DNA of 64,000 nt. Origin: Candidatus Zixiibacteriota bacterium. Lineage in GTDB: Bacteria > Zixibacteria > MSB-5A5 > GN15 > FEB-12. Location of the stretch: positions 1 through 64,000 of the forward strand of contig JBFMDV010000027.1 in the NCBI GenBank assembly GCA_040753875.1, written 5' to 3'. Position numbers and translations under genes: made by a program. The notes beneath the pieces are model-generated. The model did no database searches, was not told the DNA's origin, and worked only from the letters and a program-made list of their open reading frames with translations. Below are positions 1 through 64,000 of this stretch, one piece after another (the stretch's first letter is position 1; each line of letters begins with the position of its first letter).

Positions 1-205
1 GATGGTGACGAAGGTTCTGGAGGGTGTGAAGTTCACAGACGGGATTGAGGACAGGAACACGAAAAACAATCAGATCGAAAAGCACGCTGCTTGAAAATCA
101 AATTTACACAACTCTTGACATGAGCTCTTATCCGAATACTTATATGGCACTGCGGATTACGTAACATTTGACAGATTCTATACTGCCTCCTTTGCTGGCG
201 CTAAT

Positions 206-511
206 GTGGCGGCGGCTGTAGCACCGACGCCGTTTGGGAAGACAAGTGCATTGAAAGGAACGCTTCAGTTAACAAGCAGGGCCCGTAGCGTCGATCGCGT
301 CCTGAAGTTAGCGCCGAGGTGGCTGGGAAAGGGTTATACCGAGATCAGTCCGGGTGTGTACAGATCCGCAAGCGGACTGAGAGGATTTCGGATGACGAGT
401 TCTGATTTGCTTGGAAGAGGTCTAGGCGGAGTTTCGCATGTGCATTTTGAGACCTATTTGACAGCAGGGGCAAGGTATGCCTACAAGAATTTCCATGTGG
501 CCATCTACTGA
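206..511 (+). CDS. orphan polymorphic-toxin C-terminal cassette 1 (5'-truncated; frame open from 95)
   Basis: Shares an N-terminal junction motif (N/D)VA-A-(V/I)-(A/T)-PTPFGK..A.KG with a second segment at 729..1136, after which the two sequences diverge. Starts with GTG at 206 and has no convincing RBS. Lies in an AT-richer island. Confidence 0.35.
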   Translation: MAAAVAPTPFGKTSALKGTLQLTSRARSVDRVLKLAPRWLGKGYTEISPGVYRSASGLRGFRMTSSDLLGRGLGGVSHVHFETYLTAGARYAYKNFHVAIY

Positions 512-520
512 GGTGGTACG

Positions 521-793
521 ATGAGTACCCGCCATGTTGCGAACGTGCCAATTGACTTCCAGAAGGATGGGATAGCCCAATTGCTCATGGAAGTGATGGA
601 GGCGACTGACAAGGACCGAGGCGCTTTCTTGTATTACCTTCTTGCTGATGGTGGCACCAACGGCTTTGACGATTGGTTTCCCGACAGACAAACGCTTGAG
701 GAAGTGGCCCTCGAATTATACGGGGTAGACCCCAAGTCTTGGAAAGAGTTTAGAGGGCCGTTTCCTGGCTATACCGGAGGGAGGAATCGATAG
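521..793 (+). CDS. small acidic protein, candidate immunity protein for cassette 1
   Basis: 90-aa ORF beginning 10 nt after cassette 1, on the same strand. It is acidic and cytoplasmic-like. The immunity role rests on position only. Confidence 0.3.
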   Translation: MSTRHVANVPIDFQKDGIAQLLMEVMEATDKDRGAFLYYLLADGGTNGFDDWFPDRQTLEEVALELYGVDPKSWKEFRGPFPGYTGGRNR

Positions 794-911
794 TGCCCAA
801 TCACCGCGCCCATTCGTCGCGAGGATTGAGAGGAATCCAACGAGCATAGGCGATGTAGCGCTTGCTATCACACCCACACCGTTTGGAAAGGCCGGAGCTG
901 CAAAGGGGCTG

Positions 912-1136
912 ATGACGCCAGCGAAATTCTTTGGGGCTAAGACATTTGCTGAAATGAAATCACTTCTAAATGCCAAGTATGGTGCTGCTGTCTTTGAAAA
1001 TAACAGATTCGCGAACTTTGTTACACCTCGTGGGCGTGTATTTCATTTACATATGGATCAATTTCATGCGCCTCACATTACGTCCTATATGAAAGGATTC
1101 AGCGAAAACGCGAAGACATACTTTCTTGCATATTGA
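912..1136 (+). CDS. orphan polymorphic-toxin C-terminal cassette 2 (5'-truncated; frame open from 729)
   Basis: In-frame translation upstream of the called ATG reads ...GDVALAITPTPFGKAGAAKGLMTPAKFFG. About 12 of 20 residues match the cassette-1 junction, and the C-terminus is divergent. Confidence 0.35.
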   Translation: MTPAKFFGAKTFAEMKSLLNAKYGAAVFENNRFANFVTPRGRVFHLHMDQFHAPHITSYMKGFSENAKTYFLAY

Positions 1137-1443
1137 GGTTCAAATGAAGAAAATGAGAGTCCTCATCAAGGGCGCTAATGCCGACCTGAATTACTTGATT
1201 GAACAGATAGAGCTTGCGCGTTCACTCAGTTGGAAGGAAACTAATGAGATAGCGTACTATCATCATTGTATGATCTGTGGCTACACGTTCAACCCAAACG
1301 ACACATCACAGAAATACCACGCAGGTTCTTCGAGCTCACGGGCTTGGCTCGATCCAGACTGTTACCAACGGTTTATCGTTGCAGATGGGATTCCGGATTT
1401 ACTGGATAAAGCTTTTGAAGTAGACGAAGAATCGACAATGTAG
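1126..1443 (+). CDS. small protein, candidate immunity protein for cassette 2
   Basis: 105-aa ORF overlapping the cassette-2 stop by 11 nt, on the same strand. The immunity role rests on position only. Confidence 0.3.
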   Translation: MHIEVQMKKMRVLIKGANADLNYLIEQIELARSLSWKETNEIAYYHHCMICGYTFNPNDTSQKYHAGSSSSRAWLDPDCYQRFIVADGIPDLLDKAFEVDEESTM

Positions 1444-1965
1444 TCAAAATCGCAGCCTTGAGCGAGTAAGTGAGTGGTAGCCCGTAGCACATCTGCAATG
1501 ATGTTTGTCAAGGGCTGTGGTAAGCGTGGCATTCCTTATGACAACGGTGTCCTCCTTGCCACTTTCGACCAAAGGGACAGCGTGAAAAAGCTCTGCACAT
1601 CACGAGGCGATTCCGTGTCGTGACATATGATCATGGTCATCGGTGGGAAGACAACATTCTCCTCCGCAACCGCATCGGTGTGATAGCAGACCATCGCTAC
1701 TGTGGCAATGAGACGATACAACCATATCAGATTCCCTGTTCGTACGAGCGAAAGTATAATGCGTAATCGTGTATCCATCACGGGATTGAGTGCCACCTGC
1801 TTCATTTCTCCTTTCGAGCTGTGGATCCATATAAGAGGACCAGGTATGCACAAGTCTAAACCTCTGGCGAGTGAATTTCACTTGTGATTGCTACCTCATA
1901 TCAAGTCAATCGGACACAGTAGCTCTTGGCGAGTGCCCAGTCAGTGAGCTTAGTGATTACCACCA

Positions 1966-2451
1966 TCACGACAACCAACAGACAAGGCGACTAGCGAACT
2001 CCAATAGGGCAACAATCGGCAGTCCCATTAACAGGTACCGACCACCTTTAACCCGAGGGAAGAACCGCTCGTACTCGTGTGACCCTGGGATCAGATTGCC
2101 ACGGAGGAAAGACGGCCAGAAGATCCTCTGTGCGTCAACCGCAGCCGACAAACCCATAACTCCTAAGGTGACCATCCACAATATAACTACTCCATACTGT
2201 ATCTTCTGACTGCACATATACACTCCGAAAACATCCCTCAATCCGACACAACGAATAAGAACGTATAGGGTCGGAATATACATGCCCAAGATGATCTTGC
2301 TGCGTAGCGCCCTGAGTTCGAGGATTCTTTTAGTCACCCGAGTCTCACCAAGAAAACCACTCAAAGTAGAAGTCGAAACCGAAGCTAATCGATGGCGCGC
2401 CAATACTAAATCCTGCTCCACCTCCGCCGCCAAAATCACCGTAACCTCCAA
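1966..2451 (-). CDS. small hydrophobic membrane protein, candidate immunity protein for the Rhs C-terminal toxin (true start probably an internal Met near 2280)
   Basis: Lies immediately downstream of the Rhs C-terminal toxin on the same strand. Contains two or three predicted transmembrane helices. The N-terminal part of the ORF overlaps the toxin end, so the start is uncertain. Confidence 0.3.
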   Translation of the reverse strand: MEVTVILAAEVEQDLVLARHRLASVSTSTLSGFLGETRVTKRILELRALRSKIILGMYIPTLYVLIRCVGLRDVFGVYMCSQKIQYGVVILWMVTLGVMGLSAAVDAQRIFWPSFLRGNLIPGSHEYERFFPRVKGGRYLLMGLPIVALLEFASRLVCWLS

Positions 2452-3766
2452 CGCCGGAGACTATTCCTGTTGCCTGAAAGTCCAATATGACGCCAGCATC
2501 CTGGTCTGGGTTATAGTCTATAACAGACCCAACAGTCACTACTGGACTTGGCGCTCCGACACCGAACCCTAAGCCAAGATGCGCGACTACTTGATCGTCC
2601 TTTTGGTCTGAATGAGTCCAAGTCCCTCCAATGCTAAGACCGATACCGGCTACCCCCGGTGCTGGCCAAATCGGGATGACGACGCTCACGTCGATAAAGC
2701 CCTCCTTGGGAGAACTCTTCGCGGGAGGTTCGCTGCCGGGCGGTCCGAACCAGATTGGGTCTTCTTTGTGTTCCCATCGTCTGTTTCCGTCTATCGTAGT
2801 GACCGTGGGTGTACGCCAACGGCCCATCCCAATCATCGGATCATTGCCATCGTTCACGCCAATATCATGTATCCAATCGGAGTGGTCTTGGTTTGAGTAA
2901 GACATGCCGGTAGGATCGCGTTTCCATGGGTTCACCCACTTAAAATCACTCTGTCCGGGTCGCCTCGTTCCAGTATTTGTGCTCGTCCAAACGAAGTTCC
3001 TTCCCTCACCGCGACAATTCTGGTCATAGTAGTCCTGCTGGTTCTGTGCCTCAATCGCGGCATTCTCAGCCTTATTGAACTCGCGCCAATAGGCTCGAAT
3101 CTCCTCTTCCGTCGGTGGTGGCGGAATCGGGTAGGCCGTTGTAAGACCAGACGGATCATAGAGCATCACCGGATTCCCCTCAGCGTAGCTGTACGGCGAG
3201 GCTCCTGCCGGAATAGGGTCAGGAGCCAGGAACCGTCCCAGTTCTTTCCCGTAATACCGCGGGCCAAAGTCCAACTGTGCCGTCTTGTCCAACTCTTTCC
3301 CTATAAACTGCCGATAGGTTCGGTTCGCTCCTGATATCGAGTAAAACCCACCATACGGGTAGTACTCCCACATTGCACAGGCCGGTACCCCGGTTCCCCT
3401 GACCACTCCATGCACCGAGCCGAGATAGTCCGTTACCAGGACGTTCAATGAATCCAGCGCCAGCGTGTAGTCCCGCCGCGCCAATAGTCGACCGAGACCA
3501 TAGATGTTCACCTGGCTCACGGAAATCGGGTTGTCCAACTCCAGCACCACCTGCCCGCCGGACCAGATGTAATATCGCACTTCTTCGCGGTTCTGCCAAT
3601 ACCCGCCACCGCCGGGGCCGCTGAGACCTTCCACTTGGCTCCCACTAATCGCAAGCGCCGATTCGCCCCCCGGTAACAACCCTTCAGTCCCGCCACCACC
3701 CGTATCCGGAGGAATGTACACCTGATACCGGTAAATCTGCTTTACTTTTTCGCCGCTCGAATTCAA
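2345..3766 (-). CDS. Rhs/YD-repeat core C-terminal fragment fused to an unrecognised C-terminal toxin domain (orphan, 5'-truncated Rhs)
   Basis: Contains terminal YD repeats and the Rhs repeat-associated core (YYPYGG..., RQFIGKELDKTAQLDFGPRYYGKELGRFLAPDPI, then the hallmark DPSGL at aa 204-208). A 265-aa divergent C-terminal domain follows (nt 2345..3142), ending in a Gly- and aromatic-rich tail. Only 473 aa long, whereas a full Rhs protein exceeds 1000 aa. Confidence 0.7.
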   Translation of the reverse strand: MNSSGEKVKQIYRYQVYIPPDTGGGGTEGLLPGGESALAISGSQVEGLSGPGGGGYWQNREEVRYYIWSGGQVVLELDNPISVSQVNIYGLGRLLARRDYTLALDSLNVLVTDYLGSVHGVVRGTGVPACAMWEYYPYGGFYSISGANRTYRQFIGKELDKTAQLDFGPRYYGKELGRFLAPDPIPAGASPYSYAEGNPVMLYDPSGLTTAYPIPPPPTEEEIRAYWREFNKAENAAIEAQNQQDYYDQNCRGEGRNFVWTSTNTGTRRPGQSDFKWVNPWKRDPTGMSYSNQDHSDWIHDIGVNDGNDPMIGMGRWRTPTVTTIDGNRRWEHKEDPIWFGPPGSEPPAKSSPKEGFIDVSVVIPIWPAPGVAGIGLSIGGTWTHSDQKDDQVVAHLGLGFGVGAPSPVVTVGSVIDYNPDQDAGVILDFQATGIVSGVGGYGDFGGGGGAGFSIGAPSISFGFDFYFEWFSW

Positions 3767-3771
3767 ACTGT

Positions 3772-3895
3772 GCCGTCAGCCGTCTCTGGCTGACGGCTGC
3801 CTCAAGCACGACTGAAGTCGGGCAGAGACGCCCGACTTCACCGCCGCTTCGCGCGGCTACACCGTATACCCCGTATCCCACAGCGAGCTGTGGGG
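3772..3895. repeat. cluster of GC-rich hairpins (palindromic repeat family)
   Basis: Three hairpins: gccgtcagcc-gtctct-ggctgacggc at 3772..3797, gaagtcgggc-agagac-gcccgacttc at 3814..3839, and cccacag-cgag-ctgtggg at 3877..3895. The first two are the two stem variants GTC(A/G)GGC of one family and carry reverse-complementary loops. Confidence 0.6.
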
Positions 3896-3907
3896 CACCC
3901 GTCCGAA

Positions 3908-5443
3908 TTACACCGTGTACAACTCCGTGATCTCGTTGTTGTCGGAGGCGTTGTAGACTTTGAACAGTTCCTGCGACAACGTCGTGTCGCGGATCAGGTT
4001 GATCCGGAACTTGTTCGCTTTCATCACTCGGTCGATATGATTCGTCCCGTTCTCAGTCAGAAACGAGCCGAGATTCGGGTTCACGATCAAATGGAACTTG
4101 TCGAACTTCTTCGCTGCCCGCGCCCGCAAAAACCACCGCTCGATCTTGGTCGCCATGTTCTCCTTGGACATGATTCGCCCCGCTCCGGCACAGTGCGGAC
4201 ACGGTTCGGACAGCGTATGCATGTGCGAGGGGCGCACCCGCTCACGGGTCATCTCGATCAGCCCAAAGTCGGTCACCGGATTGATCGCCCGCTTGGCGCG
4301 GTCATGACGAAACGCGTTACGGAACTCATCGTATAGCCGACGGCGGTTCTCGCGGCTGTACATGTCGATGAAGTCGCAGATAATCAGCCCGCCGATATCG
4401 CGGAGCCGAATCTGCCGCGCGATCTCGCGCGCCGCCACGATGTTTGTCTCGAAAATCGTATGCTCCTGGTCGCGGCTCCCTACGAAGCGGCCAGTGTTGA
4501 CATCGATAGTAACCATCGCTTCGGTCTGATCAATGATGATATAGGCGCCCTTCTTGATCCAGACTTTCCGTGACAGCATCTTTTCGATCTCCGGCTCCAG
4601 TTGATGCTGGTCGAACAACGGCGCGGTCCCCTTGTACAGGTGAATCCGGTCTTTGAGGTGCGGCGTCACCTGGCGCGCGAAGGCGATGATCTTCTTGTAT
4701 GCCTCGCGGTCATCGATGAGAACGCGCTGGACGTCGTCGGTGAACACATCGCGGATCAACGAAGTCACCATCTCGGCCTCTTTGTGGATAAGCGCCGGGG
4801 CGGGCATGGTGTCCGCTTTCCGTTTCAGTTTCGCCCAGAGCTTGAGCAGACGCTTGATATCCGCCTTGAAATCATCTTCCTGCTTCCCCTCCGCTTCGGT
4901 GCGGATAATCAGCCCGAACCCCTCCGGCCGGAGCGGCGCGACGATCTTCTTGAGCCGTTTCTTCTCCCCCCAATCGGTGATTCGCTTGGATACATGCACA
5001 TGGTCGTCATCGGGGACAATCACGAGATACCGCCCGGGAATCGAAATCTCCGAGGCGACGCGCGGTCCCTTGGTGGAGATTGGCTCTTTGATCACCTGAA
5101 CCAGAATCTCCTGATTCCGTTTCAGAACGGTCTCGATCCCTTGACGGCGGGTCTTGCGCACGATCTCGGCCGGTGCTTCTTCTTCGACATCTTCGGAGTC
5201 GAACCGTCGGCTGTAATCCTTGCCGATATCGGAGGAGTGCAGATAGGCTGCTTTCTCCGTTCCGATTTCGACAAACGCCGCCTGCATACCGGGCAGGACC
5301 GTCTTGATTTTTGCTTTGTAGATGTCCCCCACCATGCGTTCGGTGTCGGGACGTTCCACCTGCAGCTCGACCAGCTTGTCATCCTCGAGGATGGCAAGAC
5401 GGGTTTCGTACTCGGTGGAATTGATAAGAATTTCTTTTTTCAC
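3908..5443 (-). CDS. rng: ribonuclease G/E family protein (Rng-like)
   Basis: S1 domain followed by an RNase E/G catalytic domain (DFGLIEMTRER, CPHCAGAGRI). 511 aa. Overlaps fmt by 4 nt. Confidence 0.85.
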   Translation of the reverse strand: MKKEILINSTEYETRLAILEDDKLVELQVERPDTERMVGDIYKAKIKTVLPGMQAAFVEIGTEKAAYLHSSDIGKDYSRRFDSEDVEEEAPAEIVRKTRRQGIETVLKRNQEILVQVIKEPISTKGPRVASEISIPGRYLVIVPDDDHVHVSKRITDWGEKKRLKKIVAPLRPEGFGLIIRTEAEGKQEDDFKADIKRLLKLWAKLKRKADTMPAPALIHKEAEMVTSLIRDVFTDDVQRVLIDDREAYKKIIAFARQVTPHLKDRIHLYKGTAPLFDQHQLEPEIEKMLSRKVWIKKGAYIIIDQTEAMVTIDVNTGRFVGSRDQEHTIFETNIVAAREIARQIRLRDIGGLIICDFIDMYSRENRRRLYDEFRNAFRHDRAKRAINPVTDFGLIEMTRERVRPSHMHTLSEPCPHCAGAGRIMSKENMATKIERWFLRARAAKKFDKFHLIVNPNLGSFLTENGTNHIDRVMKANKFRINLIRDTTLSQELFKVYNASDNNEITELYTV

Positions 5444-6399
5444 AAATGCTCCCGAGCCTGGGTCACAGGCTCTCCCAGAACTTCCCCCGGTTGAAGTCTG
5501 AATCCGTTGATAAATGACACGCCGTCCATCTCCCCTTTACCTTCCGGCACCACTCTGGTCAGCTCGACAGCCGAATGGCTGCACTGCACCAGGAGTCGTT
5601 TGCGTTCGGCCAGTACGGTCCCGGGACGCGTGTCTGAATTTGTTGCGATGTCGGCCACGTTACAGGCCAGCACCTTGAGTCGTTTTCCCCGGCAACTCGT
5701 AGCGGCCCCGGGGCGCGTGGAGAGTCCACGCACAAAATTGCGGACATTGCGTGCCGGGAACCCGAAATCGATAAACGAGTTTTCCGGCGTGATCTTGGGC
5801 GCTGCGCCCGCCTGACGGTCATCCTGCTGGATCGGCTGAAGATTCCCGCTTTCGATCATCTCAAGCGTGCGCACCAGAAACGGTCCGGCCAGCGATGATA
5901 GCCGCGTGTAGAGCGTGTCGAAAATGTCGTCATCGTTGATCGCCACCTTTTCCTGAAGGATCATGTCCCCCGTGTCCACGTCCTTCCGCAGGAAGAAGCT
6001 GGTGAGACCGGTTTCGGTGTCGCCGTTGATAAGGGCCCAGTTGATCGGTGCCGCACCTCGATACCTGGGCAGCAGTGAGGCATGAACGTTCATGGAGCCG
6101 AGTCGCGGCAGGGTGAACAACCGTTCCGGCAGAATCCGGAACGCCACCACCACGAACAGATCGGCTTTCAGCTCCGCCAGCCGTTCGTACAGCTCATCCG
6201 ACTTGAGTGATGCCGGGGTCAGGACAGGCAGGCCGAGCTTTTGGGCATGCTGCTTTACCGGGGTGGTAAGCAGATGTCGTCCTCGGCCGGCCGGTTTGTC
6301 CGGTCCGGTCACCACGGCCAGGATGCGATGCCGGCTGTGGGCTAAATGATCGAGCGGACCCCGGGCAAACTCCGGGGTGCCCATATACACCACGTTCAT
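5440..6399 (-). CDS. fmt: methionyl-tRNA formyltransferase
   Basis: VVYMGTPEFA N-terminus and the SLLPRYRGAAPINWALING formyltransferase motif. Sits in the conserved def-fmt arrangement. Confidence 0.9.
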   Translation of the reverse strand: MNVVYMGTPEFARGPLDHLAHSRHRILAVVTGPDKPAGRGRHLLTTPVKQHAQKLGLPVLTPASLKSDELYERLAELKADLFVVVAFRILPERLFTLPRLGSMNVHASLLPRYRGAAPINWALINGDTETGLTSFFLRKDVDTGDMILQEKVAINDDDIFDTLYTRLSSLAGPFLVRTLEMIESGNLQPIQQDDRQAGAAPKITPENSFIDFGFPARNVRNFVRGLSTRPGAATSCRGKRLKVLACNVADIATNSDTRPGTVLAERKRLLVQCSHSAVELTRVVPEGKGEMDGVSFINGFRLQPGEVLGEPVTQAREHL

Positions 6400-6467
6400 A
6401 CTGGGATTAAGCGCGGACGGGCAACCTCATGTCATCGAGGCGCCGTATGGCATCACACTGCGGGAAA

Positions 6468-6974
6468 TCAGAGAGCGGCGGCTAATCGTTTCAGCCGCCC
6501 CTTCAACAGAGTTCGGGCGATCGGCGAAATGTAGTCAATGAACAGTTTCCCCTCGAGATGGTCATACTCGTGCAAAATTGCGCGGGCCACCATGCCCCGG
6601 GCCGTCATCTCAAATGACTGGCCGTTCACATCGAGCGCCCGGATGGTTACATGCGCCGGACGGACGATCTTCTGGTAAATCCCCGGAAACGACAGGCACC
6701 CCTCCTCGAGTTCAATGGCCCCGCTCGTGCTCACGATTTCCGGATTGATAAAGACCCTGAGGGATTCATTGATGTCGACGGCTGAGAGGTCGACAAGAAA
6801 CACTCGCCTTGGCACGCCAATCTGCACGGCAGCCAGGCCCAAACCCTGAGCTTGGTTCAGCGTGTCCGTCATATCGGACACCAAATCTTTTACACCCTGG
6901 TCGACAGTCTCGACCGGTCGGGATATTTCCCGCAATACCGGGTCGCCGTATTTGACGATCGGTCGCTCAGCCAC
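6468..6974 (-). CDS. def: peptide deformylase
   Basis: GIGLAAVQIG, EGCLSFPG and HEYDHLEG motifs. Confidence 0.9.
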   Translation of the reverse strand: MAERPIVKYGDPVLREISRPVETVDQGVKDLVSDMTDTLNQAQGLGLAAVQIGVPRRVFLVDLSAVDINESLRVFINPEIVSTSGAIELEEGCLSFPGIYQKIVRPAHVTIRALDVNGQSFEMTARGMVARAILHEYDHLEGKLFIDYISPIARTLLKGRLKRLAAAL

Positions 6975-7001
6975 GCTTACTCCTACACTACCTTACTGGC
7001 G

Positions 7002-7337
7002 TCACTTGTCCACCTTGGCGGCGATTGAGCTTCGGAGAAACTCCAGCTTGGTGTCATCGTTGATCTTCAGGATGATGCGGTTGCGCTCATCGTCGATCGC
7101 GAAGATGGTTCCAAACAGACCGCCTGAGGTGACCACTTTGTCGCCTTTTTTGAGCTCCGTTAAGAGCTTTTCATGTTCCTTCTGTCGTTTGCGCTGGGGG
7201 CGGATCATGAGCAGGTACATGACCACAAACATCAGCCCGATCCACACCAGCATGAGCATGCCGCTGCCGCCACCCGAATCGGGGCTTCCAGCCATCAACA
7301 GAAACCACTGATGGTTCAAAACAACTCCTGTACACAA
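7002..7337 (-). CDS. yajC: preprotein translocase subunit YajC (start probably an internal Met)
   Basis: MIRPQRKRQKEHEKLL..GDKVVTSGGLFGTI is the YajC signature, preceded by one N-terminal transmembrane helix. Confidence 0.8.
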   Translation of the reverse strand: MCTGVVLNHQWFLLMAGSPDSGGGSGMLMLVWIGLMFVVMYLLMIRPQRKRQKEHEKLLTELKKGDKVVTSGGLFGTIFAIDDERNRIILKINDDTKLEFLRSSIAAKVDK

Positions 7338-7496
7338 AGGTTATTATCGGCAGACCTGTTCAACTCCTGAACAGGTCCACGGTAACCTAATATAACCCTA
7401 TCAGCCGCAACGGCCAAGATAATAATCTTCTCTCTTAGAAACCGCGTTTTGGACGTCAAGTTCCGCCCATAGACAAGACGTGGAACCAGAAGCGGT

Positions 7497-7980
7497 TCAG
7501 CGCACAGCGAAACTGCGGCAGGTCACACGACCCGCCTGTGGCTGGGTCGTATAGCGCGCCGTTCTCGGTCTGACGGCTCCGTGTATGTGACCAGGTGTCG
7601 GGCGGGGACGCCCGACACCACCACCCACCACGAGATTGTCATTCCCGCGCACGCGGGAATCCAGCCGAAGCCAATGCTCTGGATTCCCGTTTTCACGGGA
7701 ATGACACACCGACAATCCCGCCCCAAGGGGCGGGGTACCCCACCGTCATCGGCCTGATCATAGACGAAGGCTTGCAGTGTGAAGTGTTCAACTGTGCCGT
7801 CAGGCGTCCCCGCCTGACAGCCCTTTTCCAACAAAAATAGTGTCGGGCGGGGACGCCAGACACCACTATCGAAACCGCATCTGGTTTTGCCACAGTGCAC
7901 GTTGATGTCCTTCTCCCTTTTAGGGAGAAGGTGCCAAAGGCGCCGTCCCGAGCATAGTCGAGGGGGCGGATGAGGGTCTC
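7497..7980. repeat. about 480 bp intergenic train of distinct GC-rich hairpins and nested palindromes
   Basis: Hairpins at 7594..7619 (ggtgtcgggcg-ggga-cgcccgacacc), 7641..7660, 7683..7702, 7717..7734 (cccgcccc-aa-ggggcggg), 7797..7820 (ccgtcaggcg-tccc-cgcctgacag), 7840..7863 and 7909..7931. A nested palindrome gattgtcattccc...gggaatgaca..acaatc spans 7634..7712. No ORF with coding character. Confidence 0.6.
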
Positions 7981-8616
7981 ATGCGTTTCAGTATCCCCTT
8001 GACAATCACCGACTTCTTTCCCTTCTTTCGGGCAGGGTTTTATGGAGGAATCATTATGACGACTAAGACACGCACGCGCCGTTTGGGGCGGACATCGCTG
8101 CTCAGTGTTCTTGCGCTATTGGCGTTGCTGACTCACGCGCAGGCATTTGATGGAAAGCGGCAGGGCTTTGTTACTGGCATCGGCTTCGGAATGTGTCCGA
8201 TGTCTCACTGGGCAGCGGATAATTATCCGCGGGAAATGGCAGAAGCCGGGGTCGGCTTCAACGGCTTCTTTGGACTTGCTTGGGACGAACAGAATTTCTT
8301 GACGATTGGGATTAGCGGTAGCTATTACAACACGATAGAAGCAAGCTTTCAAGGCTTGAGCGCAATCTCCTGGTATCATTACTGGGGGCGGAAGAAGCCT
8401 TTTTTTACATTCGGCGGCGTAGGCATGTTGTCATTCTCTACTGGCTACTGGGTTGGCAATGGGCGCGGATTCGGGTACACAGCAGGAGCAGGGTACGAAG
8501 TAGTTCGACATGTTCAGGTGGGATTCTATTACATCGGCGGCCACACCGGCGCCAATTATTACAGCGACGTCAGTCACAGCGTGGTGAACCTGCTGGTGAC
8601 GGTGGTGGCGTATTAG
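7981..8616 (+). CDS. outer-membrane beta-barrel-like protein (start likely ATG 8056 with GGAGGA RBS)
   Basis: Signal peptide MTTKTRTRRLGRTSLLSVLALLALLTHAQA. Gly- and aromatic-rich alternating pattern and a C-terminal aromatic residue (VVAY). Confidence 0.4.
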   Translation: MRFSIPLTITDFFPFFRAGFYGGIIMTTKTRTRRLGRTSLLSVLALLALLTHAQAFDGKRQGFVTGIGFGMCPMSHWAADNYPREMAEAGVGFNGFFGLAWDEQNFLTIGISGSYYNTIEASFQGLSAISWYHYWGRKKPFFTFGGVGMLSFSTGYWVGNGRGFGYTAGAGYEVVRHVQVGFYYIGGHTGANYYSDVSHSVVNLLVTVVAY

Positions 8617-8808
8617 CAGGGCAGATTGTTTCGTAGCACACCCAACGGGTGATGATTTTCGGAGCGGCGCATAATGAACGTCGCAACGCATGACGCTTAG
8701 GTGATGACAGAGAAAGCAGAGCCCTTACGAATAATCCTCACCCGATGGGTGGGCTACAAACTTTGCGCTTTCGAGCGCTGATAGTCCATTCTGTAAAAGC
8801 AGCTTCAA

Positions 8809-9171
8809 GTGTCCCTGTCTACCACCCCCCTCGCCTTCAACGACTGCATCACGCGCCATGATCTTGAGGGACTCTCGGCGTTGATGACCGAGGACCACAC
8901 GTTCATCGACAGGGACAACAACACTGTCAAAGGCAAAGCCGCCATGACCAACGCGTGGCGGGAGTTCTTCAAGCAGTTCCCCGATTACAAGAATACGTTC
9001 ATGCGGGTCGAAGCGCGCGGCGACAAGGTTGTCATGATCGGGTATGCTACGTGGAGCAAGGGGGCAGAACCGGACCCGGCGATATGGGTCGCGAGAATCG
9101 AGAATGGGCTCGTGATGGAGTGGCGGATCTATTACGACACGGATGAGAATCGTAAGATGCTGGGGGTGTGA
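8809..9171 (+). CDS. NTF2-like/SnoaL-like domain protein
   Basis: 120 aa with the pattern of a ketosteroid isomerase/NTF2 fold (cone-shaped alpha+beta). Assigned by resemblance only. Confidence 0.45.
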   Translation: MSLSTTPLAFNDCITRHDLEGLSALMTEDHTFIDRDNNTVKGKAAMTNAWREFFKQFPDYKNTFMRVEARGDKVVMIGYATWSKGAEPDPAIWVARIENGLVMEWRIYYDTDENRKMLGV

Positions 9172-9268
9172 GATTCTTACTGGCGCCATCTCGGAGCGGG
9201 AAACGGCTGTCGGAAATACAGCAGCAATCGCGGAATTGGCTTGGGAAGTGTTGAAAAAAACCTAGCAA

Positions 9269-9420
9269 GTCATTGCGAGCCCCGTCGAAGGCGGGGCATG
9301 GCAATCTCTACCTTTTGTAAGCTACCCGATATCGAGATTGCTTCGTCGTCCGCCTGAGGCGGACTCCTCGCAATGACGACGGGGACCTTTTTCAACAGGC
9401 CCTTTCACGGGAATGACAAA
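9269..9420. repeat. MITE-like palindromic element
   Basis: An 11-bp terminal inverted repeat, gtcattgcgag at 9269..9279 and ctcgcaatgac at 9367..9377, encloses hairpins at 9279..9297 and 9348..9364. It is followed by cacgggaatgaca, a motif also present at about 7695. Confidence 0.5.
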
Positions 9421-9591
9421 TACAGCCTGGATCGCAATATGGCCAAACTAACTCGTTATATCACAACGAACTATCCGCGCCGAATGTGATTCCAATCAGC
9501 AGATTTCCGCTTGCGTCGCGGAATCATGGGCCGTAATTTACCGCTATTAACCGACGCAGAAAACTCTCACCAAACTTGCACGGAGGTACAG

Positions 9592-10191
9592 ATGAAGAAG
9601 TCATTGATGATTGTCGCCCTCATGGCCATGGCGTGTCTGATGGCGCTGCCGGCACTCGCCGAGGAACCGGCCAAGCCTTCCGGCGAACAGATGCAGATGC
9701 CCCCTATGGGTCCGCCGGAGGAAATGAAGCAGTTGGCGTTTCTCGAAGGGACATGGGATGTGGTCTCCAATTTCAACATCAGCATGGACCCAACCAAGGA
9801 ACAGTGGCAGGAATCCAAAGCGACCGCCGTTTACAGCTATATCGTCGACGGTGCAGCGATGCAGTGCGTGTACGATGGCGGCGCCGACATGATGCCCGGC
9901 ATGCCGCCGTTCAAAGGATTTATGCTGCAGGCCTATAACCGCGAGACCAAGAAGTGGCAGGCCACGTGGGTGGACAACATGAGTGGAAGTATCAGCTTGT
10001 ATACCGGGACGCACGACGCGGGCAAGTCGGTTCTTGAGGGTGAGGATATGATGGGTGGGCAGAAGTGGTGGACCCGGATGACGAGCTACGACGAAACTCC
10101 CGGCGCGTTCAAGTGGAAGATGGAAATGTCCATGGACGGCGGCAAGACATTCGTAACGAGCGGCACCGCAACGTACACGAAGCGCAAATAG
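9592..10191 (+). CDS. secreted protein, DUF1579-like (lipocalin-like)
   Basis: GGAGG RBS 5 nt before ATG 9592. Signal peptide MKKSLMIVALMAMACLMALPALA. GTW...W.DN...DGGKT pattern. Confidence 0.4.
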   Translation: MKKSLMIVALMAMACLMALPALAEEPAKPSGEQMQMPPMGPPEEMKQLAFLEGTWDVVSNFNISMDPTKEQWQESKATAVYSYIVDGAAMQCVYDGGADMMPGMPPFKGFMLQAYNRETKKWQATWVDNMSGSISLYTGTHDAGKSVLEGEDMMGGQKWWTRMTSYDETPGAFKWKMEMSMDGGKTFVTSGTATYTKRK

Positions 10192-10263
10192 CCGAAGATC
10201 GCGATGTGGAGATGAAAGGCCGTGTGGACATCACACGGCCTTTTTCGCTGCAATAGTCTGGTT

Positions 10264-13200
10264 TCATCCCACTTTCCCCAGCACGCCTCTCAGATGACTC
10301 AGTCGGTCCTGCTCGGCGATTGCCATCAGGTTGATCGTGATCCTTGGCTGACCGGTGAGAGAGAACTCCATCGGGCAGTCGGTCCCGCGGCGGAATGATT
10401 CAACCTCATTCCGAGTCAGTCGTCTGGCCTCCAGGAACAGGATTGTAGCGACGCCGGAACGCAGGCGCACTTTTTCAACCTCCAGGAGCGCTGCGGCAAT
10501 TTTCACAGCCGTAGCATCGAACAGATACACTGCCGATTGCGGCGGACGACCAAACCGGTCGGTTACCTCATCGCGAATCTTCTCGACTTCATCGAGGTTC
10601 TTGCTGTCTGCCAGTCGCCGGTATATATCAACTTTCTGCTGACGGTCGTTGACGTAGTCATCGGGCAAATAGATCTCGACATCAAGTTCGAGCTTGGTGT
10701 CAGGGAGTCGAACGATCTCCTGCCCTTTCAACTCCGCGACTGCCTCTTCAAGCAGGCGGTTGTACAAGTCGAAGCCGACTTCCTCGATAAAGCCTGACTG
10801 GCGCGCACCCAGGATCGTACCGGCACCGCGTATTTCCAGATCGCGCATGGCCAGCGCAAAACCGGCCCCAAGGTCGGAGTGCGCCTCAAGGGCGCGGAGA
10901 CGCTTGATGGCATCCTGGGTCAGGAGTTTGACTGGCGGTGTGATGAGATAGGCATAGGCGCGACGCGCCGATCGCCCCACTCGCCCGCGTATCTGATACA
11001 GTTGTGCCAGCCCGAACCGGTCGGCGCGATTGATGATGATCGTGTTGGCGGACGGAATATCCAGGCCGGATTCGATGATCGAGGTACACAGGAGGACATC
11101 GTATCGTTTCGCCAGAAACGCCAGCATGATCCCTTCGAGCGAGCGCTCGTGCATCTGGCCATGTGCTACGGCAATCTCGACTTTGGGTAGGAGCTTCGAC
11201 AGGTAATGATGCATCGCTTCGATAGTCTGCACACGATTGTGCAGAAAGAACACCTGGCCACCGCGGTCGATCTCACGGCGAATGGCGGTTGCGATGATGG
11301 CTGGATCGAAATCGACGATCTCCGTGATGATGGGGAGTCGGTCTTTGGGCGAGGTGTTGATCAGGCTCATGTCGCGCGCTCCCATGAGCGACATCTGAAG
11401 AGTCCTCGGGATCGGCGTGGCGGTCATGGCCAGTGTGTCGACAGAGGCTTTCAACTGGCGAAGCTTCTCCTTGTGCTTGACACCGAACCGGTGTTCCTCG
11501 TCGATCACCAGCAGTCCCAGGTCTTTGAAATTGACATCGTCGGAAAGGAGCCGGTGGGTGCCGATGACCAGGTCGACTCTCCCATCGCCCAGGTCTTTGG
11601 CGGCCTGTGTCTGCTCGGATCGGGTGCGGAAACGGGACAGCATGGAGATCTTGAAGGGATACTCCCTGAGGCGGTCGGTGAAGGTGTTAAAATGCTGCTG
11701 GGCGAGAATGGTGGTGGGCACCAGCACCGCCACTTGCTTGCCGGCATCCATCGCCTTGAAGGCAGCGCGAATTGCCACTTCGGTCTTGCCATAGCCGACA
11801 TCGCCGCACACCAGGCGGTCCATGGGGCGTTCTTCCGCCATGTCCCGCTTGACATCATCGATAGCTTTCTGTTGATCCGGCGTCTCGTCGTATGGAAACG
11901 AGGCCTCCAGTTGTTTGAGCCAGACCGAATCCTCGCCGAACGCACAGCCACTGGCGGTTTTCCGCTCGGCGTACAGTTTTATCAGATCGGCCGCCATATC
12001 GGCAATCGCCTTCTTGGTCTTCTCCTTCAGTTTCTCCCATCCCGGACCACCGAGCTTAGTGAGTGAAGGAGCCGAGTCCTTACCCGAATATTTTGAGACC
12101 CGATTGAACTCCTCGATCGGGACATAGAGCCGGTCGGTGCCATCGTACTGAAGCAGCAGGCAGTCGCGGTGGCGGCCGTCGACATGGAGCGTGGTGAGCC
12201 CAAGGTACCGCGCGATACCAAAATCGGTGTGGACGACGAAGTCTCCCTGGTTGAGACTCGAATAATCCGTGATGGCCACGCCTTCTCTGAACCGTTTTTT
12301 CCGAATGCGGCGGTGATACCGGCTGAACAGTTCGTGGTCCGTGAGGATGGCAACGCCGGCATCGCGACACTCGAACCCGCCGCGGAGATTGGCGACCTCG
12401 ATAACGGGCCGGTGTTCGCTGGGAACTTTCTCGGCGATCAATTCGCTCAATCGGGAAGCCTGTCCCTCGTTGTCGGTGGCGAGGAAATAGGTCAGGCTGA
12501 GCTGGTCATATTCGGCGCAGGTTTTGCCGAGAAGGTCAAGTCGCGCATTGAGCGCCGGGTGGGGATGGCAGCCGAACGAGATAACTTCGCTCTTGCCGCC
12601 GCGAAACGGCACCTGGTCGATCACTTGATGCTGATCGAGCCGGGCGATCAGTTTGTCCGGCACGGTGTAGTATTCATCTGGCGCAGGGAGCCGGCTCAGG
12701 CGGCTTTTCAAGCGGTCCTGCAAAGCGTCGGCCTCGGCCATAATCGACTCGGCCTCGCTCCTGATCGACTCTTCGCCGAGCGTGATGATAAGACCGTTCT
12801 CCGGAAAATAGTCTAAGAGCGAACTCTGCTTGTGCCCGAACAAGAGCGACAGCCACTCCAGCCCGGGAAGCTCCGGATCGTTGAGGTAGCGCGAGCGAAT
12901 GTAATCGGCGTCTTCTTCAGGTAAGAGTCCAAGCTGTTCCTCGATCGATTCCTGCGTGACAGCGACTTCGCGCTTGGGCAGTATCTGGACGCGTTGAATC
13001 TGAGCCAGCGTCCGCTGGCTGCCGACATCGAACTCACGGATGGTATCGATCTCGTCACCATAAAACTCAATGCGCACGGGAGCGGAGGAACCGGGGGTGA
13101 AGAAATCGATCAACCCGCCGCGTCGGGCAAAGTCCCCCACTTCTTCAACGACCGATACGCGATGAAATCCGAGACGGACCAGCCGCTCGGTCAATTCGTC

Positions 13201-13689
13201 GATGTCGGTCTCGCGTCCGACAACCAGTTCGATCCGTCCGTCGGCCAGGAGTTCCTTCGGCATAGTTGGTTCCATAAGCGCCCGTACCGGCGCCACTACC
13301 ACCGGCATCGTTCCGTTCAGAAGTGATGAGAGCGTCGCGATCCGTCGGCCGATCACTTCGCCGACCGGTGCGCGGAAATCGTAGGGAAGGATCTGCCTCG
13401 ACGGGAACAGCGCCACTTTCTCTTCGCCGCCAAGGAATGCCAGGTCCTCATAGAGATCGTGAGCGTTCTCACTGCTGGGAGCGGCAACCAGTATGGGCCG
13501 TGGGGAGTCCAGACCAAGCGAGTGAATGAGCAGGGCATCGGCGGAACCGGCCAGGCCGGTTACGGTGACACGTGGCGGCGAACCGCCGTTGATTCTGTTG
13601 ATCAACTCGACATAGGGTGGATACTTGCGCCAGCGCTGGACTATCCGGTCAAGTCGGCGGGTTGTTGTGGCGATCTGTAACTCAGTCAT
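10264..13689 (-). CDS. mfd: transcription-repair coupling factor
   Basis: 1141 aa. UvrB-homology N-terminus, RNAP-interacting domain, DEAD/DEAH helicase motifs (GDVGYGKTEVA, DEEHRFG) and a TRCF C-terminal domain. Confidence 0.9.
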   Translation of the reverse strand: MTELQIATTTRRLDRIVQRWRKYPPYVELINRINGGSPPRVTVTGLAGSADALLIHSLGLDSPRPILVAAPSSENAHDLYEDLAFLGGEEKVALFPSRQILPYDFRAPVGEVIGRRIATLSSLLNGTMPVVVAPVRALMEPTMPKELLADGRIELVVGRETDIDELTERLVRLGFHRVSVVEEVGDFARRGGLIDFFTPGSSAPVRIEFYGDEIDTIREFDVGSQRTLAQIQRVQILPKREVAVTQESIEEQLGLLPEEDADYIRSRYLNDPELPGLEWLSLLFGHKQSSLLDYFPENGLIITLGEESIRSEAESIMAEADALQDRLKSRLSRLPAPDEYYTVPDKLIARLDQHQVIDQVPFRGGKSEVISFGCHPHPALNARLDLLGKTCAEYDQLSLTYFLATDNEGQASRLSELIAEKVPSEHRPVIEVANLRGGFECRDAGVAILTDHELFSRYHRRIRKKRFREGVAITDYSSLNQGDFVVHTDFGIARYLGLTTLHVDGRHRDCLLLQYDGTDRLYVPIEEFNRVSKYSGKDSAPSLTKLGGPGWEKLKEKTKKAIADMAADLIKLYAERKTASGCAFGEDSVWLKQLEASFPYDETPDQQKAIDDVKRDMAEERPMDRLVCGDVGYGKTEVAIRAAFKAMDAGKQVAVLVPTTILAQQHFNTFTDRLREYPFKISMLSRFRTRSEQTQAAKDLGDGRVDLVIGTHRLLSDDVNFKDLGLLVIDEEHRFGVKHKEKLRQLKASVDTLAMTATPIPRTLQMSLMGARDMSLINTSPKDRLPIITEIVDFDPAIIATAIRREIDRGGQVFFLHNRVQTIEAMHHYLSKLLPKVEIAVAHGQMHERSLEGIMLAFLAKRYDVLLCTSIIESGLDIPSANTIIINRADRFGLAQLYQIRGRVGRSARRAYAYLITPPVKLLTQDAIKRLRALEAHSDLGAGFALAMRDLEIRGAGTILGARQSGFIEEVGFDLYNRLLEEAVAELKGQEIVRLPDTKLELDVEIYLPDDYVNDRQQKVDIYRRLADSKNLDEVEKIRDEVTDRFGRPPQSAVYLFDATAVKIAAALLEVEKVRLRSGVATILFLEARRLTRNEVESFRRGTDCPMEFSLTGQPRITINLMAIAEQDRLSHLRGVLGKVG

Positions 13690-13710
13690 ACCATCATTTT
13701 ATTTCAGATA

Positions 13711-13749
13711 CAACAAAACGCGAAAGCCCCGGTCACGCTGTAACCGGGG
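13711..13749 (-). terminator. putative intrinsic terminator for gene 13809..15584
   Basis: On the minus strand a hairpin ccccggttacagcgtgaccgggg is followed by ctttcgcgttttgttg. Confidence 0.35.
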
Positions 13750-13808
13750 TATTGCTGTTATTTCCGGGTGCCAAGATAATTGGTCCTGATCTATTTGCCA
13801 AGTCCTCT

Positions 13809-15584
13809 TTAGGCGCGGTAATTGTCCGCCAGTTTTCGCAATGACCCATAGAGCCGCGGATGTTGATTGCATAACAGGACAAACTGCCGTTCCTGCGACC
13901 CGCCCCTGGCTCGGATGATCTTTACCAAACCCTGCTTCTCCACACGCGACCATCGGCGAAGGTCCGGAATGGCCGACAGCAATGGGGCCAGCCTAATCAG
14001 TGACACCATTTCGTCGCGGCTCCACCGGTCGAATCCCTTTATCTCGAGCGATCTTATCACTTCTGTCGCGCATTCGGTGTCGGCCAGCATCCGATCGTTG
14101 TCGTATTTGTCTCTGGCTATTCGCGTGACGACCTTGCCCAGATTCACGAGCGACAATTCCCGGTATCCGCCCATACGGGCATGGTCGATGTGAAAGAACA
14201 CATCGCTTTTCGCAAGCCGACGGAGGGTCCGTTCGGAGGACCGGCTGCCGGGGTTCGCTTTGAGCCGCTCGTTCTCTTTGTCAGCAAGGGCGCGAATCTG
14301 TTTTCTGACGGCTCTGAAACCCAATTTGTAGTAGAACCAGAAGGCGCCGGATTTGATCGGCTCGTCGTCGCCGTCTCCCATCTGACGACTTCGCACCAAC
14401 AACACGTTGGAGCCGAAATGGTGATGAAACACGCGGAAGAACTCCTGGATCACGAACGCCGATTCACCCGCTCGAAAGGCCGGGAAAATGTTGATGGCGA
14501 TCTCGACGCGGTCAAACAGCACCGCGCCGACGCCATAGCCGATCGGCAGACCGTTGCGGACGAGCATGGCGCCGAAATTGGCCTCAAGCGGCAATCGGAT
14601 ATCCGGGTTTGTGCCGAACAGGAATATCTGAACTCCGCGGCCCGGCTCATAACGGTACACTTCGGACGGATTCGCGCCGGTGATCGAGAAAAGCTCCCGC
14701 ACACGCACGGCCAGAACCTCGTTGATCGCCCGAACGTAATAATCGCCTTCTCTCCGTGTCAGCAATTTCAGAGGTGCAATCGGGCGGGCCAGTTCGACGC
14801 GCAGGTCGGCACATCGACCAAGCGGTGATGTCTGCTGAAAGAACAGACGCTTGACGGGTACCCGGCGCAGAGTACGGGATGCGGATGAATGGGCCAGTGG
14901 CCACCGGATGGCCATTTCGGGGCTCTCGAACAGATGGCGCTGGACAGGGCGTGGCAGGCCGGATGTCGCGAGCAACTTGAGAAGCAATTCAAGCTCGGTG
15001 AGTCTTTTCCCATGACCGGTTATTTTCAACCAGTCGCGGGCATCCAACGTGAAATCGTTGTCCAGCGTGTCGTTTTCCTGCCATGAAACGAGCAACGGCA
15101 GCATACCGGCGATAGCGCCGGACTTGTCTTCATCGTAATAGTTCCAATCGATCTCCAGTTTACCGGGGTACCATTGAGTCAGGGACCGGGCGAGGTCGTA
15201 ACTGTACGGATGGCTCACAACAGTACCGGCAATGCCGGAATCCTCGAGCTCATCCACGGCGTTCTCATTCGCACGAAGCAGGCGGTTTACTCGCCGTTCA
15301 AACGACTGCAATTGTTGTTCGACGAGGTTGAGAACTGATACATCATCAGGGTAAGCGCGATGAAAACTGAGCAGATCGTGGTACTCCCTGAGTATCGCCG
15401 AATTTCGAATTGGCAGGGTCCGCAGCTGGACAAGCAGGTGTCGACGGGTGAGGGCATTGGCCGGGTCGAAATGATACCGGATCTGTGAGAGCGTCTGCAG
15501 CAGAATTCGCGCTGGGATGCTGATCTTGGTCTTTGGGGGTTTCCGTTTTCGCATCATCGCCACGAACTGCCTCCGTAAGGACAC
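13809..15584 (-). CDS. hypothetical protein with a possible GNAT-like acyltransferase segment
   Basis: 591-aa ORF with coding character. The segment ...GAFWFYYKLGFRAV resembles the C-terminal beta6-alpha4 region of a GNAT fold. No confident family assignment. Confidence 0.5.
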   Translation of the reverse strand: MSLRRQFVAMMRKRKPPKTKISIPARILLQTLSQIRYHFDPANALTRRHLLVQLRTLPIRNSAILREYHDLLSFHRAYPDDVSVLNLVEQQLQSFERRVNRLLRANENAVDELEDSGIAGTVVSHPYSYDLARSLTQWYPGKLEIDWNYYDEDKSGAIAGMLPLLVSWQENDTLDNDFTLDARDWLKITGHGKRLTELELLLKLLATSGLPRPVQRHLFESPEMAIRWPLAHSSASRTLRRVPVKRLFFQQTSPLGRCADLRVELARPIAPLKLLTRREGDYYVRAINEVLAVRVRELFSITGANPSEVYRYEPGRGVQIFLFGTNPDIRLPLEANFGAMLVRNGLPIGYGVGAVLFDRVEIAINIFPAFRAGESAFVIQEFFRVFHHHFGSNVLLVRSRQMGDGDDEPIKSGAFWFYYKLGFRAVRKQIRALADKENERLKANPGSRSSERTLRRLAKSDVFFHIDHARMGGYRELSLVNLGKVVTRIARDKYDNDRMLADTECATEVIRSLEIKGFDRWSRDEMVSLIRLAPLLSAIPDLRRWSRVEKQGLVKIIRARGGSQERQFVLLCNQHPRLYGSLRKLADNYRA

Positions 15585-15611
15585 GTCAGTTTTGAGCCAA
15601 TGGTAGGCAGG

Positions 15612-16160
15612 TTACCGTACGGTGAGCAAGCTTTGTCTTGTAGTCCGTATCCCGTTGGCGGCTTTGACACGCCGGACCACCCGGCTGCGGTGCCCCGGTT
15701 TCGAGTTGATCTCGATATGGTTGTGGATTGCGATGTCCCAGTCGACAAACCGCATGATATTGGAGACCTCGCGGGCCACCACGGCGGCTCGCCGCAGGGC
15801 ACGGATCTCCTCGACCAGGTTCTCGCACTGTAGCCAGCCCGGCGTGCCGGTCTCTCTGAAAATGGAGGCGATAATATAGCGGTCGATATAGCGCCCGCGC
15901 TCGTAGAGCTGCTGGTTGCGAAGCAGGCGGACGGCCCGCTGTACCGACCGCAACAGCGCCGGGCGGAAATTAAGAGCTACTTTGAACCGAAGGCGGTAGA
16001 GGTGTTCCCCACGGACGCGTATTTTCACGTCGCGTATCGGTCGAAACAGCTCCTGCAAGCGTACGACGGCCGATTCGGGGTCGGGCGCAATAACCAACGC
16101 CCACCCCAGATTGCCGGTGAATTTCAGTTCGGCCCCTTTGAAATGGAAGGTATACACCAT
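15612..16160 (-). CDS. hypothetical protein
   Basis: 182-aa ORF 28 nt upstream of 13809..15584 on the same strand, so probably co-transcribed. Confidence 0.4.
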   Translation of the reverse strand: MVYTFHFKGAELKFTGNLGWALVIAPDPESAVVRLQELFRPIRDVKIRVRGEHLYRLRFKVALNFRPALLRSVQRAVRLLRNQQLYERGRYIDRYIIASIFRETGTPGWLQCENLVEEIRALRRAAVVAREVSNIMRFVDWDIAIHNHIEINSKPGHRSRVVRRVKAANGIRTTRQSLLTVR

Positions 16161-16285
16161 GGCTATTATCAGATTATCGGAACACTAAGGGCCGAAATTG
16201 AGAGGGATTCTGGAGACAGAGATGAACGTCAAGGGCGTCGCCCAATCTGAGCGATGCCCCCAGAAGATACGCCATTCGCTGATTT

Positions 16286-16768
16286 CTACCCCAAATAGTG
16301 CAGCTTGCTGTTGGATGTACTCAGAAGCGGTTTTTCATCCGCTACCTCGGCAGCTACTACTTCGGCCACATACACGGTGTGGTTTCCTGCCGGTACCGTA
16401 TTGACGACCTTGCAATCGAGAAATCCAACCACGCCGTTCAGGACCGGCGAGCCGGTCACGGGTGAGCTGGTCAAGGAAGCGCTGTGCAGTTTCTGATAGC
16501 CGGACTCGGCCGGACCGTAATAGGTCTTGGCGACCTCCACATTACCGGCGGCGATCATATTCACGACAAACGCGCCGTGCTGCTTGAGCAACCGCGAAGA
16601 CTGATGTTTGTTGTGCACCGCCATGGCGACCATGGGAGGAAGCGAGCTTATCTGCATCAGCCAACTGGCGGTGAAAGCGTTTCCCTCCTGCCCCTTCCCC
16701 ATCGATACGACGTACACGCCGTACTCCAACTGACGAAGCCCCTTCGTAATCGACTTTTCTGTAATCAT
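16286..16768 (-). CDS. flavin reductase-like (FMN-binding split-barrel) protein
   Basis: GVYVVSMGKG....NAFTASW...SLPPMVAMAV is typical of the flavin reductase domain family. Confidence 0.6.
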   Translation of the reverse strand: MITEKSITKGLRQLEYGVYVVSMGKGQEGNAFTASWLMQISSLPPMVAMAVHNKHQSSRLLKQHGAFVVNMIAAGNVEVAKTYYGPAESGYQKLHSASLTSSPVTGSPVLNGVVGFLDCKVVNTVPAGNHTVYVAEVVAAEVADEKPLLSTSNSKLHYLG

Positions 16769-16804
16769 GGGAATCTCCCGGGCGTCTGACTCGCCTTGTT
16801 TTCT

Positions 16805-17785
16805 TCAGTGTTCGAACGGATGGTCCTGGTTGAAATCGGGCCGATAGTTCTGCGGGCTGTTGAGTTCCTGCACCCAGCCCCGGTGGAACCCGAGCCGCTC
16901 AAATTCATCGACCACTTGGGCATACTCATCGGTATGTAACACCCGTCCGAGGCGCGGGTGCCCGGCCACGGCCGGGTTCGGATGATACTGCGACATCAGC
17001 GATACATGGACATCTGGCGACAGCTCGTCGGCGATCCATCGAAGCACCGCCTTCGAATTCTCGACCTGTCCGGGGATAACGAGATGCCGGATGATCATGC
17101 CGAACAAAATGCAGCCATCGTCATCGACGTAGATATTCGCCCCCTTCTGGCGGAACATCTCTTTGATGGCGGCGGTGGCATGTTCGACATATTCCGGTGT
17201 GTCGGAATAGGCGCCGGCCAGGCGGTTATCCAGATATTTCAAGTCGGGCAGGTACACCTGAATCTTGTCCTCGAAAGAGGCTATGGTATCCTTCTTGTCA
17301 TAGCTTGACGTATTATACACGAACACCGGCGACCGGCCGATTGCCGTAAGGGTGTCGATGATCACTCTGACCTGTGGAATGAAATGAGACGGCGAGACGA
17401 ATCCGACTGCTTTTGAACCCTGATCCAGGATAGCTTCGATCGGGGCGATAATTTGCTGGAGTTCGAGTTTGCTGTCCTGGACGATGCTGTCGCGGCGACT
17501 GATCTGCCAGTTCTGACAGTAGACACACTGCATGTTGCAGTGGGTGAAGAAGATATTGCAGATGCCGTGAGGTCCGGAAATGACCGGTTCTTCACCCCGA
17601 TGCGCGCAGATCGAGCCTATCGAAAAGTCCATACCGCTGCGGCAATAGCCCAGCTTATTGCTCGACCGGTCGGCATGGCATTGGCGCGGACACTGTGTGC
17701 AGTCTTTCAAAGCTTCGAGAGGCGCCAGGAGGCGCTGCCAATCGCTGTCGGTCAGCACGCACCGATTCGTCAATACAGGACCCAT
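16805..17785 (-). CDS. radical SAM protein, PflX/pyruvate-formate-lyase-activase-related family
   Basis: CNMQCVYCQN matches the CxxxCxxC radical SAM motif. Additional Cys-rich N-terminal stretch. Confidence 0.7.
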   Translation of the reverse strand: MGPVLTNRCVLTDSDWQRLLAPLEALKDCTQCPRQCHADRSSNKLGYCRSGMDFSIGSICAHRGEEPVISGPHGICNIFFTHCNMQCVYCQNWQISRRDSIVQDSKLELQQIIAPIEAILDQGSKAVGFVSPSHFIPQVRVIIDTLTAIGRSPVFVYNTSSYDKKDTIASFEDKIQVYLPDLKYLDNRLAGAYSDTPEYVEHATAAIKEMFRQKGANIYVDDDGCILFGMIIRHLVIPGQVENSKAVLRWIADELSPDVHVSLMSQYHPNPAVAGHPRLGRVLHTDEYAQVVDEFERLGFHRGWVQELNSPQNYRPDFNQDHPFEH

Positions 17786-17846
17786 ATTGTCGGCAAAATA
17801 TACGCAATCCGGGCGGTTTCAGCAACCGGCATGAGATGCCCGGATA

Positions 17847-19829
17847 TCAGACCCGAATCGGCAGGATAACGATCGGTATCCCCTGGTGGTAGAGCCGTTT
17901 CTGAACCGCGAAGATCGTGTAGTTATGAAGGAGACGCGTGAAAAAGGATTCCTTCTGGAAAACCAGTTGTCCGCCGAACAATACGGTTTTGGGAAAGCGC
18001 TCCAGAACCTCGGGAATTATCCGCTCGATCTCCTCGACAACATCGACGCCAATAGCGGTCACGCTCTCGGCAAAATAGCCGTGCTGCTGCATGTAGCGGA
18101 CGTACCGCTTGCCTTCCGAGACGATATGTTCGGTCAGCCGGTCGATCTCGGCCGATCCCTTGAAATTGCCGACATCGATCGACCCCACCTGCACGAAGAT
18201 GAAATTCTTGAACGTGCCTTCAAACAGCTTGATGACGCTGAGCAGGGTATGCAGGCCGAGTCCGTTGAAGCCATTGACAAGCAACACGGCTGTCTTTGCT
18301 TTCCGATCGCACGGAACAACGGGTGCCGGTTCGACGGCAGGCTTTTCGGACAGCGCGGTCGCGGCCACCAGCAGTTCGTCCAGCCGGTTGAGCTGGCGGG
18401 CGGTCTGGCGATAGTGGCGCTTGATGACGAAGGCCAACGCAACGAGCAGTCCGGTCACCAGCAGCGTGAGCCACCCCCCCTGGTAGAATTTAAGAATGCT
18501 CATGGACAGAAGCAGGAAGCCGGTGAGGAGCAGGCCGATGCCGTTGATGCCGAGCTTGTATCGCCACCTGGCCGTGCGCCGTCGCTCCTGCCACCAATGC
18601 CGCACCATGCCCAGCTGCGACAGACAAAACGTGATGAATACCGTGATACTGTAAAGCACTACCAGGAAGCGCACCGACCCGCGTGAAATGAGCACCATCG
18701 CCAGCGCAGTTCCCCCCATCAGAAGAATTCCATTTTGGGTCACCAACCGGTCACTGAGCATGGAGAATCGCGTGGGGAACCATCGGTCGACAGCCATATT
18801 GGATAACACTCGCGGGCCATCGAGGAATCCGGTCTGTGCGGCGACGAACAAAAGCGCGGCTTCGGAGAGAAGTGTCACGGTCACGAAGATAGTCCCCCAC
18901 CCGCCCCAGCCACCGGTCATGGTCTGGAACAGGACGGCGTTGAGCGTCTTGCCGGGGACCGGTTCGACCTGAAAGAGCAGGTACGCGATCATCAGTCCCA
19001 GGACCATAAACGACAACGACAGCGCCATATACCGCATGGTCTTTTTACCGTTCTCGACACGCGGTTCGCGTATCACCGGCAGCCCGTTCGAGACCGCCTC
19101 GATACCGGTGTAGGTACCGGCACCGAAACTGTATGAGCGCATGAGCAGGAAAAAGACGCCGAGGAGTCCTATCTCCGATTGTGCTTGTGAGAACTCGCTG
19201 ACGGTAGTGTCGAACACCTTCGGAAGAACCGGAACATGGGTCACAATGGCGTAGGCAATCGCGATCACATGTGTGCCCACGAACACCAGCATTATCGGGA
19301 TCAACGGCACGACCGATTCGCGGATGCCCCGGAGGTTCATGACCGTCAACAGCAGTACTCCGGCTACCGCAAATACCAGTTTGTAGCCGTGCCATTCGGG
19401 CGGGAGGAAACTGAACAGGGCATCGGAGCCGCTCGAAATGGAGATACCGATGGTCAGCACGTAGTCGATGATCAGCGCACAGCCGGAGACCATGCCGAAA
19501 GTCGGACTGAGGAGCTTACTGGCCACCAGGTAGCCGCCGCCGCCTGAAGGAAACAGCTCGATGATATGCGTGTAACTCGTGCTGATGATAAGAACGGTGG
19601 CAACCGAGGCGAGCCCGACCAGCAACGCCAGATAACTGTGTCCCTTGAGAGCCAGGAACGCCTCTTCAGGACCGTAGCAGGATGACGAGAGACCGTCGGC
19701 ACCCATCCCGACCCACGCCAGGAACGCCGTCAGCGTCAAAGCGTGAAACAGCGACCGATCCTGGAGATCGCGGCTGCCGCCGATGAGAAGCGTCTTGACT
19801 TTCTTGCTCAGCGATGGTTCGGTATCCAT
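17847..19829 (-). CDS. APC-superfamily amino acid permease with C-terminal cytoplasmic domain (start at Met 19829; ORF extends to 19883)
   Basis: About 12 transmembrane helices with APC-like signatures, followed by a roughly 200-aa soluble C-terminus. Confidence 0.7.
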   Translation of the reverse strand: MDTEPSLSKKVKTLLIGGSRDLQDRSLFHALTLTAFLAWVGMGADGLSSSCYGPEEAFLALKGHSYLALLVGLASVATVLIISTSYTHIIELFPSGGGGYLVASKLLSPTFGMVSGCALIIDYVLTIGISISSGSDALFSFLPPEWHGYKLVFAVAGVLLLTVMNLRGIRESVVPLIPIMLVFVGTHVIAIAYAIVTHVPVLPKVFDTTVSEFSQAQSEIGLLGVFFLLMRSYSFGAGTYTGIEAVSNGLPVIREPRVENGKKTMRYMALSLSFMVLGLMIAYLLFQVEPVPGKTLNAVLFQTMTGGWGGWGTIFVTVTLLSEAALLFVAAQTGFLDGPRVLSNMAVDRWFPTRFSMLSDRLVTQNGILLMGGTALAMVLISRGSVRFLVVLYSITVFITFCLSQLGMVRHWWQERRRTARWRYKLGINGIGLLLTGFLLLSMSILKFYQGGWLTLLVTGLLVALAFVIKRHYRQTARQLNRLDELLVAATALSEKPAVEPAPVVPCDRKAKTAVLLVNGFNGLGLHTLLSVIKLFEGTFKNFIFVQVGSIDVGNFKGSAEIDRLTEHIVSEGKRYVRYMQQHGYFAESVTAIGVDVVEEIERIIPEVLERFPKTVLFGGQLVFQKESFFTRLLHNYTIFAVQKRLYHQGIPIVILPIRV

Positions 19830-19954
19830 CACATCCTCAAACTTCAATATTGACGACGTTAGACGGCATTCAGAGCGTCCCAAACGCCGAACGCGGACCG
19901 CTTATTAAAGGGGAATCGGGACCAAACGCAAGTCAGATTTGTGGACCCAGAGAA

Positions 19955-20695
19955 TCACTGTTTCCGGGCGAGAAAAAACGTCCGCCCCGTTTCTTCGGCA
20001 ATTCGATCTCCGGTGATGTTATACATCGCAGGATCGGCGAAGCCTGTTCCGTGCAGGGCGGCTATGATCTGTTCGGAACGGTAGCACGTTTGCGTGAGGG
20101 CGAGATTGACACGCCGCCACCCTGCGCCCTCCAGACGAAAAAGAGTGAGGTCAAGCCGTGCAGTTCTTCTGTCGGAGTCGTAGGAGGATCGTGCCGCCAC
20201 CACGTTGTCATTTTCGACCATCGAGAATGACCCTTTCCAGCGTTCACGGTAGCCGACGTCCATATTCAGATCGAACAGGAACGGAGCACCCGGATTCAGC
20301 AGTCGCGAGACATTCTCAAATGTCTTTCTGATATCCTCGATCGTCAGCAGGTGATTGAGACTGTCGTAGGTTGAGACGGCAGCGTCGAAGGTGTCATCAA
20401 GCGAAAACGAGCGGGCATCGGCACGATGAAACAGAATGGCAGGCGCGTTGACGCGAGCGAAGCTGAGCATCTCCTCGGAAATATCCACGCCCACTACTCT
20501 GAAACCCCGTTCGGCGAGCCGAGCCGCAAGCTGGCCGGTGCCGCAGCAGAGATCCAGAATAGATGCGGCGGACGGAAGATTGGGCAACAGGAGTTTCTCA
20601 AGAAGAGGCATCACACGATCTACCCAGGGACCGGCCCAATGCTTGTTATAAAACCAGGCGAATTGGTCATAATCTGAAGAAGGATGGTTGCTCAT
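19955..20695 (-). CDS. class I SAM-dependent methyltransferase
   Basis: ILDLCCGTGQ motif I and VGVDISEEM motif II. Confidence 0.7.
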   Translation of the reverse strand: MSNHPSSDYDQFAWFYNKHWAGPWVDRVMPLLEKLLLPNLPSAASILDLCCGTGQLAARLAERGFRVVGVDISEEMLSFARVNAPAILFHRADARSFSLDDTFDAAVSTYDSLNHLLTIEDIRKTFENVSRLLNPGAPFLFDLNMDVGYRERWKGSFSMVENDNVVAARSSYDSDRRTARLDLTLFRLEGAGWRRVNLALTQTCYRSEQIIAALHGTGFADPAMYNITGDRIAEETGRTFFLARKQ

Positions 20696-20898
20696 GGGTC
20701 ACGCTCCAGTGTCAGTATAACCGGGATCACGAGCGGAAAGCACCATAAACTGTGTCCGGTCACACGGGCTACTGCCACGGTACCCTTTTCCTTGCCAAAG
20801 GACGGTTCGTGGGTTATTCTCGAAGGCAATAACGGACAAGCAAGTACATTCAAGTACTGGAGACCAGATTCGTTGCTGTCGCCGGGCGAAAGCGCACC

Positions 20899-21495
20899 AT
20901 GACCGAATCAAAGAGTACTAAGCGTACTGATATAGAGATCTGGAACGAGGTCTTATCCGGGAGTTCCAAGGCCTGGCGCGAGTTGATCGAACGATATCAG
21001 CCACTCGTTTACACGGTGGCCACACGCGCCGGCCTGTCTATGGCGGATGCCTCTGATTGCTTCCAACAGACCTGGGTACTCCTGTTTCAGAATCGGTACA
21101 AGCTCAATGATCCGAGCCGACTATCAGCCTGGCTGGTAACAACTGCCAGGCGGGAGGCGATCCGACTGGGACGGCGAGTTGATTCACACAGCGATCTCGA
21201 CTCTGTACCGGAACCGGTAGACCCTGACCGATTACCGGACGAAGCGCTTGAGCGAATGCGCCGTCAGTCGCAACTTGAAACCGGTCTCCGGCAGCTTGAT
21301 GAGCGGTGTCGTAAGCTGCTGACTGCCATATTCTTCGCTCCAGAGGACAGATCGTATGAAGAGGTGGCGAACATGGTGGGGATCGCCCCTAACTCCATGG
21401 GCCCCATACGAGGACGCTGTCTCGAACGCCTCAAACGGATACTCGTTGCGAACGGTTTTCCCGCTGTACGAAAAGGGGGAGCGGTCTCTCTGTAG
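20899..21495 (+). CDS. RNA polymerase ECF-type sigma factor
   Basis: Sigma-70 region 2 (YQPLVYTVA..., SDCFQQTWVLLF) and region 4 (SYEEVANMVGIAPNSMGPIRGRCLERL). 198 aa. Confidence 0.8.
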   Translation: MTESKSTKRTDIEIWNEVLSGSSKAWRELIERYQPLVYTVATRAGLSMADASDCFQQTWVLLFQNRYKLNDPSRLSAWLVTTARREAIRLGRRVDSHSDLDSVPEPVDPDRLPDEALERMRRQSQLETGLRQLDERCRKLLTAIFFAPEDRSYEEVANMVGIAPNSMGPIRGRCLERLKRILVANGFPAVRKGGAVSL

Positions 21496-21528
21496 GTCGG
21501 ATGTTTCTGAAGGGAAAGGCTGTTACGG

Positions 21529-22107
21529 ATGAAAATTGTTAAGCACCCGGATCGAACAGAGCTCCTCAAAGCCGTCGCTGACAGGACGCCGACCGTTCTC
21601 TCGCATCTGAAGTCCTGTGCAGCCTGCCGTGAACTTTTTGAGCTTCTTGGCGCTTATCCGGTTGCCGGCGAGCTGGCGCTCACGAGCGCACCTTCAGCCT
21701 GGATCGACCGAGCTGTAGAGCTGGCACGTACAAGCGCGCCATCTGAGGTCGTGAGACGGCTTCTGGCGCGGCTTTCATTCGATTCCTGGAGCCTGCCGGC
21801 GGCGGTTGGCGTCCGGAGTCTGGCCACCGAAACCGAACGACGACTCCGTTTTGACACCGAACTTCTCACGTTCGACCTTCGGGCCGAAAAACAGTCCCAA
21901 GGATGGGATTTCATTGCTCAGGTTGCCGAAAAAACTTCCCAGGCCAGTCACATCGAACTCCGCGCCGGACGAACCGTTATCCCGGTCGACGGCCGCGGGT
22001 TCTTTCAGTGGTCCAGTAAACGTCCCACGGCCAGATTGACGCTACGAGTTGACGATATGTTGATCGAGTTGCCGGAGGTGACGTGGAAGACGAAAAACCG
22101 GACCTGA
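21529..22107 (+). CDS. putative zinc-finger anti-sigma factor
   Basis: Immediately downstream of the ECF sigma. HLKSCAACRELFE matches the Hx3Cx2C zinc-finger anti-sigma motif. Overlaps the next gene by 25 nt. Confidence 0.5.
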   Translation: MKIVKHPDRTELLKAVADRTPTVLSHLKSCAACRELFELLGAYPVAGELALTSAPSAWIDRAVELARTSAPSEVVRRLLARLSFDSWSLPAAVGVRSLATETERRLRFDTELLTFDLRAEKQSQGWDFIAQVAEKTSQASHIELRAGRTVIPVDGRGFFQWSSKRPTARLTLRVDDMLIELPEVTWKTKNRT

Positions 22108-24809
22108 GCCGGACTGCCCGACGTTTCCTCGCCTCCGGCAGTGTGAGTCGGGTAGAACCGACCGTCTTAGCCGCGGCTTGCGAAACTTTCATACTCCAGA
22201 GATCCCGGCAATCATTATCCGACGCCTTGGCGCTGGCGAGACAGTTCGTGAAACGGTCAACGGGGCACCCAAGCGTCGTCCGCCTGGCCGCGTATCGTTC
22301 CCTGGCCCGCGCCGCTCATCTCAGCGCCCGTCACCGTGAGGCACTACGCGCCTATCTGAATGTCCGTCGGCTGCATGGCGGAAACAGGCTCGGGGTGGCC
22401 AAAGTGGACCGGGCGCTAATTGACATTTACATGTATCTGGGGAATTTTTCAGAGTCACGGCGAAAGGCGCTGCTGGCAGTACGGGCTTTCAAGAACGCTG
22501 GGGCGTTATCCGATGTGGCGATGACACAGGTCAATCTGGCCAACGTGTTGCACCGGCAGGACCGACATCGCGACGCCGAAAAACTGTATCGCTCGGCGGC
22601 CGAGCACTTCAGAAAGACTGCCGACGCTCCTGCCCTGGCGCGCTGTCTTTACAACCGCGCGAATACGCTCGTGCAGTTATTTCGCATGGACGAAGCCGAG
22701 CAATCGTACGACGAAGCAGAGCGAATTTATACGGCCAACGGTTTCACGCTTGAAGCCACCGATGCCCGGTACGGCCTGGCCTGGCTCAGAATGCTCAGTG
22801 GAAAATTCCACGTCGCACTCACCGACCTGGCCGAATGCGAATCGATCTATCGACAGATGGGTCAGCCCAAAGGGGCGGCGCTTTGCGAACTCGACCGCGC
22901 TGAGGTGTACCTTGGGCTCAATCTGTTCAGTGATGCTCGCGAAGCCGCTCGAATGGCCGAAAGATCGTTCCGCAAGCTGGGCCTTCGTTACGAATTAGCC
23001 AAGGCGTGCCTGTTTCGCGCCAAAGCGGCGCTGGCGCTCGGGTACGCGGTCGAAGGCAAAAAAACGCTGGCAGCGGCACAGACCCGATTCAAAGCCGAAA
23101 AGAACAATGGATTTCTTGGTGCTACACTTCTGGCGAGAGCGCAGATATCCGATGACCGGCGCGAGCAATTGTCGGCTCTGGTCAGAGCGCGGCGCCAATT
23201 CGAACGGGCGCAACTGCCGCTGTGGGAAGCAGTGTGCGATCTGCACGAGGCCGCAAGTTCACGCGATGCCCGCAGACCACTTCGCCGCCTGGCCAGAAAC
23301 GGAGCGGCTCAACAGGTGCCGCACTTGTTTGCCGGATGGCAGACGCTGGCCGGGGATATCGCGTATGGGCAGGGGAAGAAACAGCAGGCGCGCACCCATT
23401 GGCAAATCGCGGCCGAGCGACTTGATGCCGTTCGAGCACAATTGCCGCCGATCGAAATGCGCTCGACCTTCAGCCGTCTCCCGGGCAGCCCCCATCGAAA
23501 ACTGGTCGCCTCTTTTCTCGATGATGACCCGGCTATAGCTGCAGTTTGGTCGGAGCGATACAGGACTGCCGGTATCTGGACCCCACTGGTAGACCTTGTC
23601 GCTCCTGACCAAACCCGCCAACGCGCCGAGAATAGTCTGGTGCAACTGGCCAATCAAGTGGCGCAACTGTCACGCCAGATCGGGGGGGTGGCGGGCGAAC
23701 GTTCTGCCTCGACCCTTCTTCCGCGGGCAGTGGCGAGGCTACAGCGCGATGTTCGTATGGAGCTGTCCCGCGCGGAGCGGAATGGAGGAGGTCAGGTCGA
23801 TTCGATAGAGCGTCTGCTCGAGCAATTTGCCGCAGCATCCCGCATGCAGCCGGTGGTACAATTTCATCAGCACGAAGCAGACATAGTGGCGTTCATACAT
23901 GAACATGGCACGACGCGGGTGCACCGCTTTCAGGACGGCGGCAACCGTCTCATGCAGTCGATGCGGGAGTGGCGATTCCTGCTCGAAGGAGAACTGCTGT
24001 CACAACAACTGGGTGCGGCCATCGTGGGGGACCAGGAAACCCCGTTCTTTGAATCGCTCGGGGAATGGCTCTGGCGACCGCTCGAGGTGCCGAAGCGAGT
24101 ACCCCGGGTCCTTATTATCCCTGAAGGGGATCTGGCGAATCTCCCATGGCAGGCGCTGCGAGTTGGTGGTGAGCCCCTCCTCGATCGGCACGACTTTGTC
24201 GTTACACCGAGTATCCGCCATTTCAGTCATGCCAAGGAGATCATCGTCAAGAGCTCCGAGGTCGGCGTTTTCGTAGGACCAGCTCAGGATCTGCCGGAAG
24301 TGAGCCGTGAATTGCAGACCCTGCAGGAGTCCACGACTCGTCCAATCACCATACACGATCCGAGCTGCCGGCAGGATTGGCCGGCCACGGGAGAGGCATC
24401 GGTCTGGCATTTTTCCGGGCACGCGCATCTTCGCGCCGACAATCCATTTTATTCGTTCCTGGCGCTGGCAGACGGCCCGCTATTTGCAGCAGATTTCAGA
24501 CTGAAAGATGTCAAGGTTCACCTGGTAACGCTGGCGGCCTGTCGCTCCGGCCAACAAGTGGCTCTTCCGGGCGAGGAAACCTCCGGGCTGGTTCGGTCGT
24601 TACTGGAGATGGGCGCCCGAAATGTTATCGCCGGACATTGGCCGGTCTCGGATCGCTCGACAGCTCTGTGGATGAGCACCTTTTACAATACGTACTTCGT
24701 GGGCAACGACATACTGGCGGCGGCCCGCCGCGCGGCGACGGTGGTCCGTGAGCAGTACCCCTCGGCCTATCACTGGGCCGCTTTCTCCGTTTTCGGCGCC
24801 GGCAATTAA
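22083..24809 (+). CDS. TPR-repeat / CHAT-domain (caspase-like) protein
   Basis: The N-terminal roughly 600 aa are TPR-like helical repeats. The C-terminal CHAT domain carries a His (WHFSGHAH) and a Cys (LVTLAACRSG) dyad. Confidence 0.75.
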   Translation: MEDEKPDLSRTARRFLASGSVSRVEPTVLAAACETFILQRSRQSLSDALALARQFVKRSTGHPSVVRLAAYRSLARAAHLSARHREALRAYLNVRRLHGGNRLGVAKVDRALIDIYMYLGNFSESRRKALLAVRAFKNAGALSDVAMTQVNLANVLHRQDRHRDAEKLYRSAAEHFRKTADAPALARCLYNRANTLVQLFRMDEAEQSYDEAERIYTANGFTLEATDARYGLAWLRMLSGKFHVALTDLAECESIYRQMGQPKGAALCELDRAEVYLGLNLFSDAREAARMAERSFRKLGLRYELAKACLFRAKAALALGYAVEGKKTLAAAQTRFKAEKNNGFLGATLLARAQISDDRREQLSALVRARRQFERAQLPLWEAVCDLHEAASSRDARRPLRRLARNGAAQQVPHLFAGWQTLAGDIAYGQGKKQQARTHWQIAAERLDAVRAQLPPIEMRSTFSRLPGSPHRKLVASFLDDDPAIAAVWSERYRTAGIWTPLVDLVAPDQTRQRAENSLVQLANQVAQLSRQIGGVAGERSASTLLPRAVARLQRDVRMELSRAERNGGGQVDSIERLLEQFAAASRMQPVVQFHQHEADIVAFIHEHGTTRVHRFQDGGNRLMQSMREWRFLLEGELLSQQLGAAIVGDQETPFFESLGEWLWRPLEVPKRVPRVLIIPEGDLANLPWQALRVGGEPLLDRHDFVVTPSIRHFSHAKEIIVKSSEVGVFVGPAQDLPEVSRELQTLQESTTRPITIHDPSCRQDWPATGEASVWHFSGHAHLRADNPFYSFLALADGPLFAADFRLKDVKVHLVTLAACRSGQQVALPGEETSGLVRSLLEMGARNVIAGHWPVSDRSTALWMSTFYNTYFVGNDILAAARRAATVVREQYPSAYHWAAFSVFGAGN

Positions 24810-24819
24810 GGAGCAGGTT

Positions 24820-26214
24820 ATGCGCAAGTATTTCATATCCGTGTTCATTGTCCCGGGTCTCCTCCTATTTTCCGCGGGACCACTTGCGGCCAACGGCAAT
24901 CCCTATGTGCCGGGCCAGATGGTTTTGAAACTGTGGGCAGGGCAGGAAGACCAACTCGACTCCATCACCAACCTGTATCAGGCGACCATTGTGGACTCGC
25001 TGGCAGGGGTGGGCTGTTATCTGTTACAGGCACCTGAAGGGCAGGACCCCGAGAGTCTGTCGCTGGAGATGGAGTATGAGACGGAGGTGGAATACTGCGA
25101 CGCAAACTACATTCTGGCCGCGCCCGAACCGGTTCAGTCGAGCCAGCCGTTCATCGATCTGCAGGCGCGTGGCGATTTTCTGACTCAGCCGGCATCAACG
25201 CGTCTGTCACTGCCGACTGCCCAGGCGATCAACAGCGGCACGGGGGTATCGGTTGGGGTCATAGATGTTGGTGTCAATCTGGTTCACCCGGCTCTGGCCG
25301 GAAATGTGGTTTCAGGCTTCGATTTTGTGTCCAACGATGCGGTAGCGACCGATGAGCCGGGCGGTTCGGCCAGTGGTCACGGGACTTTCATCGCCGGTGT
25401 TATCAAACTGGTGGCGCCGTCGGCTGAGATTAAAGCATACCGGGTGCTCGATACGACCGGGAATGGGGACGGGTTCTCGATTGCGGAAGCGGTGGTCCGC
25501 GCCGTCGATGAGGGCTGCAAAGTGATCAATCTCAGTATGGTCATGAGCGGCAAGCACGGCTCACTCGACCAGGCACTCACCTATGCGCGCGACCACAATG
25601 TTATGGTGGTTGCCGCTGCCGGCAACGACTCCACGGAGGTGCAGCGATATCCGGCATCCGACTCATACGTGCTGTCGGTGGCGGCGCTCGACTCATTCGA
25701 CCTCAAGGCCGGATTCTCCAATTACGGCAGCGATATCAGCCTGGCGGCTCCCGGCACCATGGTGTATGCGCCGTTTCTGGATACCCTGTACGCCTGGTGG
25801 AACGGCACCAGTTTCGCAGCGCCGTTTGTGGCCGGGACTGCCGCGCTGGTGTATGCGTCCAATCCATCGGCCACCTGGGAGATGGTTCGCGATGCGCTGC
25901 GCAATACAGCCACCAGTGTCGATTCCATCAATCCACTTTATGAGGGAAAACTTGGCACCGGCATGGTCAATCCGCTCGCGGCGGTGCAATCGGTAACCAG
26001 CAGCGTCTGCGGTGACCTGGACCAGAACCAGATCGGTCCGGACCTGGCTGATCTGACTTTCCTGGTCGACTTCCTGTTTTTCAACGGTCCGGCCTGCACC
26101 AATCAAATGATCGCCCGCATTGATCCGGGTACCGGCTCGCCGGACATTTCGGACCTGCAGTACCTCATCGATTATCTGTTCTTCGCCGGTTCCGTGCCAG
26201 TCTGTGCTCCCTGA
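24820..26214 (+). CDS. secreted S8 (subtilisin-family) serine peptidase with C-terminal dockerin-like tandem repeats
   Basis: AAGGAG RBS 7 nt before ATG 24820. Signal peptide. Catalytic Asp (GVIDVG), His (SGHGTFIAG) and Ser (GTSFAAPFVAG). Two C-terminal dockerin-like repeats: GDLDQNQIGPDLADLTFLVDFLFFNG and ARIDPGTGSPDISDLQYLIDYLFFAG. Confidence 0.85.
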   Translation: MRKYFISVFIVPGLLLFSAGPLAANGNPYVPGQMVLKLWAGQEDQLDSITNLYQATIVDSLAGVGCYLLQAPEGQDPESLSLEMEYETEVEYCDANYILAAPEPVQSSQPFIDLQARGDFLTQPASTRLSLPTAQAINSGTGVSVGVIDVGVNLVHPALAGNVVSGFDFVSNDAVATDEPGGSASGHGTFIAGVIKLVAPSAEIKAYRVLDTTGNGDGFSIAEAVVRAVDEGCKVINLSMVMSGKHGSLDQALTYARDHNVMVVAAAGNDSTEVQRYPASDSYVLSVAALDSFDLKAGFSNYGSDISLAAPGTMVYAPFLDTLYAWWNGTSFAAPFVAGTAALVYASNPSATWEMVRDALRNTATSVDSINPLYEGKLGTGMVNPLAAVQSVTSSVCGDLDQNQIGPDLADLTFLVDFLFFNGPACTNQMIARIDPGTGSPDISDLQYLIDYLFFAGSVPVCAP

Positions 26215-26360
26215 TCGTTCCGCATTGTGTTAGGGCGAAATGACTCCTCGCAGGCCAGCCTGCGGGGTTCTTTTTGCCTGTACTGATACCACTCGGCACG
26301 CCTCTGTTTCACAGAATCAAGAGTAACCGAATCGACAAAGTCCACAAAGAAAGGGACCAA

Positions 26361-27575
26361 ATGAAAACCGTGAACCTTCGCAGAATCCTGATGGGGTCCA
26401 TCTCACTGGGGTTGCTGATCAGCCTTATCGGCTGTTCCGGGGAAAGCCCGGTCGCGCCGATGGCCGGCTCCGGTGGTTCCACTAACGGCGGTGGTATTTT
26501 TGCATCCGCCACCTCGACCGAGATTTACGGTCGTGTTGCCAGCATAGATCCGAACGCACATACGATGACTCTGACCGGCGACCCGACGACCATCACGGTG
26601 GCCGACAACGCCGAACTTGTTCGCCGCGAGCATGGCATCGAGACCCCCATCACCCTCTTTGATATCAACGTGGGAGATTCTGCCGAGGTTCATGGCGATA
26701 TGAACGGCGGCAGTCTTCTGGCCGACCGTGTCCGCATTCGAATCGAAGATGGACCCGGCATGGAAGTGGAGCTGCGCGGACGAGTCGCTGCCGTGGACAC
26801 CATGGCACGGACACTTGCGCTGGTAGGGGATGCCACAGTGTACAACGTTTCGCCGTCGGCGGAGATCGTGCAGAGGACCTCGGGAGTTGAGACGCCGATC
26901 GAACTGGGGCAGATCGTTGTGGGTGACTCACTCGAAGTGAAGGGGACAACTCAAGCGGACGGCTCAGTGCTGCTCAGCCGTATTCGCGTCAAGATCGAGG
27001 ATCTGGAAGACATGCGGGCAGAGGTCGAGTTCACGGCCAGGATCGCCACGATCGATTATTCGGCCGGCACGTTCACGGTGGAGGGGCACAGCGAGACCAT
27101 CGTGACCGACAGCAATACCTCGATTTTTATGAAAGCGAATATCGACTCGAGCGGCACGCCGGCCGGCAAACCGGTTGACGGCGGTGACGGCGAAGGATTC
27201 CAGGATGAAGATCTTCGCACTCCCATAGCCTTTACGGATCTGCGAGTGGGTGATTTCGTGGAGATTCATGCCAATCGGATCGATGCCTCGACGCTCTACG
27301 CTGTCGCGATCGAGCTCGAAGACGGCGCCGCCGGGGACGGGTTGGAGGTAGAATTCAAAGCGAACCTGGCGTCGGTCGATCCGGTGAACGGGATTGTGAC
27401 GTTCGACGGCCAGACCTGGACCGGCGTGGTAGCCCCCGGAGCCGATCTGAGAGGGTTAATGGATGAGTCGCTGACGCTGTTCGATTTCGTGGCGGGTCAA
27501 TTGGTGGAAGTGGAAGGATTCCGGCAGGCAGGTGATACGCTGCAGGTAGTCAAGATGCATCGCGACAACAACTGA
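26361..27575 (+). CDS. lipoprotein with about four tandem 75-80-aa repeats
   Basis: Lipobox LISLIGC|SG. The repeat unit reads RVA.ID...TL.L.GD.T...V...E.V.R..G.ETPI.L..I.VGDS.EV.G. Confidence 0.6.
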   Translation: MKTVNLRRILMGSISLGLLISLIGCSGESPVAPMAGSGGSTNGGGIFASATSTEIYGRVASIDPNAHTMTLTGDPTTITVADNAELVRREHGIETPITLFDINVGDSAEVHGDMNGGSLLADRVRIRIEDGPGMEVELRGRVAAVDTMARTLALVGDATVYNVSPSAEIVQRTSGVETPIELGQIVVGDSLEVKGTTQADGSVLLSRIRVKIEDLEDMRAEVEFTARIATIDYSAGTFTVEGHSETIVTDSNTSIFMKANIDSSGTPAGKPVDGGDGEGFQDEDLRTPIAFTDLRVGDFVEIHANRIDASTLYAVAIELEDGAAGDGLEVEFKANLASVDPVNGIVTFDGQTWTGVVAPGADLRGLMDESLTLFDFVAGQLVEVEGFRQAGDTLQVVKMHRDNN

Positions 27576-27581
27576 GCGGTG

Positions 27582-29048
27582 CTATTGCTGAGAAAGGGAA
27601 CGTGGTGAGGACGTTCCCTTTTTCGCATTTCCCAACGCCCCCTGTTCGAACGTGATGGCGTGCAGAATGGTATCGACGAAGAAGTAGTTCTCCGCGCTGA
27701 AGGGCACGTACAGAAGACGCGCTTCCACCGGTGCAATGCCAACCGGCGCCGATGCGAGGCGCGTCTGCTTTGATGTCAGGTCGCGCTGGATAACTACTTC
27801 GGCGAGAGTCAACGCCTCGGTCAAACCGATGGTGGCCGGCTCACAACTTTTCTCCAGACGGTCCATGGTCTCGACCGGCAGGCGGCCCGAAGCCGTCGTC
27901 ACTCGCTTGGTCAGTCGGTACATGCCCTCAAAGCTACGCATCGCGAACGCCGGAATGACCAACTGGTCGGACGGGTAGAGCCCTCCGAGCACGCTGCGGA
28001 CGTCGGCGGCACTTGTGTCGGTCAGCCGAAACGCCCAGAATGGGAACAGCCGGTCATTCGCCGGTTTTGCGTTTGTCGCCGCGACAAGCTCCCGGTTCAA
28101 TAGTCCGTTCGATTCCAAAAACTCCACTCGGTCGCAATTGTGACACGCGTAGACGCAGGAGCGCGTCTCGGGAAGGTCGACACCGCAATTGCCGCAACGA
28201 TGTAACATTACCGATAAGCTGCCGAACTCGACGACAGTATCAACAGGCGACTGACTCGGTCTATCGCTCTCGTCCTGTCCTTCACCGGCCACTTTGCCGG
28301 TAACAGCATCGACGGCAAAGCGGCGCACGGTGCCGGTCGATGGTGATTCAACCAGATAGTAGGGGAAGTACACCATGGAGCCGCGTGGTCGGAAGAGGCG
28401 CGTGGCATGTCCGCCCGGTTTGACCTCTTCCAGTCTGCCGAGACTGCTCACAGTCTTTTCCGACCGGGCCAGGGCATCAGACCATGTTTGCGTAATGGGA
28501 AGCGATACGAACCCATCGGGCAAACTTTCGCGTGAGAACGGAATCATGTGGAGGAACTCCGTTCGCATACCCAGCGAGTACGGAATGGCCGGATCGGAGC
28601 CACAGGCGATTATGGTCGTACTGTACGGCACGAGATTGATGTCGGTGCGTGTGCGCTCCTCCGGTTCCGTATCGGAGAACTCGTCCTCGTTTTCGCACTC
28701 CACTTCGTAGGTGATGGTGCGAACTTTGAGCATGACGGCATCGATCTTCCAATACGGACAGAGAACGGCGGTGATGCTCAGGCCGGAATTCGTCAGCGGC
28801 AGACCGTTGTCCCGGCAGTACCGGTCGACCACGAACCGCACTTCCGACTTGGGCTTCTTCGCTCGCACCAGATAGGCGGGAGGCGTTTCGGGCATGATGA
28901 TGCGAAGCACTGACGCGCAATGTGGGCAGGTGAGCACAAAGAAATTGCTTTGCAGCTCAAGCTCCCCACCGCAGCCGGGACAACTGACATCGATGCTGAA
29001 GCCGACTCTATGCTGGCTTGGTGTCGCCGCCATTGACCTGCTTTCCAC
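27582..29048 (-). CDS. zinc-ribbon-containing hypothetical protein
   Basis: CPGCGG..n..CPHC near the N-terminus and CGNCG..n..CHNC in the middle. Overlaps the upstream SPFH gene by 41 nt. Confidence 0.5.
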
Positions 29049-30153
29049 ACGAGCCGCAGAATTTCGAGCCGGGCACCAGCTCCGCCTGGCAATGAGGACA
29101 TGCCAGTTTTGTGTCCAGCTTGTAGCCGCAGAAGAGACAGAAGTTCGCCTCCGTGGGAAGTTCCTTGCGGCAGGACGGGCACAAGTTCTGGACGACCATG
29201 GCGTGACCGCACCGGTAGCAGAAACGAGACTGCTCCGGCGTGTCGGTGTGGCAGGTCGGACAGGTGACGGTCGCCACCGGCTCGCGGCGCAGTTCCACCT
29301 GGTCGGGCGCGAACACTTTGGAGAGCATGGCCGGCATCATCACACCTACTCCGGCCCCCATGCCGAGGGCGGACCCGGTCGACGCGGGACCACCGGCGGT
29401 TCCCAGCCCTTTGGCCATCTCGAACTTGAGGAATTTGTCCAGATCCCCGACGGCCTCGAGACCGGAACGCTGGTCGATCATTTTGGATACTTCATCCGGC
29501 GGCGTGATGGATGAGATGTAAAAGTCCACGAGCGACAATCCGTACTTTTCAAACTCGACTCTGATTGTCTCTTTGAATTGATTCGCCAACTCGGTATACT
29601 GCTTTGGCAGATCGAGCACGGTATCGAGTTTTTCGCCAAGCAGATCGTTCAGGCGGGCGACGATGACATCACGCAGATAGTCCTGGATATCCTCGGTTGA
29701 GTACCGCGCCTGGCGGCCAACTATGGAATTCAAAAACAAACTCGGCTTGTCGACCCGCATGGTGTAGGCGCCGTGTCCGCGGAGCCGAACCAGCCCGAAT
29801 TTGGAATCGCGGAACGTGACGGGGTCTCTGGTCCCCCACTTGAGATTGGTGAACACCTTGAGGTTGATGAAATAAACCTCAGCCCGGAACGGCGAATTGA
29901 AGGCGAACGGAAACGACAGTAGCCGAGTCAGGATCGGCAGGTTGAGGGTGGTCAGCGTGTGCCGTCCCACCGAGAATATATCGCAGGCGTGGCCGTCGCG
30001 GAAGAAAATGGCCAACTGGCTGTCCCGGACGATAAGCTGGGCGCCCAGCTTAAAATCAGCCGAGCCCTCCTGTGGCAGGCGGTGAATAATCTCATCGCCG
30101 CTGGGGTCCATCCATTCAATGACTTCAATCAGAAGTGACATAGGTCTCTCCAA
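29008..30153 (-). CDS. SPFH/Band-7-like (Band_7_1-type) protein with three C-terminal zinc ribbons
   Basis: The N-terminal roughly 250 aa resemble the SPFH domain variant. The C-terminus carries CPTC..CYRCGH, CPSC..CLFCG and CPHC..CGSCG pairs. Confidence 0.55.
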
Positions 30154-30293
30154 GTGAAAAGGCGATTATATAGTCCAATAGGTCTATTGTCGGCAGAGTC
30201 TGCCGACCACTGAATAGTGGTTCGGCCGCGGGAACCTGGCGGGTCGAACGGGGCTTATAGGGAAAATAGTCCGTTTATCTCAGGAGATCCACG

Positions 30294-31208
30294 ATGAGGT
30301 TCGAAAGTGTCGTTGACGCGATTGGTCACACCCCTTTGATCCGGCTCAACCGCCTGGTTTCACCGGACTCTGCTACCCTTTACGCCAAGATGGAAAGCTA
30401 CAATCCGTGCGGTTCGGTCAAGGACCGGATCGGTGCCGCCATGATCGAAGCGGCGGAACGGGACGGAAAACTGAAGCCGGGCATGACGATAGTCGAGCCG
30501 ACCTCCGGCAACACCGGAATCGCCCTTGCCTGGGTGGCGGCGGCGAAAGGGTACCGGTGCGTCATTATCATGCCGGAGACCATGAGCCAGGAGCGCCGGG
30601 CGGTCGTGAAGCAATTTGGCTGTGAACTGATCCTGACGCCAGGCACCGAGGGGATGAAAGGGGCAATCCGAGTGGCTGAGGAACTGGTTACCCAGCGGGG
30701 GTATTTCATGCCGATGCAGTTCAACAACCCGGCCAACCCGGCCATTCACCGAAAGACTACGGGACCGGAAATCATCCAGGATCTTGGGAATCTGCATCTT
30801 GACGCCTTTGTCTCGGGTGTTGGTACAGGGGGAACTGTCACCGGGGCAGGAGCGGTGTTGAAAGCGAAGTATGGGTGCCGCGTGATCGCCGTCGAACCTG
30901 AGGCCTCGCCGGTGCTTTCGGGTGGTCAACATTCCCCGCATCCGATTCAGGGAATCGGCGCCGGATTCATCCCTAAAAACTATGATGCCGGCGTGGTGGA
31001 TGAGATCATTCAGGTGAAAAACGACGATGCCTTCGCCATTGCCAGGGGTCTGGCCAAACAAGAGGGGATTCTCGCCGGGATATCGTCCGGAGCGATCGTC
31101 TGGGCCGGACTTCGGGTGGCCACCCGTCTGGGGAAAGGGAAAACCGTGGTGACCTTTGTCTGTGATACCGGCGAACGATACCTGTCAACCAAACTGTTCG
31201 GCGAGTAG
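30294..31208 (+). CDS. cysK: cysteine synthase A (O-acetylserine sulfhydrylase)
   Basis: PLP-binding Lys in SVKDRIG, plus GNTGIALA and GTGGT(I/V)TG motifs. 304 aa. Confidence 0.9.
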   Translation: MRFESVVDAIGHTPLIRLNRLVSPDSATLYAKMESYNPCGSVKDRIGAAMIEAAERDGKLKPGMTIVEPTSGNTGIALAWVAAAKGYRCVIIMPETMSQERRAVVKQFGCELILTPGTEGMKGAIRVAEELVTQRGYFMPMQFNNPANPAIHRKTTGPEIIQDLGNLHLDAFVSGVGTGGTVTGAGAVLKAKYGCRVIAVEPEASPVLSGGQHSPHPIQGIGAGFIPKNYDAGVVDEIIQVKNDDAFAIARGLAKQEGILAGISSGAIVWAGLRVATRLGKGKTVVTFVCDTGERYLSTKLFGE

Positions 31209-31246
31209 TATCAAAGCAAACACCAACGCTGTCGATATAATGGAAT

Positions 31247-31807
31247 ATGCTGGCGTTCTTTGAAGACATCAAAGCGATCTACCGCAACGACCCGGCGGCG
31301 CGGAATATCGAGTTCCTGCTGTATCCGGGGTTCCACGCGATCACCTTCCATCGGTTCAACCACTTTCTGTGGAAACTGGGGATCCCGTTCATACCGCGGC
31401 TTTTGTCCCAGTTCAACCGGTTTTTCACCGGTCTGGAGATCCATCCGGGCGCCAAAATCGGCAAGGGTTTTTTCGTTGACCACGGCGCCGGCGTGGTGAT
31501 TGGTGAAACCACCGAGATCGGCAACAACTGCGTGCTGTTTCACAACGTGACGCTCGGCGGTACCGGCAAACATCACGGCAAGCGTCACCCCACCCTCGGC
31601 AACAACGTGCTGGTCGGCACCGGCGCCATTCTGCTCGGTCCGATCACGGTCGGGGACAATGTCAAGATCGGCGCCAACAGTTTTGTGGTGATGCGCGACG
31701 TCCCGCCAAACTGCACGGTGGGCGGCACTCCGGCCAGGATCATCAAGCGGAACAATGTTGAGGTCGACGAAGAACTGCCCAAGACGATCATCGATGTCGC
31801 CGCATAA
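31247..31807 (+). CDS. cysE: serine O-acetyltransferase
   Basis: Left-handed beta-helix hexapeptide repeats (GVVIGETTEIGNNCVLFHNVTLGGTG) and an N-terminal SATase helical domain. Confidence 0.85.
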   Translation: MLAFFEDIKAIYRNDPAARNIEFLLYPGFHAITFHRFNHFLWKLGIPFIPRLLSQFNRFFTGLEIHPGAKIGKGFFVDHGAGVVIGETTEIGNNCVLFHNVTLGGTGKHHGKRHPTLGNNVLVGTGAILLGPITVGDNVKIGANSFVVMRDVPPNCTVGGTPARIIKRNNVEVDEELPKTIIDVAA

Positions 31808-31892
31808 GTGAGCTGCGGTCCTAACATCGCTAACAATATCCATATAAAAGAGCCCTTCTTGTTCAGATTGGGCCATTTCTCCGAAGAAAAAC

Positions 31893-31928
31893 GTTGACAA
31901 TATCGAGTTATCGCTCGATATTTAGATG
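31893..31928 (+). promoter_or_regulatory. sigma70-like promoter candidate with an embedded perfect inverted repeat ATCGAG-n6-CTCGAT
   Basis: TTGACA, then a 17-nt spacer containing the palindrome, then GATATT. No plus-strand ORF lies downstream for about 2.4 kb. Confidence 0.2.
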
Positions 31929-32048
31929 GAGAGTTACCTGAATCGCGGCGAAGCTTTGGGGCCTGCCGGAACGGGCGGCTTTCCGATAGTGAATTGCTTT
32001 CGTTGTTACCACATACCCTCGGTTTCGCCGGGGGTATGCTGTATAGGT

Positions 32049-32441
32049 TCAACTTTGCGGTGTTCGACGTAACGCCCCACCGATCATGACGCCGATTATT
32101 CCTACAATCACGAGCGCCACTTGATACCATAGGGGCTGAACTCCCCGCGCAGCGAATGCCGAAACAAGCCCCATCACAACAATCACGGCCGCCAGCCAGT
32201 AGATGTGTTGCCCTGGTGTCTGCCGGGCTATGAGAACTGTCACATTTCCGCCGGCTGCCGCAAACACCAGGCCGGTCCCGAGAATCACGAGCGGCCAGGG
32301 CTGAAGCGGGAACAGGTTTCCCTTGTCCATGCCCACGCCAAAATGCTCCGGCACAAGAATGCCAAGTGCCGCGAAAAAAATGAGGGTGAGTACGGCCATG
32401 ACAAGATATCCGGCGGCGACGGCCAGAATGCTTCGTACCAT
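32049..32441 (-). CDS. small integral membrane protein (about 4 transmembrane helices)
   Basis: Hydrophobic. GAGGA RBS 9 nt before Met 32441. Confidence 0.4.
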   Translation of the reverse strand: MVRSILAVAAGYLVMAVLTLIFFAALGILVPEHFGVGMDKGNLFPLQPWPLVILGTGLVFAAAGGNVTVLIARQTPGQHIYWLAAVIVVMGLVSAFAARGVQPLWYQVALVIVGIIGVMIGGALRRTPQS

Positions 32442-32581
32442 GATGCTATTCCTCTTCGACTGAGTTGGTAACCGACAGCGGAATAGTAGATTTGCTGAGT
32501 CCAAAAAGCAAGCCCGGGGGCGTGATACGCATCCGGGCACTATCAGGCCATGCCGGCCGCAATTATGCTACCACAGGTCGC

Positions 32582-33337
32582 TCATTTGTCGGCGGTGCCC
32601 AACGGCTTTCCCTGCGCAAATGATTCCTGCCTGGCTTGCAGTCCGTTTTCGTCCCAGGTGGTCCAGACACCCACCTTCTCCCCTTCGTGGTACTGTCCTT
32701 CTGTCCAGCGAAGTCCGTTCACTCGCCAGGTGGCAAAGGGACCCTGTAATCGACCGTTCTTGTAGGCGGATTGCTGCTGCTTCTGACCGGATTCATACCA
32801 AATGGTCCAGGTCCCTTCGGGAAGTCCCTGCAGATACATCCGCTCTTCCTGTTTGGCTCCACTCGGATACCAGGATACCCAGGAACCGTGTTCTTTCCCA
32901 CGATTGCAGAACCACTCCTCTTTGCGCTGACCGTTGGCGTACCAGCGCGTCCAGTGGTCATCCGGTTTCCCCCGATAGAACTTTCCCTTTTCCTGCACCT
33001 GGCTATTCTCGTAAAGGGCGACATACGGCCCGTGAAGCTGACCCGACAGGTAGCGGCAGGTTTCCTTCTGGGCGCCGTTTTCATAGTAGGTGACCCAACT
33101 GCTCGAACGCACCCCCTGCTCGTAGGTTCCCTGGGTCTCCTTTTGGCCGGAGGGGTACCATGAGGTGAACTGTCCCTGTTTGACAGCCGTCCCGGTGGAA
33201 TCGCTTTGTTCCATCCATTGGGCTTTCAGACGGTGGTCCGGATAATATTCCCGCTTCTGACGGAATGTGCTGCTACAGGCGCTAAGCAGCAACGCAGCGA
33301 TAAGAAAAATCGAGGTGGCAACTAAAGTCTTTTTCAT
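32582..33337 (-). CDS. MORN-repeat lipoprotein (YwqK-like repeat family)
   Basis: Lipobox LLLSAC|S. Repeated W(Y/T)..G.K...G.Y..G units. Confidence 0.65.
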   Translation of the reverse strand: MKKTLVATSIFLIAALLLSACSSTFRQKREYYPDHRLKAQWMEQSDSTGTAVKQGQFTSWYPSGQKETQGTYEQGVRSSSWVTYYENGAQKETCRYLSGQLHGPYVALYENSQVQEKGKFYRGKPDDHWTRWYANGQRKEEWFCNRGKEHGSWVSWYPSGAKQEERMYLQGLPEGTWTIWYESGQKQQQSAYKNGRLQGPFATWRVNGLRWTEGQYHEGEKVGVWTTWDENGLQARQESFAQGKPLGTADK

Positions 33338-33551
33338 GACAGATATCTCCCGAGTTGTTTCGGTCAGTATCTGTCATTATCGGATCGGCCGGACCGAAAT
33401 TTGAGTTGAATGTCGTCGATGGTTGTCGGTACTAACGGCGTGACATTCGTCGATTGCCCAACTTTTGAACAACCGTACCACAGAAATACCTATGAAAATG
33501 GGCAGAGGTATGAGACCTCTGCCCCGCTGAAATCTGACTATGATGACAGGA

Positions 33552-34136
33552 TCAGTAGGAGTACTGTGGCTCCCAGCCGTTGGCCCCTTTGGGGAGCAGG
33601 TCGAGAAAATGCCATACGGCGCAGAAGTCATCACCTGGGCCGAAGTAGGTCTTTGCTACCTGGAAGATTCTCCCCTTCTTATCGCGCACGAACGCCGAGA
33701 CACCGGGCCAGGGGCTTTCGTCTTTTGAGGCGAACCCCATGTCGGCGAAGAAGCGGGTGCCGTAGCTCGAGAACATGCGGAATTTCCAGCCCCGCATCTG
33801 GCCGAACGCCCGTTGGGTTTGATAGTCGTCGGGAGAGACGACTACGAACGGCAAACGGTTTTCCATGTGCCAGTAGATGCCGTTGAACCCATCGGCCCAC
33901 AACGTACAGTAGCGGCACGCTTTTCCCATGTTGTGCACAACAATCAGCTCGTTGCGCTCGTCGAAAAGGCTGGACAACGTGACATCGGCCCCCTCCCACG
34001 TCTTGAACGTGTAGTCAGAGATTTCCTTTTTGGGGAGCTTCTTGCGGAGTTTGGTCAGTTTCTGTTTGGTCTTGAGAATCTCTTTTTCGAGCTTCTGGAC
34101 TTCTTTCGCCGCGCCGGGGGTCGCCGTTCGCGCCAT
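33552..34136 (-). CDS. DUF899-like thioredoxin-fold protein (true start Met 34136; the longer ORF to 34820 is an artifact)
   Basis: AGGAG RBS 7 nt before ATG 34136. Conserved C..C (ACRYCTLWADG) in a thioredoxin-like context. Confidence 0.5.
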   Translation of the reverse strand: MARTATPGAAKEVQKLEKEILKTKQKLTKLRKKLPKKEISDYTFKTWEGADVTLSSLFDERNELIVVHNMGKACRYCTLWADGFNGIYWHMENRLPFVVVSPDDYQTQRAFGQMRGWKFRMFSSYGTRFFADMGFASKDESPWPGVSAFVRDKKGRIFQVAKTYFGPGDDFCAVWHFLDLLPKGANGWEPQYSY

Positions 34137-34325
34137 TTGGTTACTCCTTCTGATGACTGTTTGATGAGACAATCTAATATCGATGAGCCTGGTACACAAT
34201 AGGCTCGATATCACATGTGAACTTGCAGCCTTAACGTGAAGTATCTGCCAGTTGCTTTGCCTCTTTCGCTCGACGCGCGACCATTCTATATTGCCGCCTG
34301 ACATGCAGCCCAATACAACAGAAGG

Positions 34326-37300
34326 ATGGTCGCGATGATCTGCCGTGCCTTGCTCCGTTTGACTTCGTTTATTCTTGTGATCCCGCTCACATTCATAACC
34401 TCGGTTGCACTTGGCGCAGACCCAGACACGGCCAAGGCCGAAAAGAAATGGGATGTCACCAACCCCGGCGTCCCCTGCGACACGCTGGAGTTTGACGCCA
34501 CCGAGGGGACCTGGACAAGTCTCGATGTCAGTCCCGACGGACGGAAGATCGTGTTTGACCTGCTTGGGGATATCTACGCCATGCCGATCACCGGCGGCAA
34601 TGCTACGCTGCTTTCCGGCGGTTTGCCGTACGAGACACAACCGCGGTTCAGCCCGGACGGGAAATGGATTTCGTTCACCAGCGACCGCGGCGGCGCGGAC
34701 AATATTTGGATCATGCACACGGATGGCTCCGAGCGCACGCAAATCACCAAAGAAGATTACCGTCTTCTGAACAACGCCAACTGGCACCCCAACGGACAGT
34801 ATATCATCGCACGGAAGCATTTCACCAGCGAACGAAGCATGGGAGCCGGTGAGATGTGGCTATACAAGATTCCGGAAGGGGGAGGCGGGGTTGGGCTGAC
34901 CACTCGGAAGAACGACCAGCAGGATGCCGGCGAACCAATCTTCTCGCGCGACGGTAAGTTCCTCTACTGGTCCGAGGATATGACGCCAAGCGGCTATTTC
35001 GAATACAATAAAGACCCCAATGGCACGATCTATGTTGTCCGCCGTCTTGACTTGCAGACCAACGAGATCCGAGACATTATCAGCCTCCCCGGCAGCGCGG
35101 TGCGTCCGCAGATCAGCCCTGACGGGAAAATGATGGCGTTTATCCGCCGCGTCCGCGCGAAATCGGTCCTGGCGCTGTACAATCTGGAGAGCGGCGAAGT
35201 TCGGCATTTGTGGAATGGTCTCGATGAGGACCAGCAGGAGACCTGGGCGATTTTCGGTGTCTACCCAGGCTATTCGTGGACACCCGATGGCAAAAGCATT
35301 GTCATCACAGCCAAAGGGAAAATCTGGCGGGTCGATGTCGCCACTGGTCAGTCGACCGAGATACCGTTCAAGGCTCACGTAGTTCAGACACCTGCCAAAG
35401 CTATCCGGTTCGATCAGACAGTAGCGGGAGAGACATTTCCAGTCAAGGTCATCCGGTGGCCATCTGTTCTAACTAACGGCAGAGATGTAATCTTCCAGGC
35501 GCTTGGATATCTCTACAAATACAATCCGGCCACCGGTGCCCGCGCTCGAATTACCAAACAGACCGACCATTTCGAATTTGCGCCTTCGCTCAGCCCAGAC
35601 GGCAAGTCGCTGGTCTGTGTTACCTGGAACGATCGCACCGGCGGCAGAGTGGAGTTGGTTCGTCTGGACAATGGACAGGAACGTGCACTTGTGAATCGTC
35701 CCGGACACTATGTAACCGCCTCATTCAGCCCGGACGGGCAGTGGGTAGTCTATCATCGAGGTGGCGGCGATGGGTTCCGCGGACGGATTTGGGACGATGA
35801 CCCCGGAATCTATATCATCGATGCCGCCGGCACGAAGGAGTCAAGGTTCCTCACGCGTGAAGGCAGGCAACCGGTGTTCAGCAAAGATGGACAACGGGTC
35901 TATCTGCTTTCAAACGAAGGGAAGAAATCTGCGCTGATAAGCGTGGATCTGCTCGGCTCGGATCGGCGCGTGCATGTGACATCGGAGCGGGCGGTCGATT
36001 TCCGCCTCTCCCCCGACGAGAATTGGCTGGCGTTCGAGGAACTCTGGCAATCATATGTGGTGCCGTTCCCGCACGGGAATGTACCACTCGACATTGCGCC
36101 AGAGATGAAAAGCCTTCCAGTGAGACGCCTGTCGTCGGATGCCGGCACCTATCTCAGTTGGTCACCTGAAAGCAAAACAGTCCGGTGGAGCCTTGGCTCA
36201 CAGTTGTACAGCGTTGAAGTAGCCAAGCTATATGCGGAGGCACCGACGAGCGATAGTGCAGACAAGAAGGCGGATGAAGATAAACCTAAGGTGAAACCGG
36301 ACTCGGTCAACCTTGGCTGGCAGGAACCATGCGACATTCCGAATACTGATCTGTATTTCGTAGGCGCGAAGATACTCCCGATGAACGATATGTCGATTAT
36401 CGAGAACGGTGTCGTCCATATCAAAGGTCAGAAGATTGTTGAGGTCGGGACAAAGGACAAGATCGCGATTCCGGCGAATGCCAAGGTGATCGATGTGAGC
36501 GGGATGACTCTAATGCCGGGACTGGTCGACATTCATGCCCACCCCTGGTCCTCGAACAGCGACATCTACCCGCAACAGGACTGGGCGTATCTGGTGAATC
36601 TGGCGTTCGGGGTCACCACCATGCACGACCCAAGCAACAACTCCCAGATGGTGTTCGCCAATGCGGAACTGGTCAAGAAGGGAACCTGGCTTGGGCCGCG
36701 CGTTTTCTCCACCGGTACCATTCTGTACGGCGCCGAAGGGGATTTCAAGACCGTGATCAACTCGTATGAGGATGCCGTCAGCGCTATCAAGCGGACCGCT
36801 GCCTGGGGTGCCTTTTCTGTCAAAAGCTATAATCAGCCACGCCGAGAGCAACGACAGATGGTGATCAAAGCCGCGCGCGAGTTGGGAATAGAAGTTGTCC
36901 CCGAAGGGGGTTCCTGCCTGTACTACAACATGACGCACCTCCTCGATGGCCACACCACGCTGGAACATCCCGTACCCGTAACGCCTCTGTACGACCCGGA
37001 ATTGCGTCTGCTGGGCCGATTCGGCACTGGTTACACGCCTACCCTGATCGTGGGCTACGGTGGATTATGGGGCGAGAACTACTGGTACCAGCATTACAAT
37101 GTCTGGGAGAACAAGCGGCTGATGAATTTCACCCCGCGCTCAGTGGTCGACCCGCGCTCGCGCCGTCGCCCGATGGCGCCCGAAGAGGAGTACCATCATT
37201 TCGCGCTGGCGAAAACAGCGACCGACGTGCTGCACGGTGGCGGCAATGTAGAGATCGGCGCGCACGGACAGTTGCAGGGGCTTGGCGCGCACTGGGAGAC

Positions 37301-37619
37301 ATGGATGCTTCAGCAGGGCGGGATGACGAATCACGAAGCACTGCGCTGCGCCACCTGGATGGGAGCGCGGGCGATTGGACTCGATAAGCAGCTTGGCAGT
37401 ATTCAACCGGGATTACTGGCCGATCTGATCGTGATTGACGGCGACCCCCTAACCGATATTCGGCAATCGGAAAATATCAAGTACGTGATGGTGAACGGCC
37501 GTCTCTACGACGCGATGACGCTGGATCAGCTTGAGCCGGAGAAGAAGCCACTTCCCGAAGGTCCCAATCTCGACGGCGTGCTGGGCACGGATGTGGGGCA
37601 CGGGTGTATTGGGGAGTGA
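34326..37619 (+). CDS. secreted fusion of an N-terminal TolB-like beta-propeller (PD40/WD40-like repeats) and a C-terminal metal-dependent amidohydrolase
   Basis: Signal peptide. Repeated SPDG(K/R).(I/L).F motifs. Amidohydrolase metal ligands (DIHAHPW, HxH and a downstream His/Asp). 1097 aa. Confidence 0.75.
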   Translation: MVAMICRALLRLTSFILVIPLTFITSVALGADPDTAKAEKKWDVTNPGVPCDTLEFDATEGTWTSLDVSPDGRKIVFDLLGDIYAMPITGGNATLLSGGLPYETQPRFSPDGKWISFTSDRGGADNIWIMHTDGSERTQITKEDYRLLNNANWHPNGQYIIARKHFTSERSMGAGEMWLYKIPEGGGGVGLTTRKNDQQDAGEPIFSRDGKFLYWSEDMTPSGYFEYNKDPNGTIYVVRRLDLQTNEIRDIISLPGSAVRPQISPDGKMMAFIRRVRAKSVLALYNLESGEVRHLWNGLDEDQQETWAIFGVYPGYSWTPDGKSIVITAKGKIWRVDVATGQSTEIPFKAHVVQTPAKAIRFDQTVAGETFPVKVIRWPSVLTNGRDVIFQALGYLYKYNPATGARARITKQTDHFEFAPSLSPDGKSLVCVTWNDRTGGRVELVRLDNGQERALVNRPGHYVTASFSPDGQWVVYHRGGGDGFRGRIWDDDPGIYIIDAAGTKESRFLTREGRQPVFSKDGQRVYLLSNEGKKSALISVDLLGSDRRVHVTSERAVDFRLSPDENWLAFEELWQSYVVPFPHGNVPLDIAPEMKSLPVRRLSSDAGTYLSWSPESKTVRWSLGSQLYSVEVAKLYAEAPTSDSADKKADEDKPKVKPDSVNLGWQEPCDIPNTDLYFVGAKILPMNDMSIIENGVVHIKGQKIVEVGTKDKIAIPANAKVIDVSGMTLMPGLVDIHAHPWSSNSDIYPQQDWAYLVNLAFGVTTMHDPSNNSQMVFANAELVKKGTWLGPRVFSTGTILYGAEGDFKTVINSYEDAVSAIKRTAAWGAFSVKSYNQPRREQRQMVIKAARELGIEVVPEGGSCLYYNMTHLLDGHTTLEHPVPVTPLYDPELRLLGRFGTGYTPTLIVGYGGLWGENYWYQHYNVWENKRLMNFTPRSVVDPRSRRRPMAPEEEYHHFALAKTATDVLHGGGNVEIGAHGQLQGLGAHWETWMLQQGGMTNHEALRCATWMGARAIGLDKQLGSIQPGLLADLIVIDGDPLTDIRQSENIKYVMVNGRLYDAMTLDQLEPEKKPLPEGPNLDGVLGTDVGHGCIGE

Positions 37620-37668
37620 TTGAGGCGTCGGTCCCGCCGCAAGTGGTGGGGTACCAAGTGGATGTGTG

Positions 37669-37735
37669 GTGTCGGGCGTCCTCGCCCGACACGCGATCCG
37701 CCTCGCAGAAGCCGTCAGGCGGGGACGCCTGACGG
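37669..37735. repeat. pair of palindromic hairpins (one of each stem variant)
   Basis: gtgtcgggcg-tcct-cgcccgacac at 37669..37692 and ccgtcaggcg-ggga-cgcctgacgg at 37712..37735. Near-identical to the copies at about 7600, 7800 and 3800. Confidence 0.6.
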
Positions 37736-37769
37736 CACAGCGACTCGACAGTATCACTTGGTGGCACGG

Positions 37770-39560
37770 TTACACAATCAACATCAACCCGTCGTCGATG
37801 AGTTTGGTAAGTTCCTTGTGCGTGCGGGCCTTGGCTTCCAGGTTTTGCTTGATCTCCAACCGGAGCTCCGGATACAGGCTCTTCTTGAAGAGGATCTCCA
37901 GAATCTCCATAGAGGCCAGCCAATCGTGCGGGTGATTCGCTTTCAGGTCGGCCCACAGACCGGGCAGCTCGTCATATGGACGGCGGTGCTCGCGAATGTC
38001 ACGTATCTGCTGATACAGAGCATGAAGCCGCTTGGCGTGCACGTCGTAGGTAACCTTGATTGTTCGTTCCTTAGGAATTAGCGGCACCTGGTCGTAGGCA
38101 TCTTTGTCTGCGGCACCTGAGAACACCGACACGATTTTCTCCCCTACCGCCATATCGAACGTCCCCCAGTCCGGCTTGTACAGCACGCGGTCGCCAAAGG
38201 TCACTCTGCAATTGCTGATGATCAAGAGAATGACCTTGCCGTTCCGGCGCTCGATCCGGTCAAGATGCCCTTTGACAACAACGCCGCCATCAAAACTGAG
38301 CGTGATATCTTTACCCGTCTCGATCCCGTTCTCTCGAAGCTGGCTGTCGGTCATCGACTCCAATGCAATGCTCGTGCCTTTCAGTCGCCCCACCGGCGAG
38401 CCAAACCCATCGGCATGATAATCCTTGCCGTGACCATCGACCTGTTTATAGTCATAAGCGAGCGCCGACGGCCCGGTGGTTTTCAGATAGACCGGCTGAC
38501 CAGTTTTCCCCGGAATAATCTCGGTGAATCGCCCGGTCAGTTGTAGCCCCGATGAAAACTGGCAACTGCAGACATTGGCGCATTCGATCGCCTTATTTAG
38601 GCCCTCGGTCCCACCAACGGTGTACGCCATTGCAGCGACAAACTGGTCGAGCACGTGATTGAGATGGTTGAAATCCGGCGTCACGAACAGTTGCGGCTGT
38701 TTGGTAGTGATATCGAACGCATAATTGGCGGCATCGATCGTATACGGAATTTTCTTCACGTTCTCTTCAAGGCAGGACACCGCTTCACCAATCGACGACA
38801 AGAGCCCGGCCCCATAGATCTTTGGGTTCTCCATCGAGCCGATAAGGCCATACTCCACGGTCCACCAGTGTAATCGGCTCAATCGAGCCATCTCAGATGG
38901 TTCTCCCAGGTTCGCCTGGCGCTCCAGCACATCGTTCATCGCCCGGTCGACCTCCTTCGGGTCGGTGTCCGGCGCTTCTTTGAGAATCGAGAGATGGCGG
39001 ATTGCCTGGTACAGTTCGAAGTCCTTCTTTGAGGACATCGCCTTGGTCCCGACCTCGCCGAACCGTTTCAGGTACGCGGCATACTCGCCATCGACAATAA
39101 TCGGCGCATGCCCGGCTGCTTCGTGCACGATGTCCGGGGCCGGAGTATACTCGATATGATGAATCTGCCGCATGTCACAGGCAATGACGAGCACTTTGTA
39201 CGCCTGGAACTCCATGAACGCGGCCGGCGGGATGAACCCATCGACCGCCACCGCTCCCCAGCCGATCTTGCCGAGTATGTCGTTCATGTCCTCGATTCGC
39301 GGAATCGCTTCCAGGTTGATGCCCGTATTGAGCAGGCCGGTGAAGTAAACGCGGTGGGCGTTTTCTTTGAGGATATGTACCGCCTGTTTCATGATGTAGC
39401 GCCAGACGGCGTGGTCGACCGGGGTGTAGTCATTGAACCGCTGGTCGACGGCGAACTGCCGAAGATGATTCGGAAGTCTGCCCACCTGGGGGTTGTTGGT
39501 TCGAAATGCCGCCATGGTGGCCGACTGCGTGTTAGGCATGACACCGTTCTCCTTGTGCAC
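37770..39560 (-). CDS. phhA: phenylalanine 4-monooxygenase (pterin-dependent aromatic amino acid hydroxylase), long form with a roughly 290-aa C-terminal extension
   Basis: The catalytic core carries the iron-ligand His pair (VHEAAGHAP) and WWTVEYGL..KIYGAGLLSS, matching the biopterin-dependent hydroxylase family. 596 aa. Confidence 0.7.
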   Translation of the reverse strand: MHKENGVMPNTQSATMAAFRTNNPQVGRLPNHLRQFAVDQRFNDYTPVDHAVWRYIMKQAVHILKENAHRVYFTGLLNTGINLEAIPRIEDMNDILGKIGWGAVAVDGFIPPAAFMEFQAYKVLVIACDMRQIHHIEYTPAPDIVHEAAGHAPIIVDGEYAAYLKRFGEVGTKAMSSKKDFELYQAIRHLSILKEAPDTDPKEVDRAMNDVLERQANLGEPSEMARLSRLHWWTVEYGLIGSMENPKIYGAGLLSSIGEAVSCLEENVKKIPYTIDAANYAFDITTKQPQLFVTPDFNHLNHVLDQFVAAMAYTVGGTEGLNKAIECANVCSCQFSSGLQLTGRFTEIIPGKTGQPVYLKTTGPSALAYDYKQVDGHGKDYHADGFGSPVGRLKGTSIALESMTDSQLRENGIETGKDITLSFDGGVVVKGHLDRIERRNGKVILLIISNCRVTFGDRVLYKPDWGTFDMAVGEKIVSVFSGAADKDAYDQVPLIPKERTIKVTYDVHAKRLHALYQQIRDIREHRRPYDELPGLWADLKANHPHDWLASMEILEILFKKSLYPELRLEIKQNLEAKARTHKELTKLIDDGLMLIV

Positions 39561-39896
39561 CGGATCGGAAATGATGACCTGCCTGCCGCGCCGCGATTCC
39601 GGCAGCGGAGGCGCGTTGTCAACATATACTAAACAAGTCTAATATAAATACGGTTCGCCGGGTGGACAAGAGTTTGTTGGCCGGGTGACTCGGAACCAGT
39701 CCGCGCGGACGCCGGTTGAAAGAGTACCGGCTGCGGATTGGCGATCAAGGAGTTTGTCGGTCTATGAGCGGGCCAGAAAGGGCTTGATTCGAAACCGGTT
39801 GGCCGCTATGTTGGAGCGCGTTGTCTGTCGGTGAAACCGGCGGTGCGACGGTGCGATAATGGGCGGCAACGACCGTACATAACAGGAATTTTTGGT

Positions 39897-41036
39897 ATGG
39901 CGGATGTGATCGGAATCAGGGGATACGACTTCGTAGAGTTCTATGTGGGCTCGGCCAAGCTTTCGGCCTATTGGTTCGCCAAGGCCCTTGGCCTGGAAAT
40001 GACCGGTTATCAGGGACCGGAGACCGGTGTGCGGGACCGCATCTCGTTCTTGCTCACCAAGAACAAACTCAAATTCGTCATTACCTCGCCGCTGCAGCCG
40101 GGCACCTACGACATTCAGGGGTTCGTATCCCGCCACGGCGATGGTGTCAAGCGCTGGGCGATCGAGGTTGACAGTGTCGAACAGGCATTCCGCTACGCCA
40201 CGCAGCACGGCGCCGTCATGGTGACCAAACCACATCGCATCGAGGATCACCACGGGTATGTCGAGGAGGCCGCTATCCGGCTCTATGATGACACGGAACT
40301 CATGTATATTAACCGGGACCATTACGACTATATTTTCCGACCCGGATTCTGCAGCCCGATCCAGAAGATCGAGTTAACGTGCCAGGAGACCGGGATTGTT
40401 GGCATTGACCACATTGTCGGGAATGTCCGCGAAAACGAGATGAACCTCTGGGCCGAGTATTTCAACAAGACGATGGGGTTCGAGACTTTTGTCGATTTCA
40501 AGGCCGGCGATATCGGCACCAGGTACTCGGCACTTCTTTCTAAGGTTGTGCGCAGCTCAGACAGTCAGATTCGTAACCCGATTAACGAACCGTTTCAAGG
40601 CCTGAAAAAATCGCAGATCGAGGAATACATCGAACAGTACCAGGGCTCCGGCGTACAGCATATCGCCATCGCCACGGACAATATCGTCCAGTCCATCGCG
40701 GCCCTTCGCGCCAACGGCGTGGAGTTTCTGTATGTGCCCGACACGTACTACGATGCTCTGCGGAAACGAGGCGACTTGAAGATCGAAGAGAGTGTGGATG
40801 ACCTCCAGAAACACGGGATACTCTGCGATATCGAGGGGAACGGCTACCTGCTGCAGTTGTTTACCAAGCCGATTGGGGACCGCCCGACGTTCTTCTTCGA
40901 ATTCATTCAGCGCCACGGCGGAAGCCAGGGGTTTGGCAAAGGGAATTTCCAGGCGCTGTTCGAATCGATCGAACTTGACCAGAAGCTGCGCGGCAACCTC
41001 GACCGCGAGTACCAGACGGGGCTGCCGGCCTGCTGA
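39897..41036 (+). CDS. hppD: 4-hydroxyphenylpyruvate dioxygenase (alternative upstream start 39831)
   Basis: Two vicinal oxygen chelate (VOC) modules. Conserved C-terminal iron ligands (HIA..., QLFT...FFFEFIQR). About 380 aa. Confidence 0.85.
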   Translation: MADVIGIRGYDFVEFYVGSAKLSAYWFAKALGLEMTGYQGPETGVRDRISFLLTKNKLKFVITSPLQPGTYDIQGFVSRHGDGVKRWAIEVDSVEQAFRYATQHGAVMVTKPHRIEDHHGYVEEAAIRLYDDTELMYINRDHYDYIFRPGFCSPIQKIELTCQETGIVGIDHIVGNVRENEMNLWAEYFNKTMGFETFVDFKAGDIGTRYSALLSKVVRSSDSQIRNPINEPFQGLKKSQIEEYIEQYQGSGVQHIAIATDNIVQSIAALRANGVEFLYVPDTYYDALRKRGDLKIEESVDDLQKHGILCDIEGNGYLLQLFTKPIGDRPTFFFEFIQRHGGSQGFGKGNFQALFESIELDQKLRGNLDREYQTGLPAC

Positions 41037-41071
41037 GCCGATCCCTGGCACACATTTGAAGGAGAAGGTTC

Positions 41072-42238
41072 ATGCCGTTTTATCATAAACTGGGGAAGAT
41101 TCCGGCCAAGCGACATACGCAATTCTACAAACCGGACGGCAAGTCGCTATACCGCGAAGAACTGTACTCCACGCTCGGCTTCTCCGGCGTCTACTCGAAC
41201 AAGTACCACATTCACATGCCGACCTCCGTGCACAAGGTGCGCGAGGTGCCGCTCCACAAACCGGTAGACTGGCCGGATGCCCCGCTGCAGTATTACCACT
41301 TCTTCACCGACAGGAAGAAATCTGCCGGTGATTTCATCACCTCGCGCAACCTGTTTTTGGCCAATCCGCATTGCGCCATTTCGACCGCGCATCCGTCCGC
41401 CGACACCGACCTGTTTTTCAAGAATGCGTACGCCGATGAGTATGTGTTCATTCATCATGGCCAAGGCGCCCTCCTGACCGAGTATGGTCGCCTTCCGTTC
41501 GTTGAGGGAGACCAGATGATTATCCCCAAGGGGATCCCGTATCAAATCAAGTTTGAGTCCTGGAAAAACAACAAGATGCTCGTGGTCGAGTCGGATACGG
41601 CCTACGACATTCCCCATCATTTCCGCAACGAATACGGTCAGCTTGAAGAGAGCGCGCCATATAGCGAACGGGATATCAAGGTACCCGAGTACATGGAGCC
41701 GTTCGATCAGATCGGCGAGTTCAAGCTCATCGTAAAGGCCGGGAACCGCTTTTTTGAATATATTCTGCACCATCACCCGTTCGATGTGATTGGGTGGGAC
41801 GGGTATCACTATCCATATGCGCTGAATATCAAGGATTACAATCCCAAGGTCGGAAAGCTGCATTTGCCGCCGCCGACGCACCTGGCGTTCAATACCAAGC
41901 ACTTTGTTCTCTGCAATTTTGTGCCGCGCCCGTTCGATTTCGACCCCAACGCCATTCCAGTCCCCTACTGGCATTCCAACTGCGACAGCGATGAAGTGCT
42001 CTATTATGTCGAAGGAGATTTCATGTCGCGTTCCGGGATCGAGGAAGGCTCGGTCACGCTGCATCCGTCGGGCATGCCGCACGGTCCTCAGCCGGGAAAG
42101 ACCGAGGCGTCGCTGGGCGCCAAAGAGACAAACGAATACGCCGTTATGATCGATACGTTCATGCCCCTCAGGCCGACCCTGAATGTTCGGGAGACGCTCG
42201 ATGAGCGGTATACCCAGTCCTGGCTGCCGAAGGGGTAA
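41072..42238 (+). CDS. hmgA: homogentisate 1,2-dioxygenase (bacterial short form)
   Basis: GGAGAAGG RBS. Cupin-type HGD signature (PYWHSNCDSDEVLYYVEG, HPSGMPHGP). Confidence 0.8.
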   Translation: MPFYHKLGKIPAKRHTQFYKPDGKSLYREELYSTLGFSGVYSNKYHIHMPTSVHKVREVPLHKPVDWPDAPLQYYHFFTDRKKSAGDFITSRNLFLANPHCAISTAHPSADTDLFFKNAYADEYVFIHHGQGALLTEYGRLPFVEGDQMIIPKGIPYQIKFESWKNNKMLVVESDTAYDIPHHFRNEYGQLEESAPYSERDIKVPEYMEPFDQIGEFKLIVKAGNRFFEYILHHHPFDVIGWDGYHYPYALNIKDYNPKVGKLHLPPPTHLAFNTKHFVLCNFVPRPFDFDPNAIPVPYWHSNCDSDEVLYYVEGDFMSRSGIEEGSVTLHPSGMPHGPQPGKTEASLGAKETNEYAVMIDTFMPLRPTLNVRETLDERYTQSWLPKG

Positions 42239-42290
42239 ACCACCCACTTTCTACCGAGGACAATAATGCGACTGTCCGGAAACTCGCGTT

Positions 42291-43427
42291 ATGATTAGAA
42301 TCCCCCCACATATTCAATCGCTTCAACCGTACGTAGCCGGCAAACCGATTGCCGAACTGGCGCGGGAGAAAAATCTCTCCCGAATCGTCAAACTTGCTTC
42401 CAACGAAAACCCACTTGGCCCCTCGCCAAAGGCGCTCGAGGCGGCCCGCCTGGCGCTTCTGGAAAGCCATCGTTATGTCGATCCGGGCAGCTACGACCTA
42501 GTGCATGCACTTGCCGTCAAGCATCACAAACCGCCCCAGCAGATCGTCTGTGCTTCAGGCGTCGACGCGCTGTTAGGGTACATCATCAAGGCGTTTTCCG
42601 AGGATGGCGATGAGGTACTGACGTCGGAGGGGACCTTCATCGGCATTTACGTCAACACGAACAAACACCGCCGCCGCCTTTGTCAGGTACCACTACGCCA
42701 GTACCACTATGATCTAGACGCCATACTGGATGCCATTTCGCCGCATACCCGGATTATCTACATTGCCAACCCCAACAATCCGACCGGCACAATCGTCACC
42801 GCCGCGGAGTTCTCGCAGTTCATGACTAGAGTGCCGGCGGACATCCTGGTAGTGTTGGACGAAGCCTATTACAGCTATGCGGCCACCAACCCTGAATATC
42901 CCAGAGGGCTGACTTTGAATCACGAAAACTTGATCGTCGCCCGAACCTTCTCTAAGGACTACGGCCTGGCCGGCCTTCGGCTTGGCTTTGCAGTCGGCGC
43001 TGAGTATCTCATTCGTGAACTCTACAAGGTCAAACTGCCGTTCGAACCGAATTATATCGCCCAGTGTGCCGGCATCGCTGCGCTGACAGATGACGAATTT
43101 ATCCGCAAGGTCGTTGTGCTTAATGAGAGAAACCTGGCCAGGATGTCATTTCGACTGGCGGAACTGGGAATACAGCAGGTGCATTCCGATGCCAACTTCA
43201 TCCTTATGCTCATGCCCACGGAGCAGTTCGCCATGGATTTCAATGCGGCCTGTCTTGAGCGCGGTCTGATACTGCGTCACGTCAGGTCGTTCGGCATTCC
43301 CAATGGCATCAGGATAAACTCCGGCACCAATGAAGAAATCTCTTTTGCACTTGCGGTGATCGAAGAAGTATACGCGCAGCTTCATGGCCGCGAGCACGGC
43401 CGCTTGCCGAACACGAACAAAGGGTGA
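42291..43427 (+). CDS. HisC-family PLP aminotransferase, probably aromatic (tyrosine) aminotransferase in this context
   Basis: KLASNENPLGPSP, YIANPNNPTG and the PLP-binding Lys in TFSKDYGLAGLRLG. Confidence 0.75.
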   Translation: MIRIPPHIQSLQPYVAGKPIAELAREKNLSRIVKLASNENPLGPSPKALEAARLALLESHRYVDPGSYDLVHALAVKHHKPPQQIVCASGVDALLGYIIKAFSEDGDEVLTSEGTFIGIYVNTNKHRRRLCQVPLRQYHYDLDAILDAISPHTRIIYIANPNNPTGTIVTAAEFSQFMTRVPADILVVLDEAYYSYAATNPEYPRGLTLNHENLIVARTFSKDYGLAGLRLGFAVGAEYLIRELYKVKLPFEPNYIAQCAGIAALTDDEFIRKVVVLNERNLARMSFRLAELGIQQVHSDANFILMLMPTEQFAMDFNAACLERGLILRHVRSFGIPNGIRINSGTNEEISFALAVIEEVYAQLHGREHGRLPNTNKG

Positions 43428-43431
43428 GCGA

Positions 43432-44454
43432 GTGAAGTTCGTCAGTATTGTCACACATAAGGGAGACGAGCGCCTGGGGCTGTGGTATGACGGTGACGTC
43501 ATCGATGTGAAAGAAGCCGCCGCCCATCTCTCGCTGGACCTTCCGGCCACCATGGCTGAGTTTCTCAAAGGAGAAGACCGTTATATGGATCGCGCCCGGC
43601 GCGTACACGAGGCACATCAGTCGGGACGATTCACCAAGGCGATTCCGCGTTCCACGTACCACCTCCTGGCACCGGTGCCGCACCCGACTTCCTGTCGCGA
43701 CGGGTACGCTTTCCGCCAGCACGTCGCCACCGCCCGTCGCAACCGCGGACTGGAGATGATTCCCGAGTTCGACCAGTTCCCCGTGTTTTATTTCACCAAT
43801 CATCACAGCATTTTCGGCCCGGGGGATGTCACCGTGGAAAGCGACCACCTGCAGCAACTTGATTTCGAGCTGGAGGCCGCTATCGTCATCGGGAAAAGAG
43901 GCCGCAATATTGAAACGCATGATGCCCATCACTACATCGCCGGTTTCATGGTCATGAACGACCTCTCGGCGCGTGTCCTCCAAATGGATGAGATGAAACT
44001 GAGCCTCGGACCGGCCAAAGGAAAGGATTTCGCCACCGCGCTCGGCCCCTGGCTGGTGACGCCAGACGAGATCGATGCCCATGAGATTTCCACGCCGCAC
44101 GGAAACACCTGGGACCTTCAAATGAAGGCGTTCCATAACGGCAAACAGGTCTCCGACGGCAACATGAAGGAGATGAACTGGACGTTTGCTGAAATCATCG
44201 AGCGTGCCTCATACGGTGTCGACTTGTATCCGGGGGATGTTATCGGTTCGGGCACGGTCGGCACCGGCTGTTATCTCGAACTGAACGGCAGCGGTGCCCT
44301 CAGAGCCAAAGAGCGCGGCGAAAAGTTTCAGCCGACGTGGCTGCAGGCAGGAGACACTATCGAGCTTGAGATTACCGGTCTTGGGAAACTAAAAAACGTC
44401 ATCAAGAAAGCGCCTCACGACCACTCGATCCTCGCCAGGAAGAGAACCGCATGA
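43432..44454 (+). CDS. fumarylacetoacetate hydrolase (FAH)-family protein (GTG start 43432; upstream in-frame ATG 43384 overlaps the preceding gene)
   Basis: FAH-fold catalytic region (DFELEAAIVIGK, GDVIGSGTVGTG). Confidence 0.8.
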   Translation: MKFVSIVTHKGDERLGLWYDGDVIDVKEAAAHLSLDLPATMAEFLKGEDRYMDRARRVHEAHQSGRFTKAIPRSTYHLLAPVPHPTSCRDGYAFRQHVATARRNRGLEMIPEFDQFPVFYFTNHHSIFGPGDVTVESDHLQQLDFELEAAIVIGKRGRNIETHDAHHYIAGFMVMNDLSARVLQMDEMKLSLGPAKGKDFATALGPWLVTPDEIDAHEISTPHGNTWDLQMKAFHNGKQVSDGNMKEMNWTFAEIIERASYGVDLYPGDVIGSGTVGTGCYLELNGSGALRAKERGEKFQPTWLQAGDTIELEITGLGKLKNVIKKAPHDHSILARKRTA

Positions 44455-45428
44455 GCATGCGAGATATCAATCCGAAGGATGTCTCCGTCCGAGAGATATT
44501 TACCCTTCTTCAGGGGGGTGTGGCACCACGTCCAATCGCCCTCGTCTCGACGATCTCCGCCAAAGGTGATGTCAACCTCTCCCCTTTTTCGTTCTTCAAC
44601 GCGTTCGGCGGCAACCCACCCACCGTGGCCTTCTCCCCCTCCCGCCGGCAACGAGACGGCAGCATCAAACACACGTACTCGAATCTGATGGCCACTAAGG
44701 AGTGTGTCATTCAGGCAGTCACGTATGCGATGGTCCAGCAGGTCAGTCTCGCTTCCACAGAATACGCTGAGGGGGTCGACGAATTCCAAAAGACCGGCCT
44801 GACCCCGGTTCCTTCGGATCTCGTCAAGCCACCGCGTGTGAAAGAGTCGCCGTTTCAAATGGAGTGCACGCTCAAAGAAATGGTTCATCTTGGCGACGGT
44901 CCCGGCTCGGGCAATCTGGCGATCTGCGAGGTGCTGCGATTTCACGTAGCGGAGGACATCTTTAAGGACGGTGTCATTCACCCGGACTTTATCGATCTCG
45001 TTGGCCGCAACAGCGCCGACTTTTACACGCGAGCTTCCGGCGACGCTATCTTTTATGTCAAGAAGCCGCTCGAAAGACGCGGCATCGGATACGACCAGTT
45101 GCCGGAGTTCATTAGGACCTCAACTGTCCTCAGCGCCAACAATCTTGGGCAGCTTGGCAACACCGAGCGAATTCCTGCCGAAGAAGAAGTGACTTCGTTT
45201 GTTGCCGATTTAACGCCGATCGAGGGGGACGAGCATGCGCTTCACCGGTTTGAGCAGCGTAGTAACTACCACGGTATGACGCGCGTATGCGTATATCTTC
45301 TGGCCACCGGCTCCCCGCTCGCCCGGCACCTGCTGGAACGGTCCGCCAAATGTGCGCTCGAACACAACGATATTGAATTCGCTTGGAAGGTGCTTCTGCT
45401 CGGTCACCGCACCGGGCACCAGACATAG
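44451..45428 (+). CDS. flavin reductase-like domain protein with a roughly 120-aa C-terminal extension
   Basis: RPIALVSTISAKGDVNLSPFSFFNAFGGNPPTVAFS is the FMN-binding split-barrel flavin reductase signature. Overlaps the FAH stop by 4 nt. Confidence 0.6.
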   Translation: MSMRDINPKDVSVREIFTLLQGGVAPRPIALVSTISAKGDVNLSPFSFFNAFGGNPPTVAFSPSRRQRDGSIKHTYSNLMATKECVIQAVTYAMVQQVSLASTEYAEGVDEFQKTGLTPVPSDLVKPPRVKESPFQMECTLKEMVHLGDGPGSGNLAICEVLRFHVAEDIFKDGVIHPDFIDLVGRNSADFYTRASGDAIFYVKKPLERRGIGYDQLPEFIRTSTVLSANNLGQLGNTERIPAEEEVTSFVADLTPIEGDEHALHRFEQRSNYHGMTRVCVYLLATGSPLARHLLERSAKCALEHNDIEFAWKVLLLGHRTGHQT

Positions 45429-45458
45429 TCTCTCGTATCGGCAGGAGTCCCCACTTCA

Positions 45459-47399
<1,941 letters not shown>

Positions 47400-47440
47400 C
47401 GACTTTCGCAGCTCAGTATCCCCGTTCGCTTGGCTGCTCA

Positions 47441-47480
47441 AAAATAAGAGGGACAGGTTGTGCCTGTCCCTCGTCTTGTT
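47441..47480. terminator. bidirectional intrinsic terminator between convergent genes
   Basis: aaaaataa, then gagggacagg-ttgtg-cctgtccctc at 47448..47472, then gtcttgtt. Confidence 0.5.
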
Positions 47481-47502
47481 CCAAATTCCCAACCGGTCAA
47501 TG

Positions 47503-49602
47503 TCAGTGCGCATGTACCGACATGGCCTGTGACAGTCGATCGAGCGCCTCTTGCACGTCACGCGAGGCGGCCTCGGCAGCCTGGAGATACCGGCGCGCCT
47601 GATCTTTGTTTCCGGCCTTCAGCGCCTCCACCGCCTGGTTGGCCGATTGGTGCACCCGTTTGTGGTAGTCCTCGATCGAAGCAAACCCGTTGAGATGAGA
47701 ATACTTTTTCTGCCCCTCGGAATAGTACCACTTTCCAAACTGACACTCGCGATGTGTCAGGACCTTCCAATCGTTGAAATTGGCGCGACTATCTAGTACT
47801 GCCTCGAGCTTGTGCATGTAAGTTCCGTGCTGCTGTTTGGCGAGGGCCAAGATTCCAGTATCAGCACCCAATACATTGAACGTCGCCACCATCTGCCTCA
47901 GACCCTCGGCCTGGCGGTTCAATTCTTCGGCCGCTGCTGCGGATTGCTCGGCGCCGGTCGCCGTCTCCTTGGTCACCGAGGAAATATGCTCGATGTTCTT
48001 CGATATCTGCTCGGCTGCCGACGACTGTTCTTCGGCCGCGGTGGCGATCTGCTGGACCATATCCGTCACACGCTGCGCCATCACGACGATCTCGTTCAGG
48101 CTGCTGCCGGCTTTGTCCGCCAGGTCGCGCCCTTTGTCCACTTGCTGGATGCCCGCCTCCATCGAGTTGACCGCATCGTCGGTCTGCTTCTGAATCCCCT
48201 TGATCATTTCGGTGATCTCGCCGGTCGCCTTGCCGGTTCGCTCGGCCAGCTTACGCACCTCATCCGCCACCACGGCAAAACCGCGGCCCTGTTCTCCGGC
48301 GCGGGCGGCCTCGATGGCGGCATTCAGCGCCAGCAGGTTGGTCTGGTCGGCGATGTCGTCAATGACTCCGATGATCTCCCCGATCTGGTCCGCCGATTTG
48401 GCCAGTTTGGTGATCGATTCGGCCGATTCACGAACCACGTCGGCGATCTTCTGCATCCCCTGAATCGTGTCATTGACGATCTGTCCACCGCCCGTTGCGG
48501 TGTCGGCGGCCCCTTTGGCCGAGTTGGTCGCCTCTGACGCGTTCTTCGAGGATTCCAGGATTGTGGCCGTCATTTCCTCAACGGCCGTTGACACTTGGTT
48601 CACCTGGTCCGCCTGGTCCTTGGCGCCCCGGGCCATCTGCTCCGAGGTAGCGGCGATCTCGGTGGCGGCGCTGACCAGCTCGCGGGCATTGCTGTCCAGT
48701 TGCCGAATTATCGTTGTGAGATTTGTCGTCATAGTCTGAAACGAATTGCCGAGAATATCTTTCTCGGACTTTGGCTTCACCTGAACGGTCAGGTTGTTGG
48801 TAGAAATCTGTTCAGCAGCTGTAGCCAGTTCCTTCATATAGTCAATAAATTTGCGGAACGATGCAGCCAGAAGGCCTACCTCATCTTTCTGATTGATATC
48901 GATAACATGCTGAATATCCCCAATGGCGATATCTTCGGCAACCTTGGCAATGCTATTGACCGGACGCGCAATGCCGCGAGCTATAAAAAAGGCCAGCAAC
49001 GCACTAAGACAGAAGGAGACGATTGCCAGAATGATCCCGATTGAATTGGCTCGGGCGGTTGTGGACTCAACTTGCTCCATCCCCACTAGGAATTCCGCTT
49101 CGGCCTCAGTTTCATACGCCTTCAACTTCTCCTGAATCTCCATGAACGTGGCATCAAACCCGGCCATGAGCTTATTGCCCGCCTTTGGTCCATCTTTGAC
49201 ATACACCGCCGCCATCTCGATTCCTGCGTTGTAGTACTGTTCGAATGATGTTCCCATCGACTTAAGCTGATCCTTGTGTTCGGGATCAAGATCGTAGAGC
49301 TTCTGGAGCTGATCCCGGAATTCTTTGGCGGCGCTATCCGCAAGCCCGAGCCCGTCGCTCAATCCGTCGAGACCTCTCGTCGCTGAAATATCGCTGCAAT
49401 ACTGCTGTACCTGAATGGTTGCCTTGATTAGTTCGTTGGTTCCGTCCAGAATCGGGTACACAACCTCTTGATTGTGGTGGGCAGATGCTTTGATGCCATT
49501 GTAATTGAACAGGTTGAACCCTGCCAAAGTTAACATGATTGCAATCACGATGCCGAAGCCGATATATAGCTTGCTCGCGATTCTGATGTCCTTCCAGCTC
49601 AT
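47503..49602 (-). CDS. methyl-accepting chemotaxis protein with a C-terminal CZB (chemoreceptor zinc-binding) domain
   Basis: GGAGGA RBS before ATG 49602. Two transmembrane helices flank a periplasmic domain. HAMP and MCP signalling domain ([33 protein letters not shown]). C-terminal H..C..GKWYY...H motif. Confidence 0.85.
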
Positions 49603-49670
49603 GGCAAATCCTCCGCTTACCTCTACTTGCTTGAATTCCCGTACATGTCTCATACTGTCTTGATGACAAT

Positions 49671-50147
49671 TCACCATCTGTTGCTGTGCCGTCGGTTAGA
49701 TGCAGCCACGGCAGTCGCTCTAAAAGCCATACTTGACCTCAAATGCTGTAGTAAGTTTGCTGCTCTTCGGTACTTCGCCGGCTCCGACGAAGCTCGACCG
49801 GTTCGACCAGTCGTGCCGGATTTCAAATGCTGCTGGAGAGTCTGATCTTGTGAAGGCGCGGCTGTCACCAGTGCGCCTAAGGCCGCCTCAGCCGAGTTCG
49901 GCCGCAACAACTTGGTCGTGGTTGTTTCCAGTCGAGCCATTGCTGCTTGCACTTTGGTCGGTTCACCAGGCCGTTCGGCCGCCAGGACCACCTGCATGGC
50001 TAAGGCAAGTGCCAACCCTACAATGAACATGAGGAACAGAATCCTTGCCCGGTCCCTCCGTTGTCTGTTTCGTGATTGTATGTGCGTCATGCCGCCGAAC
50101 CCCTCCGTAGATGTCGCTCCAGTAGATGGTATGCCCCGCTCCAACAT
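49671..50147 (-). CDS. hypothetical small protein (weak call; may start at an internal Met)
   Basis: ORF only. Contains one hydrophobic helix. Confidence 0.2.
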
Positions 50148-50302
50148 GGAGTAGTATTACCATGTGATTCGGGCGCTGGTGTCGTGGAGGTTAGGGATGG
50201 GGCGTTCGGCTACGGACGGAAATGCGATAATGCTCAATTTTCGGACTGTCAAGTCCTGGCGAAACGTTTCAGTTAGGAACGGGGCTTAGCCGACACGTGC
50301 GC

Positions 50303-52699
50303 TCAGAACGCGATTCCCCATCCCAGGGAGAACCGATTGGTATCGTATGCGGAAAGCTGCCACGTGAAACTGAGTGCCAGGTTGAAGGGGACCAGGAACG
50401 GCGTCAGGTTGCCGACAGTAAAGCCAAGCTCCGAGTAAGCGGTGCGGGCGGACCAGAGACCCCGGTCACCGGTCTGAGGCGCATGATCCCTGAAGTCGGT
50501 CCAGAACGCCCCACCGTGTACGTTCAGCGTGAACGGTATCCTCTCCATGAACGGAAGTCGGCTTTTCGCAAAGAGGAGTCGGCCAAAATCGTGCTGCAAC
50601 GTAACGGCCAGCACCTGGTTACCGTAGAAGTTGTGCTCTCCCAGTGTCTGGAACCCGATGATCGAGTAAAACGACCAGACGTTATGATCCACGGTGAAAT
50701 ACCGTTGCGGCGGCAGCGCCTTGTCGGACCCGCCCCAGTAGGCTCGAAGAGTCGAAGTTCCCAGACCAAGTACCTGTTGTCGCCGATCGACCGACACGGC
50801 ATACCTGACAAAATCGAAATCGCTGTTCAAGAAAGTTGGAGACGATCTCTCGATCTCTGCCGTCACGTTCGTATACTGCGTCTCGAACAATCGCTCGTCT
50901 TTCCCCTTGCGCCGGAGCAATGGCCGTGAATCATACGTGAGTGCCGTTGTCACCGAACGGAGTTGTCCGTCGAGGATCGGCTGATTATCCCGTACTACCT
51001 TGTCCTTTTCGAAGAGGCTGAAATCGGTGCGGGTTGGCGTCGACTGCTGATGCGTATCGTGATACGCAAGGCTGAATCGCGTGCGGTCAACGAGTTTGAT
51101 ACCCGAATAGATGCTGAACTCTTCCTCGCGGAAATAGTCGAAGGGATCGGATTTGAAAAACAAAGCCGATAGTGTCGCGTTCCCGCCAATTCCGCTCGAC
51201 AGTGTTGGCCGGTGACGCATCTCGTTGTGGTACTCTGCTCCCAGGGTCAGCTTCTGCCGCTCCGAGAGGGTGCGTGTGGCGCCAAACGCGAACTGCCAGT
51301 AGCGCGCGTCAAAGGCGTAGCCCGCCTTCGCTCGGATTTCCGTCGCGGCCTTCCGGTTATTGAATCGCCCGCCAAGGCCCGCATACGCCCCCTCGGTACG
51401 ATTGAAATGAAACAGATCATGCTGTGTGGTTGCGAATAGCGGCAAGGCCAGCGCCAGCGGCAGAGCTTTTTTGACGAACGGTCGCGCGCGTTGTATCGAG
51501 TCGATCCGGGCATACCCGCGCAGTTCCTGAGTGGTCAGAGGAATGGTCTGGCCGCGGTTCCAGGCAGCGGAATCGACCTTGTCTGCCTGCGGTGATATCT
51601 CATAGGCCACCTCGCCAAAACTCCCTGGCGGCATTCCTTCCTGCAGCCGATAACTGTGCAGCGATGCGACATATGATATCAGAATATCCTTGGGAAACCC
51701 GGGCAGTGGCACCGCCAGCTTGAATCGCGCCGCCATGTCGATCTCGACCGGCATCCAGTACTCGTTTGTGAACTGGGCGAAATCCATGTGCAGGTGTGCG
51801 TCCGAAACGCCTGTCAAGCGGACACCGTCGTTCCACCCCAGGTCGGCACTCACGACGCCGAAACTCGAGTCCGCGATCTGGATCCTGCCCACATACAACG
51901 GGTCGACCTGGTTCTTCGGCTCGATCTCCAGAACGAATACGCGTTTGTTATCCGCCTGAATGGTGTCGAGCAGGTAGAAGTTGTAATGATCCAGCGCATC
52001 GTCGGCCAGCGGCGTGACGATCCGCTGGGAGCCCATCTCGTCCCGGTTCTGGTAGAAACTAAGCAGGTCCCCAAACAATATGAGTATGGCATCGGCCGGC
52101 ACATTGGCGGACTGGCGTCTCGCCACGACCGTCTGTTTGTATTTGTCCGGACGTTCCCAAAGGCCGGTCACCTGAGATTCGACGATCAGGAATATATTCG
52201 TGGAGTCCGGCTTTTTGCGATCCCGCACCACGAGCTTCGCGTAGGCATCGAAACTGTAGTCGCGCAGTTTGGCGAGCATCTGTTTCTTGCGGGCGATCGC
52301 TTCGATGATGATCTGCTGGGCCGGATCATACGCTTTTTCATACACGCGAATGCCGCGAATTTCGATGAGCGATGGCTGCAGTCGGATATCCTGCGTAATA
52401 TCCTGCTGTGCGATCACGACTGTGGCTCGTTGAGAGTAGTATGCCACGTGGCTGAACTTGACTACATGGGAGCCGGCCGAAAGCAGCAGGCGGTATCTTC
52501 CCTCGTCGTTGGTAAGCGTGGAAATGCCGGTCCCCTCCAGCTGGACAGTCACCGCCGAGATCGGCAGGCCGGTGGTCGAGTCGGTCACCTGTCCCGAAAC
52601 AGTTCCCTGATGGGGTGTCTGCTGTGCGACTGCCATTACTCTGCAAGCTGAAATCGCGACGGCAAGACAGAGTGACTTCCAATTACATGCAAATATCAA
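50303..52699 (-). CDS. DUF5686-family outer-membrane protein with an N-terminal carboxypeptidase-regulatory-like domain
   Basis: Signal peptide. CarbopepD_reg-like segment (GTVSGQVTDSTTGLPISAVTVQLEGTG). Large beta-barrel-like C-terminus ending in Phe. Confidence 0.65.
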   Translation of the reverse strand: MIFACNWKSLCLAVAISACRVMAVAQQTPHQGTVSGQVTDSTTGLPISAVTVQLEGTGISTLTNDEGRYRLLLSAGSHVVKFSHVAYYSQRATVVIAQQDITQDIRLQPSLIEIRGIRVYEKAYDPAQQIIIEAIARKKQMLAKLRDYSFDAYAKLVVRDRKKPDSTNIFLIVESQVTGLWERPDKYKQTVVARRQSANVPADAILILFGDLLSFYQNRDEMGSQRIVTPLADDALDHYNFYLLDTIQADNKRVFVLEIEPKNQVDPLYVGRIQIADSSFGVVSADLGWNDGVRLTGVSDAHLHMDFAQFTNEYWMPVEIDMAARFKLAVPLPGFPKDILISYVASLHSYRLQEGMPPGSFGEVAYEISPQADKVDSAAWNRGQTIPLTTQELRGYARIDSIQRARPFVKKALPLALALPLFATTQHDLFHFNRTEGAYAGLGGRFNNRKAATEIRAKAGYAFDARYWQFAFGATRTLSERQKLTLGAEYHNEMRHRPTLSSGIGGNATLSALFFKSDPFDYFREEEFSIYSGIKLVDRTRFSLAYHDTHQQSTPTRTDFSLFEKDKVVRDNQPILDGQLRSVTTALTYDSRPLLRRKGKDERLFETQYTNVTAEIERSSPTFLNSDFDFVRYAVSVDRRQQVLGLGTSTLRAYWGGSDKALPPQRYFTVDHNVWSFYSIIGFQTLGEHNFYGNQVLAVTLQHDFGRLLFAKSRLPFMERIPFTLNVHGGAFWTDFRDHAPQTGDRGLWSARTAYSELGFTVGNLTPFLVPFNLALSFTWQLSAYDTNRFSLGWGIAF

Positions 52700-52753
52700 C
52701 TAACAGCTCCAGATTCCCCTTGTACGGACCGTCGTCGCGGCGGTTTCATAAAA

Positions 52754-53167
52754 CTACAGGTGATACAGCATCATATAGACTATTACGCCAGTCACAGAGA
52801 CGAACATCCATACGGGCCAGAGCCAGGTGACTATCCGCCGGTGCTTGTCGAACCGCCCTTTCAGCGCATGCCGCACCGCCAGCAGAATGAACGGTACCAT
52901 CACGGCCGCCAGAATAGAATGCGGGATCAGAATGACAAAATAGACCAGCCGTGTCCAATCATGGTGCGGATACGGCACCGAGCCGACCTCGTAATGGTAT
53001 ACCAGATAGCCGATCAGAAACAGCGCCGAGGATGTCAACGCCGCGAGCATGAACCGCTTGTGAATATCCTCGTGCCCCCGTTTGATATTCACGTAGCCCA
53101 GAAGTAGTAGACACGCGCTGAGCAGATTGAAGCACGCGTTGACCGTCGGCAGCAGACTGTAGTTCAC
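52754..53167 (-). CDS. DUF420 family membrane protein (often linked to cytochrome oxidase assembly)
   Basis: 137 aa with 4 transmembrane helices and conserved His residues. Overlaps the CtaA-SCO gene by 4 nt. Confidence 0.6.
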   Translation of the reverse strand: MNYSLLPTVNACFNLLSACLLLLGYVNIKRGHEDIHKRFMLAALTSSALFLIGYLVYHYEVGSVPYPHHDWTRLVYFVILIPHSILAAVMVPFILLAVRHALKGRFDKHRRIVTWLWPVWMFVSVTGVIVYMMLYHL

Positions 53168-54696
53168 GGAAGTTCTCTGACCAGCTGTTGAATCTGCGAT
53201 CGCAGCGACTCGATGGCTGCCGGACTGTCGTAATCGAAATAGCCGCGAATTCTCGCATTGCCATCGACCAGAATGAACTTGGTGCTGTGCATTCCCGGAA
53301 GATCACCACTCACCTTAAACCCCTCCTCGCAGAACTGCGAAATCTGGTCCGTTCGTGCTCGTACGAAGCGCCAACGGTTATCTGTTACACCAAAGCGGGC
53401 GGCATATTCACGAAGTACCGGCAACGAATCAGTGTCCGGGTCCACCGTGAACGAGACCAGTTGGACCTTGTCGGAATGCGCATATTGCCGGTACAGCTCG
53501 GCGAAGCTCGCACTCATGTACGGGCAGGGACCACGGCAACTGGTGAAAATGAAATCCACGACACTGATCTTGCCTTTCAACTCAGCGAGTCCAAACGGCT
53601 CACCGTTTCGCTCCACGAATGAAAACGACGGGACGTCGTACAGGACCGGGATATTCTGACGCGAGGCCTCCGCCTGACGAGTCACCGCAAGCGCCGCTAT
53701 CACGGCCAGCATAACAAGTCCGGCGATCGGCGCCGCCACACGGGCCAATCCTTTACCATAATCGGACACGACGGCTGCTTTCTGGCCCAACCCGAAATAC
53801 AGCATGAGCGCCAGTCCGATGTAGACACCGGCCAGCCAGAGATGAAATAGTTGAAGTACCGGTGTCAATCCGGCCGTCGCCAGCGCGAGTCCAAGGAGTA
53901 CCTGACCCAGCATCACCAGCATCATCCCCCACACGACCCGCCTGACCATACCGGTCGGGTGCGATGCCATCTTGACGATAGCAAATCCGATTACCCAGGT
54001 AGCGAGCGCCAACAAGGTCCCCGATATCATGTGCAGATCGTATGCCGCGCCCACCCGGCTGAGCCATTGCAGATCACTAAGGAGTGGAAACTCTCTGCTG
54101 ACCGTCTCAATCCCGGATCGCACCTGTGTTCCGAGTATAATCTGAAGCAAAGCACCGATCCACAGAAATACCGCCCATGCGCGAGCATGGCGCGGGTACG
54201 TAGACTCTTCACCTGATGTTGCTTCGCCCATGAAGTACGTGCGCTGCATGACGTACATGAGCAGACTGACGATGAGAAATGAGATCAGAAGGTGCGCCGA
54301 CACCAGCAGCGGCTGGAGTTCCGAGGCCACCACGCGCCCTCCTTGCCAGCCCTGATAGGCAGTGAGAAGCGCCGCCGCGAGTGATGGCCACACGATCCTG
54401 GCCTCGCGCCGAAATTTCGCCAGCGCCACGATCGCCGTGGCCAGAATCAACAGCCCCACGGTCACACCGCACAGCCGGTTGAAATACTCGATCCAGGCAA
54501 GCGTGAAATTGAATTGGGCTGGGTCGATACCCGATGGGAGGTCAGCCGCAGAGAGCGGCGGGATCCATCGTCCGAAACAGCGCGGCCAGTCCGGGCACCC
54601 CAGACCGGCGCCTGAGACACGCACCAGCCCCCCCATGAAAATCAGAAGATAGGTGGCAATAGTGGCAACAAACGCCAGGCGACGAAACGCTTTCAT
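53164..54696 (-). CDS. ctaA: heme A synthase (CtaA/COX15) fused to a C-terminal SCO1/SenC thioredoxin-like copper-chaperone domain
   Basis: N-terminus has GCPDWPRCFG and multiple transmembrane helices with His pairs. The C-terminus adds an extra transmembrane helix and a CxxxC thioredoxin fold (FIFTSCRGPCPYMS). Continuous 510-aa ORF. Confidence 0.7.
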   Translation of the reverse strand: MKAFRRLAFVATIATYLLIFMGGLVRVSGAGLGCPDWPRCFGRWIPPLSAADLPSGIDPAQFNFTLAWIEYFNRLCGVTVGLLILATAIVALAKFRREARIVWPSLAAALLTAYQGWQGGRVVASELQPLLVSAHLLISFLIVSLLMYVMQRTYFMGEATSGEESTYPRHARAWAVFLWIGALLQIILGTQVRSGIETVSREFPLLSDLQWLSRVGAAYDLHMISGTLLALATWVIGFAIVKMASHPTGMVRRVVWGMMLVMLGQVLLGLALATAGLTPVLQLFHLWLAGVYIGLALMLYFGLGQKAAVVSDYGKGLARVAAPIAGLVMLAVIAALAVTRQAEASRQNIPVLYDVPSFSFVERNGEPFGLAELKGKISVVDFIFTSCRGPCPYMSASFAELYRQYAHSDKVQLVSFTVDPDTDSLPVLREYAARFGVTDNRWRFVRARTDQISQFCEEGFKVSGDLPGMHSTKFILVDGNARIRGYFDYDSPAAIESLRSQIQQLVRELP

Positions 54697-54785
54697 GTCG
54701 AGTCTACCCTTCGCGGCCGGTCAGGTTCCAGGAGTTCGCCGGCCGGAATCAAAAGATGGTTGCCTCCGGAGGAAAGCCGCAAGGA

Positions 54786-55211
54786 CTATTTTGCGGGCGA
54801 TGTATGAGTTGAGGCACTGTCGACCGATTTCATTGCCCCGGTATGGGATGTATCTATCACCTGCTGCTGATAGATGACGGCATTCTGGTCGATCGGGCCG
54901 GTCTCAATCGCGTTGACATCCCCCCGACGAAGCGTATCAAGCATTGTGAGTATAATGAACACGGCCAGAAACAAGAGCGCTCCCACGAACACCGCCAGAT
55001 ACACCTTATTATCATATCTCAGATGCATAAAATAGGCCGCCACCAGCGAGGCCTTCACAGCGGCGATGATCATTGCCACAATCAGATTATATTCGCCGTA
55101 ATCATGCCCGGCCACCCACACAGTGACAGCCGTTAATACCAGAAGTGCGGTCCCCACGGCCAGGTACACGCGGATGGGAAGAATATGATGAGTCTGGGCG
55201 TTCGCACTCAT
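54786..55211 (-). CDS. cytochrome c oxidase subunit IV (bacterial aa3-type)
   Basis: 141 aa with 3 transmembrane helices. Lies immediately downstream of subunit III. Confidence 0.65.
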   Translation of the reverse strand: MSANAQTHHILPIRVYLAVGTALLVLTAVTVWVAGHDYGEYNLIVAMIIAAVKASLVAAYFMHLRYDNKVYLAVFVGALLFLAVFIILTMLDTLRRGDVNAIETGPIDQNAVIYQQQVIDTSHTGAMKSVDSASTHTSPAK

Positions 55212-55220
55212 GTGTCGCTC

Positions 55221-55883
55221 CTATCCAATCAGGTAAAACAGCGGGAACAAAAAGATCCAGATCAGGTCCACCAGGTGCCAGTACAACCCGGTCATCTCGA
55301 TAGGCGTGTAGTATGCCGCAGAGAAGTGATTCTTCGAAGTCCGATACAACAGCCATCCGATCACCGTCATTCCGCCGATAACGTGAATCCCGTGCAGCCC
55401 GGTCATCATGAAATAGACTGAGAAAAACACGTGCGGGTTGGTCCCCTCGATCCCCTGGAATGTGTAGAATCTCCCCGGCAGTTGCCCTTCGTGGATCTTG
55501 TGCGCGTATTCAAAGTATTTGATCACAAGAAACGTACCGGCCAGTAGCAGTGTAGTGGCCAGATACCACATGGTTTGCTTCTTGTTGGCCAATTGCATGC
55601 TGCGAATGGCCAGCGCCATGGTGACCGAGCTGGTGATGAGCACGATCGTGTTGATCGTACCGAGCGGAAGGCTGAGCACTTTGTGGGCGTTATGGAACAT
55701 GTCCGGATTCCACGAGCGATAAATGGCGTAGGTGCAGAACAGTCCTCCGAACAGCAGCACTTCCGTCAGGAGGAACAGCCACATCCCCAGTTTGGCTGCT
55801 TCTTTCTGCTGCTCGCCATCGCTGAAATGGTGCGCCAGATGGCTCTTATGCGTGTCAGTGTGCGTCATGGCCATTGATATCAT
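55221..55883 (-). CDS. ctaE: cytochrome c oxidase subunit III
   Basis: Conserved COX3 helices ([22 protein letters not shown]). Confidence 0.85.
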
Positions 55884-57523
55884 GCCCTCCCGACCGGCCT
55901 TTGTGCGGCGATATCTGATCGCTGGATCAGCACCGTATCGTAATCATACGGCCCATGTGACAGCACCGGGTCTTTGGCAAAATTCTCGGGCGGCGGCGGC
56001 GATGTCGTTTCCCATTCAAATCCCAAGACGCCCCACGGGTTGTTTCCGGCCGGCCTCCCCCGCATCAACGAGTGGATCATGTAGATCATGAAGATCAAGA
56101 AGCCGAATCCGAGCACCCAGGCGCCCACCGACGAAAAAGCATGGAGCGGCTGATACTGGTCCAGATAGTTGTGGTACCGACGCGGCATACCTTTCGTCCC
56201 CAGAATGAACTGCGAGAAGAATGTCATATTGAATCCGACAAAGATGATTACGCAGGCCACTTTGGCCCAGAACTCGTTGTACATCCGGCCGAACATCTTG
56301 GGCCACCAGTAGTGGATTCCTCCCAAAAGCGCCATCACCGTCCCGCCCATCATGACGTAATGAAAATGCGCCACCACGAAATAGGTATCAGTCAGGTGGA
56401 CGTCAACGGGCAGCGCACCGAGGAAAATGCCGGTGAGTCCGCCGATCGTAAACAGAAACAGAAACGACAGCGCGTACAGCATGGGAGTTTTGAATTCGAT
56501 CGAGCCCTTGTACAGGGTCATCATCCAGTTGAATACTTTGATGCCCGACGGTATCCCCACGAAAAACGTCAGAAACGAGAACACGATAGCCGCCAACTCC
56601 GACTGCCCGCTCACAAACATGTGATGTCCCCAGACCAGGAAACTGACTAACGCGATACCGAGCGATGAGAACGCGATCGCCTTATAACCAAAGATGTGTC
56701 GGTGGGAGAAATGGGCGATCAACTCGCTGATGATCGCCATGCCCGGCAGGATCATGATATAGACCGCCGGATGCGAATAGAACCAGAAGAAATGCTGAAA
56801 CAGCACTGGGTCCCCGCCCATGGCCGGATCGAAAATGCCAATCCCAACCAGTTTCTCGAGGATCAAAAGGAGCAGCGTAATCCCGAGCACCGGCGTGGCC
56901 AGCACCTGGATGATAGCGGTGGCGTAGAGTCCCCACACCATGAGCGGCATCCGAAACCAGGTCATGCCCGGCACACGGAGCTTGTGAATGGTCACGATGA
57001 AATTCAGGCCGGTAAAGATCGAGGAAAAACCGAGGATGAACACCCCCAGCGTCATTGAGACCACCGAGGTCGATGTGGTCGTACTATACGGCGTGTAGAA
57101 GGTCCAGCCCGTATCCACGCCGCCGCTGACAATGGCGAAGAGACAGACGAACGCTCCCACCACGTAGATATACCAACTGGCGAGGTTCAACCTGGGGAAC
57201 GCCACGTCCTTCGCACCAATTTGAAGCGGCAGCACGAAATTCCCAATCGCTGCCGGGATCGACGGGATGATGAACAGGAAGATCATGATCGCCCCGTGCA
57301 GCGTGAAGAACTGGTTATAGGTGTCCGAGCTCATGAAACTGCTCCGATTGGAGAACAGCTCAGTTCGCAGGATCACTGCCAGCAGTCCGCCCACGAAGAA
57401 GAAGAACATGATGGCTGCAAAATACATCACGCCGATCCGCTTGTGATCCTGTGTCAGGAGCCAGGATTTGAGCCCTTTGGGGTATCTCAGAAAATTGTAT
57501 TCCGGAATGGCTGTGGCGCCCAT
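55880..57523 (-). CDS. ctaD: cytochrome c oxidase subunit I
   Basis: Heme-copper oxidase signatures ([27 protein letters not shown]). Confidence 0.95.
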
Positions 57524-57538
57524 AGTGCGACCCTCGTG

Positions 57539-58480
57539 TTACTTCAACGACTTGATATACGCAATCAGCGCGTCGATCTGCTGGTCCTTCAGGACTCCCT
57601 GGTAGGTCGGCATCACCGGATCGTATCCGGTCACCACCTTCGCTTTGGGTTGCAGGATCGACTCGCGAATGTAGTTCTCATCGACCAGTAGCTGTGCGCC
57701 GTCGGTCATCTGTTCCCGCTGTCCGAACCGGCCCTTGAACGACGGCCCCACCAACCGCGTTCCATCGACGCTATGGCAGGTGAAGCAAGCCTTACTCTTG
57801 TACAGTTGCGCGCCGTATTCCTCCGGCGTGAGCCCAGTCCCGAGCTGGGCGTTCGCATCCTGCCACGCCAGGTACTCGCGGTCCGACACCACTCTAACTT
57901 TCCCCAGCATCTCGGAGTGCCCTTTGCCGCAAAATTCCGTACAGAACATGTCGTAGGTTCCCGCTTTGGTGGCCTCGAACCAGGTGATGGTGTACCGGTT
58001 CGGCAGCACGTCCTGCTTGATACGGAAATTGGGTACGAAACAGCTATGGATGACATCACGCGATGACATCAACAACTTCACCGGCTTCCCCAGCGGCACT
58101 ACCAGATCGTTGACACTGTTGGCGCCGGTCGGGTAATCGAACGTCCAGAACCATTTCTGCGCGGTCACCTTGATCTCGAGCGCGTCTTTCGGGGCCACAT
58201 GCATCTTGATGAACGTTTTGAATCCCCAGACGAACACGATCATCACGAGGATCGTGGGAATGACCGTCCAGATGATCTCAAGCGGCGTGTTGTGAGTGGC
58301 AGCCGCGTTCAGCCGGTCCGCGCCGCGCCGACGATATCGCCAGCTGAAATACAGGATACCGGCCGCCACGATGGCGAACATCGCGATGCTGCCGTACAGG
58401 ATGAAGTGAAAGAGCGGGTCCACCTCACCGGCAATCGTCGAATTCGCCGGCGGGAGCCACAGAGTCCCGGTGCTATCCAT
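57539..58480 (-). CDS. ctaC: cytochrome c oxidase subunit II with a fused C-terminal cytochrome c domain (caa3-type)
   Basis: CuA site CTEFCGKGHSEM. Heme c motif CFTCHS. Confidence 0.9.
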   Translation of the reverse strand: MDSTGTLWLPPANSTIAGEVDPLFHFILYGSIAMFAIVAAGILYFSWRYRRRGADRLNAAATHNTPLEIIWTVIPTILVMIVFVWGFKTFIKMHVAPKDALEIKVTAQKWFWTFDYPTGANSVNDLVVPLGKPVKLLMSSRDVIHSCFVPNFRIKQDVLPNRYTITWFEATKAGTYDMFCTEFCGKGHSEMLGKVRVVSDREYLAWQDANAQLGTGLTPEEYGAQLYKSKACFTCHSVDGTRLVGPSFKGRFGQREQMTDGAQLLVDENYIRESILQPKAKVVTGYDPVMPTYQGVLKDQQIDALIAYIKSLK

Positions 58481-58508
58481 GACTTACTTCTCTCTCCTCA
58501 TCACGGAA

Positions 58509-59375
58509 TCAATGCGGCCGCCTGACCGCCAGGTGAACCGGTCTTGGCGCCGACCTCTCCCGGCGCCAAAGGATAAACAGTGCCAAGCCCAGGAGCAGCG
58601 CTGTCAACCCACCCCCGACCTTCATAACATTCTCCGCAAACAGGACATACCCTTTAGCCTGCGGGTCGTAATGATAGCAATAGAGTATAAGCCTATCGAG
58701 CGTGCTGCCGGTCTTCCCCTCCGATGCCTCCAGCAGTGCCAGCTTCAGGTCTCGCGGGTTGTACTCGATCCCGTAGAGATATCGCGAGATCGTGCCGTCC
58801 GGCGTCAGGATGAATGTCGCAGCCGTATGAACAAATTCTTTCGACTCGCTGTCGTAGCGATAATGAAACCCGAGCGATTCAGCCAGTGCCTTGGAATTCG
58901 CCTCCGTCCCGACCAGGAAGCTCCAGCCGGCTTCGGCCTCCGGTCGTGACAGTTCGGTCAGATAGCTCAACTTCTTGGCAGCCGCCAGGTCATAGGTCTC
59001 CCGTGGATTGATACTGATCGCCACCATCCGGAACTGCTCTCCCGGTATCCAGCCGATCTGTTTCACGGCATTCGTGACACCGTTGAGCACTAGGTTGCAC
59101 AACATGGGGCACTGATAGTACACCATGTTCAGAACCACCGGCTTTCCCTGGCCTAAAAACTCCTGCAGCGTCACCGGTCGTCCATGATCGTCGGTAAACG
59201 CCAGGTCAAGCGGCAGTTTTTCACCGAGATGCTCTTCGATCCCTACGCCAGCAAACTCCGGCGGGTTGTCTAAAACCACCTGACCTGCGACCGAACCGGC
59301 CAGTACCAGAGTCGCCAGGGCAATCAGGGATAAATCAGGTCTATTTATGTCCCGTTCTGTCCACATGGTCTGCAT
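58509..59375 (-). CDS. SCO1/SenC family copper chaperone
   Basis: YYQCPMLC contains the CxxxC motif. Thioredoxin-like fold. C-terminal transmembrane helix. Confidence 0.8.
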   Translation of the reverse strand: MQTMWTERDINRPDLSLIALATLVLAGSVAGQVVLDNPPEFAGVGIEEHLGEKLPLDLAFTDDHGRPVTLQEFLGQGKPVVLNMVYYQCPMLCNLVLNGVTNAVKQIGWIPGEQFRMVAISINPRETYDLAAAKKLSYLTELSRPEAEAGWSFLVGTEANSKALAESLGFHYRYDSESKEFVHTAATFILTPDGTISRYLYGIEYNPRDLKLALLEASEGKTGSTLDRLILYCYHYDPQAKGYVLFAENVMKVGGGLTALLLGLALFILWRRERSAPRPVHLAVRRPH

Positions 59376-59447
59376 TACTCGGTGAACATTACCACCGTTT
59401 CAAAAGTTCACGCGTCTTTCGAAAAAATGGGATTCGTCGGTCTACGC

Positions 59448-59795
59448 TTATTTTGGACGCGGCGCCCGATACGCCTCGTCGGCAACAAGCTCCATGGCCC
59501 GCTCGATCGGTATCTGGTATATCCCCTTGGCCGGATCCAGGACCTTGTAAGAATTCAACGCCTGATCCTCGCGGGCCCGCAGCTCGCGAAACGTCACCGC
59601 TTGCGGCTTGAGCACCGACTGATACACCACGTCTTCGGTGGTCAGCACAAAGTAGGAGTTAATGACAACCAGTGAGATCACGATGAACAGAACGCTCGCC
59701 ACTGTCCACAGAAGCACCAGCTTCATGTTGACATCGCGCTTTTCATACCCCCCGGCGCCATGTGAGTGGTGACTTGTTTGTGGCTGTTCAGTCAT
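59448..59795 (-). CDS. small single-transmembrane-helix membrane protein, possibly an ACIII accessory subunit (ActG-like?)
   Basis: 115 aa with one transmembrane helix. Lies directly downstream of ActF in the same operon direction. No family recognised. Confidence 0.35.
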   Translation of the reverse strand: MTEQPQTSHHSHGAGGYEKRDVNMKLVLLWTVASVLFIVISLVVINSYFVLTTEDVVYQSVLKPQAVTFRELRAREDQALNSYKVLDPAKGIYQIPIERAMELVADEAYRAPRPK

Positions 59796-59804
59796 TGCCC
59801 TGCC

Positions 59805-60992
59805 TCAGAACGGATTGACGTGTGATATTGACCCGGCCAGCTTCGGATCGTTCACCGGCACGGTCGCCTGACCAACAAACCGGAGCCAGAACATCCAAAC
59901 GAACAGGCCGCCGATCCCGACCGTCGCGGCGAGGTCGATCCAGGAAAATGTCGCCCCGTCCGGAAGCAGCGTCGGGTACACCAGCCAGTACATATGAATC
60001 CAGTGCATCACCAACAGCCAGACAGCCACTATGCCCAGAGTGACGGCGTTCCTCTTGGTCGCGCGGAACAACAGCGCCACAAACGGAATGGCGAAATGCC
60101 CGAACAACACGATCAGGCTGACTGTCTTCCAGGAGCCGACCCACCGATCCAGATACCAGACGGTCTCCTCCGGTATGTTGCCGTACCAGATCAGGAAATA
60201 CTGCGAGAAACTCACGTAGGTCCAGAATATTGTAAACGCTAACATCAGCTTGCCCAGATCATGCCGGTGTTCCTCGGTGACCACGTCGACCAGAATGCCG
60301 TTCCGTCGAAGGAGAACCACCATGAGCGCCATGAGCGATATTGCCCCCAGGAGACCGCTGGCGAAGAAGATGACGCCGAAGATCGTGGAGTACCAATGCG
60401 GGTCCAAAGACATCAGCCAGTCGAACCCGGCATAGGTCGCGCTGAACGCGTACAGCACCATCCCCAGGCCGCTCACTCTCCGCATCCGGTCCGCGGTCAC
60501 TGCCTGGTAACCAGTATCTTCCTTGAGGGACAAGCGGTAGAGCATTCGGGAGAGAATAATCCATACCACCAGATAGAGTATGGAACGGACGACAAAGAAT
60601 GGCACGTTTAGAAACCCGGCTTTCTTCTGCAACGCGGCATCGGCGGCCACCGCGTCGTGGTGACTCCAGTGATACAGATCGTGCATACCCAGAAGAAGCG
60701 GCAGAAACAGAAGCGCCATCAGTGGCAGTGTTTGCGTGAGACTCTCCGCCAGGCGGCGGATCACCACGCTCCACCGGGCGCCGGTCAGATGATGCAGCAT
60801 GACAAAGAAAAGCGCGCCCAGAGCGAGTGACAGCCAGTATGCATAGGCAGTCAGCCAGGCATGAAAAAACCGGGGCTGGTCGGCGAAGTAACCCACTACA
60901 CACAACCCAAGCCCCAGTATACCGGCATAGAGCGCCCCGCGGCCGAAACCGCCGGCGTCCCCTATGCGATATGTGTCCTTGTACCATTTCAT
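59805..60992 (-). CDS. actF: alternative complex III membrane subunit ActF (NrfD/PsrC-like)
   Basis: Polytopic NrfD-like membrane protein lying after ActE in the ACIII gene order. Confidence 0.7.
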   Translation of the reverse strand: MKWYKDTYRIGDAGGFGRGALYAGILGLGLCVVGYFADQPRFFHAWLTAYAYWLSLALGALFFVMLHHLTGARWSVVIRRLAESLTQTLPLMALLFLPLLLGMHDLYHWSHHDAVAADAALQKKAGFLNVPFFVVRSILYLVVWIILSRMLYRLSLKEDTGYQAVTADRMRRVSGLGMVLYAFSATYAGFDWLMSLDPHWYSTIFGVIFFASGLLGAISLMALMVVLLRRNGILVDVVTEEHRHDLGKLMLAFTIFWTYVSFSQYFLIWYGNIPEETVWYLDRWVGSWKTVSLIVLFGHFAIPFVALLFRATKRNAVTLGIVAVWLLVMHWIHMYWLVYPTLLPDGATFSWIDLAATVGIGGLFVWMFWLRFVGQATVPVNDPKLAGSISHVNPF

Positions 60993-61003
60993 AGAATCGC
61001 GCT

Positions 61004-61606
61004 CTACTTCACCGTGTTCCGAAGTTCGGCCGGAATATCCTCGAGCCGGGCATTCTGGCTCCGCTGCAGTGCCCGCAGGTATGCCACAATCGCCCAGCGA
61101 TCCGACACCGGGATCTGGTATCGGTACGCCGGCATGTTACGGATGCCGTTAGAGATGACGTCGAAATAGTGCCCGTCTGCCATTTTGACGATCCGCTCTT
61201 CGTGGAAACTGGGGGGCGGAGGCAGGCCCCGTTCGACGGTCATGCCGCGACCGTCACCAATGCGGCTGTGACACGGCGCACAGAAGATATTGAATCGTTC
61301 CTGTCCCCGGCTAAGCAACTGCGCCGTGATCGGCACCGGCAGCTTTTCGACCGGGGTGGTGTCTATCTTACCGGTGTAATAGACCTGGTCCTCGTGGAGC
61401 CACCCGCGCGGGATCGTCCCGGCCGGTGGTGTACGCATGGTGGCGCCATCGGGAAAGTACTCGCTCCTGGCCTGCGAATTGTACCGCTCCTGGTCATCCA
61501 TGTTCGGATTGATATGAATGGGGGGCTTTCCCGAGGGCTCACCGCGGAAACAGCCCGTCAGAAAGATCGCGGCTGCAGCCAGGATTGTGAAGATCAGAAG
61601 CTTCAT
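61004..61606 (-). CDS. actE: alternative complex III monoheme cytochrome c subunit ActE
   Basis: Lipobox LTGC. Single CAPCH heme-binding motif. 200 aa. Confidence 0.75.
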   Translation of the reverse strand: MKLLIFTILAAAAIFLTGCFRGEPSGKPPIHINPNMDDQERYNSQARSEYFPDGATMRTPPAGTIPRGWLHEDQVYYTGKIDTTPVEKLPVPITAQLLSRGQERFNIFCAPCHSRIGDGRGMTVERGLPPPPSFHEERIVKMADGHYFDVISNGIRNMPAYRYQIPVSDRWAIVAYLRALQRSQNARLEDIPAELRNTVK

Positions 61607-62148
61607 GCTCCTTTCAGGACCTCCACATGCGAACCGCCGATCGCTTCCAGAAACGCCTTTGTTTTTTCCGCATTGAACTTTTTGTCGTCCGCTTCGATGC
61701 TGACAAAGAATCCATCATCCGTTACTTTGGTGAACCGTTCGGAGTAAAAAACTCCGTGAAACCACTGCGGGAGCCGATTCAACATCAGCATCGCCAGAAC
61801 CGAGCCGAGCGCGGCAAACAACACCGTTAAACCGAATGTCACCGGTACGAACGCCTGGTAGCTGTTGAACGGCTTGCCGGCGATCACCAGCGGATAATCC
61901 ACCGAGCTTGTCCACCACTGCAGGAGATAGCCGCCGGTACCGCCGATCGCACCGCAGATACCGGCGATGTATCCGACCGGCGAACGTTTGACACCCATGG
62001 CGGTATCCATGCCGTGAATCGGGAACGGCGAATGGCAGTCGAATCGCCTATAGCCAGCCTCGTGCACTTTGCGAGCCGCTGCCAGCAGTTCGTTTGGGCC
62101 GTCGAACTCCGCCAGGACGCCATATACCTTCTCGCCCGACGTACTCAT
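61603..62148 (-). CDS. actD: alternative complex III subunit ActD (DUF3341)
   Basis: 181 aa with a C-terminal transmembrane helix pair. Lies between ActC and ActE. 4-nt overlaps on both sides. Confidence 0.7.
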
Positions 62149-63557
62149 CGATGTGCTCCAGTGGTTTCCTGTGGGTGGGCGTGAAGATCGTGGTGGACTT
62201 CCGCCTGAGGCAGCACCGTCTTCACTTCAGACATGGCAATGATCGGCACAAACCTCACAAACAAGAGAAACAACGTGAAGAACAGTCCGAATGACCCGAT
62301 CAGGGTCAGGTAGTCCCATAACGTGGGCGTGTACATCCCCCAACTGGCCGGCAGGAAATCGCGCGTGAGCGTTATCACAATGACGAACCGTTCAAACCAC
62401 ATGCCGACGTTGATCAACAGAGAAGCCACGAACATGACCGCGATATGAGTCCGCCATTTCTTGAACCAGAATATCTGCGGCACCACCACGTTGCAGAACA
62501 CCATTATCCAGTAGGACCACCAGTACGGTCCGAAGGCGCGGTTGATGAACGCAAACTTCTCGTAGAGATTACCGGAATACCACGCAATGAAGAACTCACA
62601 CGAATAGGCATACCCCACCATCATGCCGGTCACCAGCATGATCTTGTTCATCTTTTCCAGGTGGTTGACCGTGATGATATCTTCAAGACCGAATGCCTTT
62701 CGTACGATAATCCCCAGCGTCAGCACCATAGCGAAACCGGAGAAAATCGCACCGGCCACAAAATACGGCGGGAAGATGGTGGTGTGCCAGCCGGGGATGA
62801 TGCTCACCGCAAAGTCCGTGCTCACCACCGAGTGGACCGAAAGCACCAGCGGTGTCGACACACCGGCCAGAATGAGATAGGCCAGTTCGTAATGCCGCCA
62901 TTGCCGATGCCCTCCCCGCCATCCGAGCGAGAAGATTCCGAATACGATTTTGCGAATGCGGGTCTTGGCGCGATCCCGAAGAGTACCCAGGTCTGGAATC
63001 AACCCAACATACCAGAAGAGGGCCGAACAAGTGAAGTAGATGCTGACAGCAAACACGTCCCACAACAACGGGCTGCGGAAATTGGGCCACATCCCCATCT
63101 GGTTCGGGATCGGAAACACGTAGTACAGCAGCCACACACGACCGACGTGGATCGAAGGAAACACGAGGGCGCAGATGACGGCGAAGATCGTCATCGCTTC
63201 GGCGAAACGGTTGATCGAGGTACGCCACCGCTGACGAAATAGAAAGAGAATGGCCGAGATGAGGGTCCCGGCATGTCCGATGCCAACCCAGAAAACGAAA
63301 TTGACGATTGCCAGACCCCATCCCGCTGGAATGTTCACACCCCAGATACCGATCCCCTCGAACACCAACCACCCAATGGAACCGAGGAGTACCAGAAGCA
63401 TCGAGCCGGCGAGACCCAGAAGGAGGAGCCAGGTCATGGTCGTCTTCCGTTCGGCAATCCCGCTCACCTTGGCGGTGATGGTGGCGAACGTCTGATCTCC
63501 TGTGATCAACGGCGGTTCGAGCGGCGCCATCTGGTTCGTTTCTGTTGGCTGACTCAC
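62145..63557 (-). CDS. actC: alternative complex III quinol-oxidising membrane subunit ActC (NrfD/PsrC family)
   Basis: 470 aa with about 10 transmembrane helices. NrfD-like conserved segments. Confidence 0.8.
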
Positions 63558-63589
63558 AATACCTGTCTCTTATTTCACATTGGCTCGGC

Positions 63590-64000
63590 TCAACCGGCAG
63601 CCGTCTTTCCCAGTTCCGGATTTGGGTTGCGCAATTTCGCCAGGTAGGTCGTCCGCGGACTCGTGAAGTATTCTTCCAGCACCCCGTAGTTGCGGTTTGC
63701 TTTCTTGATCTGCGAGACGCGACTATTCGGATCGTTGACATTCCCGAAAACGATAGCCTGTGTTGGACAAGCCTGCTGACACGCTGTTACGATCTCTCCG
63801 TCCGCGATCTCTTTTCCGTCCCGCTTGGCCAGGATCTTCGCGCCCGCGATCCGCTGGATACAATACGTGCATTTTTCCATGACACCCCGGAACCGCACCG
63901 TCACATCCGGATTCTGCTGCATCCGCTGGGTCTCCGGGAGATCCTTGGTGTAATTGTAGAAATTGAATCGCCGGACTTTGTAAGGGCAGTTGTTGGAGCA
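63590..64000 (-). CDS. actB: alternative complex III iron-sulfur subunit ActB, C-terminal part only (gene continues beyond the window edge)
   Basis: 4Fe-4S ferredoxin motifs CTYCIQRI and [10 protein letters not shown]. Precedes ActC. Confidence 0.7.

Follow-up and report, generated by a model that had tools for sequence, protein, structure and literature searches.

Orphan Rhs cassettes are a well-described bacterial means of storing and swapping weapons. In Salmonella, orphan rhs fragments have no signals for initiation or export and become active when they recombine with the main rhs gene (PMC3967940). Main and orphan rhs genes of Salmonella also contain internal promoters and give rise to toxic internal translation products (PMC7043789). 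A second system relevant to this work is Tse5 (PA2684) of Pseudomonas aeruginosa. Its C-terminal part, Tse5-CT, is a pore-forming toxin that the Rhs shell encapsulates and that Tsi5, a protein with two TM segments, neutralises (PMC9637101, PMC10684867). Two conserved aspartates, D1141 and D1164, belong to the C-terminal self-cleaving aspartyl protease of Tse5 (PMC10684867). A full-text literature search yielded no paper that mentions Rhs in Zixibacteria.

The locus described here lies in a 64-kb window (the whole stretch of DNA that was analysed) of a 73,083-bp contig from a Candidatus Zixiibacteriota MAG. Its main gene is an ORF of 473 aa at 2345..3766 on the minus strand. The product is identical to NCBI MEW6051494.1, which carries the label "RHS repeat-associated core domain-containing protein". 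The locus very likely represents an Rhs toxin/immunity cassette of the orphan type. The following features were recognised, each given with coordinates, strand, description and the evidence or placement on which it is based:

3767..3907, no strand: four-hairpin cluster, a REP-like dispersed palindromic repeat, located between the rng stop and the truncated Rhs frame
3143..3766, minus: Rhs shell remnant, aa 1-208, consisting of the last YD-type repeats and the Rhs-associated core (TIGR03696, alignments, tblastn)
3143..3157, minus: DPSGL motif, aa 204-208, predicted autoproteolytic cleavage site (alignments)
2741..3142, minus: hydrophilic N-terminal half of the C-terminal domain, aa 209-342, with PPPP linker, helix and W/D/N-rich region (composition, AlphaFold2)
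2348..2737, minus: Gly/aromatic-rich hydrophobic tail of the C-terminal domain, aa 344-473, ending FGFDFYFEWFSW (composition, periodicity)
1966..2283, minus: small membrane ORF with two TM-like segments, candidate immunity gene (hydropathy, codon score)
206..1443, plus: two core-less toxin-end cassettes, each followed by a small ORF (homology of the first cassette to the C-terminus of the L037 Rhs protein)

The cassette resembles the orphan rhs genes of Salmonella Typhimurium LT2 and of other Enterobacteria (PMC3967940, PMC3150448) in that it comprises a 3′ piece of the core, a variable toxin end and a small gene. As in Salmonella, translation-initiation and export signals are missing, and the low-GC island in which it lies is shared with other toxin-end cassettes. 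Unlike the Salmonella orphans, it is not located downstream of a main rhs gene but has rng and REP-like hairpins on its upstream side. It is furthermore convergent with the other cassettes, and its host is an uncultured Zixibacteria MAG. Another difference concerns the full-length relative found at locus L007, a protein of 1770 aa that has a Sec-type signal-peptide-like N-terminus and a DUF6531 domain, and in which no PAAR domain was detected.

The Rhs part of the ORF is well defined. The model TIGR03696 (Rhs_assc_core) matches aa 135-208 with a score of 59 bits, where the cut-off is 32.5, and E=5e-16. The segment aa 5-208 shares 46-58% identity with genuine long Rhs proteins; from aa 5 onward, the identity is 53% to the long Rhs protein of L007 and 46% to that of L003. 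In a tblastn search with the L007 protein, residues 1311-1463 of the query mapped onto 3598..3143. The terminal YD repeats and the Rhs-associated core ending in DPSGL, which an earlier note on this sequence had reported, are thus present. Alignment with the solved Rhs/Tc structures in the PDB (TccC3, YenC2, Tse5 and others) stops at aa 207-211, and the alignment with six relatives collapses after the motif DPxG(L/M)..PPPP, which places the variable domain directly after the cleavage motif. The two alignments of relatives show no variation at D183, within GRFLAPDP, or at D204, within DPSGL. Judging from the PDB match, which ends at the cleavage site, these residues would be the counterparts of D1141 and D1164 of Tse5.

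Only these 208 core residues are present, and the complete YD-repeat shell of more than 1000 aa with an N-terminal plug and a secretion or delivery domain was not found. In comparison with the full-length relatives, the fragment is short of about 1300 shell residues and has neither signal peptide nor plug. No further Rhs sequence was detected within the 64-kb window, where tblastn with the L007 protein was among the searches. A main rhs gene upstream in the same orientation is likewise absent from the window, where the upstream neighbour is rng (3908..5443). A scan of the GTDB representatives with the full 473-aa protein returned no close relative. The gene had been judged far too short for a complete Rhs protein, and this holds: it is a 5′-truncated core fragment with neither room nor sequence upstream for the rest. 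The idea that the ORF belongs to an intact longer Rhs gene broken by a frameshift was rejected, as the homology begins at aa 5, a stop codon lies three codons 5′ of the nominal start, and the space beyond it is taken up by hairpins (141 nt) and then by the end of rng.

The hairpin cluster (folding z=-5.7) marks the truncation boundary of the Rhs frame, and rng ends at 3908. The repeat (repeat family D2) starts at nt 3766, where the nominal start codon also begins, and further copies of the same palindromic repeat occur at about 7560-7870 and at 37710-37740. The earlier note had placed the hairpins correctly at the 5′ side of the gene and had regarded them as consistent with a module displaced by recombination. 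A function as an Rhs-specific recombination signal was rejected because the repeat is dispersed elsewhere in the window. Since the cluster is a genome-wide REP-like repeat, it is by itself not evidence for recombination. No Rfam families and no tRNAs were found in the 64-kb window.

The nominal start of the ORF is the TTG at 3766. Because of the stop codon three codons further 5′, this TTG is merely the first possible start. No Shine-Dalgarno-like sequence was seen 5′ of it on inspection by eye, and the 473-aa product has no signal peptide. All 473 codons are open. The 265-codon C-terminal frame stayed open in 0 of 20,000 shuffles at the same composition and is therefore not a chance read-through, an outcome the earlier note had allowed for. 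When the six frames were compared by codon score, the annotated frame ranked first both for the core and for the first half of the C-terminal domain. In the Gly-rich tail, one antisense frame scored marginally above the annotated one (-0.012 vs -0.035). The codon scores of the tail hardly exceed the background and were counted against the best reading.

The first in-frame ATG of the ORF is found at aa 132 and another at aa 201. Expression of the toxin from an internal start such as one of these, in a toxin-antitoxin-like manner within the producer, is highly improbable. It is suggested by the two ATG codons, by the internal promoters and toxic internal products of the Salmonella main and orphan rhs genes (PMC7043789), and by one promoter-like hexamer pair on the minus strand at 3599..3571, within the ORF rather than 5′ of it. 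However, only two promoter-like matches were found against 3.4 expected from shuffles, which is no enrichment, and no ribosome-binding sequence is evident ahead of either ATG. A hydrophobic, membrane-directed payload in the cytoplasm would also demand very tight control. The cassette is probably a silent, cut-off spare copy of an Rhs toxin gene.

Orphan core and toxin modules of the same kind exist in related Zixibacteria and on metagenome contigs. Three tandem modules of core and C-terminal domain are present at locus L001, in a Zixibacteria MAG, and one at L002; no main rhs gene was found near either of these orphan arrays. The modules of L001 and L002 diverge immediately after DPxG(L/M)..PPPP. 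The sister orphan modules (P0003, P0005, the L001 array and the VanY-like module of L002) belong to the same Rhs core subfamily as the cassette studied here. In the last 55-75 core residues they are 62-75% identical to it, and they have the same DPxG(L/M)..PPPP junction and the same short format of an orphan. They differ in their toxin ends, which are unrelated, and in the length of the core, of which about 70-130 residues are kept compared with 208 here. Among the sister C-terminal domains, that of P0003 is a colicin-M-like lipid II degrader (PF14859) and that of P0004 a VanY-like peptidase. Small ORFs with 2-4 TM segments trail four related modules, namely those of L003 and L087 and two modules of L001.

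The C-terminal domain, aa 209-473, comprises 265 residues encoded by nt 2348..3142, and its stop codon occupies 2345..2347. It had been called unrecognisable at the outset, with bounds (2345..3142) that include the stop, and no relative was found in any database searched. A word-indexed search of 5.8 billion clusters returned no relatives, and an exhaustive phmmer (HMMER) search of 1.84 billion representatives matched only the protein itself. Comparison with Pfam, NCBIfam, PHROGs and PADLOC gave no family, and the PDB sequences gave no match at E<=10. The tblastn searches against plasmids and phages and against 86 related loci were also negative. The architecture of the locus is already known in kind; the payload is an ORFan.

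The N-terminal half of the domain starts with the DPxG(L/M)..(I/V)PPPP linker that is common to the sister modules. AlphaFold2, run on the single sequence, gave no usable model, with a pLDDT of about 38 for the whole domain and of 37.5 for the tail alone. The sole confidently predicted helix is at residues 12-43 of the domain; the block-mean pLDDT is 71-87 over residues 1-30 and drops to about 52 by residue 40. The unusual tail, which the earlier note had quoted correctly, contains 20% Gly and three K/R over aa 344-473 and is most hydrophobic at aa 357-380 and 393-417. Its amphipathicity has a period of two, which is beta-like and not helical. Two to three of its segments have a Kyte-Doolittle mean of 1.3-1.6, which is below that of typical TM helices, and eight GxxxG motifs are present in the C-terminal domain. 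The motif G(L/A)GF(G/S)(V/I)GAPS occurs twice in the tail, as an internal repeat that is not significant (p ~0.11).

Membership of the OMP barrels was rejected because the best match, to Pfam YfaZ, had E=0.12 and a score of 12.5 bits, below the cut-off of 23, and because of the pLDDT of the tail given above. A sorting signal (T9SS C-terminal domain or PEP-CTERM-like) was rejected as well. Sorting signals such as the PEP-CTERM-like ones carry a basic cluster; the tail has none, and there was no NCBIfam match.

A comparable Gly/aromatic tail was found in only one of the 26 Rhs C-termini that were extracted by script from the 86 related loci, that of L003 (metagenome contig JBDRQZ010000630). The core of the L003 protein is among the three closest to the one studied here, to which it is 50% identical in the range aa 64-213. 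The C-terminal domain of L003, about 308 aa long and unannotated, also ends in a Gly/aromatic tail (…GVGGYGRYSFVGKGCGGGKMVGAGAGFSTGIYLRWYPFGR) and is followed by a small membrane ORF. L003 differs in that the gene is part of a long Rhs and not an orphan. The similarity of the two tails is position-matched over about 37 terminal residues and weak; one comparison, chosen post hoc, has a BLASTP E=0.042, the shuffle p of this post hoc comparison is about 0.004-0.016, and in HMMER the similarity is not significant. Homology of the whole C-terminal domain to that of L003 or of P0002 is not supported, and what remains is the weak terminal motif match to L003.

The ORF directly downstream on the same strand, which the earlier note had described as a membrane ORF, is present. 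It encodes 105 aa from the ATG at 2283 or 83 aa from the ATG at 2217, with the stop at 1966, and the latter ATG is preceded by GGAG 5 nt upstream. Depending on the start, the gap to the 473-aa ORF is 61-127 nt. Its two strongly hydrophobic segments reach a Kyte-Doolittle mean of 2.14 and 1.88, respectively, and the annotated frame has the top codon score. No homologue was found in the protein databases searched. None of the start variants tried is present in the protein collection, so the ORF may not have been annotated by NCBI. The chances are slightly better than even that it is the immunity gene of the toxin domain.

This arrangement is comparable to that of Tse5 and Tsi5. In both cases a core ending in DPxGL is followed by a hydrophobic C-terminal fragment that does not look enzymatic, and the small protein encoded downstream is predicted to have two TM segments. 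Tse5 and the ORF can be aligned in the Rhs core (aa 154-208 of the latter), whereas the toxin ends have no sequence similarity. Tse5-CT has predicted TM and amphipathic helices, whereas the tail found here, read from sequence alone, has beta-type periodicity and moderate hydrophobicity. Tse5 is, moreover, a complete protein delivered by the T6SS.

The toxin domain and the membrane ORF are both singletons among about 15 billion predicted proteins. As neither has a homologue, nothing shows purifying selection on either of them, and what the C-terminal domain does, like the part that the membrane ORF would play in immunity, is inferred. The singletons are one of several observations that agree with a dead relic, in which an old rearrangement or REP-associated truncation left a fragment that can no longer recombine and whose toxin and membrane ORFs drift without present function. 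The absence of a start codon and of an upstream promoter points the same way, the lone promoter-like match lying inside the ORF and occurring at shuffle frequency, as do the weak codon scores, the lack of an rhs partner within 64 kb and the complete loss of the core from the adjacent plus-strand cassettes. Such a relic is nevertheless rather unlikely. The 473 codons are all open, including a C-terminal part that no shuffle kept open, and the self-cleavage aspartates and the core are conserved, with up to 58% identity to a functional-looking Rhs protein. Known orphan cassettes are silent yet functional (PMC3967940), and a scarcity of homologues is usual for polymorphic toxin ends and hence no sign of decay.

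The reading that we regard as probable is that of an orphan cassette, deployed by recombination, with an envelope or membrane toxin and a membrane immunity protein. The cassette would combine the C-terminal ~205 residues of an Rhs shell with a lineage-unique toxin domain of 265 residues and with a presumptive immunity gene for a two-helix membrane protein. Export of the fragment alone would be impossible. By analogy with the Salmonella orphan rhs genes, the toxin would be deployed only after the core segment has recombined with a full-length rhs gene at another site of the genome, and the immunity gene would meanwhile protect against kin bearing the same toxin. The toxin may attack the cell envelope, probably by membrane insertion and permeabilisation. 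We propose such a membrane or envelope target tentatively, as a possibility suggested by the following observations. The terminal stretch of ~120 residues is hydrophobic and rich in Gly, has hardly any charge and shows beta-type periodicity. The product of the gene downstream is a predicted membrane protein. In the same Rhs clade, toxins directed at the envelope and membrane ORFs are found in sister modules. The sole comparable tail, that of L003, which has a close core, also precedes a membrane ORF.

Alternatively, the toxin may not act on membranes. In this case, the N-terminal half, aa 209-342, would be a novel enzyme or binding domain, the tail an extension that is flexible or of low complexity, and the membrane ORF either the immunity gene against a periplasmic enzyme or unrelated. 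The colicin-M-like and VanY-like ends of the sister modules are enzymatic envelope toxins, whose immunity proteins could be membrane-anchored too. The moderate hydrophobicity of the tail and its low-complexity parts (GGGGG, GYG) agree with this explanation, and searches of the PDB, Pfam and NCBIfam at E<=10 matched the C-terminal domain to no pore-forming effector or glycine-zipper family. Against it, the N-terminal half has neither a match to an enzyme family nor a recognisable catalytic motif. The segment aa 354-430 is not of low complexity, as hydrophobic strands alternate there with Asp-rich turns, and the one other tail of this type is likewise followed by a membrane ORF. We consider this alternative unlikely.

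A bolder form of the membrane reading is that aa 354-473 would form a small membrane-inserting module of the beta-hairpin or beta-barrel type that includes the terminal aromatic strand FGFDFYFEWFSW. Such a beta-type pore-forming payload would differ in mechanism from the helical effectors Tse5-CT, Tse4 and those of the Ssp type, would occur in a rudimentary form in the L003 Rhs protein and would be neutralised by a small inner-membrane protein. This proposal is speculative and improbable. If the locus did encode an active toxin that inserts into membranes by means of a beta-rich tail, it would represent a new fold among the few pore-forming interbacterial effectors; as read from the sequence, it is one more uncharacterised polymorphic-toxin end. 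The locus documents an orphan Rhs system in Zixibacteria and an Rhs clade with a Sec-type leader, the identifiable payloads of which are envelope-directed.

The cassette is convergent with the plus-strand array, as had been noted before, and this array is likewise made of Rhs toxin ends. The first of its cassettes (206..511) shares 43% identity with the C-terminus of the L037 Rhs protein (E=1.4e-15), and the second is located at about 843..1136. A shared junction motif, A(V/I)xPTPFGKxxAxKG, is present. The GC3 of the C-terminal domain and of the membrane ORF is 0.50-0.58, compared with 0.69-0.76 in the neighbouring housekeeping genes, which argues for a foreign, modular origin of the cassette. 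The plus-strand array, whose GC and GC3 are also below those of the housekeeping genes, is part of the same low-GC toxin island. The small ORFs that follow its two cassettes (521..793 and 1144..1443) are annotated by NCBI as hypothetical proteins.

The locus is very probably an orphan Rhs cassette; it comprises, in order, a 5′-truncated Rhs core, a unique 265-aa end and an ORF with two transmembrane (TM) segments. The features concerned are:

2345..3766, minus strand: Rhs ORF of 473 aa, from ORF reading
ATG 2283, or ATG 2217 (GGAG 5 nt upstream), to stop 1966, minus strand: membrane ORF with two TM-like segments
stop at 3908: rng, encoding a housekeeping Rne/Rng ribonuclease, upstream of the Rhs ORF

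The Rhs ORF lies exactly where the earlier note had placed it. Its product is identical to MEW6051494.1 from a Candidatus Zixiibacteriota MAG (73,083-bp contig), annotated by NCBI as 'RHS repeat-associated core domain-containing protein'. The claimed core ending in DPSGL (aa 204-208) was borne out: aa 135-208 match the NCBIfam model TIGR03696 (Rhs_assc_core, E=5e-16), and 17 solved Rhs/Tc-toxin chains in the PDB, including TccC3, YenC2, Tse5 and mosquito SGS1, align with aa 104-211, every one ending at the cleavage motif. The core is 5′-truncated and retains the conserved self-cleavage aspartates D183 and D204.

Related contigs yielded two long Rhs proteins, L007 and L003, that align with the ORF from aa 5 (GEKVKQ) to DPSGL with 53% and 46% identity, respectively. 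The L007 protein is 1770 aa long and carries DUF6531 and an N-terminus resembling a signal peptide; its sole tblastn match in the window is 3598..3143, which corresponds to L007 residues 1311-1463. Three codons upstream of the nominal TTG start the frame is shut by a stop, the first ATG comes only at aa 132, and no promoter-like sites above shuffle level were found upstream of the ORF. Beyond rng lie fmt, def and yajC-like ORFs. Because the alignment starts at aa 5, the frame closes upstream and rng adjoins, some 1300 residues making up shell, plug and leader are absent and have no space; the gene is, as had been noted, too short for a complete Rhs protein. The closed frame, the single L007 match and the adjoining rng also exclude a sequencing frameshift in an intact full-length rhs. 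The ORF has the core, the cleavage motif and no start of its own; it has no complete shell, and the window contains no main rhs upstream of it.

Four hairpins (folding z-score -5.7) form in the 141 nt separating the Rhs ORF from the rng stop. The hairpin repeat (family D2) starts at 3766, the base that opens the nominal start codon and exactly where the Rhs homology ends. The hairpins are a dispersed REP-like palindromic repeat that marks the truncation boundary, and they probably terminate rng transcription. Their position on the 5′ side of the ORF had been described correctly; on their own, however, they do not argue specifically for Rhs recombination, since the repeat is dispersed. Copies of the cluster's units also lie at about 7560..7870 (including 7590-7620 and 7790-7820) and 37710-37740. 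The family, located at 3767..3907 and at these sites, is GC-rich, palindromic and intergenic, and no Rfam family matches it.

Orphan rhs fragments have neither initiation nor export signals; recombination with a main rhs brings them into use, and their immunity genes guard against the toxin (PMC3967940, PMC3150448). The window locus is very probably the same in kind as these toxin/immunity cassettes, and by analogy with established Rhs biology it may be deployed by recombination with a main rhs. We regard internal, toxin–antitoxin-like expression as in Salmonella (PMC7043789) as a very improbable alternative. A full-text literature search returned no papers mentioning both Zixibacteria and Rhs.

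The nearest cores are found in short ORFs of the orphan type. The end is colicin-M-like (PF14859; NCBI name 'lipid II-degrading bacteriocin') in P0003, from a Zixibacteria MAG, VanY-like in P0004 (locus L002) and unassigned in P0005. The end of P0002, likewise unassigned, terminates in clearly hydrophobic Gly/Ala-rich segments. Related loci contain the following features:

8412..12473 of Zixibacteria MAG CAVTJJ010000004 (L001): tandem array of three orphan Rhs core+toxin modules, with small membrane ORFs interspersed
9230..9478 and 11048..11470 (L001), 1125..1337 (L087) and 2126..2500 (L003): small ORFs directly after modules, with two to four TM-like segments
78..3360 of JBDRQZ010000630 (L003): Rhs 3′ end with an unannotated 308-aa C-terminal domain and a Gly/aromatic tail

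The L001 modules sit on a 1.6-Mb contig and lack a full-length rhs within 10 kb of them; L002 presents a comparable picture. The junctions of L001 modules 1 and 3 are near-identical. After the L003 C-terminal domain come a membrane ORF of 124 aa and a 265-aa ORF with a zinc ribbon and 4 TM segments. The C-terminal end of the L007 Rhs (4580..5395, Ga0224509_10000014) is repetitive, which is unusual for an Rhs payload: a ~13-residue 'DQGS(Y/L)P(F/V)xD..IG' unit is repeated in tandem about 17 times. Another rhs gene, the second, apparently begins about 0.5 kb downstream.

ORFan toxin ends are common among polymorphic toxin systems. The C-terminal domain of the window ORF (CT, aa 209-473) was unrecognisable, as claimed. 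No relative was found in a word-indexed search of 5.8 billion clusters, in plasmids and phages or among 86 related Rhs loci, and an exhaustive phmmer search of 1.84 billion 50%-identity representatives returned only MEW6051494.1 itself. With no match in Pfam, NCBIfam, PHROGs, PADLOC or the PDB, the CT falls, by sequence, outside every described toxin-domain family. Run without an alignment, AlphaFold2 reached pLDDT ~38 for the CT and likewise for its tail alone; confidence was confined to one element, the beginning of a helix spanning CT residues 12-43.

The 265-codon frame stayed open in none of 20,000 composition-preserving shuffles, codon score is highest for the annotated frame in the N-terminal half, and the sequence just past the cleavage site (…PIPPPP…) corresponds to the junction DPxG(L/M)..(I/V)PPPP of sister modules (short core+toxin ORFs of the same core subfamily in related contigs). 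On these grounds we argue for a stretch that codes for protein or did so until recently. Within the tail, codon scores are level between the annotated frame and one antisense frame. Low-complexity read-through, the alternative raised in the earlier note, is opposed by these coding signs but may still apply, as there is zero conservation by which to gauge it. The locus could also be a dead relic, which we consider unlikely. Housekeeping genes have GC3 values of 0.69-0.76, against 0.50-0.58 for the toxin end and membrane ORF, a drop that would be expected of a horizontally exchanged module.

The CT is bipartite. Residues 209-343 are hydrophilic, with 35 charged residues and abundant W, N and D. 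The tail (aa 344-473) contains 20% Gly, 10.8% Val, 7.7% Phe and three K/R only. Its hydrophobicity peaks at aa 357-380, 393-417 and 424-442 (Kyte-Doolittle 1.05-1.6), and the Asp-rich turns SDQKDDQ and NPDQDAG separate the hydrophobic stretches. The period-2 hydrophobic moment is generally above the helical one, and the last strand, FGFDFYFEWFSW, is aromatic. The motif G(L/A)GF(G/S)(V/I)GAPS is present twice; an internal repeat was nevertheless not significant. Among 26 script-extracted Rhs C-termini of related loci, only L003, whose core is among the three closest (50% identity), has such a tail. The two tails share 41% identity over 37 terminal residues (BLASTP E=0.042, one comparison), a similarity picked post hoc, equalled by 12 of 3000 composition-preserving shuffles and not significant by HMMER; it is no more than a hint that the L003 domain is possibly a distant relative of the window tail.

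As claimed, the membrane ORF lies directly downstream on the same strand, and its two 19-residue segments are both strongly hydrophobic. We lean slightly towards it being a putative immunity gene. Composition and context tentatively predict that the toxin targets the membrane or envelope, although this is doubtful. In its simplest form, a membrane-inserting, depolarising toxin would be restrained by a membrane immunity protein, paralleling Tse5-CT/Tsi5 (PMC9637101, PMC10684867). However, Tse5-CT has no sequence similarity to the window CT, whose periodicity is beta-type, not helical. A beta-type pore-forming Rhs payload is improbable. An enzymatic or binding N-terminal half with an incidental tail, an alternative that concerns the mechanism step only, is unlikely.

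The locus converges, as described, with a plus-strand array at 1..1443:

206..511, plus strand: core-less toxin-end cassette 1, from L037 similarity
521..793, plus strand: small ORF after cassette 1 (MEW6051491, NCBI hypothetical)
about 843..1136, plus strand: core-less toxin-end cassette 2, from a junction motif
1144..1443, plus strand: small ORF after cassette 2 (MEW6051492, NCBI hypothetical)

None of the four has a Pfam match. Because cassette 1 matches the extreme C-terminus of the L037 Rhs, from a related locus (43% identity, E=1.4e-15), and both cassettes have the junction A(V/I)xPTPFGKxxAxKG, the array, too, consists by sequence similarity of toxin ends from Rhs proteins. A low-GC polymorphic-toxin island adjoining rng thus occupies the first ~3.8 kb of the window. 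Just upstream of the cassettes, an ORF 3′ end at 1..94 (plus strand; …VLEGVKFTDGIEDRNTKNNQIEKHAA before the stop) crosses the left window edge and has no Pfam match. Between the convergent arrays, about 520 nt (1444..1965) have no convincing coding frame by codon score; for MEW6051493, expected between 1443 and 2345 by numbering, no tested ORF or start variant was found in the protein collection. Farther along, the product of a 211-aa plus-strand ORF (7981..8616) resembles a small outer-membrane beta-barrel protein: its N-terminus is signal-peptide-like, its alternating strands are rich in Gly and aromatic residues, and it ends in …VTVVAY.

Follow-up and report, generated by a model that had tools for sequence, protein, structure and literature searches.

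Hairpins of nearly the same sequence recur in several intergenic gaps of a MAG of Candidatus Zixiibacteriota, and the question is what kind of element they are and how they spread. The window, that is, the whole stretch of DNA analysed here, is one strand of 64,000 nt (64 kb) and is 93% coding. Seven clear hairpins were found in it, along with one decayed copy, and the sites are as much as 34 kb from one another. A sequence-only reading had described a dispersed family of perfect palindromes; every hairpin that it listed is present at its position, and pairing is perfect in some copies, such as the one at 37711-37736 with its 11-bp stem. In others the stem carries mismatches: the 7840-7863 hairpin has a single one (CGCCAGAC), and at 7796-7821 only 8 bp of the stem are perfect, the mismatch already reported for this copy being confirmed as A/G in the outer pairs. 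The 37669-37692 hairpin has the loop tcct, not tccc.

Two types can be told apart. The A hairpin is CTGT-GCCGTCAGGCG-tccc-CGCCTGACGGC and the B hairpin GTGTCGGGCG-ggga-CGCCCGACAC-CAC; stem position 4 is A-T in A and G-C in B, and the outer 2-3 stem pairs also differ. When the units are aligned, they have the common frame xTGxG-NN-GTCRGGCG-TCCY-CGCCYGAC. Searching the window with a profile of the seven units (nhmmer) gave no copies beyond these seven. The copies are as follows, with their E-values in this search.

3768..3797, + strand: A-type unit of dimer 1, a CTGT tag followed by GCCGTCAGCC-gtctct-GGCTGACGGC (hairpin 3772-3797), GTCTCT-centre subfamily, E=5.8e-07
3813..3843, − strand: B-type unit of dimer 1, TGAAGTCGGGC-agagac-GCCCGACTTCA (hairpin 3813-3840) followed by a CAC-like tail, E=1.7e-07
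7563..7582, + strand: tentative decayed A-type unit of dimer 2, GCCGTtctcggtctGACGGC, read as GCCGT-tctcggtct-GACGGC, in which the outer stem alone is kept
7594..7622, − strand: B-type unit of dimer 2 and B-type reference copy, GGTGTCGGGCG-ggga-CGCCCGACACC-CAC (hairpin 7594-7619), E=1.2e-07
7792..7821, + strand: A-type unit of dimer 3, CTGT-GCCGTCAGGCG-tccc-CGCCTGACAGC, one outer-stem mismatch, 97% to the 37711 copy, E=6.8e-09
7840..7866, − strand: B-type unit of dimer 3, GTGTCGGGCG-ggga-CGCCAGACAC-CAC, one stem mismatch, 96% to the 7594 reference, E=1.6e-08
37666..37692, + strand: B-type unit of dimer 4, GTGGT-GTCGGGCG-tcct-CGCCCGACAC, 96%, E=1.8e-06
37711..37740, − strand: A-type unit of dimer 4, the + strand reading GCCGTCAGGCG-ggga-CGCCTGACGGC-ACAG, 0 mismatches to the consensus, E=1.1e-07

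The decayed copy at 7563-7582 gave no match with the seven-unit profile in the window search; read directly from the sequence, its ...CTGACGGC arm matches the other A units in the alignment, and 11 nt (7583-7593) separate it from the B copy that follows at 7594.

All units are confined to 3 of the 20 intergenic gaps (3767-3907, 7338-7980 and 37620-37769). At least four intergenic regions had been counted before, but the 7594 and the 7797/7840 copies share one 643-bp gap (7338-7980), which leaves three. One gap is unidirectional, one convergent (37620-37769) and one divergent (7338-7980). Two of the three sites are downstream of genes, namely that for RNase G and a convergent pair encoding a PD40-amidohydrolase and an aromatic amino acid hydroxylase.

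Within these gaps the hairpins form four composite units of ~75 bp, each made of an A hairpin, a spacer and an inverted B hairpin. It had been proposed that there are two stem variants, inserted in both directions. The A/G stem difference exists, but the variants do not replace each other as alleles would. At every site one hairpin is of type A and the other of type B, and in every pair their loops are opposite, so that the unit is a heterodimer. Whole dimers do occur in both orientations, dimer 4 being inverted relative to dimers 1-3; in addition, the two hairpins within a dimer are always mutually inverted. The spacers (15-18 nt) are unrelated in sequence among units, and the core-to-core spacing is constant at 42-43 nt (cores 3775/3817, 7799/7842 and 37671/37714). 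Conserved asymmetric tags point outward, CTGT 5' of A and CAC 3' of B; with their flanks they read CTGTG for A and GTGGT for B, GTGG being a published variant and CTGTG/GTGC unlisted. The two halves change together. In dimer 1 the centres are GTCTCT and AGAGAC, that of B being the reverse complement of that of its A partner, and in dimers 3 and 4 they are TCCC and GGGA.

The number of copies far exceeds expectation. Allowing <=2 mismatches, the pattern GTCRGGCG-N4-CGCCYGAC has 6 matches in the window against 0.16 +/- 0.42 expected from 100 dinucleotide shuffles, none of which (0/100) reached 6; a search with the 30-nt A unit (<=3 mismatches) gave 2, where 0.00 were expected. Unlinked copies at loci 30 kb apart are identical at 29/30 and 26/27 positions, unpaired asymmetric flanks included, and convergence cannot explain this.

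That identity largely refutes, as an account of their origin, the view that the hairpins are terminators or stabilisers of RNA 3' ends which evolved in place at each gene end and resemble one another through common constraints and not through copying. The position of two of the three sites downstream of genes, one of them between convergent genes, would suit such a role, as would GGGA, a GNRA-type tetraloop, and the high stability predicted on both strands. The fold energies of the dimers are predicted at -44 to -51 kcal/mol (z -4.8 to -7.7, both strands); a single long hairpin is predicted for dimer 3 on either strand (-45 to -50 kcal/mol, z about -7.5), and two separate hairpins each for dimers 1 and 4. 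Against it, one cluster lies between divergent genes, and in any transcript one hairpin of the pair has a UCCC loop, not GGGA. Furthermore, the other convergent pairs on the contig have unique, ordinary hairpins (10215-10243, 27593-27621 and 47448-47472, the first two with A/T-run flanks), and a U-tract is absent. We consider this origin very improbable. As intrinsic (rho-independent) terminators the GC-rich hairpins were rejected: the directly read flanks contain no T runs beside them, and a terminator scan of 3500-8200 reported none of them. They also had no Rfam match.

The unit borders were read directly (ttcaa/tatcg, gagtcg/acatcc and ttcaaa/cgccgc) and show no target-site duplications or direct repeats. 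They bear on a second alternative, in which the units are MITEs derived from a DDE-type insertion sequence, with the A and B hairpins as terminal inverted repeats. A unit of ~75 bp, ends that are inverted copies of each other and the occurrence of both orientations are what such an element would show. However, the borders lack duplications and the internal spacer is unrelated between copies, whereas a MITE copied whole would keep it. Each end is itself palindromic, as is usual for REPs but not for the terminal repeats of DDE elements, and no parent IS was found in the window or in the 120 related loci listed. On the grounds of its borders and non-conserved interior a DDE-type MITE was disfavoured, and we give it hardly any weight.

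Short GC-rich intergenic palindromes, near-identical unlinked copies and inverted pairs with outward tags, together with the lack of a T-tail, an Rfam match and target-site duplications in the window, bear out the REP/BIME-type reading made earlier; so do the multi-copy relatives, carrying GTAG/GTGG-like tags, that many genomes contain. The hairpins belong to a common sort of "junk-like" intergenic repeat of bacteria, seen here in the little-studied phylum Zixibacteria. More precisely, they are probably REPs with tags of the GTAG/GTGG kind, their head-to-head heterodimers making REPIN/BIME-like units of ~75 bp. GTAG REPs have stems of 6-13 bp and short loops, their tag can decay to GTGG, and head-to-head dimers predominate, including heterodimers with different stems; their spacers are of 20-100 bp and, as a rule of thumb in head-to-head dimers, conserved, and they are found between unidirectional and convergent ORFs in the PVC and other deep phyla (PMC3733652). 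The present elements resemble this superfamily (Di Nocera, De Gregorio and Rocco 2013, PMC3733652), which includes the GTGG-tagged GTAG-20 of Opitutus terrae and SMAG of Stenotrophomonas, in being GC-rich palindromes with 8-11 bp stems, a 4-nt loop and, at one end, what looks like an unpaired tag of 4-5 nt, in having subfamilies with complementary stem changes, and in occurring mostly as head-to-head dimers, heterodimers among them, in intergenic DNA, mostly downstream of genes, of deep-branching phyla. The likeness is one of description and not of the 24 published consensus sequences, which are given in a figure only, and Zixibacteria is not among the host phyla described. Two features of the units speak against the assignment: the tags, CTGTG and GTGGT, are not canonical GTAG, and the spacers are unrelated and fixed in length only, contrary to the conserved-spacer rule.

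As in the REPINs of Pseudomonas fluorescens SBW25, which go with a RAYT, and in the BIMEs of E. coli, the unit that replicates or serves as a structural element is a pair of inverted REPs. This pair may make one long hairpin, as predicted for dimer 3, and its halves seem to evolve in concert, as in REPINs; and two slightly different REP types are paired in opposite orientation, like the Y and Z of a BIME. Unlike in REPINs, each half is here a self-sufficient hairpin, two separate hairpins being predicted in 2 of 3 dimers. BIMEs have conserved linker motifs to which IHF or gyrase binds, whereas the linkers here are unrelated.

The core of the hairpin extends far beyond this genome. The 20-nt sequence GTCRGGCG-RGGA-CGCCYGAC (GTCRGGCGRGGACGCCYGAC) has at least 141 matches at no fewer than 120 loci in at least 67 assemblies. 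These come from about ten phyla: Zixibacteria, Acidobacteriota, Planctomycetota including anammox bacteria, Verrucomicrobiota, Ignavibacteria/Kapaibacteria, Bacteroidota, Chloroflexota, Omnitrophota, Gemmatimonadota and Poribacteria. It is multi-copy within single MAGs (up to 20 among the sampled loci listed) and often forms inverted pairs in other MAGs, for example at loci L059, L072, L145 and L129. The variable R/Y stem position covaries, being Watson-Crick in 129/141 among the matches listed. The flanks are lineage-specific, CTAC (=GTAG), ACCAC (=GTGGT) or CTCC (=GGAG), so that the core carries the canonical GTAG tag in other phyla. By the profile, 32 kb of the close relatives L168 and L169 contain hardly any canonical copies, a point against the REP-dimer assignment. 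In L169, a relative at 82% identity, the orthologous convergent gap carries at 9944-9975 an A-like element of the other subfamily, GCCGTCAGCC-agagac-GGCTAACGGC-AC. We found no text description of the 20-nt core in the literature, and its recurrence in about ten other phyla is mildly surprising. That a single hairpin core underlies the repeat families of about ten phyla, the tag alone varying by lineage, is a doubtful generalisation. If true, it could mean that a RAYT clade or a host protein recognises the hairpin and is either very old or has been transferred widely, its hairpin specificity being frozen while its tag specificity drifts; or else that transposase-less elements are retained for a host function.

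Which enzyme might move the units? No RAYT or other transposase is encoded in the 64-kb window, so that a cognate RAYT, as in REPIN-RAYT systems, would have to come from outside it. In the MAG JADHWD01 (L136), an element (ACTGTGCTGTCAGGCGTCCCCGCCTGACAG) that agrees at 29/30 positions with the A unit of the window at 7790-7819 lies 170 bp upstream of a Y1_Tnp/RAYT gene (PF01797, E=4.8e-06), which it flanks on one side only. This is the single RAYT in ~800 kb around the 141 core hairpins listed, and such a neighbourhood would be about a 1-in-20 coincidence given loci of 8 kb. Few RAYTs are to be expected in the sampled loci, because RAYTs usually number one or a few per genome. An asymmetric tag beside a hairpin is the signature that RAYTs recognise, as in the E. 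coli RAYT-REP complex. Two Saprospiraceae RAYT loci have different REPs, without the core hairpin.

A RAYT is not guaranteed for the A/B family, since REPs of the published CGTC class lack a transposase of their own. Such a dimer lies in the same gap as dimers 2 and 3, at 7637-7706, and consists of TGTC-ATTCCCGC-gcac-GCGGGAAT-CCA and its inverse. It is of the CGTC-1 type, that of the Neisseria dRS3 repeats of NIME arrays; in CGTC REPs the tag is CGTC/TGTC, the stem of 8-9 bp starts with AT, the loop has 4-5 nt and the tail reads CCA, and the elements at 7637-7664 and 7679-7706 show all of these features. The 643-bp gap is a mosaic of several repeat types, resembling a NIME/BIME cluster. The A/B hairpins themselves were rejected as CGTC-tagged REPs. 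Their stems start with GTC/GCC, not AT, and lack the CCA tail, and therefore they form a family separate from CGTC-1 that merely co-occurs with it.

An alternative built on this class is that the A/B hairpins, too, are orphan palindromic repeats without a dedicated transposase, and that they persist through a conserved host factor binding the hairpin pair as cruciform, single-stranded DNA or RNA. The fixed 42-43 nt spacing would then reflect a dimeric binding protein, and spread would be due to recombination, gene conversion or borrowed enzymes. The constancy of the core-to-core distance although the spacers are unrelated, the same core under varying tags in about ten phyla, the near absence of RAYTs around the 141 sampled copies listed, and the precedent of the transposase-less CGTC REPs, one dimer of which is in the same gap, all agree with it. 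On the other side, no candidate binding protein was identified, the tag next to the hairpin is a RAYT-recognised signature, the JADHWD01 RAYT adjoins a near-identical A-type element, and the rarity of RAYTs in the sampled loci is expected anyway. We regard this alternative as unlikely.

Mobilisation by a RAYT, which we put at slightly below an even chance, would proceed as follows. Single-stranded DNA of the unit would fold into hairpins, and a RAYT-type tyrosine transposase (HUH/Y1), whose gene would lie elsewhere in the genome, would recognise them, nick beside the tag and copy the unit into new intergenic sites without target duplications. Such copying, or gene conversion, could also produce the concerted changes of the halves and the replacement of subfamilies at orthologous sites. 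Once resident, the hairpins (-44 to -51 kcal/mol per dimer) would be transcribed at gene 3' ends, where the dimers might block 3' exonucleases or terminate transcription leakily, above all in the convergent gap at 37620-37769. An RNA 3'-end role is possible but somewhat less credible than the mobilisation, and the divergent-gene site (7338-7980) does not fit it.

One further element may be related.

30189..30210, − strand: tentative diverged B-type singleton, GTCGGCAG-agt-CTGCCGAC-CAC, in the intergenic gap 30154-30293

It gave no match with the seven-unit profile, and it has the GTCGG...CCGAC-CAC frame in common with the B type.

An exhaustive hairpin scan and a reading of the three regions concerned confirmed the seven stem-loops that the sequence-only reading had described in the window. 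They belong to four dimers, each made of one A-type and one inverted B-type hairpin.

Stem-loops of the window
3772-3797 and 3813-3840: dimer 1 (3768-3843)
7594-7619: B half of dimer 2 (7563-7622), whose A half is decayed
7796-7821 and 7840-7863: dimer 3 (7792-7866)
37669-37692 and 37711-37736: dimer 4 (37666-37740)

An eighth, decayed copy at 7563-7582 was absent from the earlier list. The palindromes, first described as perfect, are so in some copies, but several are imperfect. Likewise, the ggga/tccc loops are present in dimers 3 and 4 (TCCC and GGGA), but tcct is found at 37669 and dimer 1 has the centres GTCTCT and AGAGAC. The pattern proposed for these hairpins, with up to two mismatches, gave 6 matches in the window versus 0.16 expected from 100 dinucleotide shuffles, none of which reached six. 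A repeat finder run on the window showed that the likeness extends beyond the palindrome into the asymmetric flanks: CTGTGCCGTCAGGCGTCCCCGCCTGACRGC is shared with 97% identity by 7792-7821 and 37711-37740, and GTGTCGGGCGGGGACGCCCGACACCAC with 96% identity by 7595-7621 and 37666-37692. With a profile of these seven units, all seven were recovered (E 7e-9 to 2e-6) and nothing further matched anywhere in the window. The repeat is real and significant, and its original REP/BIME reading is supported.

The repeated unit is a strictly intergenic, tagged palindrome pair. Alignments showed that each site consists of one A-type hairpin (GCCGTCAGGCG..., with CTGT before) and one B-type hairpin (GTGTCGGGCG..., with CAC after). 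Two stem variants and both loop orientations do occur, as had been noticed, but their arrangement is not random, with one A and one B per site. Since the loops of A and B are opposite, the tags face outward; when turned the same way, A and B alike have the frame xTGxG-NN-GTCRGGCG-TCCY-CGCCYGAC. Between the halves, the spacers (ccttttccaacaaaaata, ttctgcgaggcggatcgc and tgcctcaagcacgac) are unrelated in sequence and the core-to-core distance is always 42-43 nt (3775/3817, 7799/7842 and 37671/37714). Stem changes are compensatory, and the two halves of one dimer change in concert: GTCTCT goes with AGAGAC in dimer 1 and TCCC with GGGA in dimers 3 and 4. Dimers 1 to 3 share one orientation and dimer 4 (37666-37740) has the reverse one, partly in line with the suggested insertion in both directions. 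Fold prediction gave two hairpins, or a single long one in the case of dimer 3, with very high stability for either strand (-44 to -51 kcal/mol, z -4.8 to -7.7). No direct repeats were seen at the unit borders, and there are no target duplications.

About 93% of the window is coding. The dimers are confined to three of its 20 gaps of at least 60 bp, fewer than the "at least four" intergenic regions first counted.

Intergenic gaps holding the dimers
3767-3907: downstream of RNase G; dimer 1
7338-7980 (643 bp): flanked by yajC and a gene for an outer-membrane protein, which are divergent; dimers 2 and 3
37620-37769: between convergent PD40-amidohydrolase and aromatic amino acid hydroxylase genes; dimer 4

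An association with gene ends or convergent pairs is borne out in part, by the 3' side of RNase G and the convergent gap, but not by the divergent one. No T run follows any of the A/B hairpins, and a known structured RNA was rejected, as no Rfam match was obtained at the hairpins, whether with gathering thresholds or with the cutoff relaxed to E<=1. Unique hairpins lie between three other convergent pairs. Those at 10215-10243 (AAAGGCCGTGTG-gacat-CACACGGCCTTT) and 27593-27621 (AAAGGGAACGT-ggtgagg-ACGTTCCCTTT) have A-run/T-run flanks, as in ordinary bidirectional terminators, and that at 47448-47472 (GAGGGACAGG-ttgtg-CCTGTCCCTC) is A-rich on the 5' side and has no T-run. The convergent pair at 37620-37769 holds the REP dimer only. 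Transcribed hairpins might secondarily be used as 3'-end barriers, a rather doubtful role that would be most plausible at this last pair, which has no ordinary terminator. Two ORFs wholly inside the repeat-filled 643-bp gap, 7523-7900 (minus strand, 125 aa) and 7595-7840 (plus strand, 81 aa), are very likely spurious, being artefacts of the palindromes.

Other palindromes share these gaps. A third, small hairpin type, TCCCRCxxC-RAG-xKGYGGGGYACC, occurs once per A/B-dimer gap (3874-3899, 7718-7743 and 37628-37655), each time in the same plus-strand orientation; its motif GKGGGGYACC occurs 3 times in the window versus 0.49 expected. The 643-bp gap also contains an inverted hairpin pair of the ATTCCC-N8-GGGAAT type (7637-7664 and 7679-7706), formed by TGTC-ATTCCCGC-gcac-GCGGGAAT-CCA and its mirror, which are 86% complementary; this type has 3 matches in the window versus 0.24 expected. 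The third hairpin type in all three gaps and the ATTCCC pair in the large one indicate that the gaps are mosaics of palindromic repeat types. CGTC REPs are defined by an 8-bp stem starting with AT, a 4-nt loop and a CCA tail, and the Neisseria members of the CGTC-1 family have been equated with dRS3 repeats (PMC3733652). The CGTC-1 definition fits the 7637-7706 pair but not the A and B hairpins. The Neisseriaceae origin or DNA-uptake-sequence reading prompted by this pair was rejected, because the hydroxylase gene of the window (37770-39560) has a 100% identical counterpart at NCBI, a protein from a Candidatus Zixiibacteriota MAG. A hairpin resembling ATTCCC-N8-GGGAAT adjoins core hairpins in MAG CAYLYZ01 (L059).

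Relatives at 82-83% protein identity include the RBG-1 assembly (L169), in which the gap orthologous to 37620-37769 spans 394 bp (9829-10222) and contains different palindromes, with an A-like element of the other sub-family in the same orientation (GCCGTCAGCC-agagac-GGCTAACGGC-AC). No canonical copy was found in the orthologous gap of a second relative (L168, 2358-3266), which has an extra gene, a 219-aa membrane-like ORF. Both gaps are longer than that of the window and contain palindromes CCGTCAGGTC...GACCTGACGG, GTCCCGCT-cgga-GCGGGAC and GTCATTGCGAGG-type. The different palindromes and sub-family at the orthologous gap, together with the lack of a canonical copy in L168, show that the elements turn over between close relatives.

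GTAG REPs are small stem-loops with a 6-13 bp stem, a short loop and an unpaired tag, which is GTAG or, in certain families, a degenerate form of it (GTRG or GTGG); their sub-families differ by complementary stem changes (Di Nocera et al. 2013, PMC3733652). They are mostly head-to-head dimers, often heterodimers with different stems and partners 20-100 bp apart, located between unidirectional and convergent ORFs, and are present in Planctomycetes, Verrucomicrobia, Chloroflexi and Cyanobacteria (PMC3733652). Compared by description, as the published consensus sequences are given in a figure only, the window elements match this kind. They differ in their A tag, CTGTG, which is missing from the listed GTAG variants, and in their unrelated dimer spacers, those of head-to-head dimers being said to be usually conserved (PMC3733652). 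On the strength of this match we filed them as probable tagged REPs in head-to-head heterodimers, which would work like REPINs or BIMEs. They are selfish or semi-domesticated intergenic palindromes and not a new system. Zixibacteria, an under-studied phylum, can be added to the phyla with tagged REP dimers; for this genome, the result is routine annotation.

The wider and more useful point comes from other genomes. A scan for the exact 20-nt core (GTCRGGCGRGGACGCCYGAC), in which each species was represented by a single genome, yielded at least 141 matches in at least 120 loci and 67 assemblies or more, versus roughly 10-60 expected by chance in the whole collection by our own estimate. Isolated matches in genomes such as those of Streptomyces and Haloferax seem to be due to chance or to coding sequence. 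Among the matches listed, many MAGs have several copies with MAG-specific flanks (in sampled loci, at least 20 in CAVBVK01, 13 each in CAZWOY01 and CAYLYZ01, 10 in CAYFUL01 and 7 in JADHWD01), and MAGs with more than one copy of the core span about ten phyla (L048-L167). The flanks CTAC, ACCAC, CTCC, GCCCA, ACCCT and AGCAC are lineage-specific among these matches, the first three being GTAG, GTGGT and GGAG on the other strand.

Architectures around the core, shared by whole lineages
Acidobacteriota: TGGAG-GACGGGCG...-GTCGGGCG...-CTCCA
Brocadiaceae and other Planctomycetota: GGTAG-GACAAGCG-tccc-CGCTTGTC-8 nt-GTCAGGCG-agga-CGCCTGAC-CTACC
Zixibacteria and relatives: ...GTCAGGCG...ACCAC

The stem position left free by the pattern is Watson-Crick paired in 129 of the 141 listed matches (65 A-T, 64 G-C; mismatch or wobble in 12). 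In metagenomes, the tagged A unit was found in 6 loci only, all of the GTGCT variant. A full-text search found no paper text containing any of the six core variants, the published family consensus sequences being in a figure only. The only noteworthy aspect is the recurrence of an identical 20-nt core, under different tags, across some ten phyla. If it holds, it would provide a good natural data set on how RAYT-type recognition is split between hairpin and tag, and could bear on the choice between vertical inheritance of REP families over very long times and their movement from one phylum to another. For the double hairpins of other phyla, a three-way-junction ribozyme was rejected by eye, as they have no hammerhead-like core. 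All-against-all BLASTP clustering of the 120 loci gave unrelated large families only, e.g. histidine kinases, and no common gene family was retained.

GTAG REPs are thought in the published literature to be mobilised by REP-associated tyrosine transposases (RAYTs). Neither an HUH...Y regular expression nor an HMM derived from 13 published RAYT/TIRYT sequences detected one in the window. Of about 6,500 ORFs in the surroundings of the 141 listed hairpins, one matched the HMM, in L136 (MAG JADHWD01, Black Sea, 750 m); the HMM had no match in viral or metagenome loci, and the six tagged-A-unit loci have no RAYT. The L136 gene (6523-7239) encodes a RAYT-like Y1 transposase matching Pfam Y1_Tnp. Located 170 bp upstream of this gene is ACTGTGCTGTCAGGCGTCCCCGCCTGACAG, identical to the window A unit 7790-7819 at 29 of 30 positions. 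This element is on one side only, a coincidence of about 1 in 20 given 8-kb loci. As the searches returned a single RAYT with a one-sided element, mobilisation by a RAYT draws on family resemblance and one weak case, and we hold it to be possible, a little short of evenly balanced. An enzyme of the Y1/HUH type would then recognise hairpin and tag on single-stranded DNA of the unit, which would fold into hairpins, and copy-out/copy-in would proceed without duplications. The rival view of orphan repeats, retained through a host factor and lacking a dedicated transposase, is slightly favoured by the constant core spacing and by the pan-phylum core; we consider this explanation unlikely.

Three tandem dimers of another GTAG REP (GTAGGGGCAGGGttcaCCCCTGCCC ... 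GGGCGACCgcaaGGGTCGCCCCTAC) interrupt the L136 RAYT gene and are read through in frame, being translated as ...VGAGFTPAH.RATARVAPT... Saprospiraceae homologues (L178 3289-3367) have REPs of this other sort within the gene, and the window-type hairpin is absent from two Saprospiraceae RAYT loci. Two near-identical, high-GC viral contigs, L005 (7706-7725 and 9566-9585) and L036 (4990-5009 and 6850-6869), each have GGTGTCGGGCG-agga-CGCCCGAC-CTACGC twice, at a distance of about 1.86 kb, with no RAYT between the copies and the flank type of Kapaibacterium MAGs. The generic N4-loop pattern was discarded for viral contigs, where it gave mostly chance matches with random loops.

In the RBG-1 relative, a 297-aa gene of unassigned function lies between the PD40-amidohydrolase and DUF899 genes (L169 13514-14740); the counterpart in the window (33338-34325) has no equivalent ORF. 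Window positions 1-2345, with a G+C content of 48.5% versus ~57% and only small ORFs without Pfam match, may be foreign or non-coding DNA.
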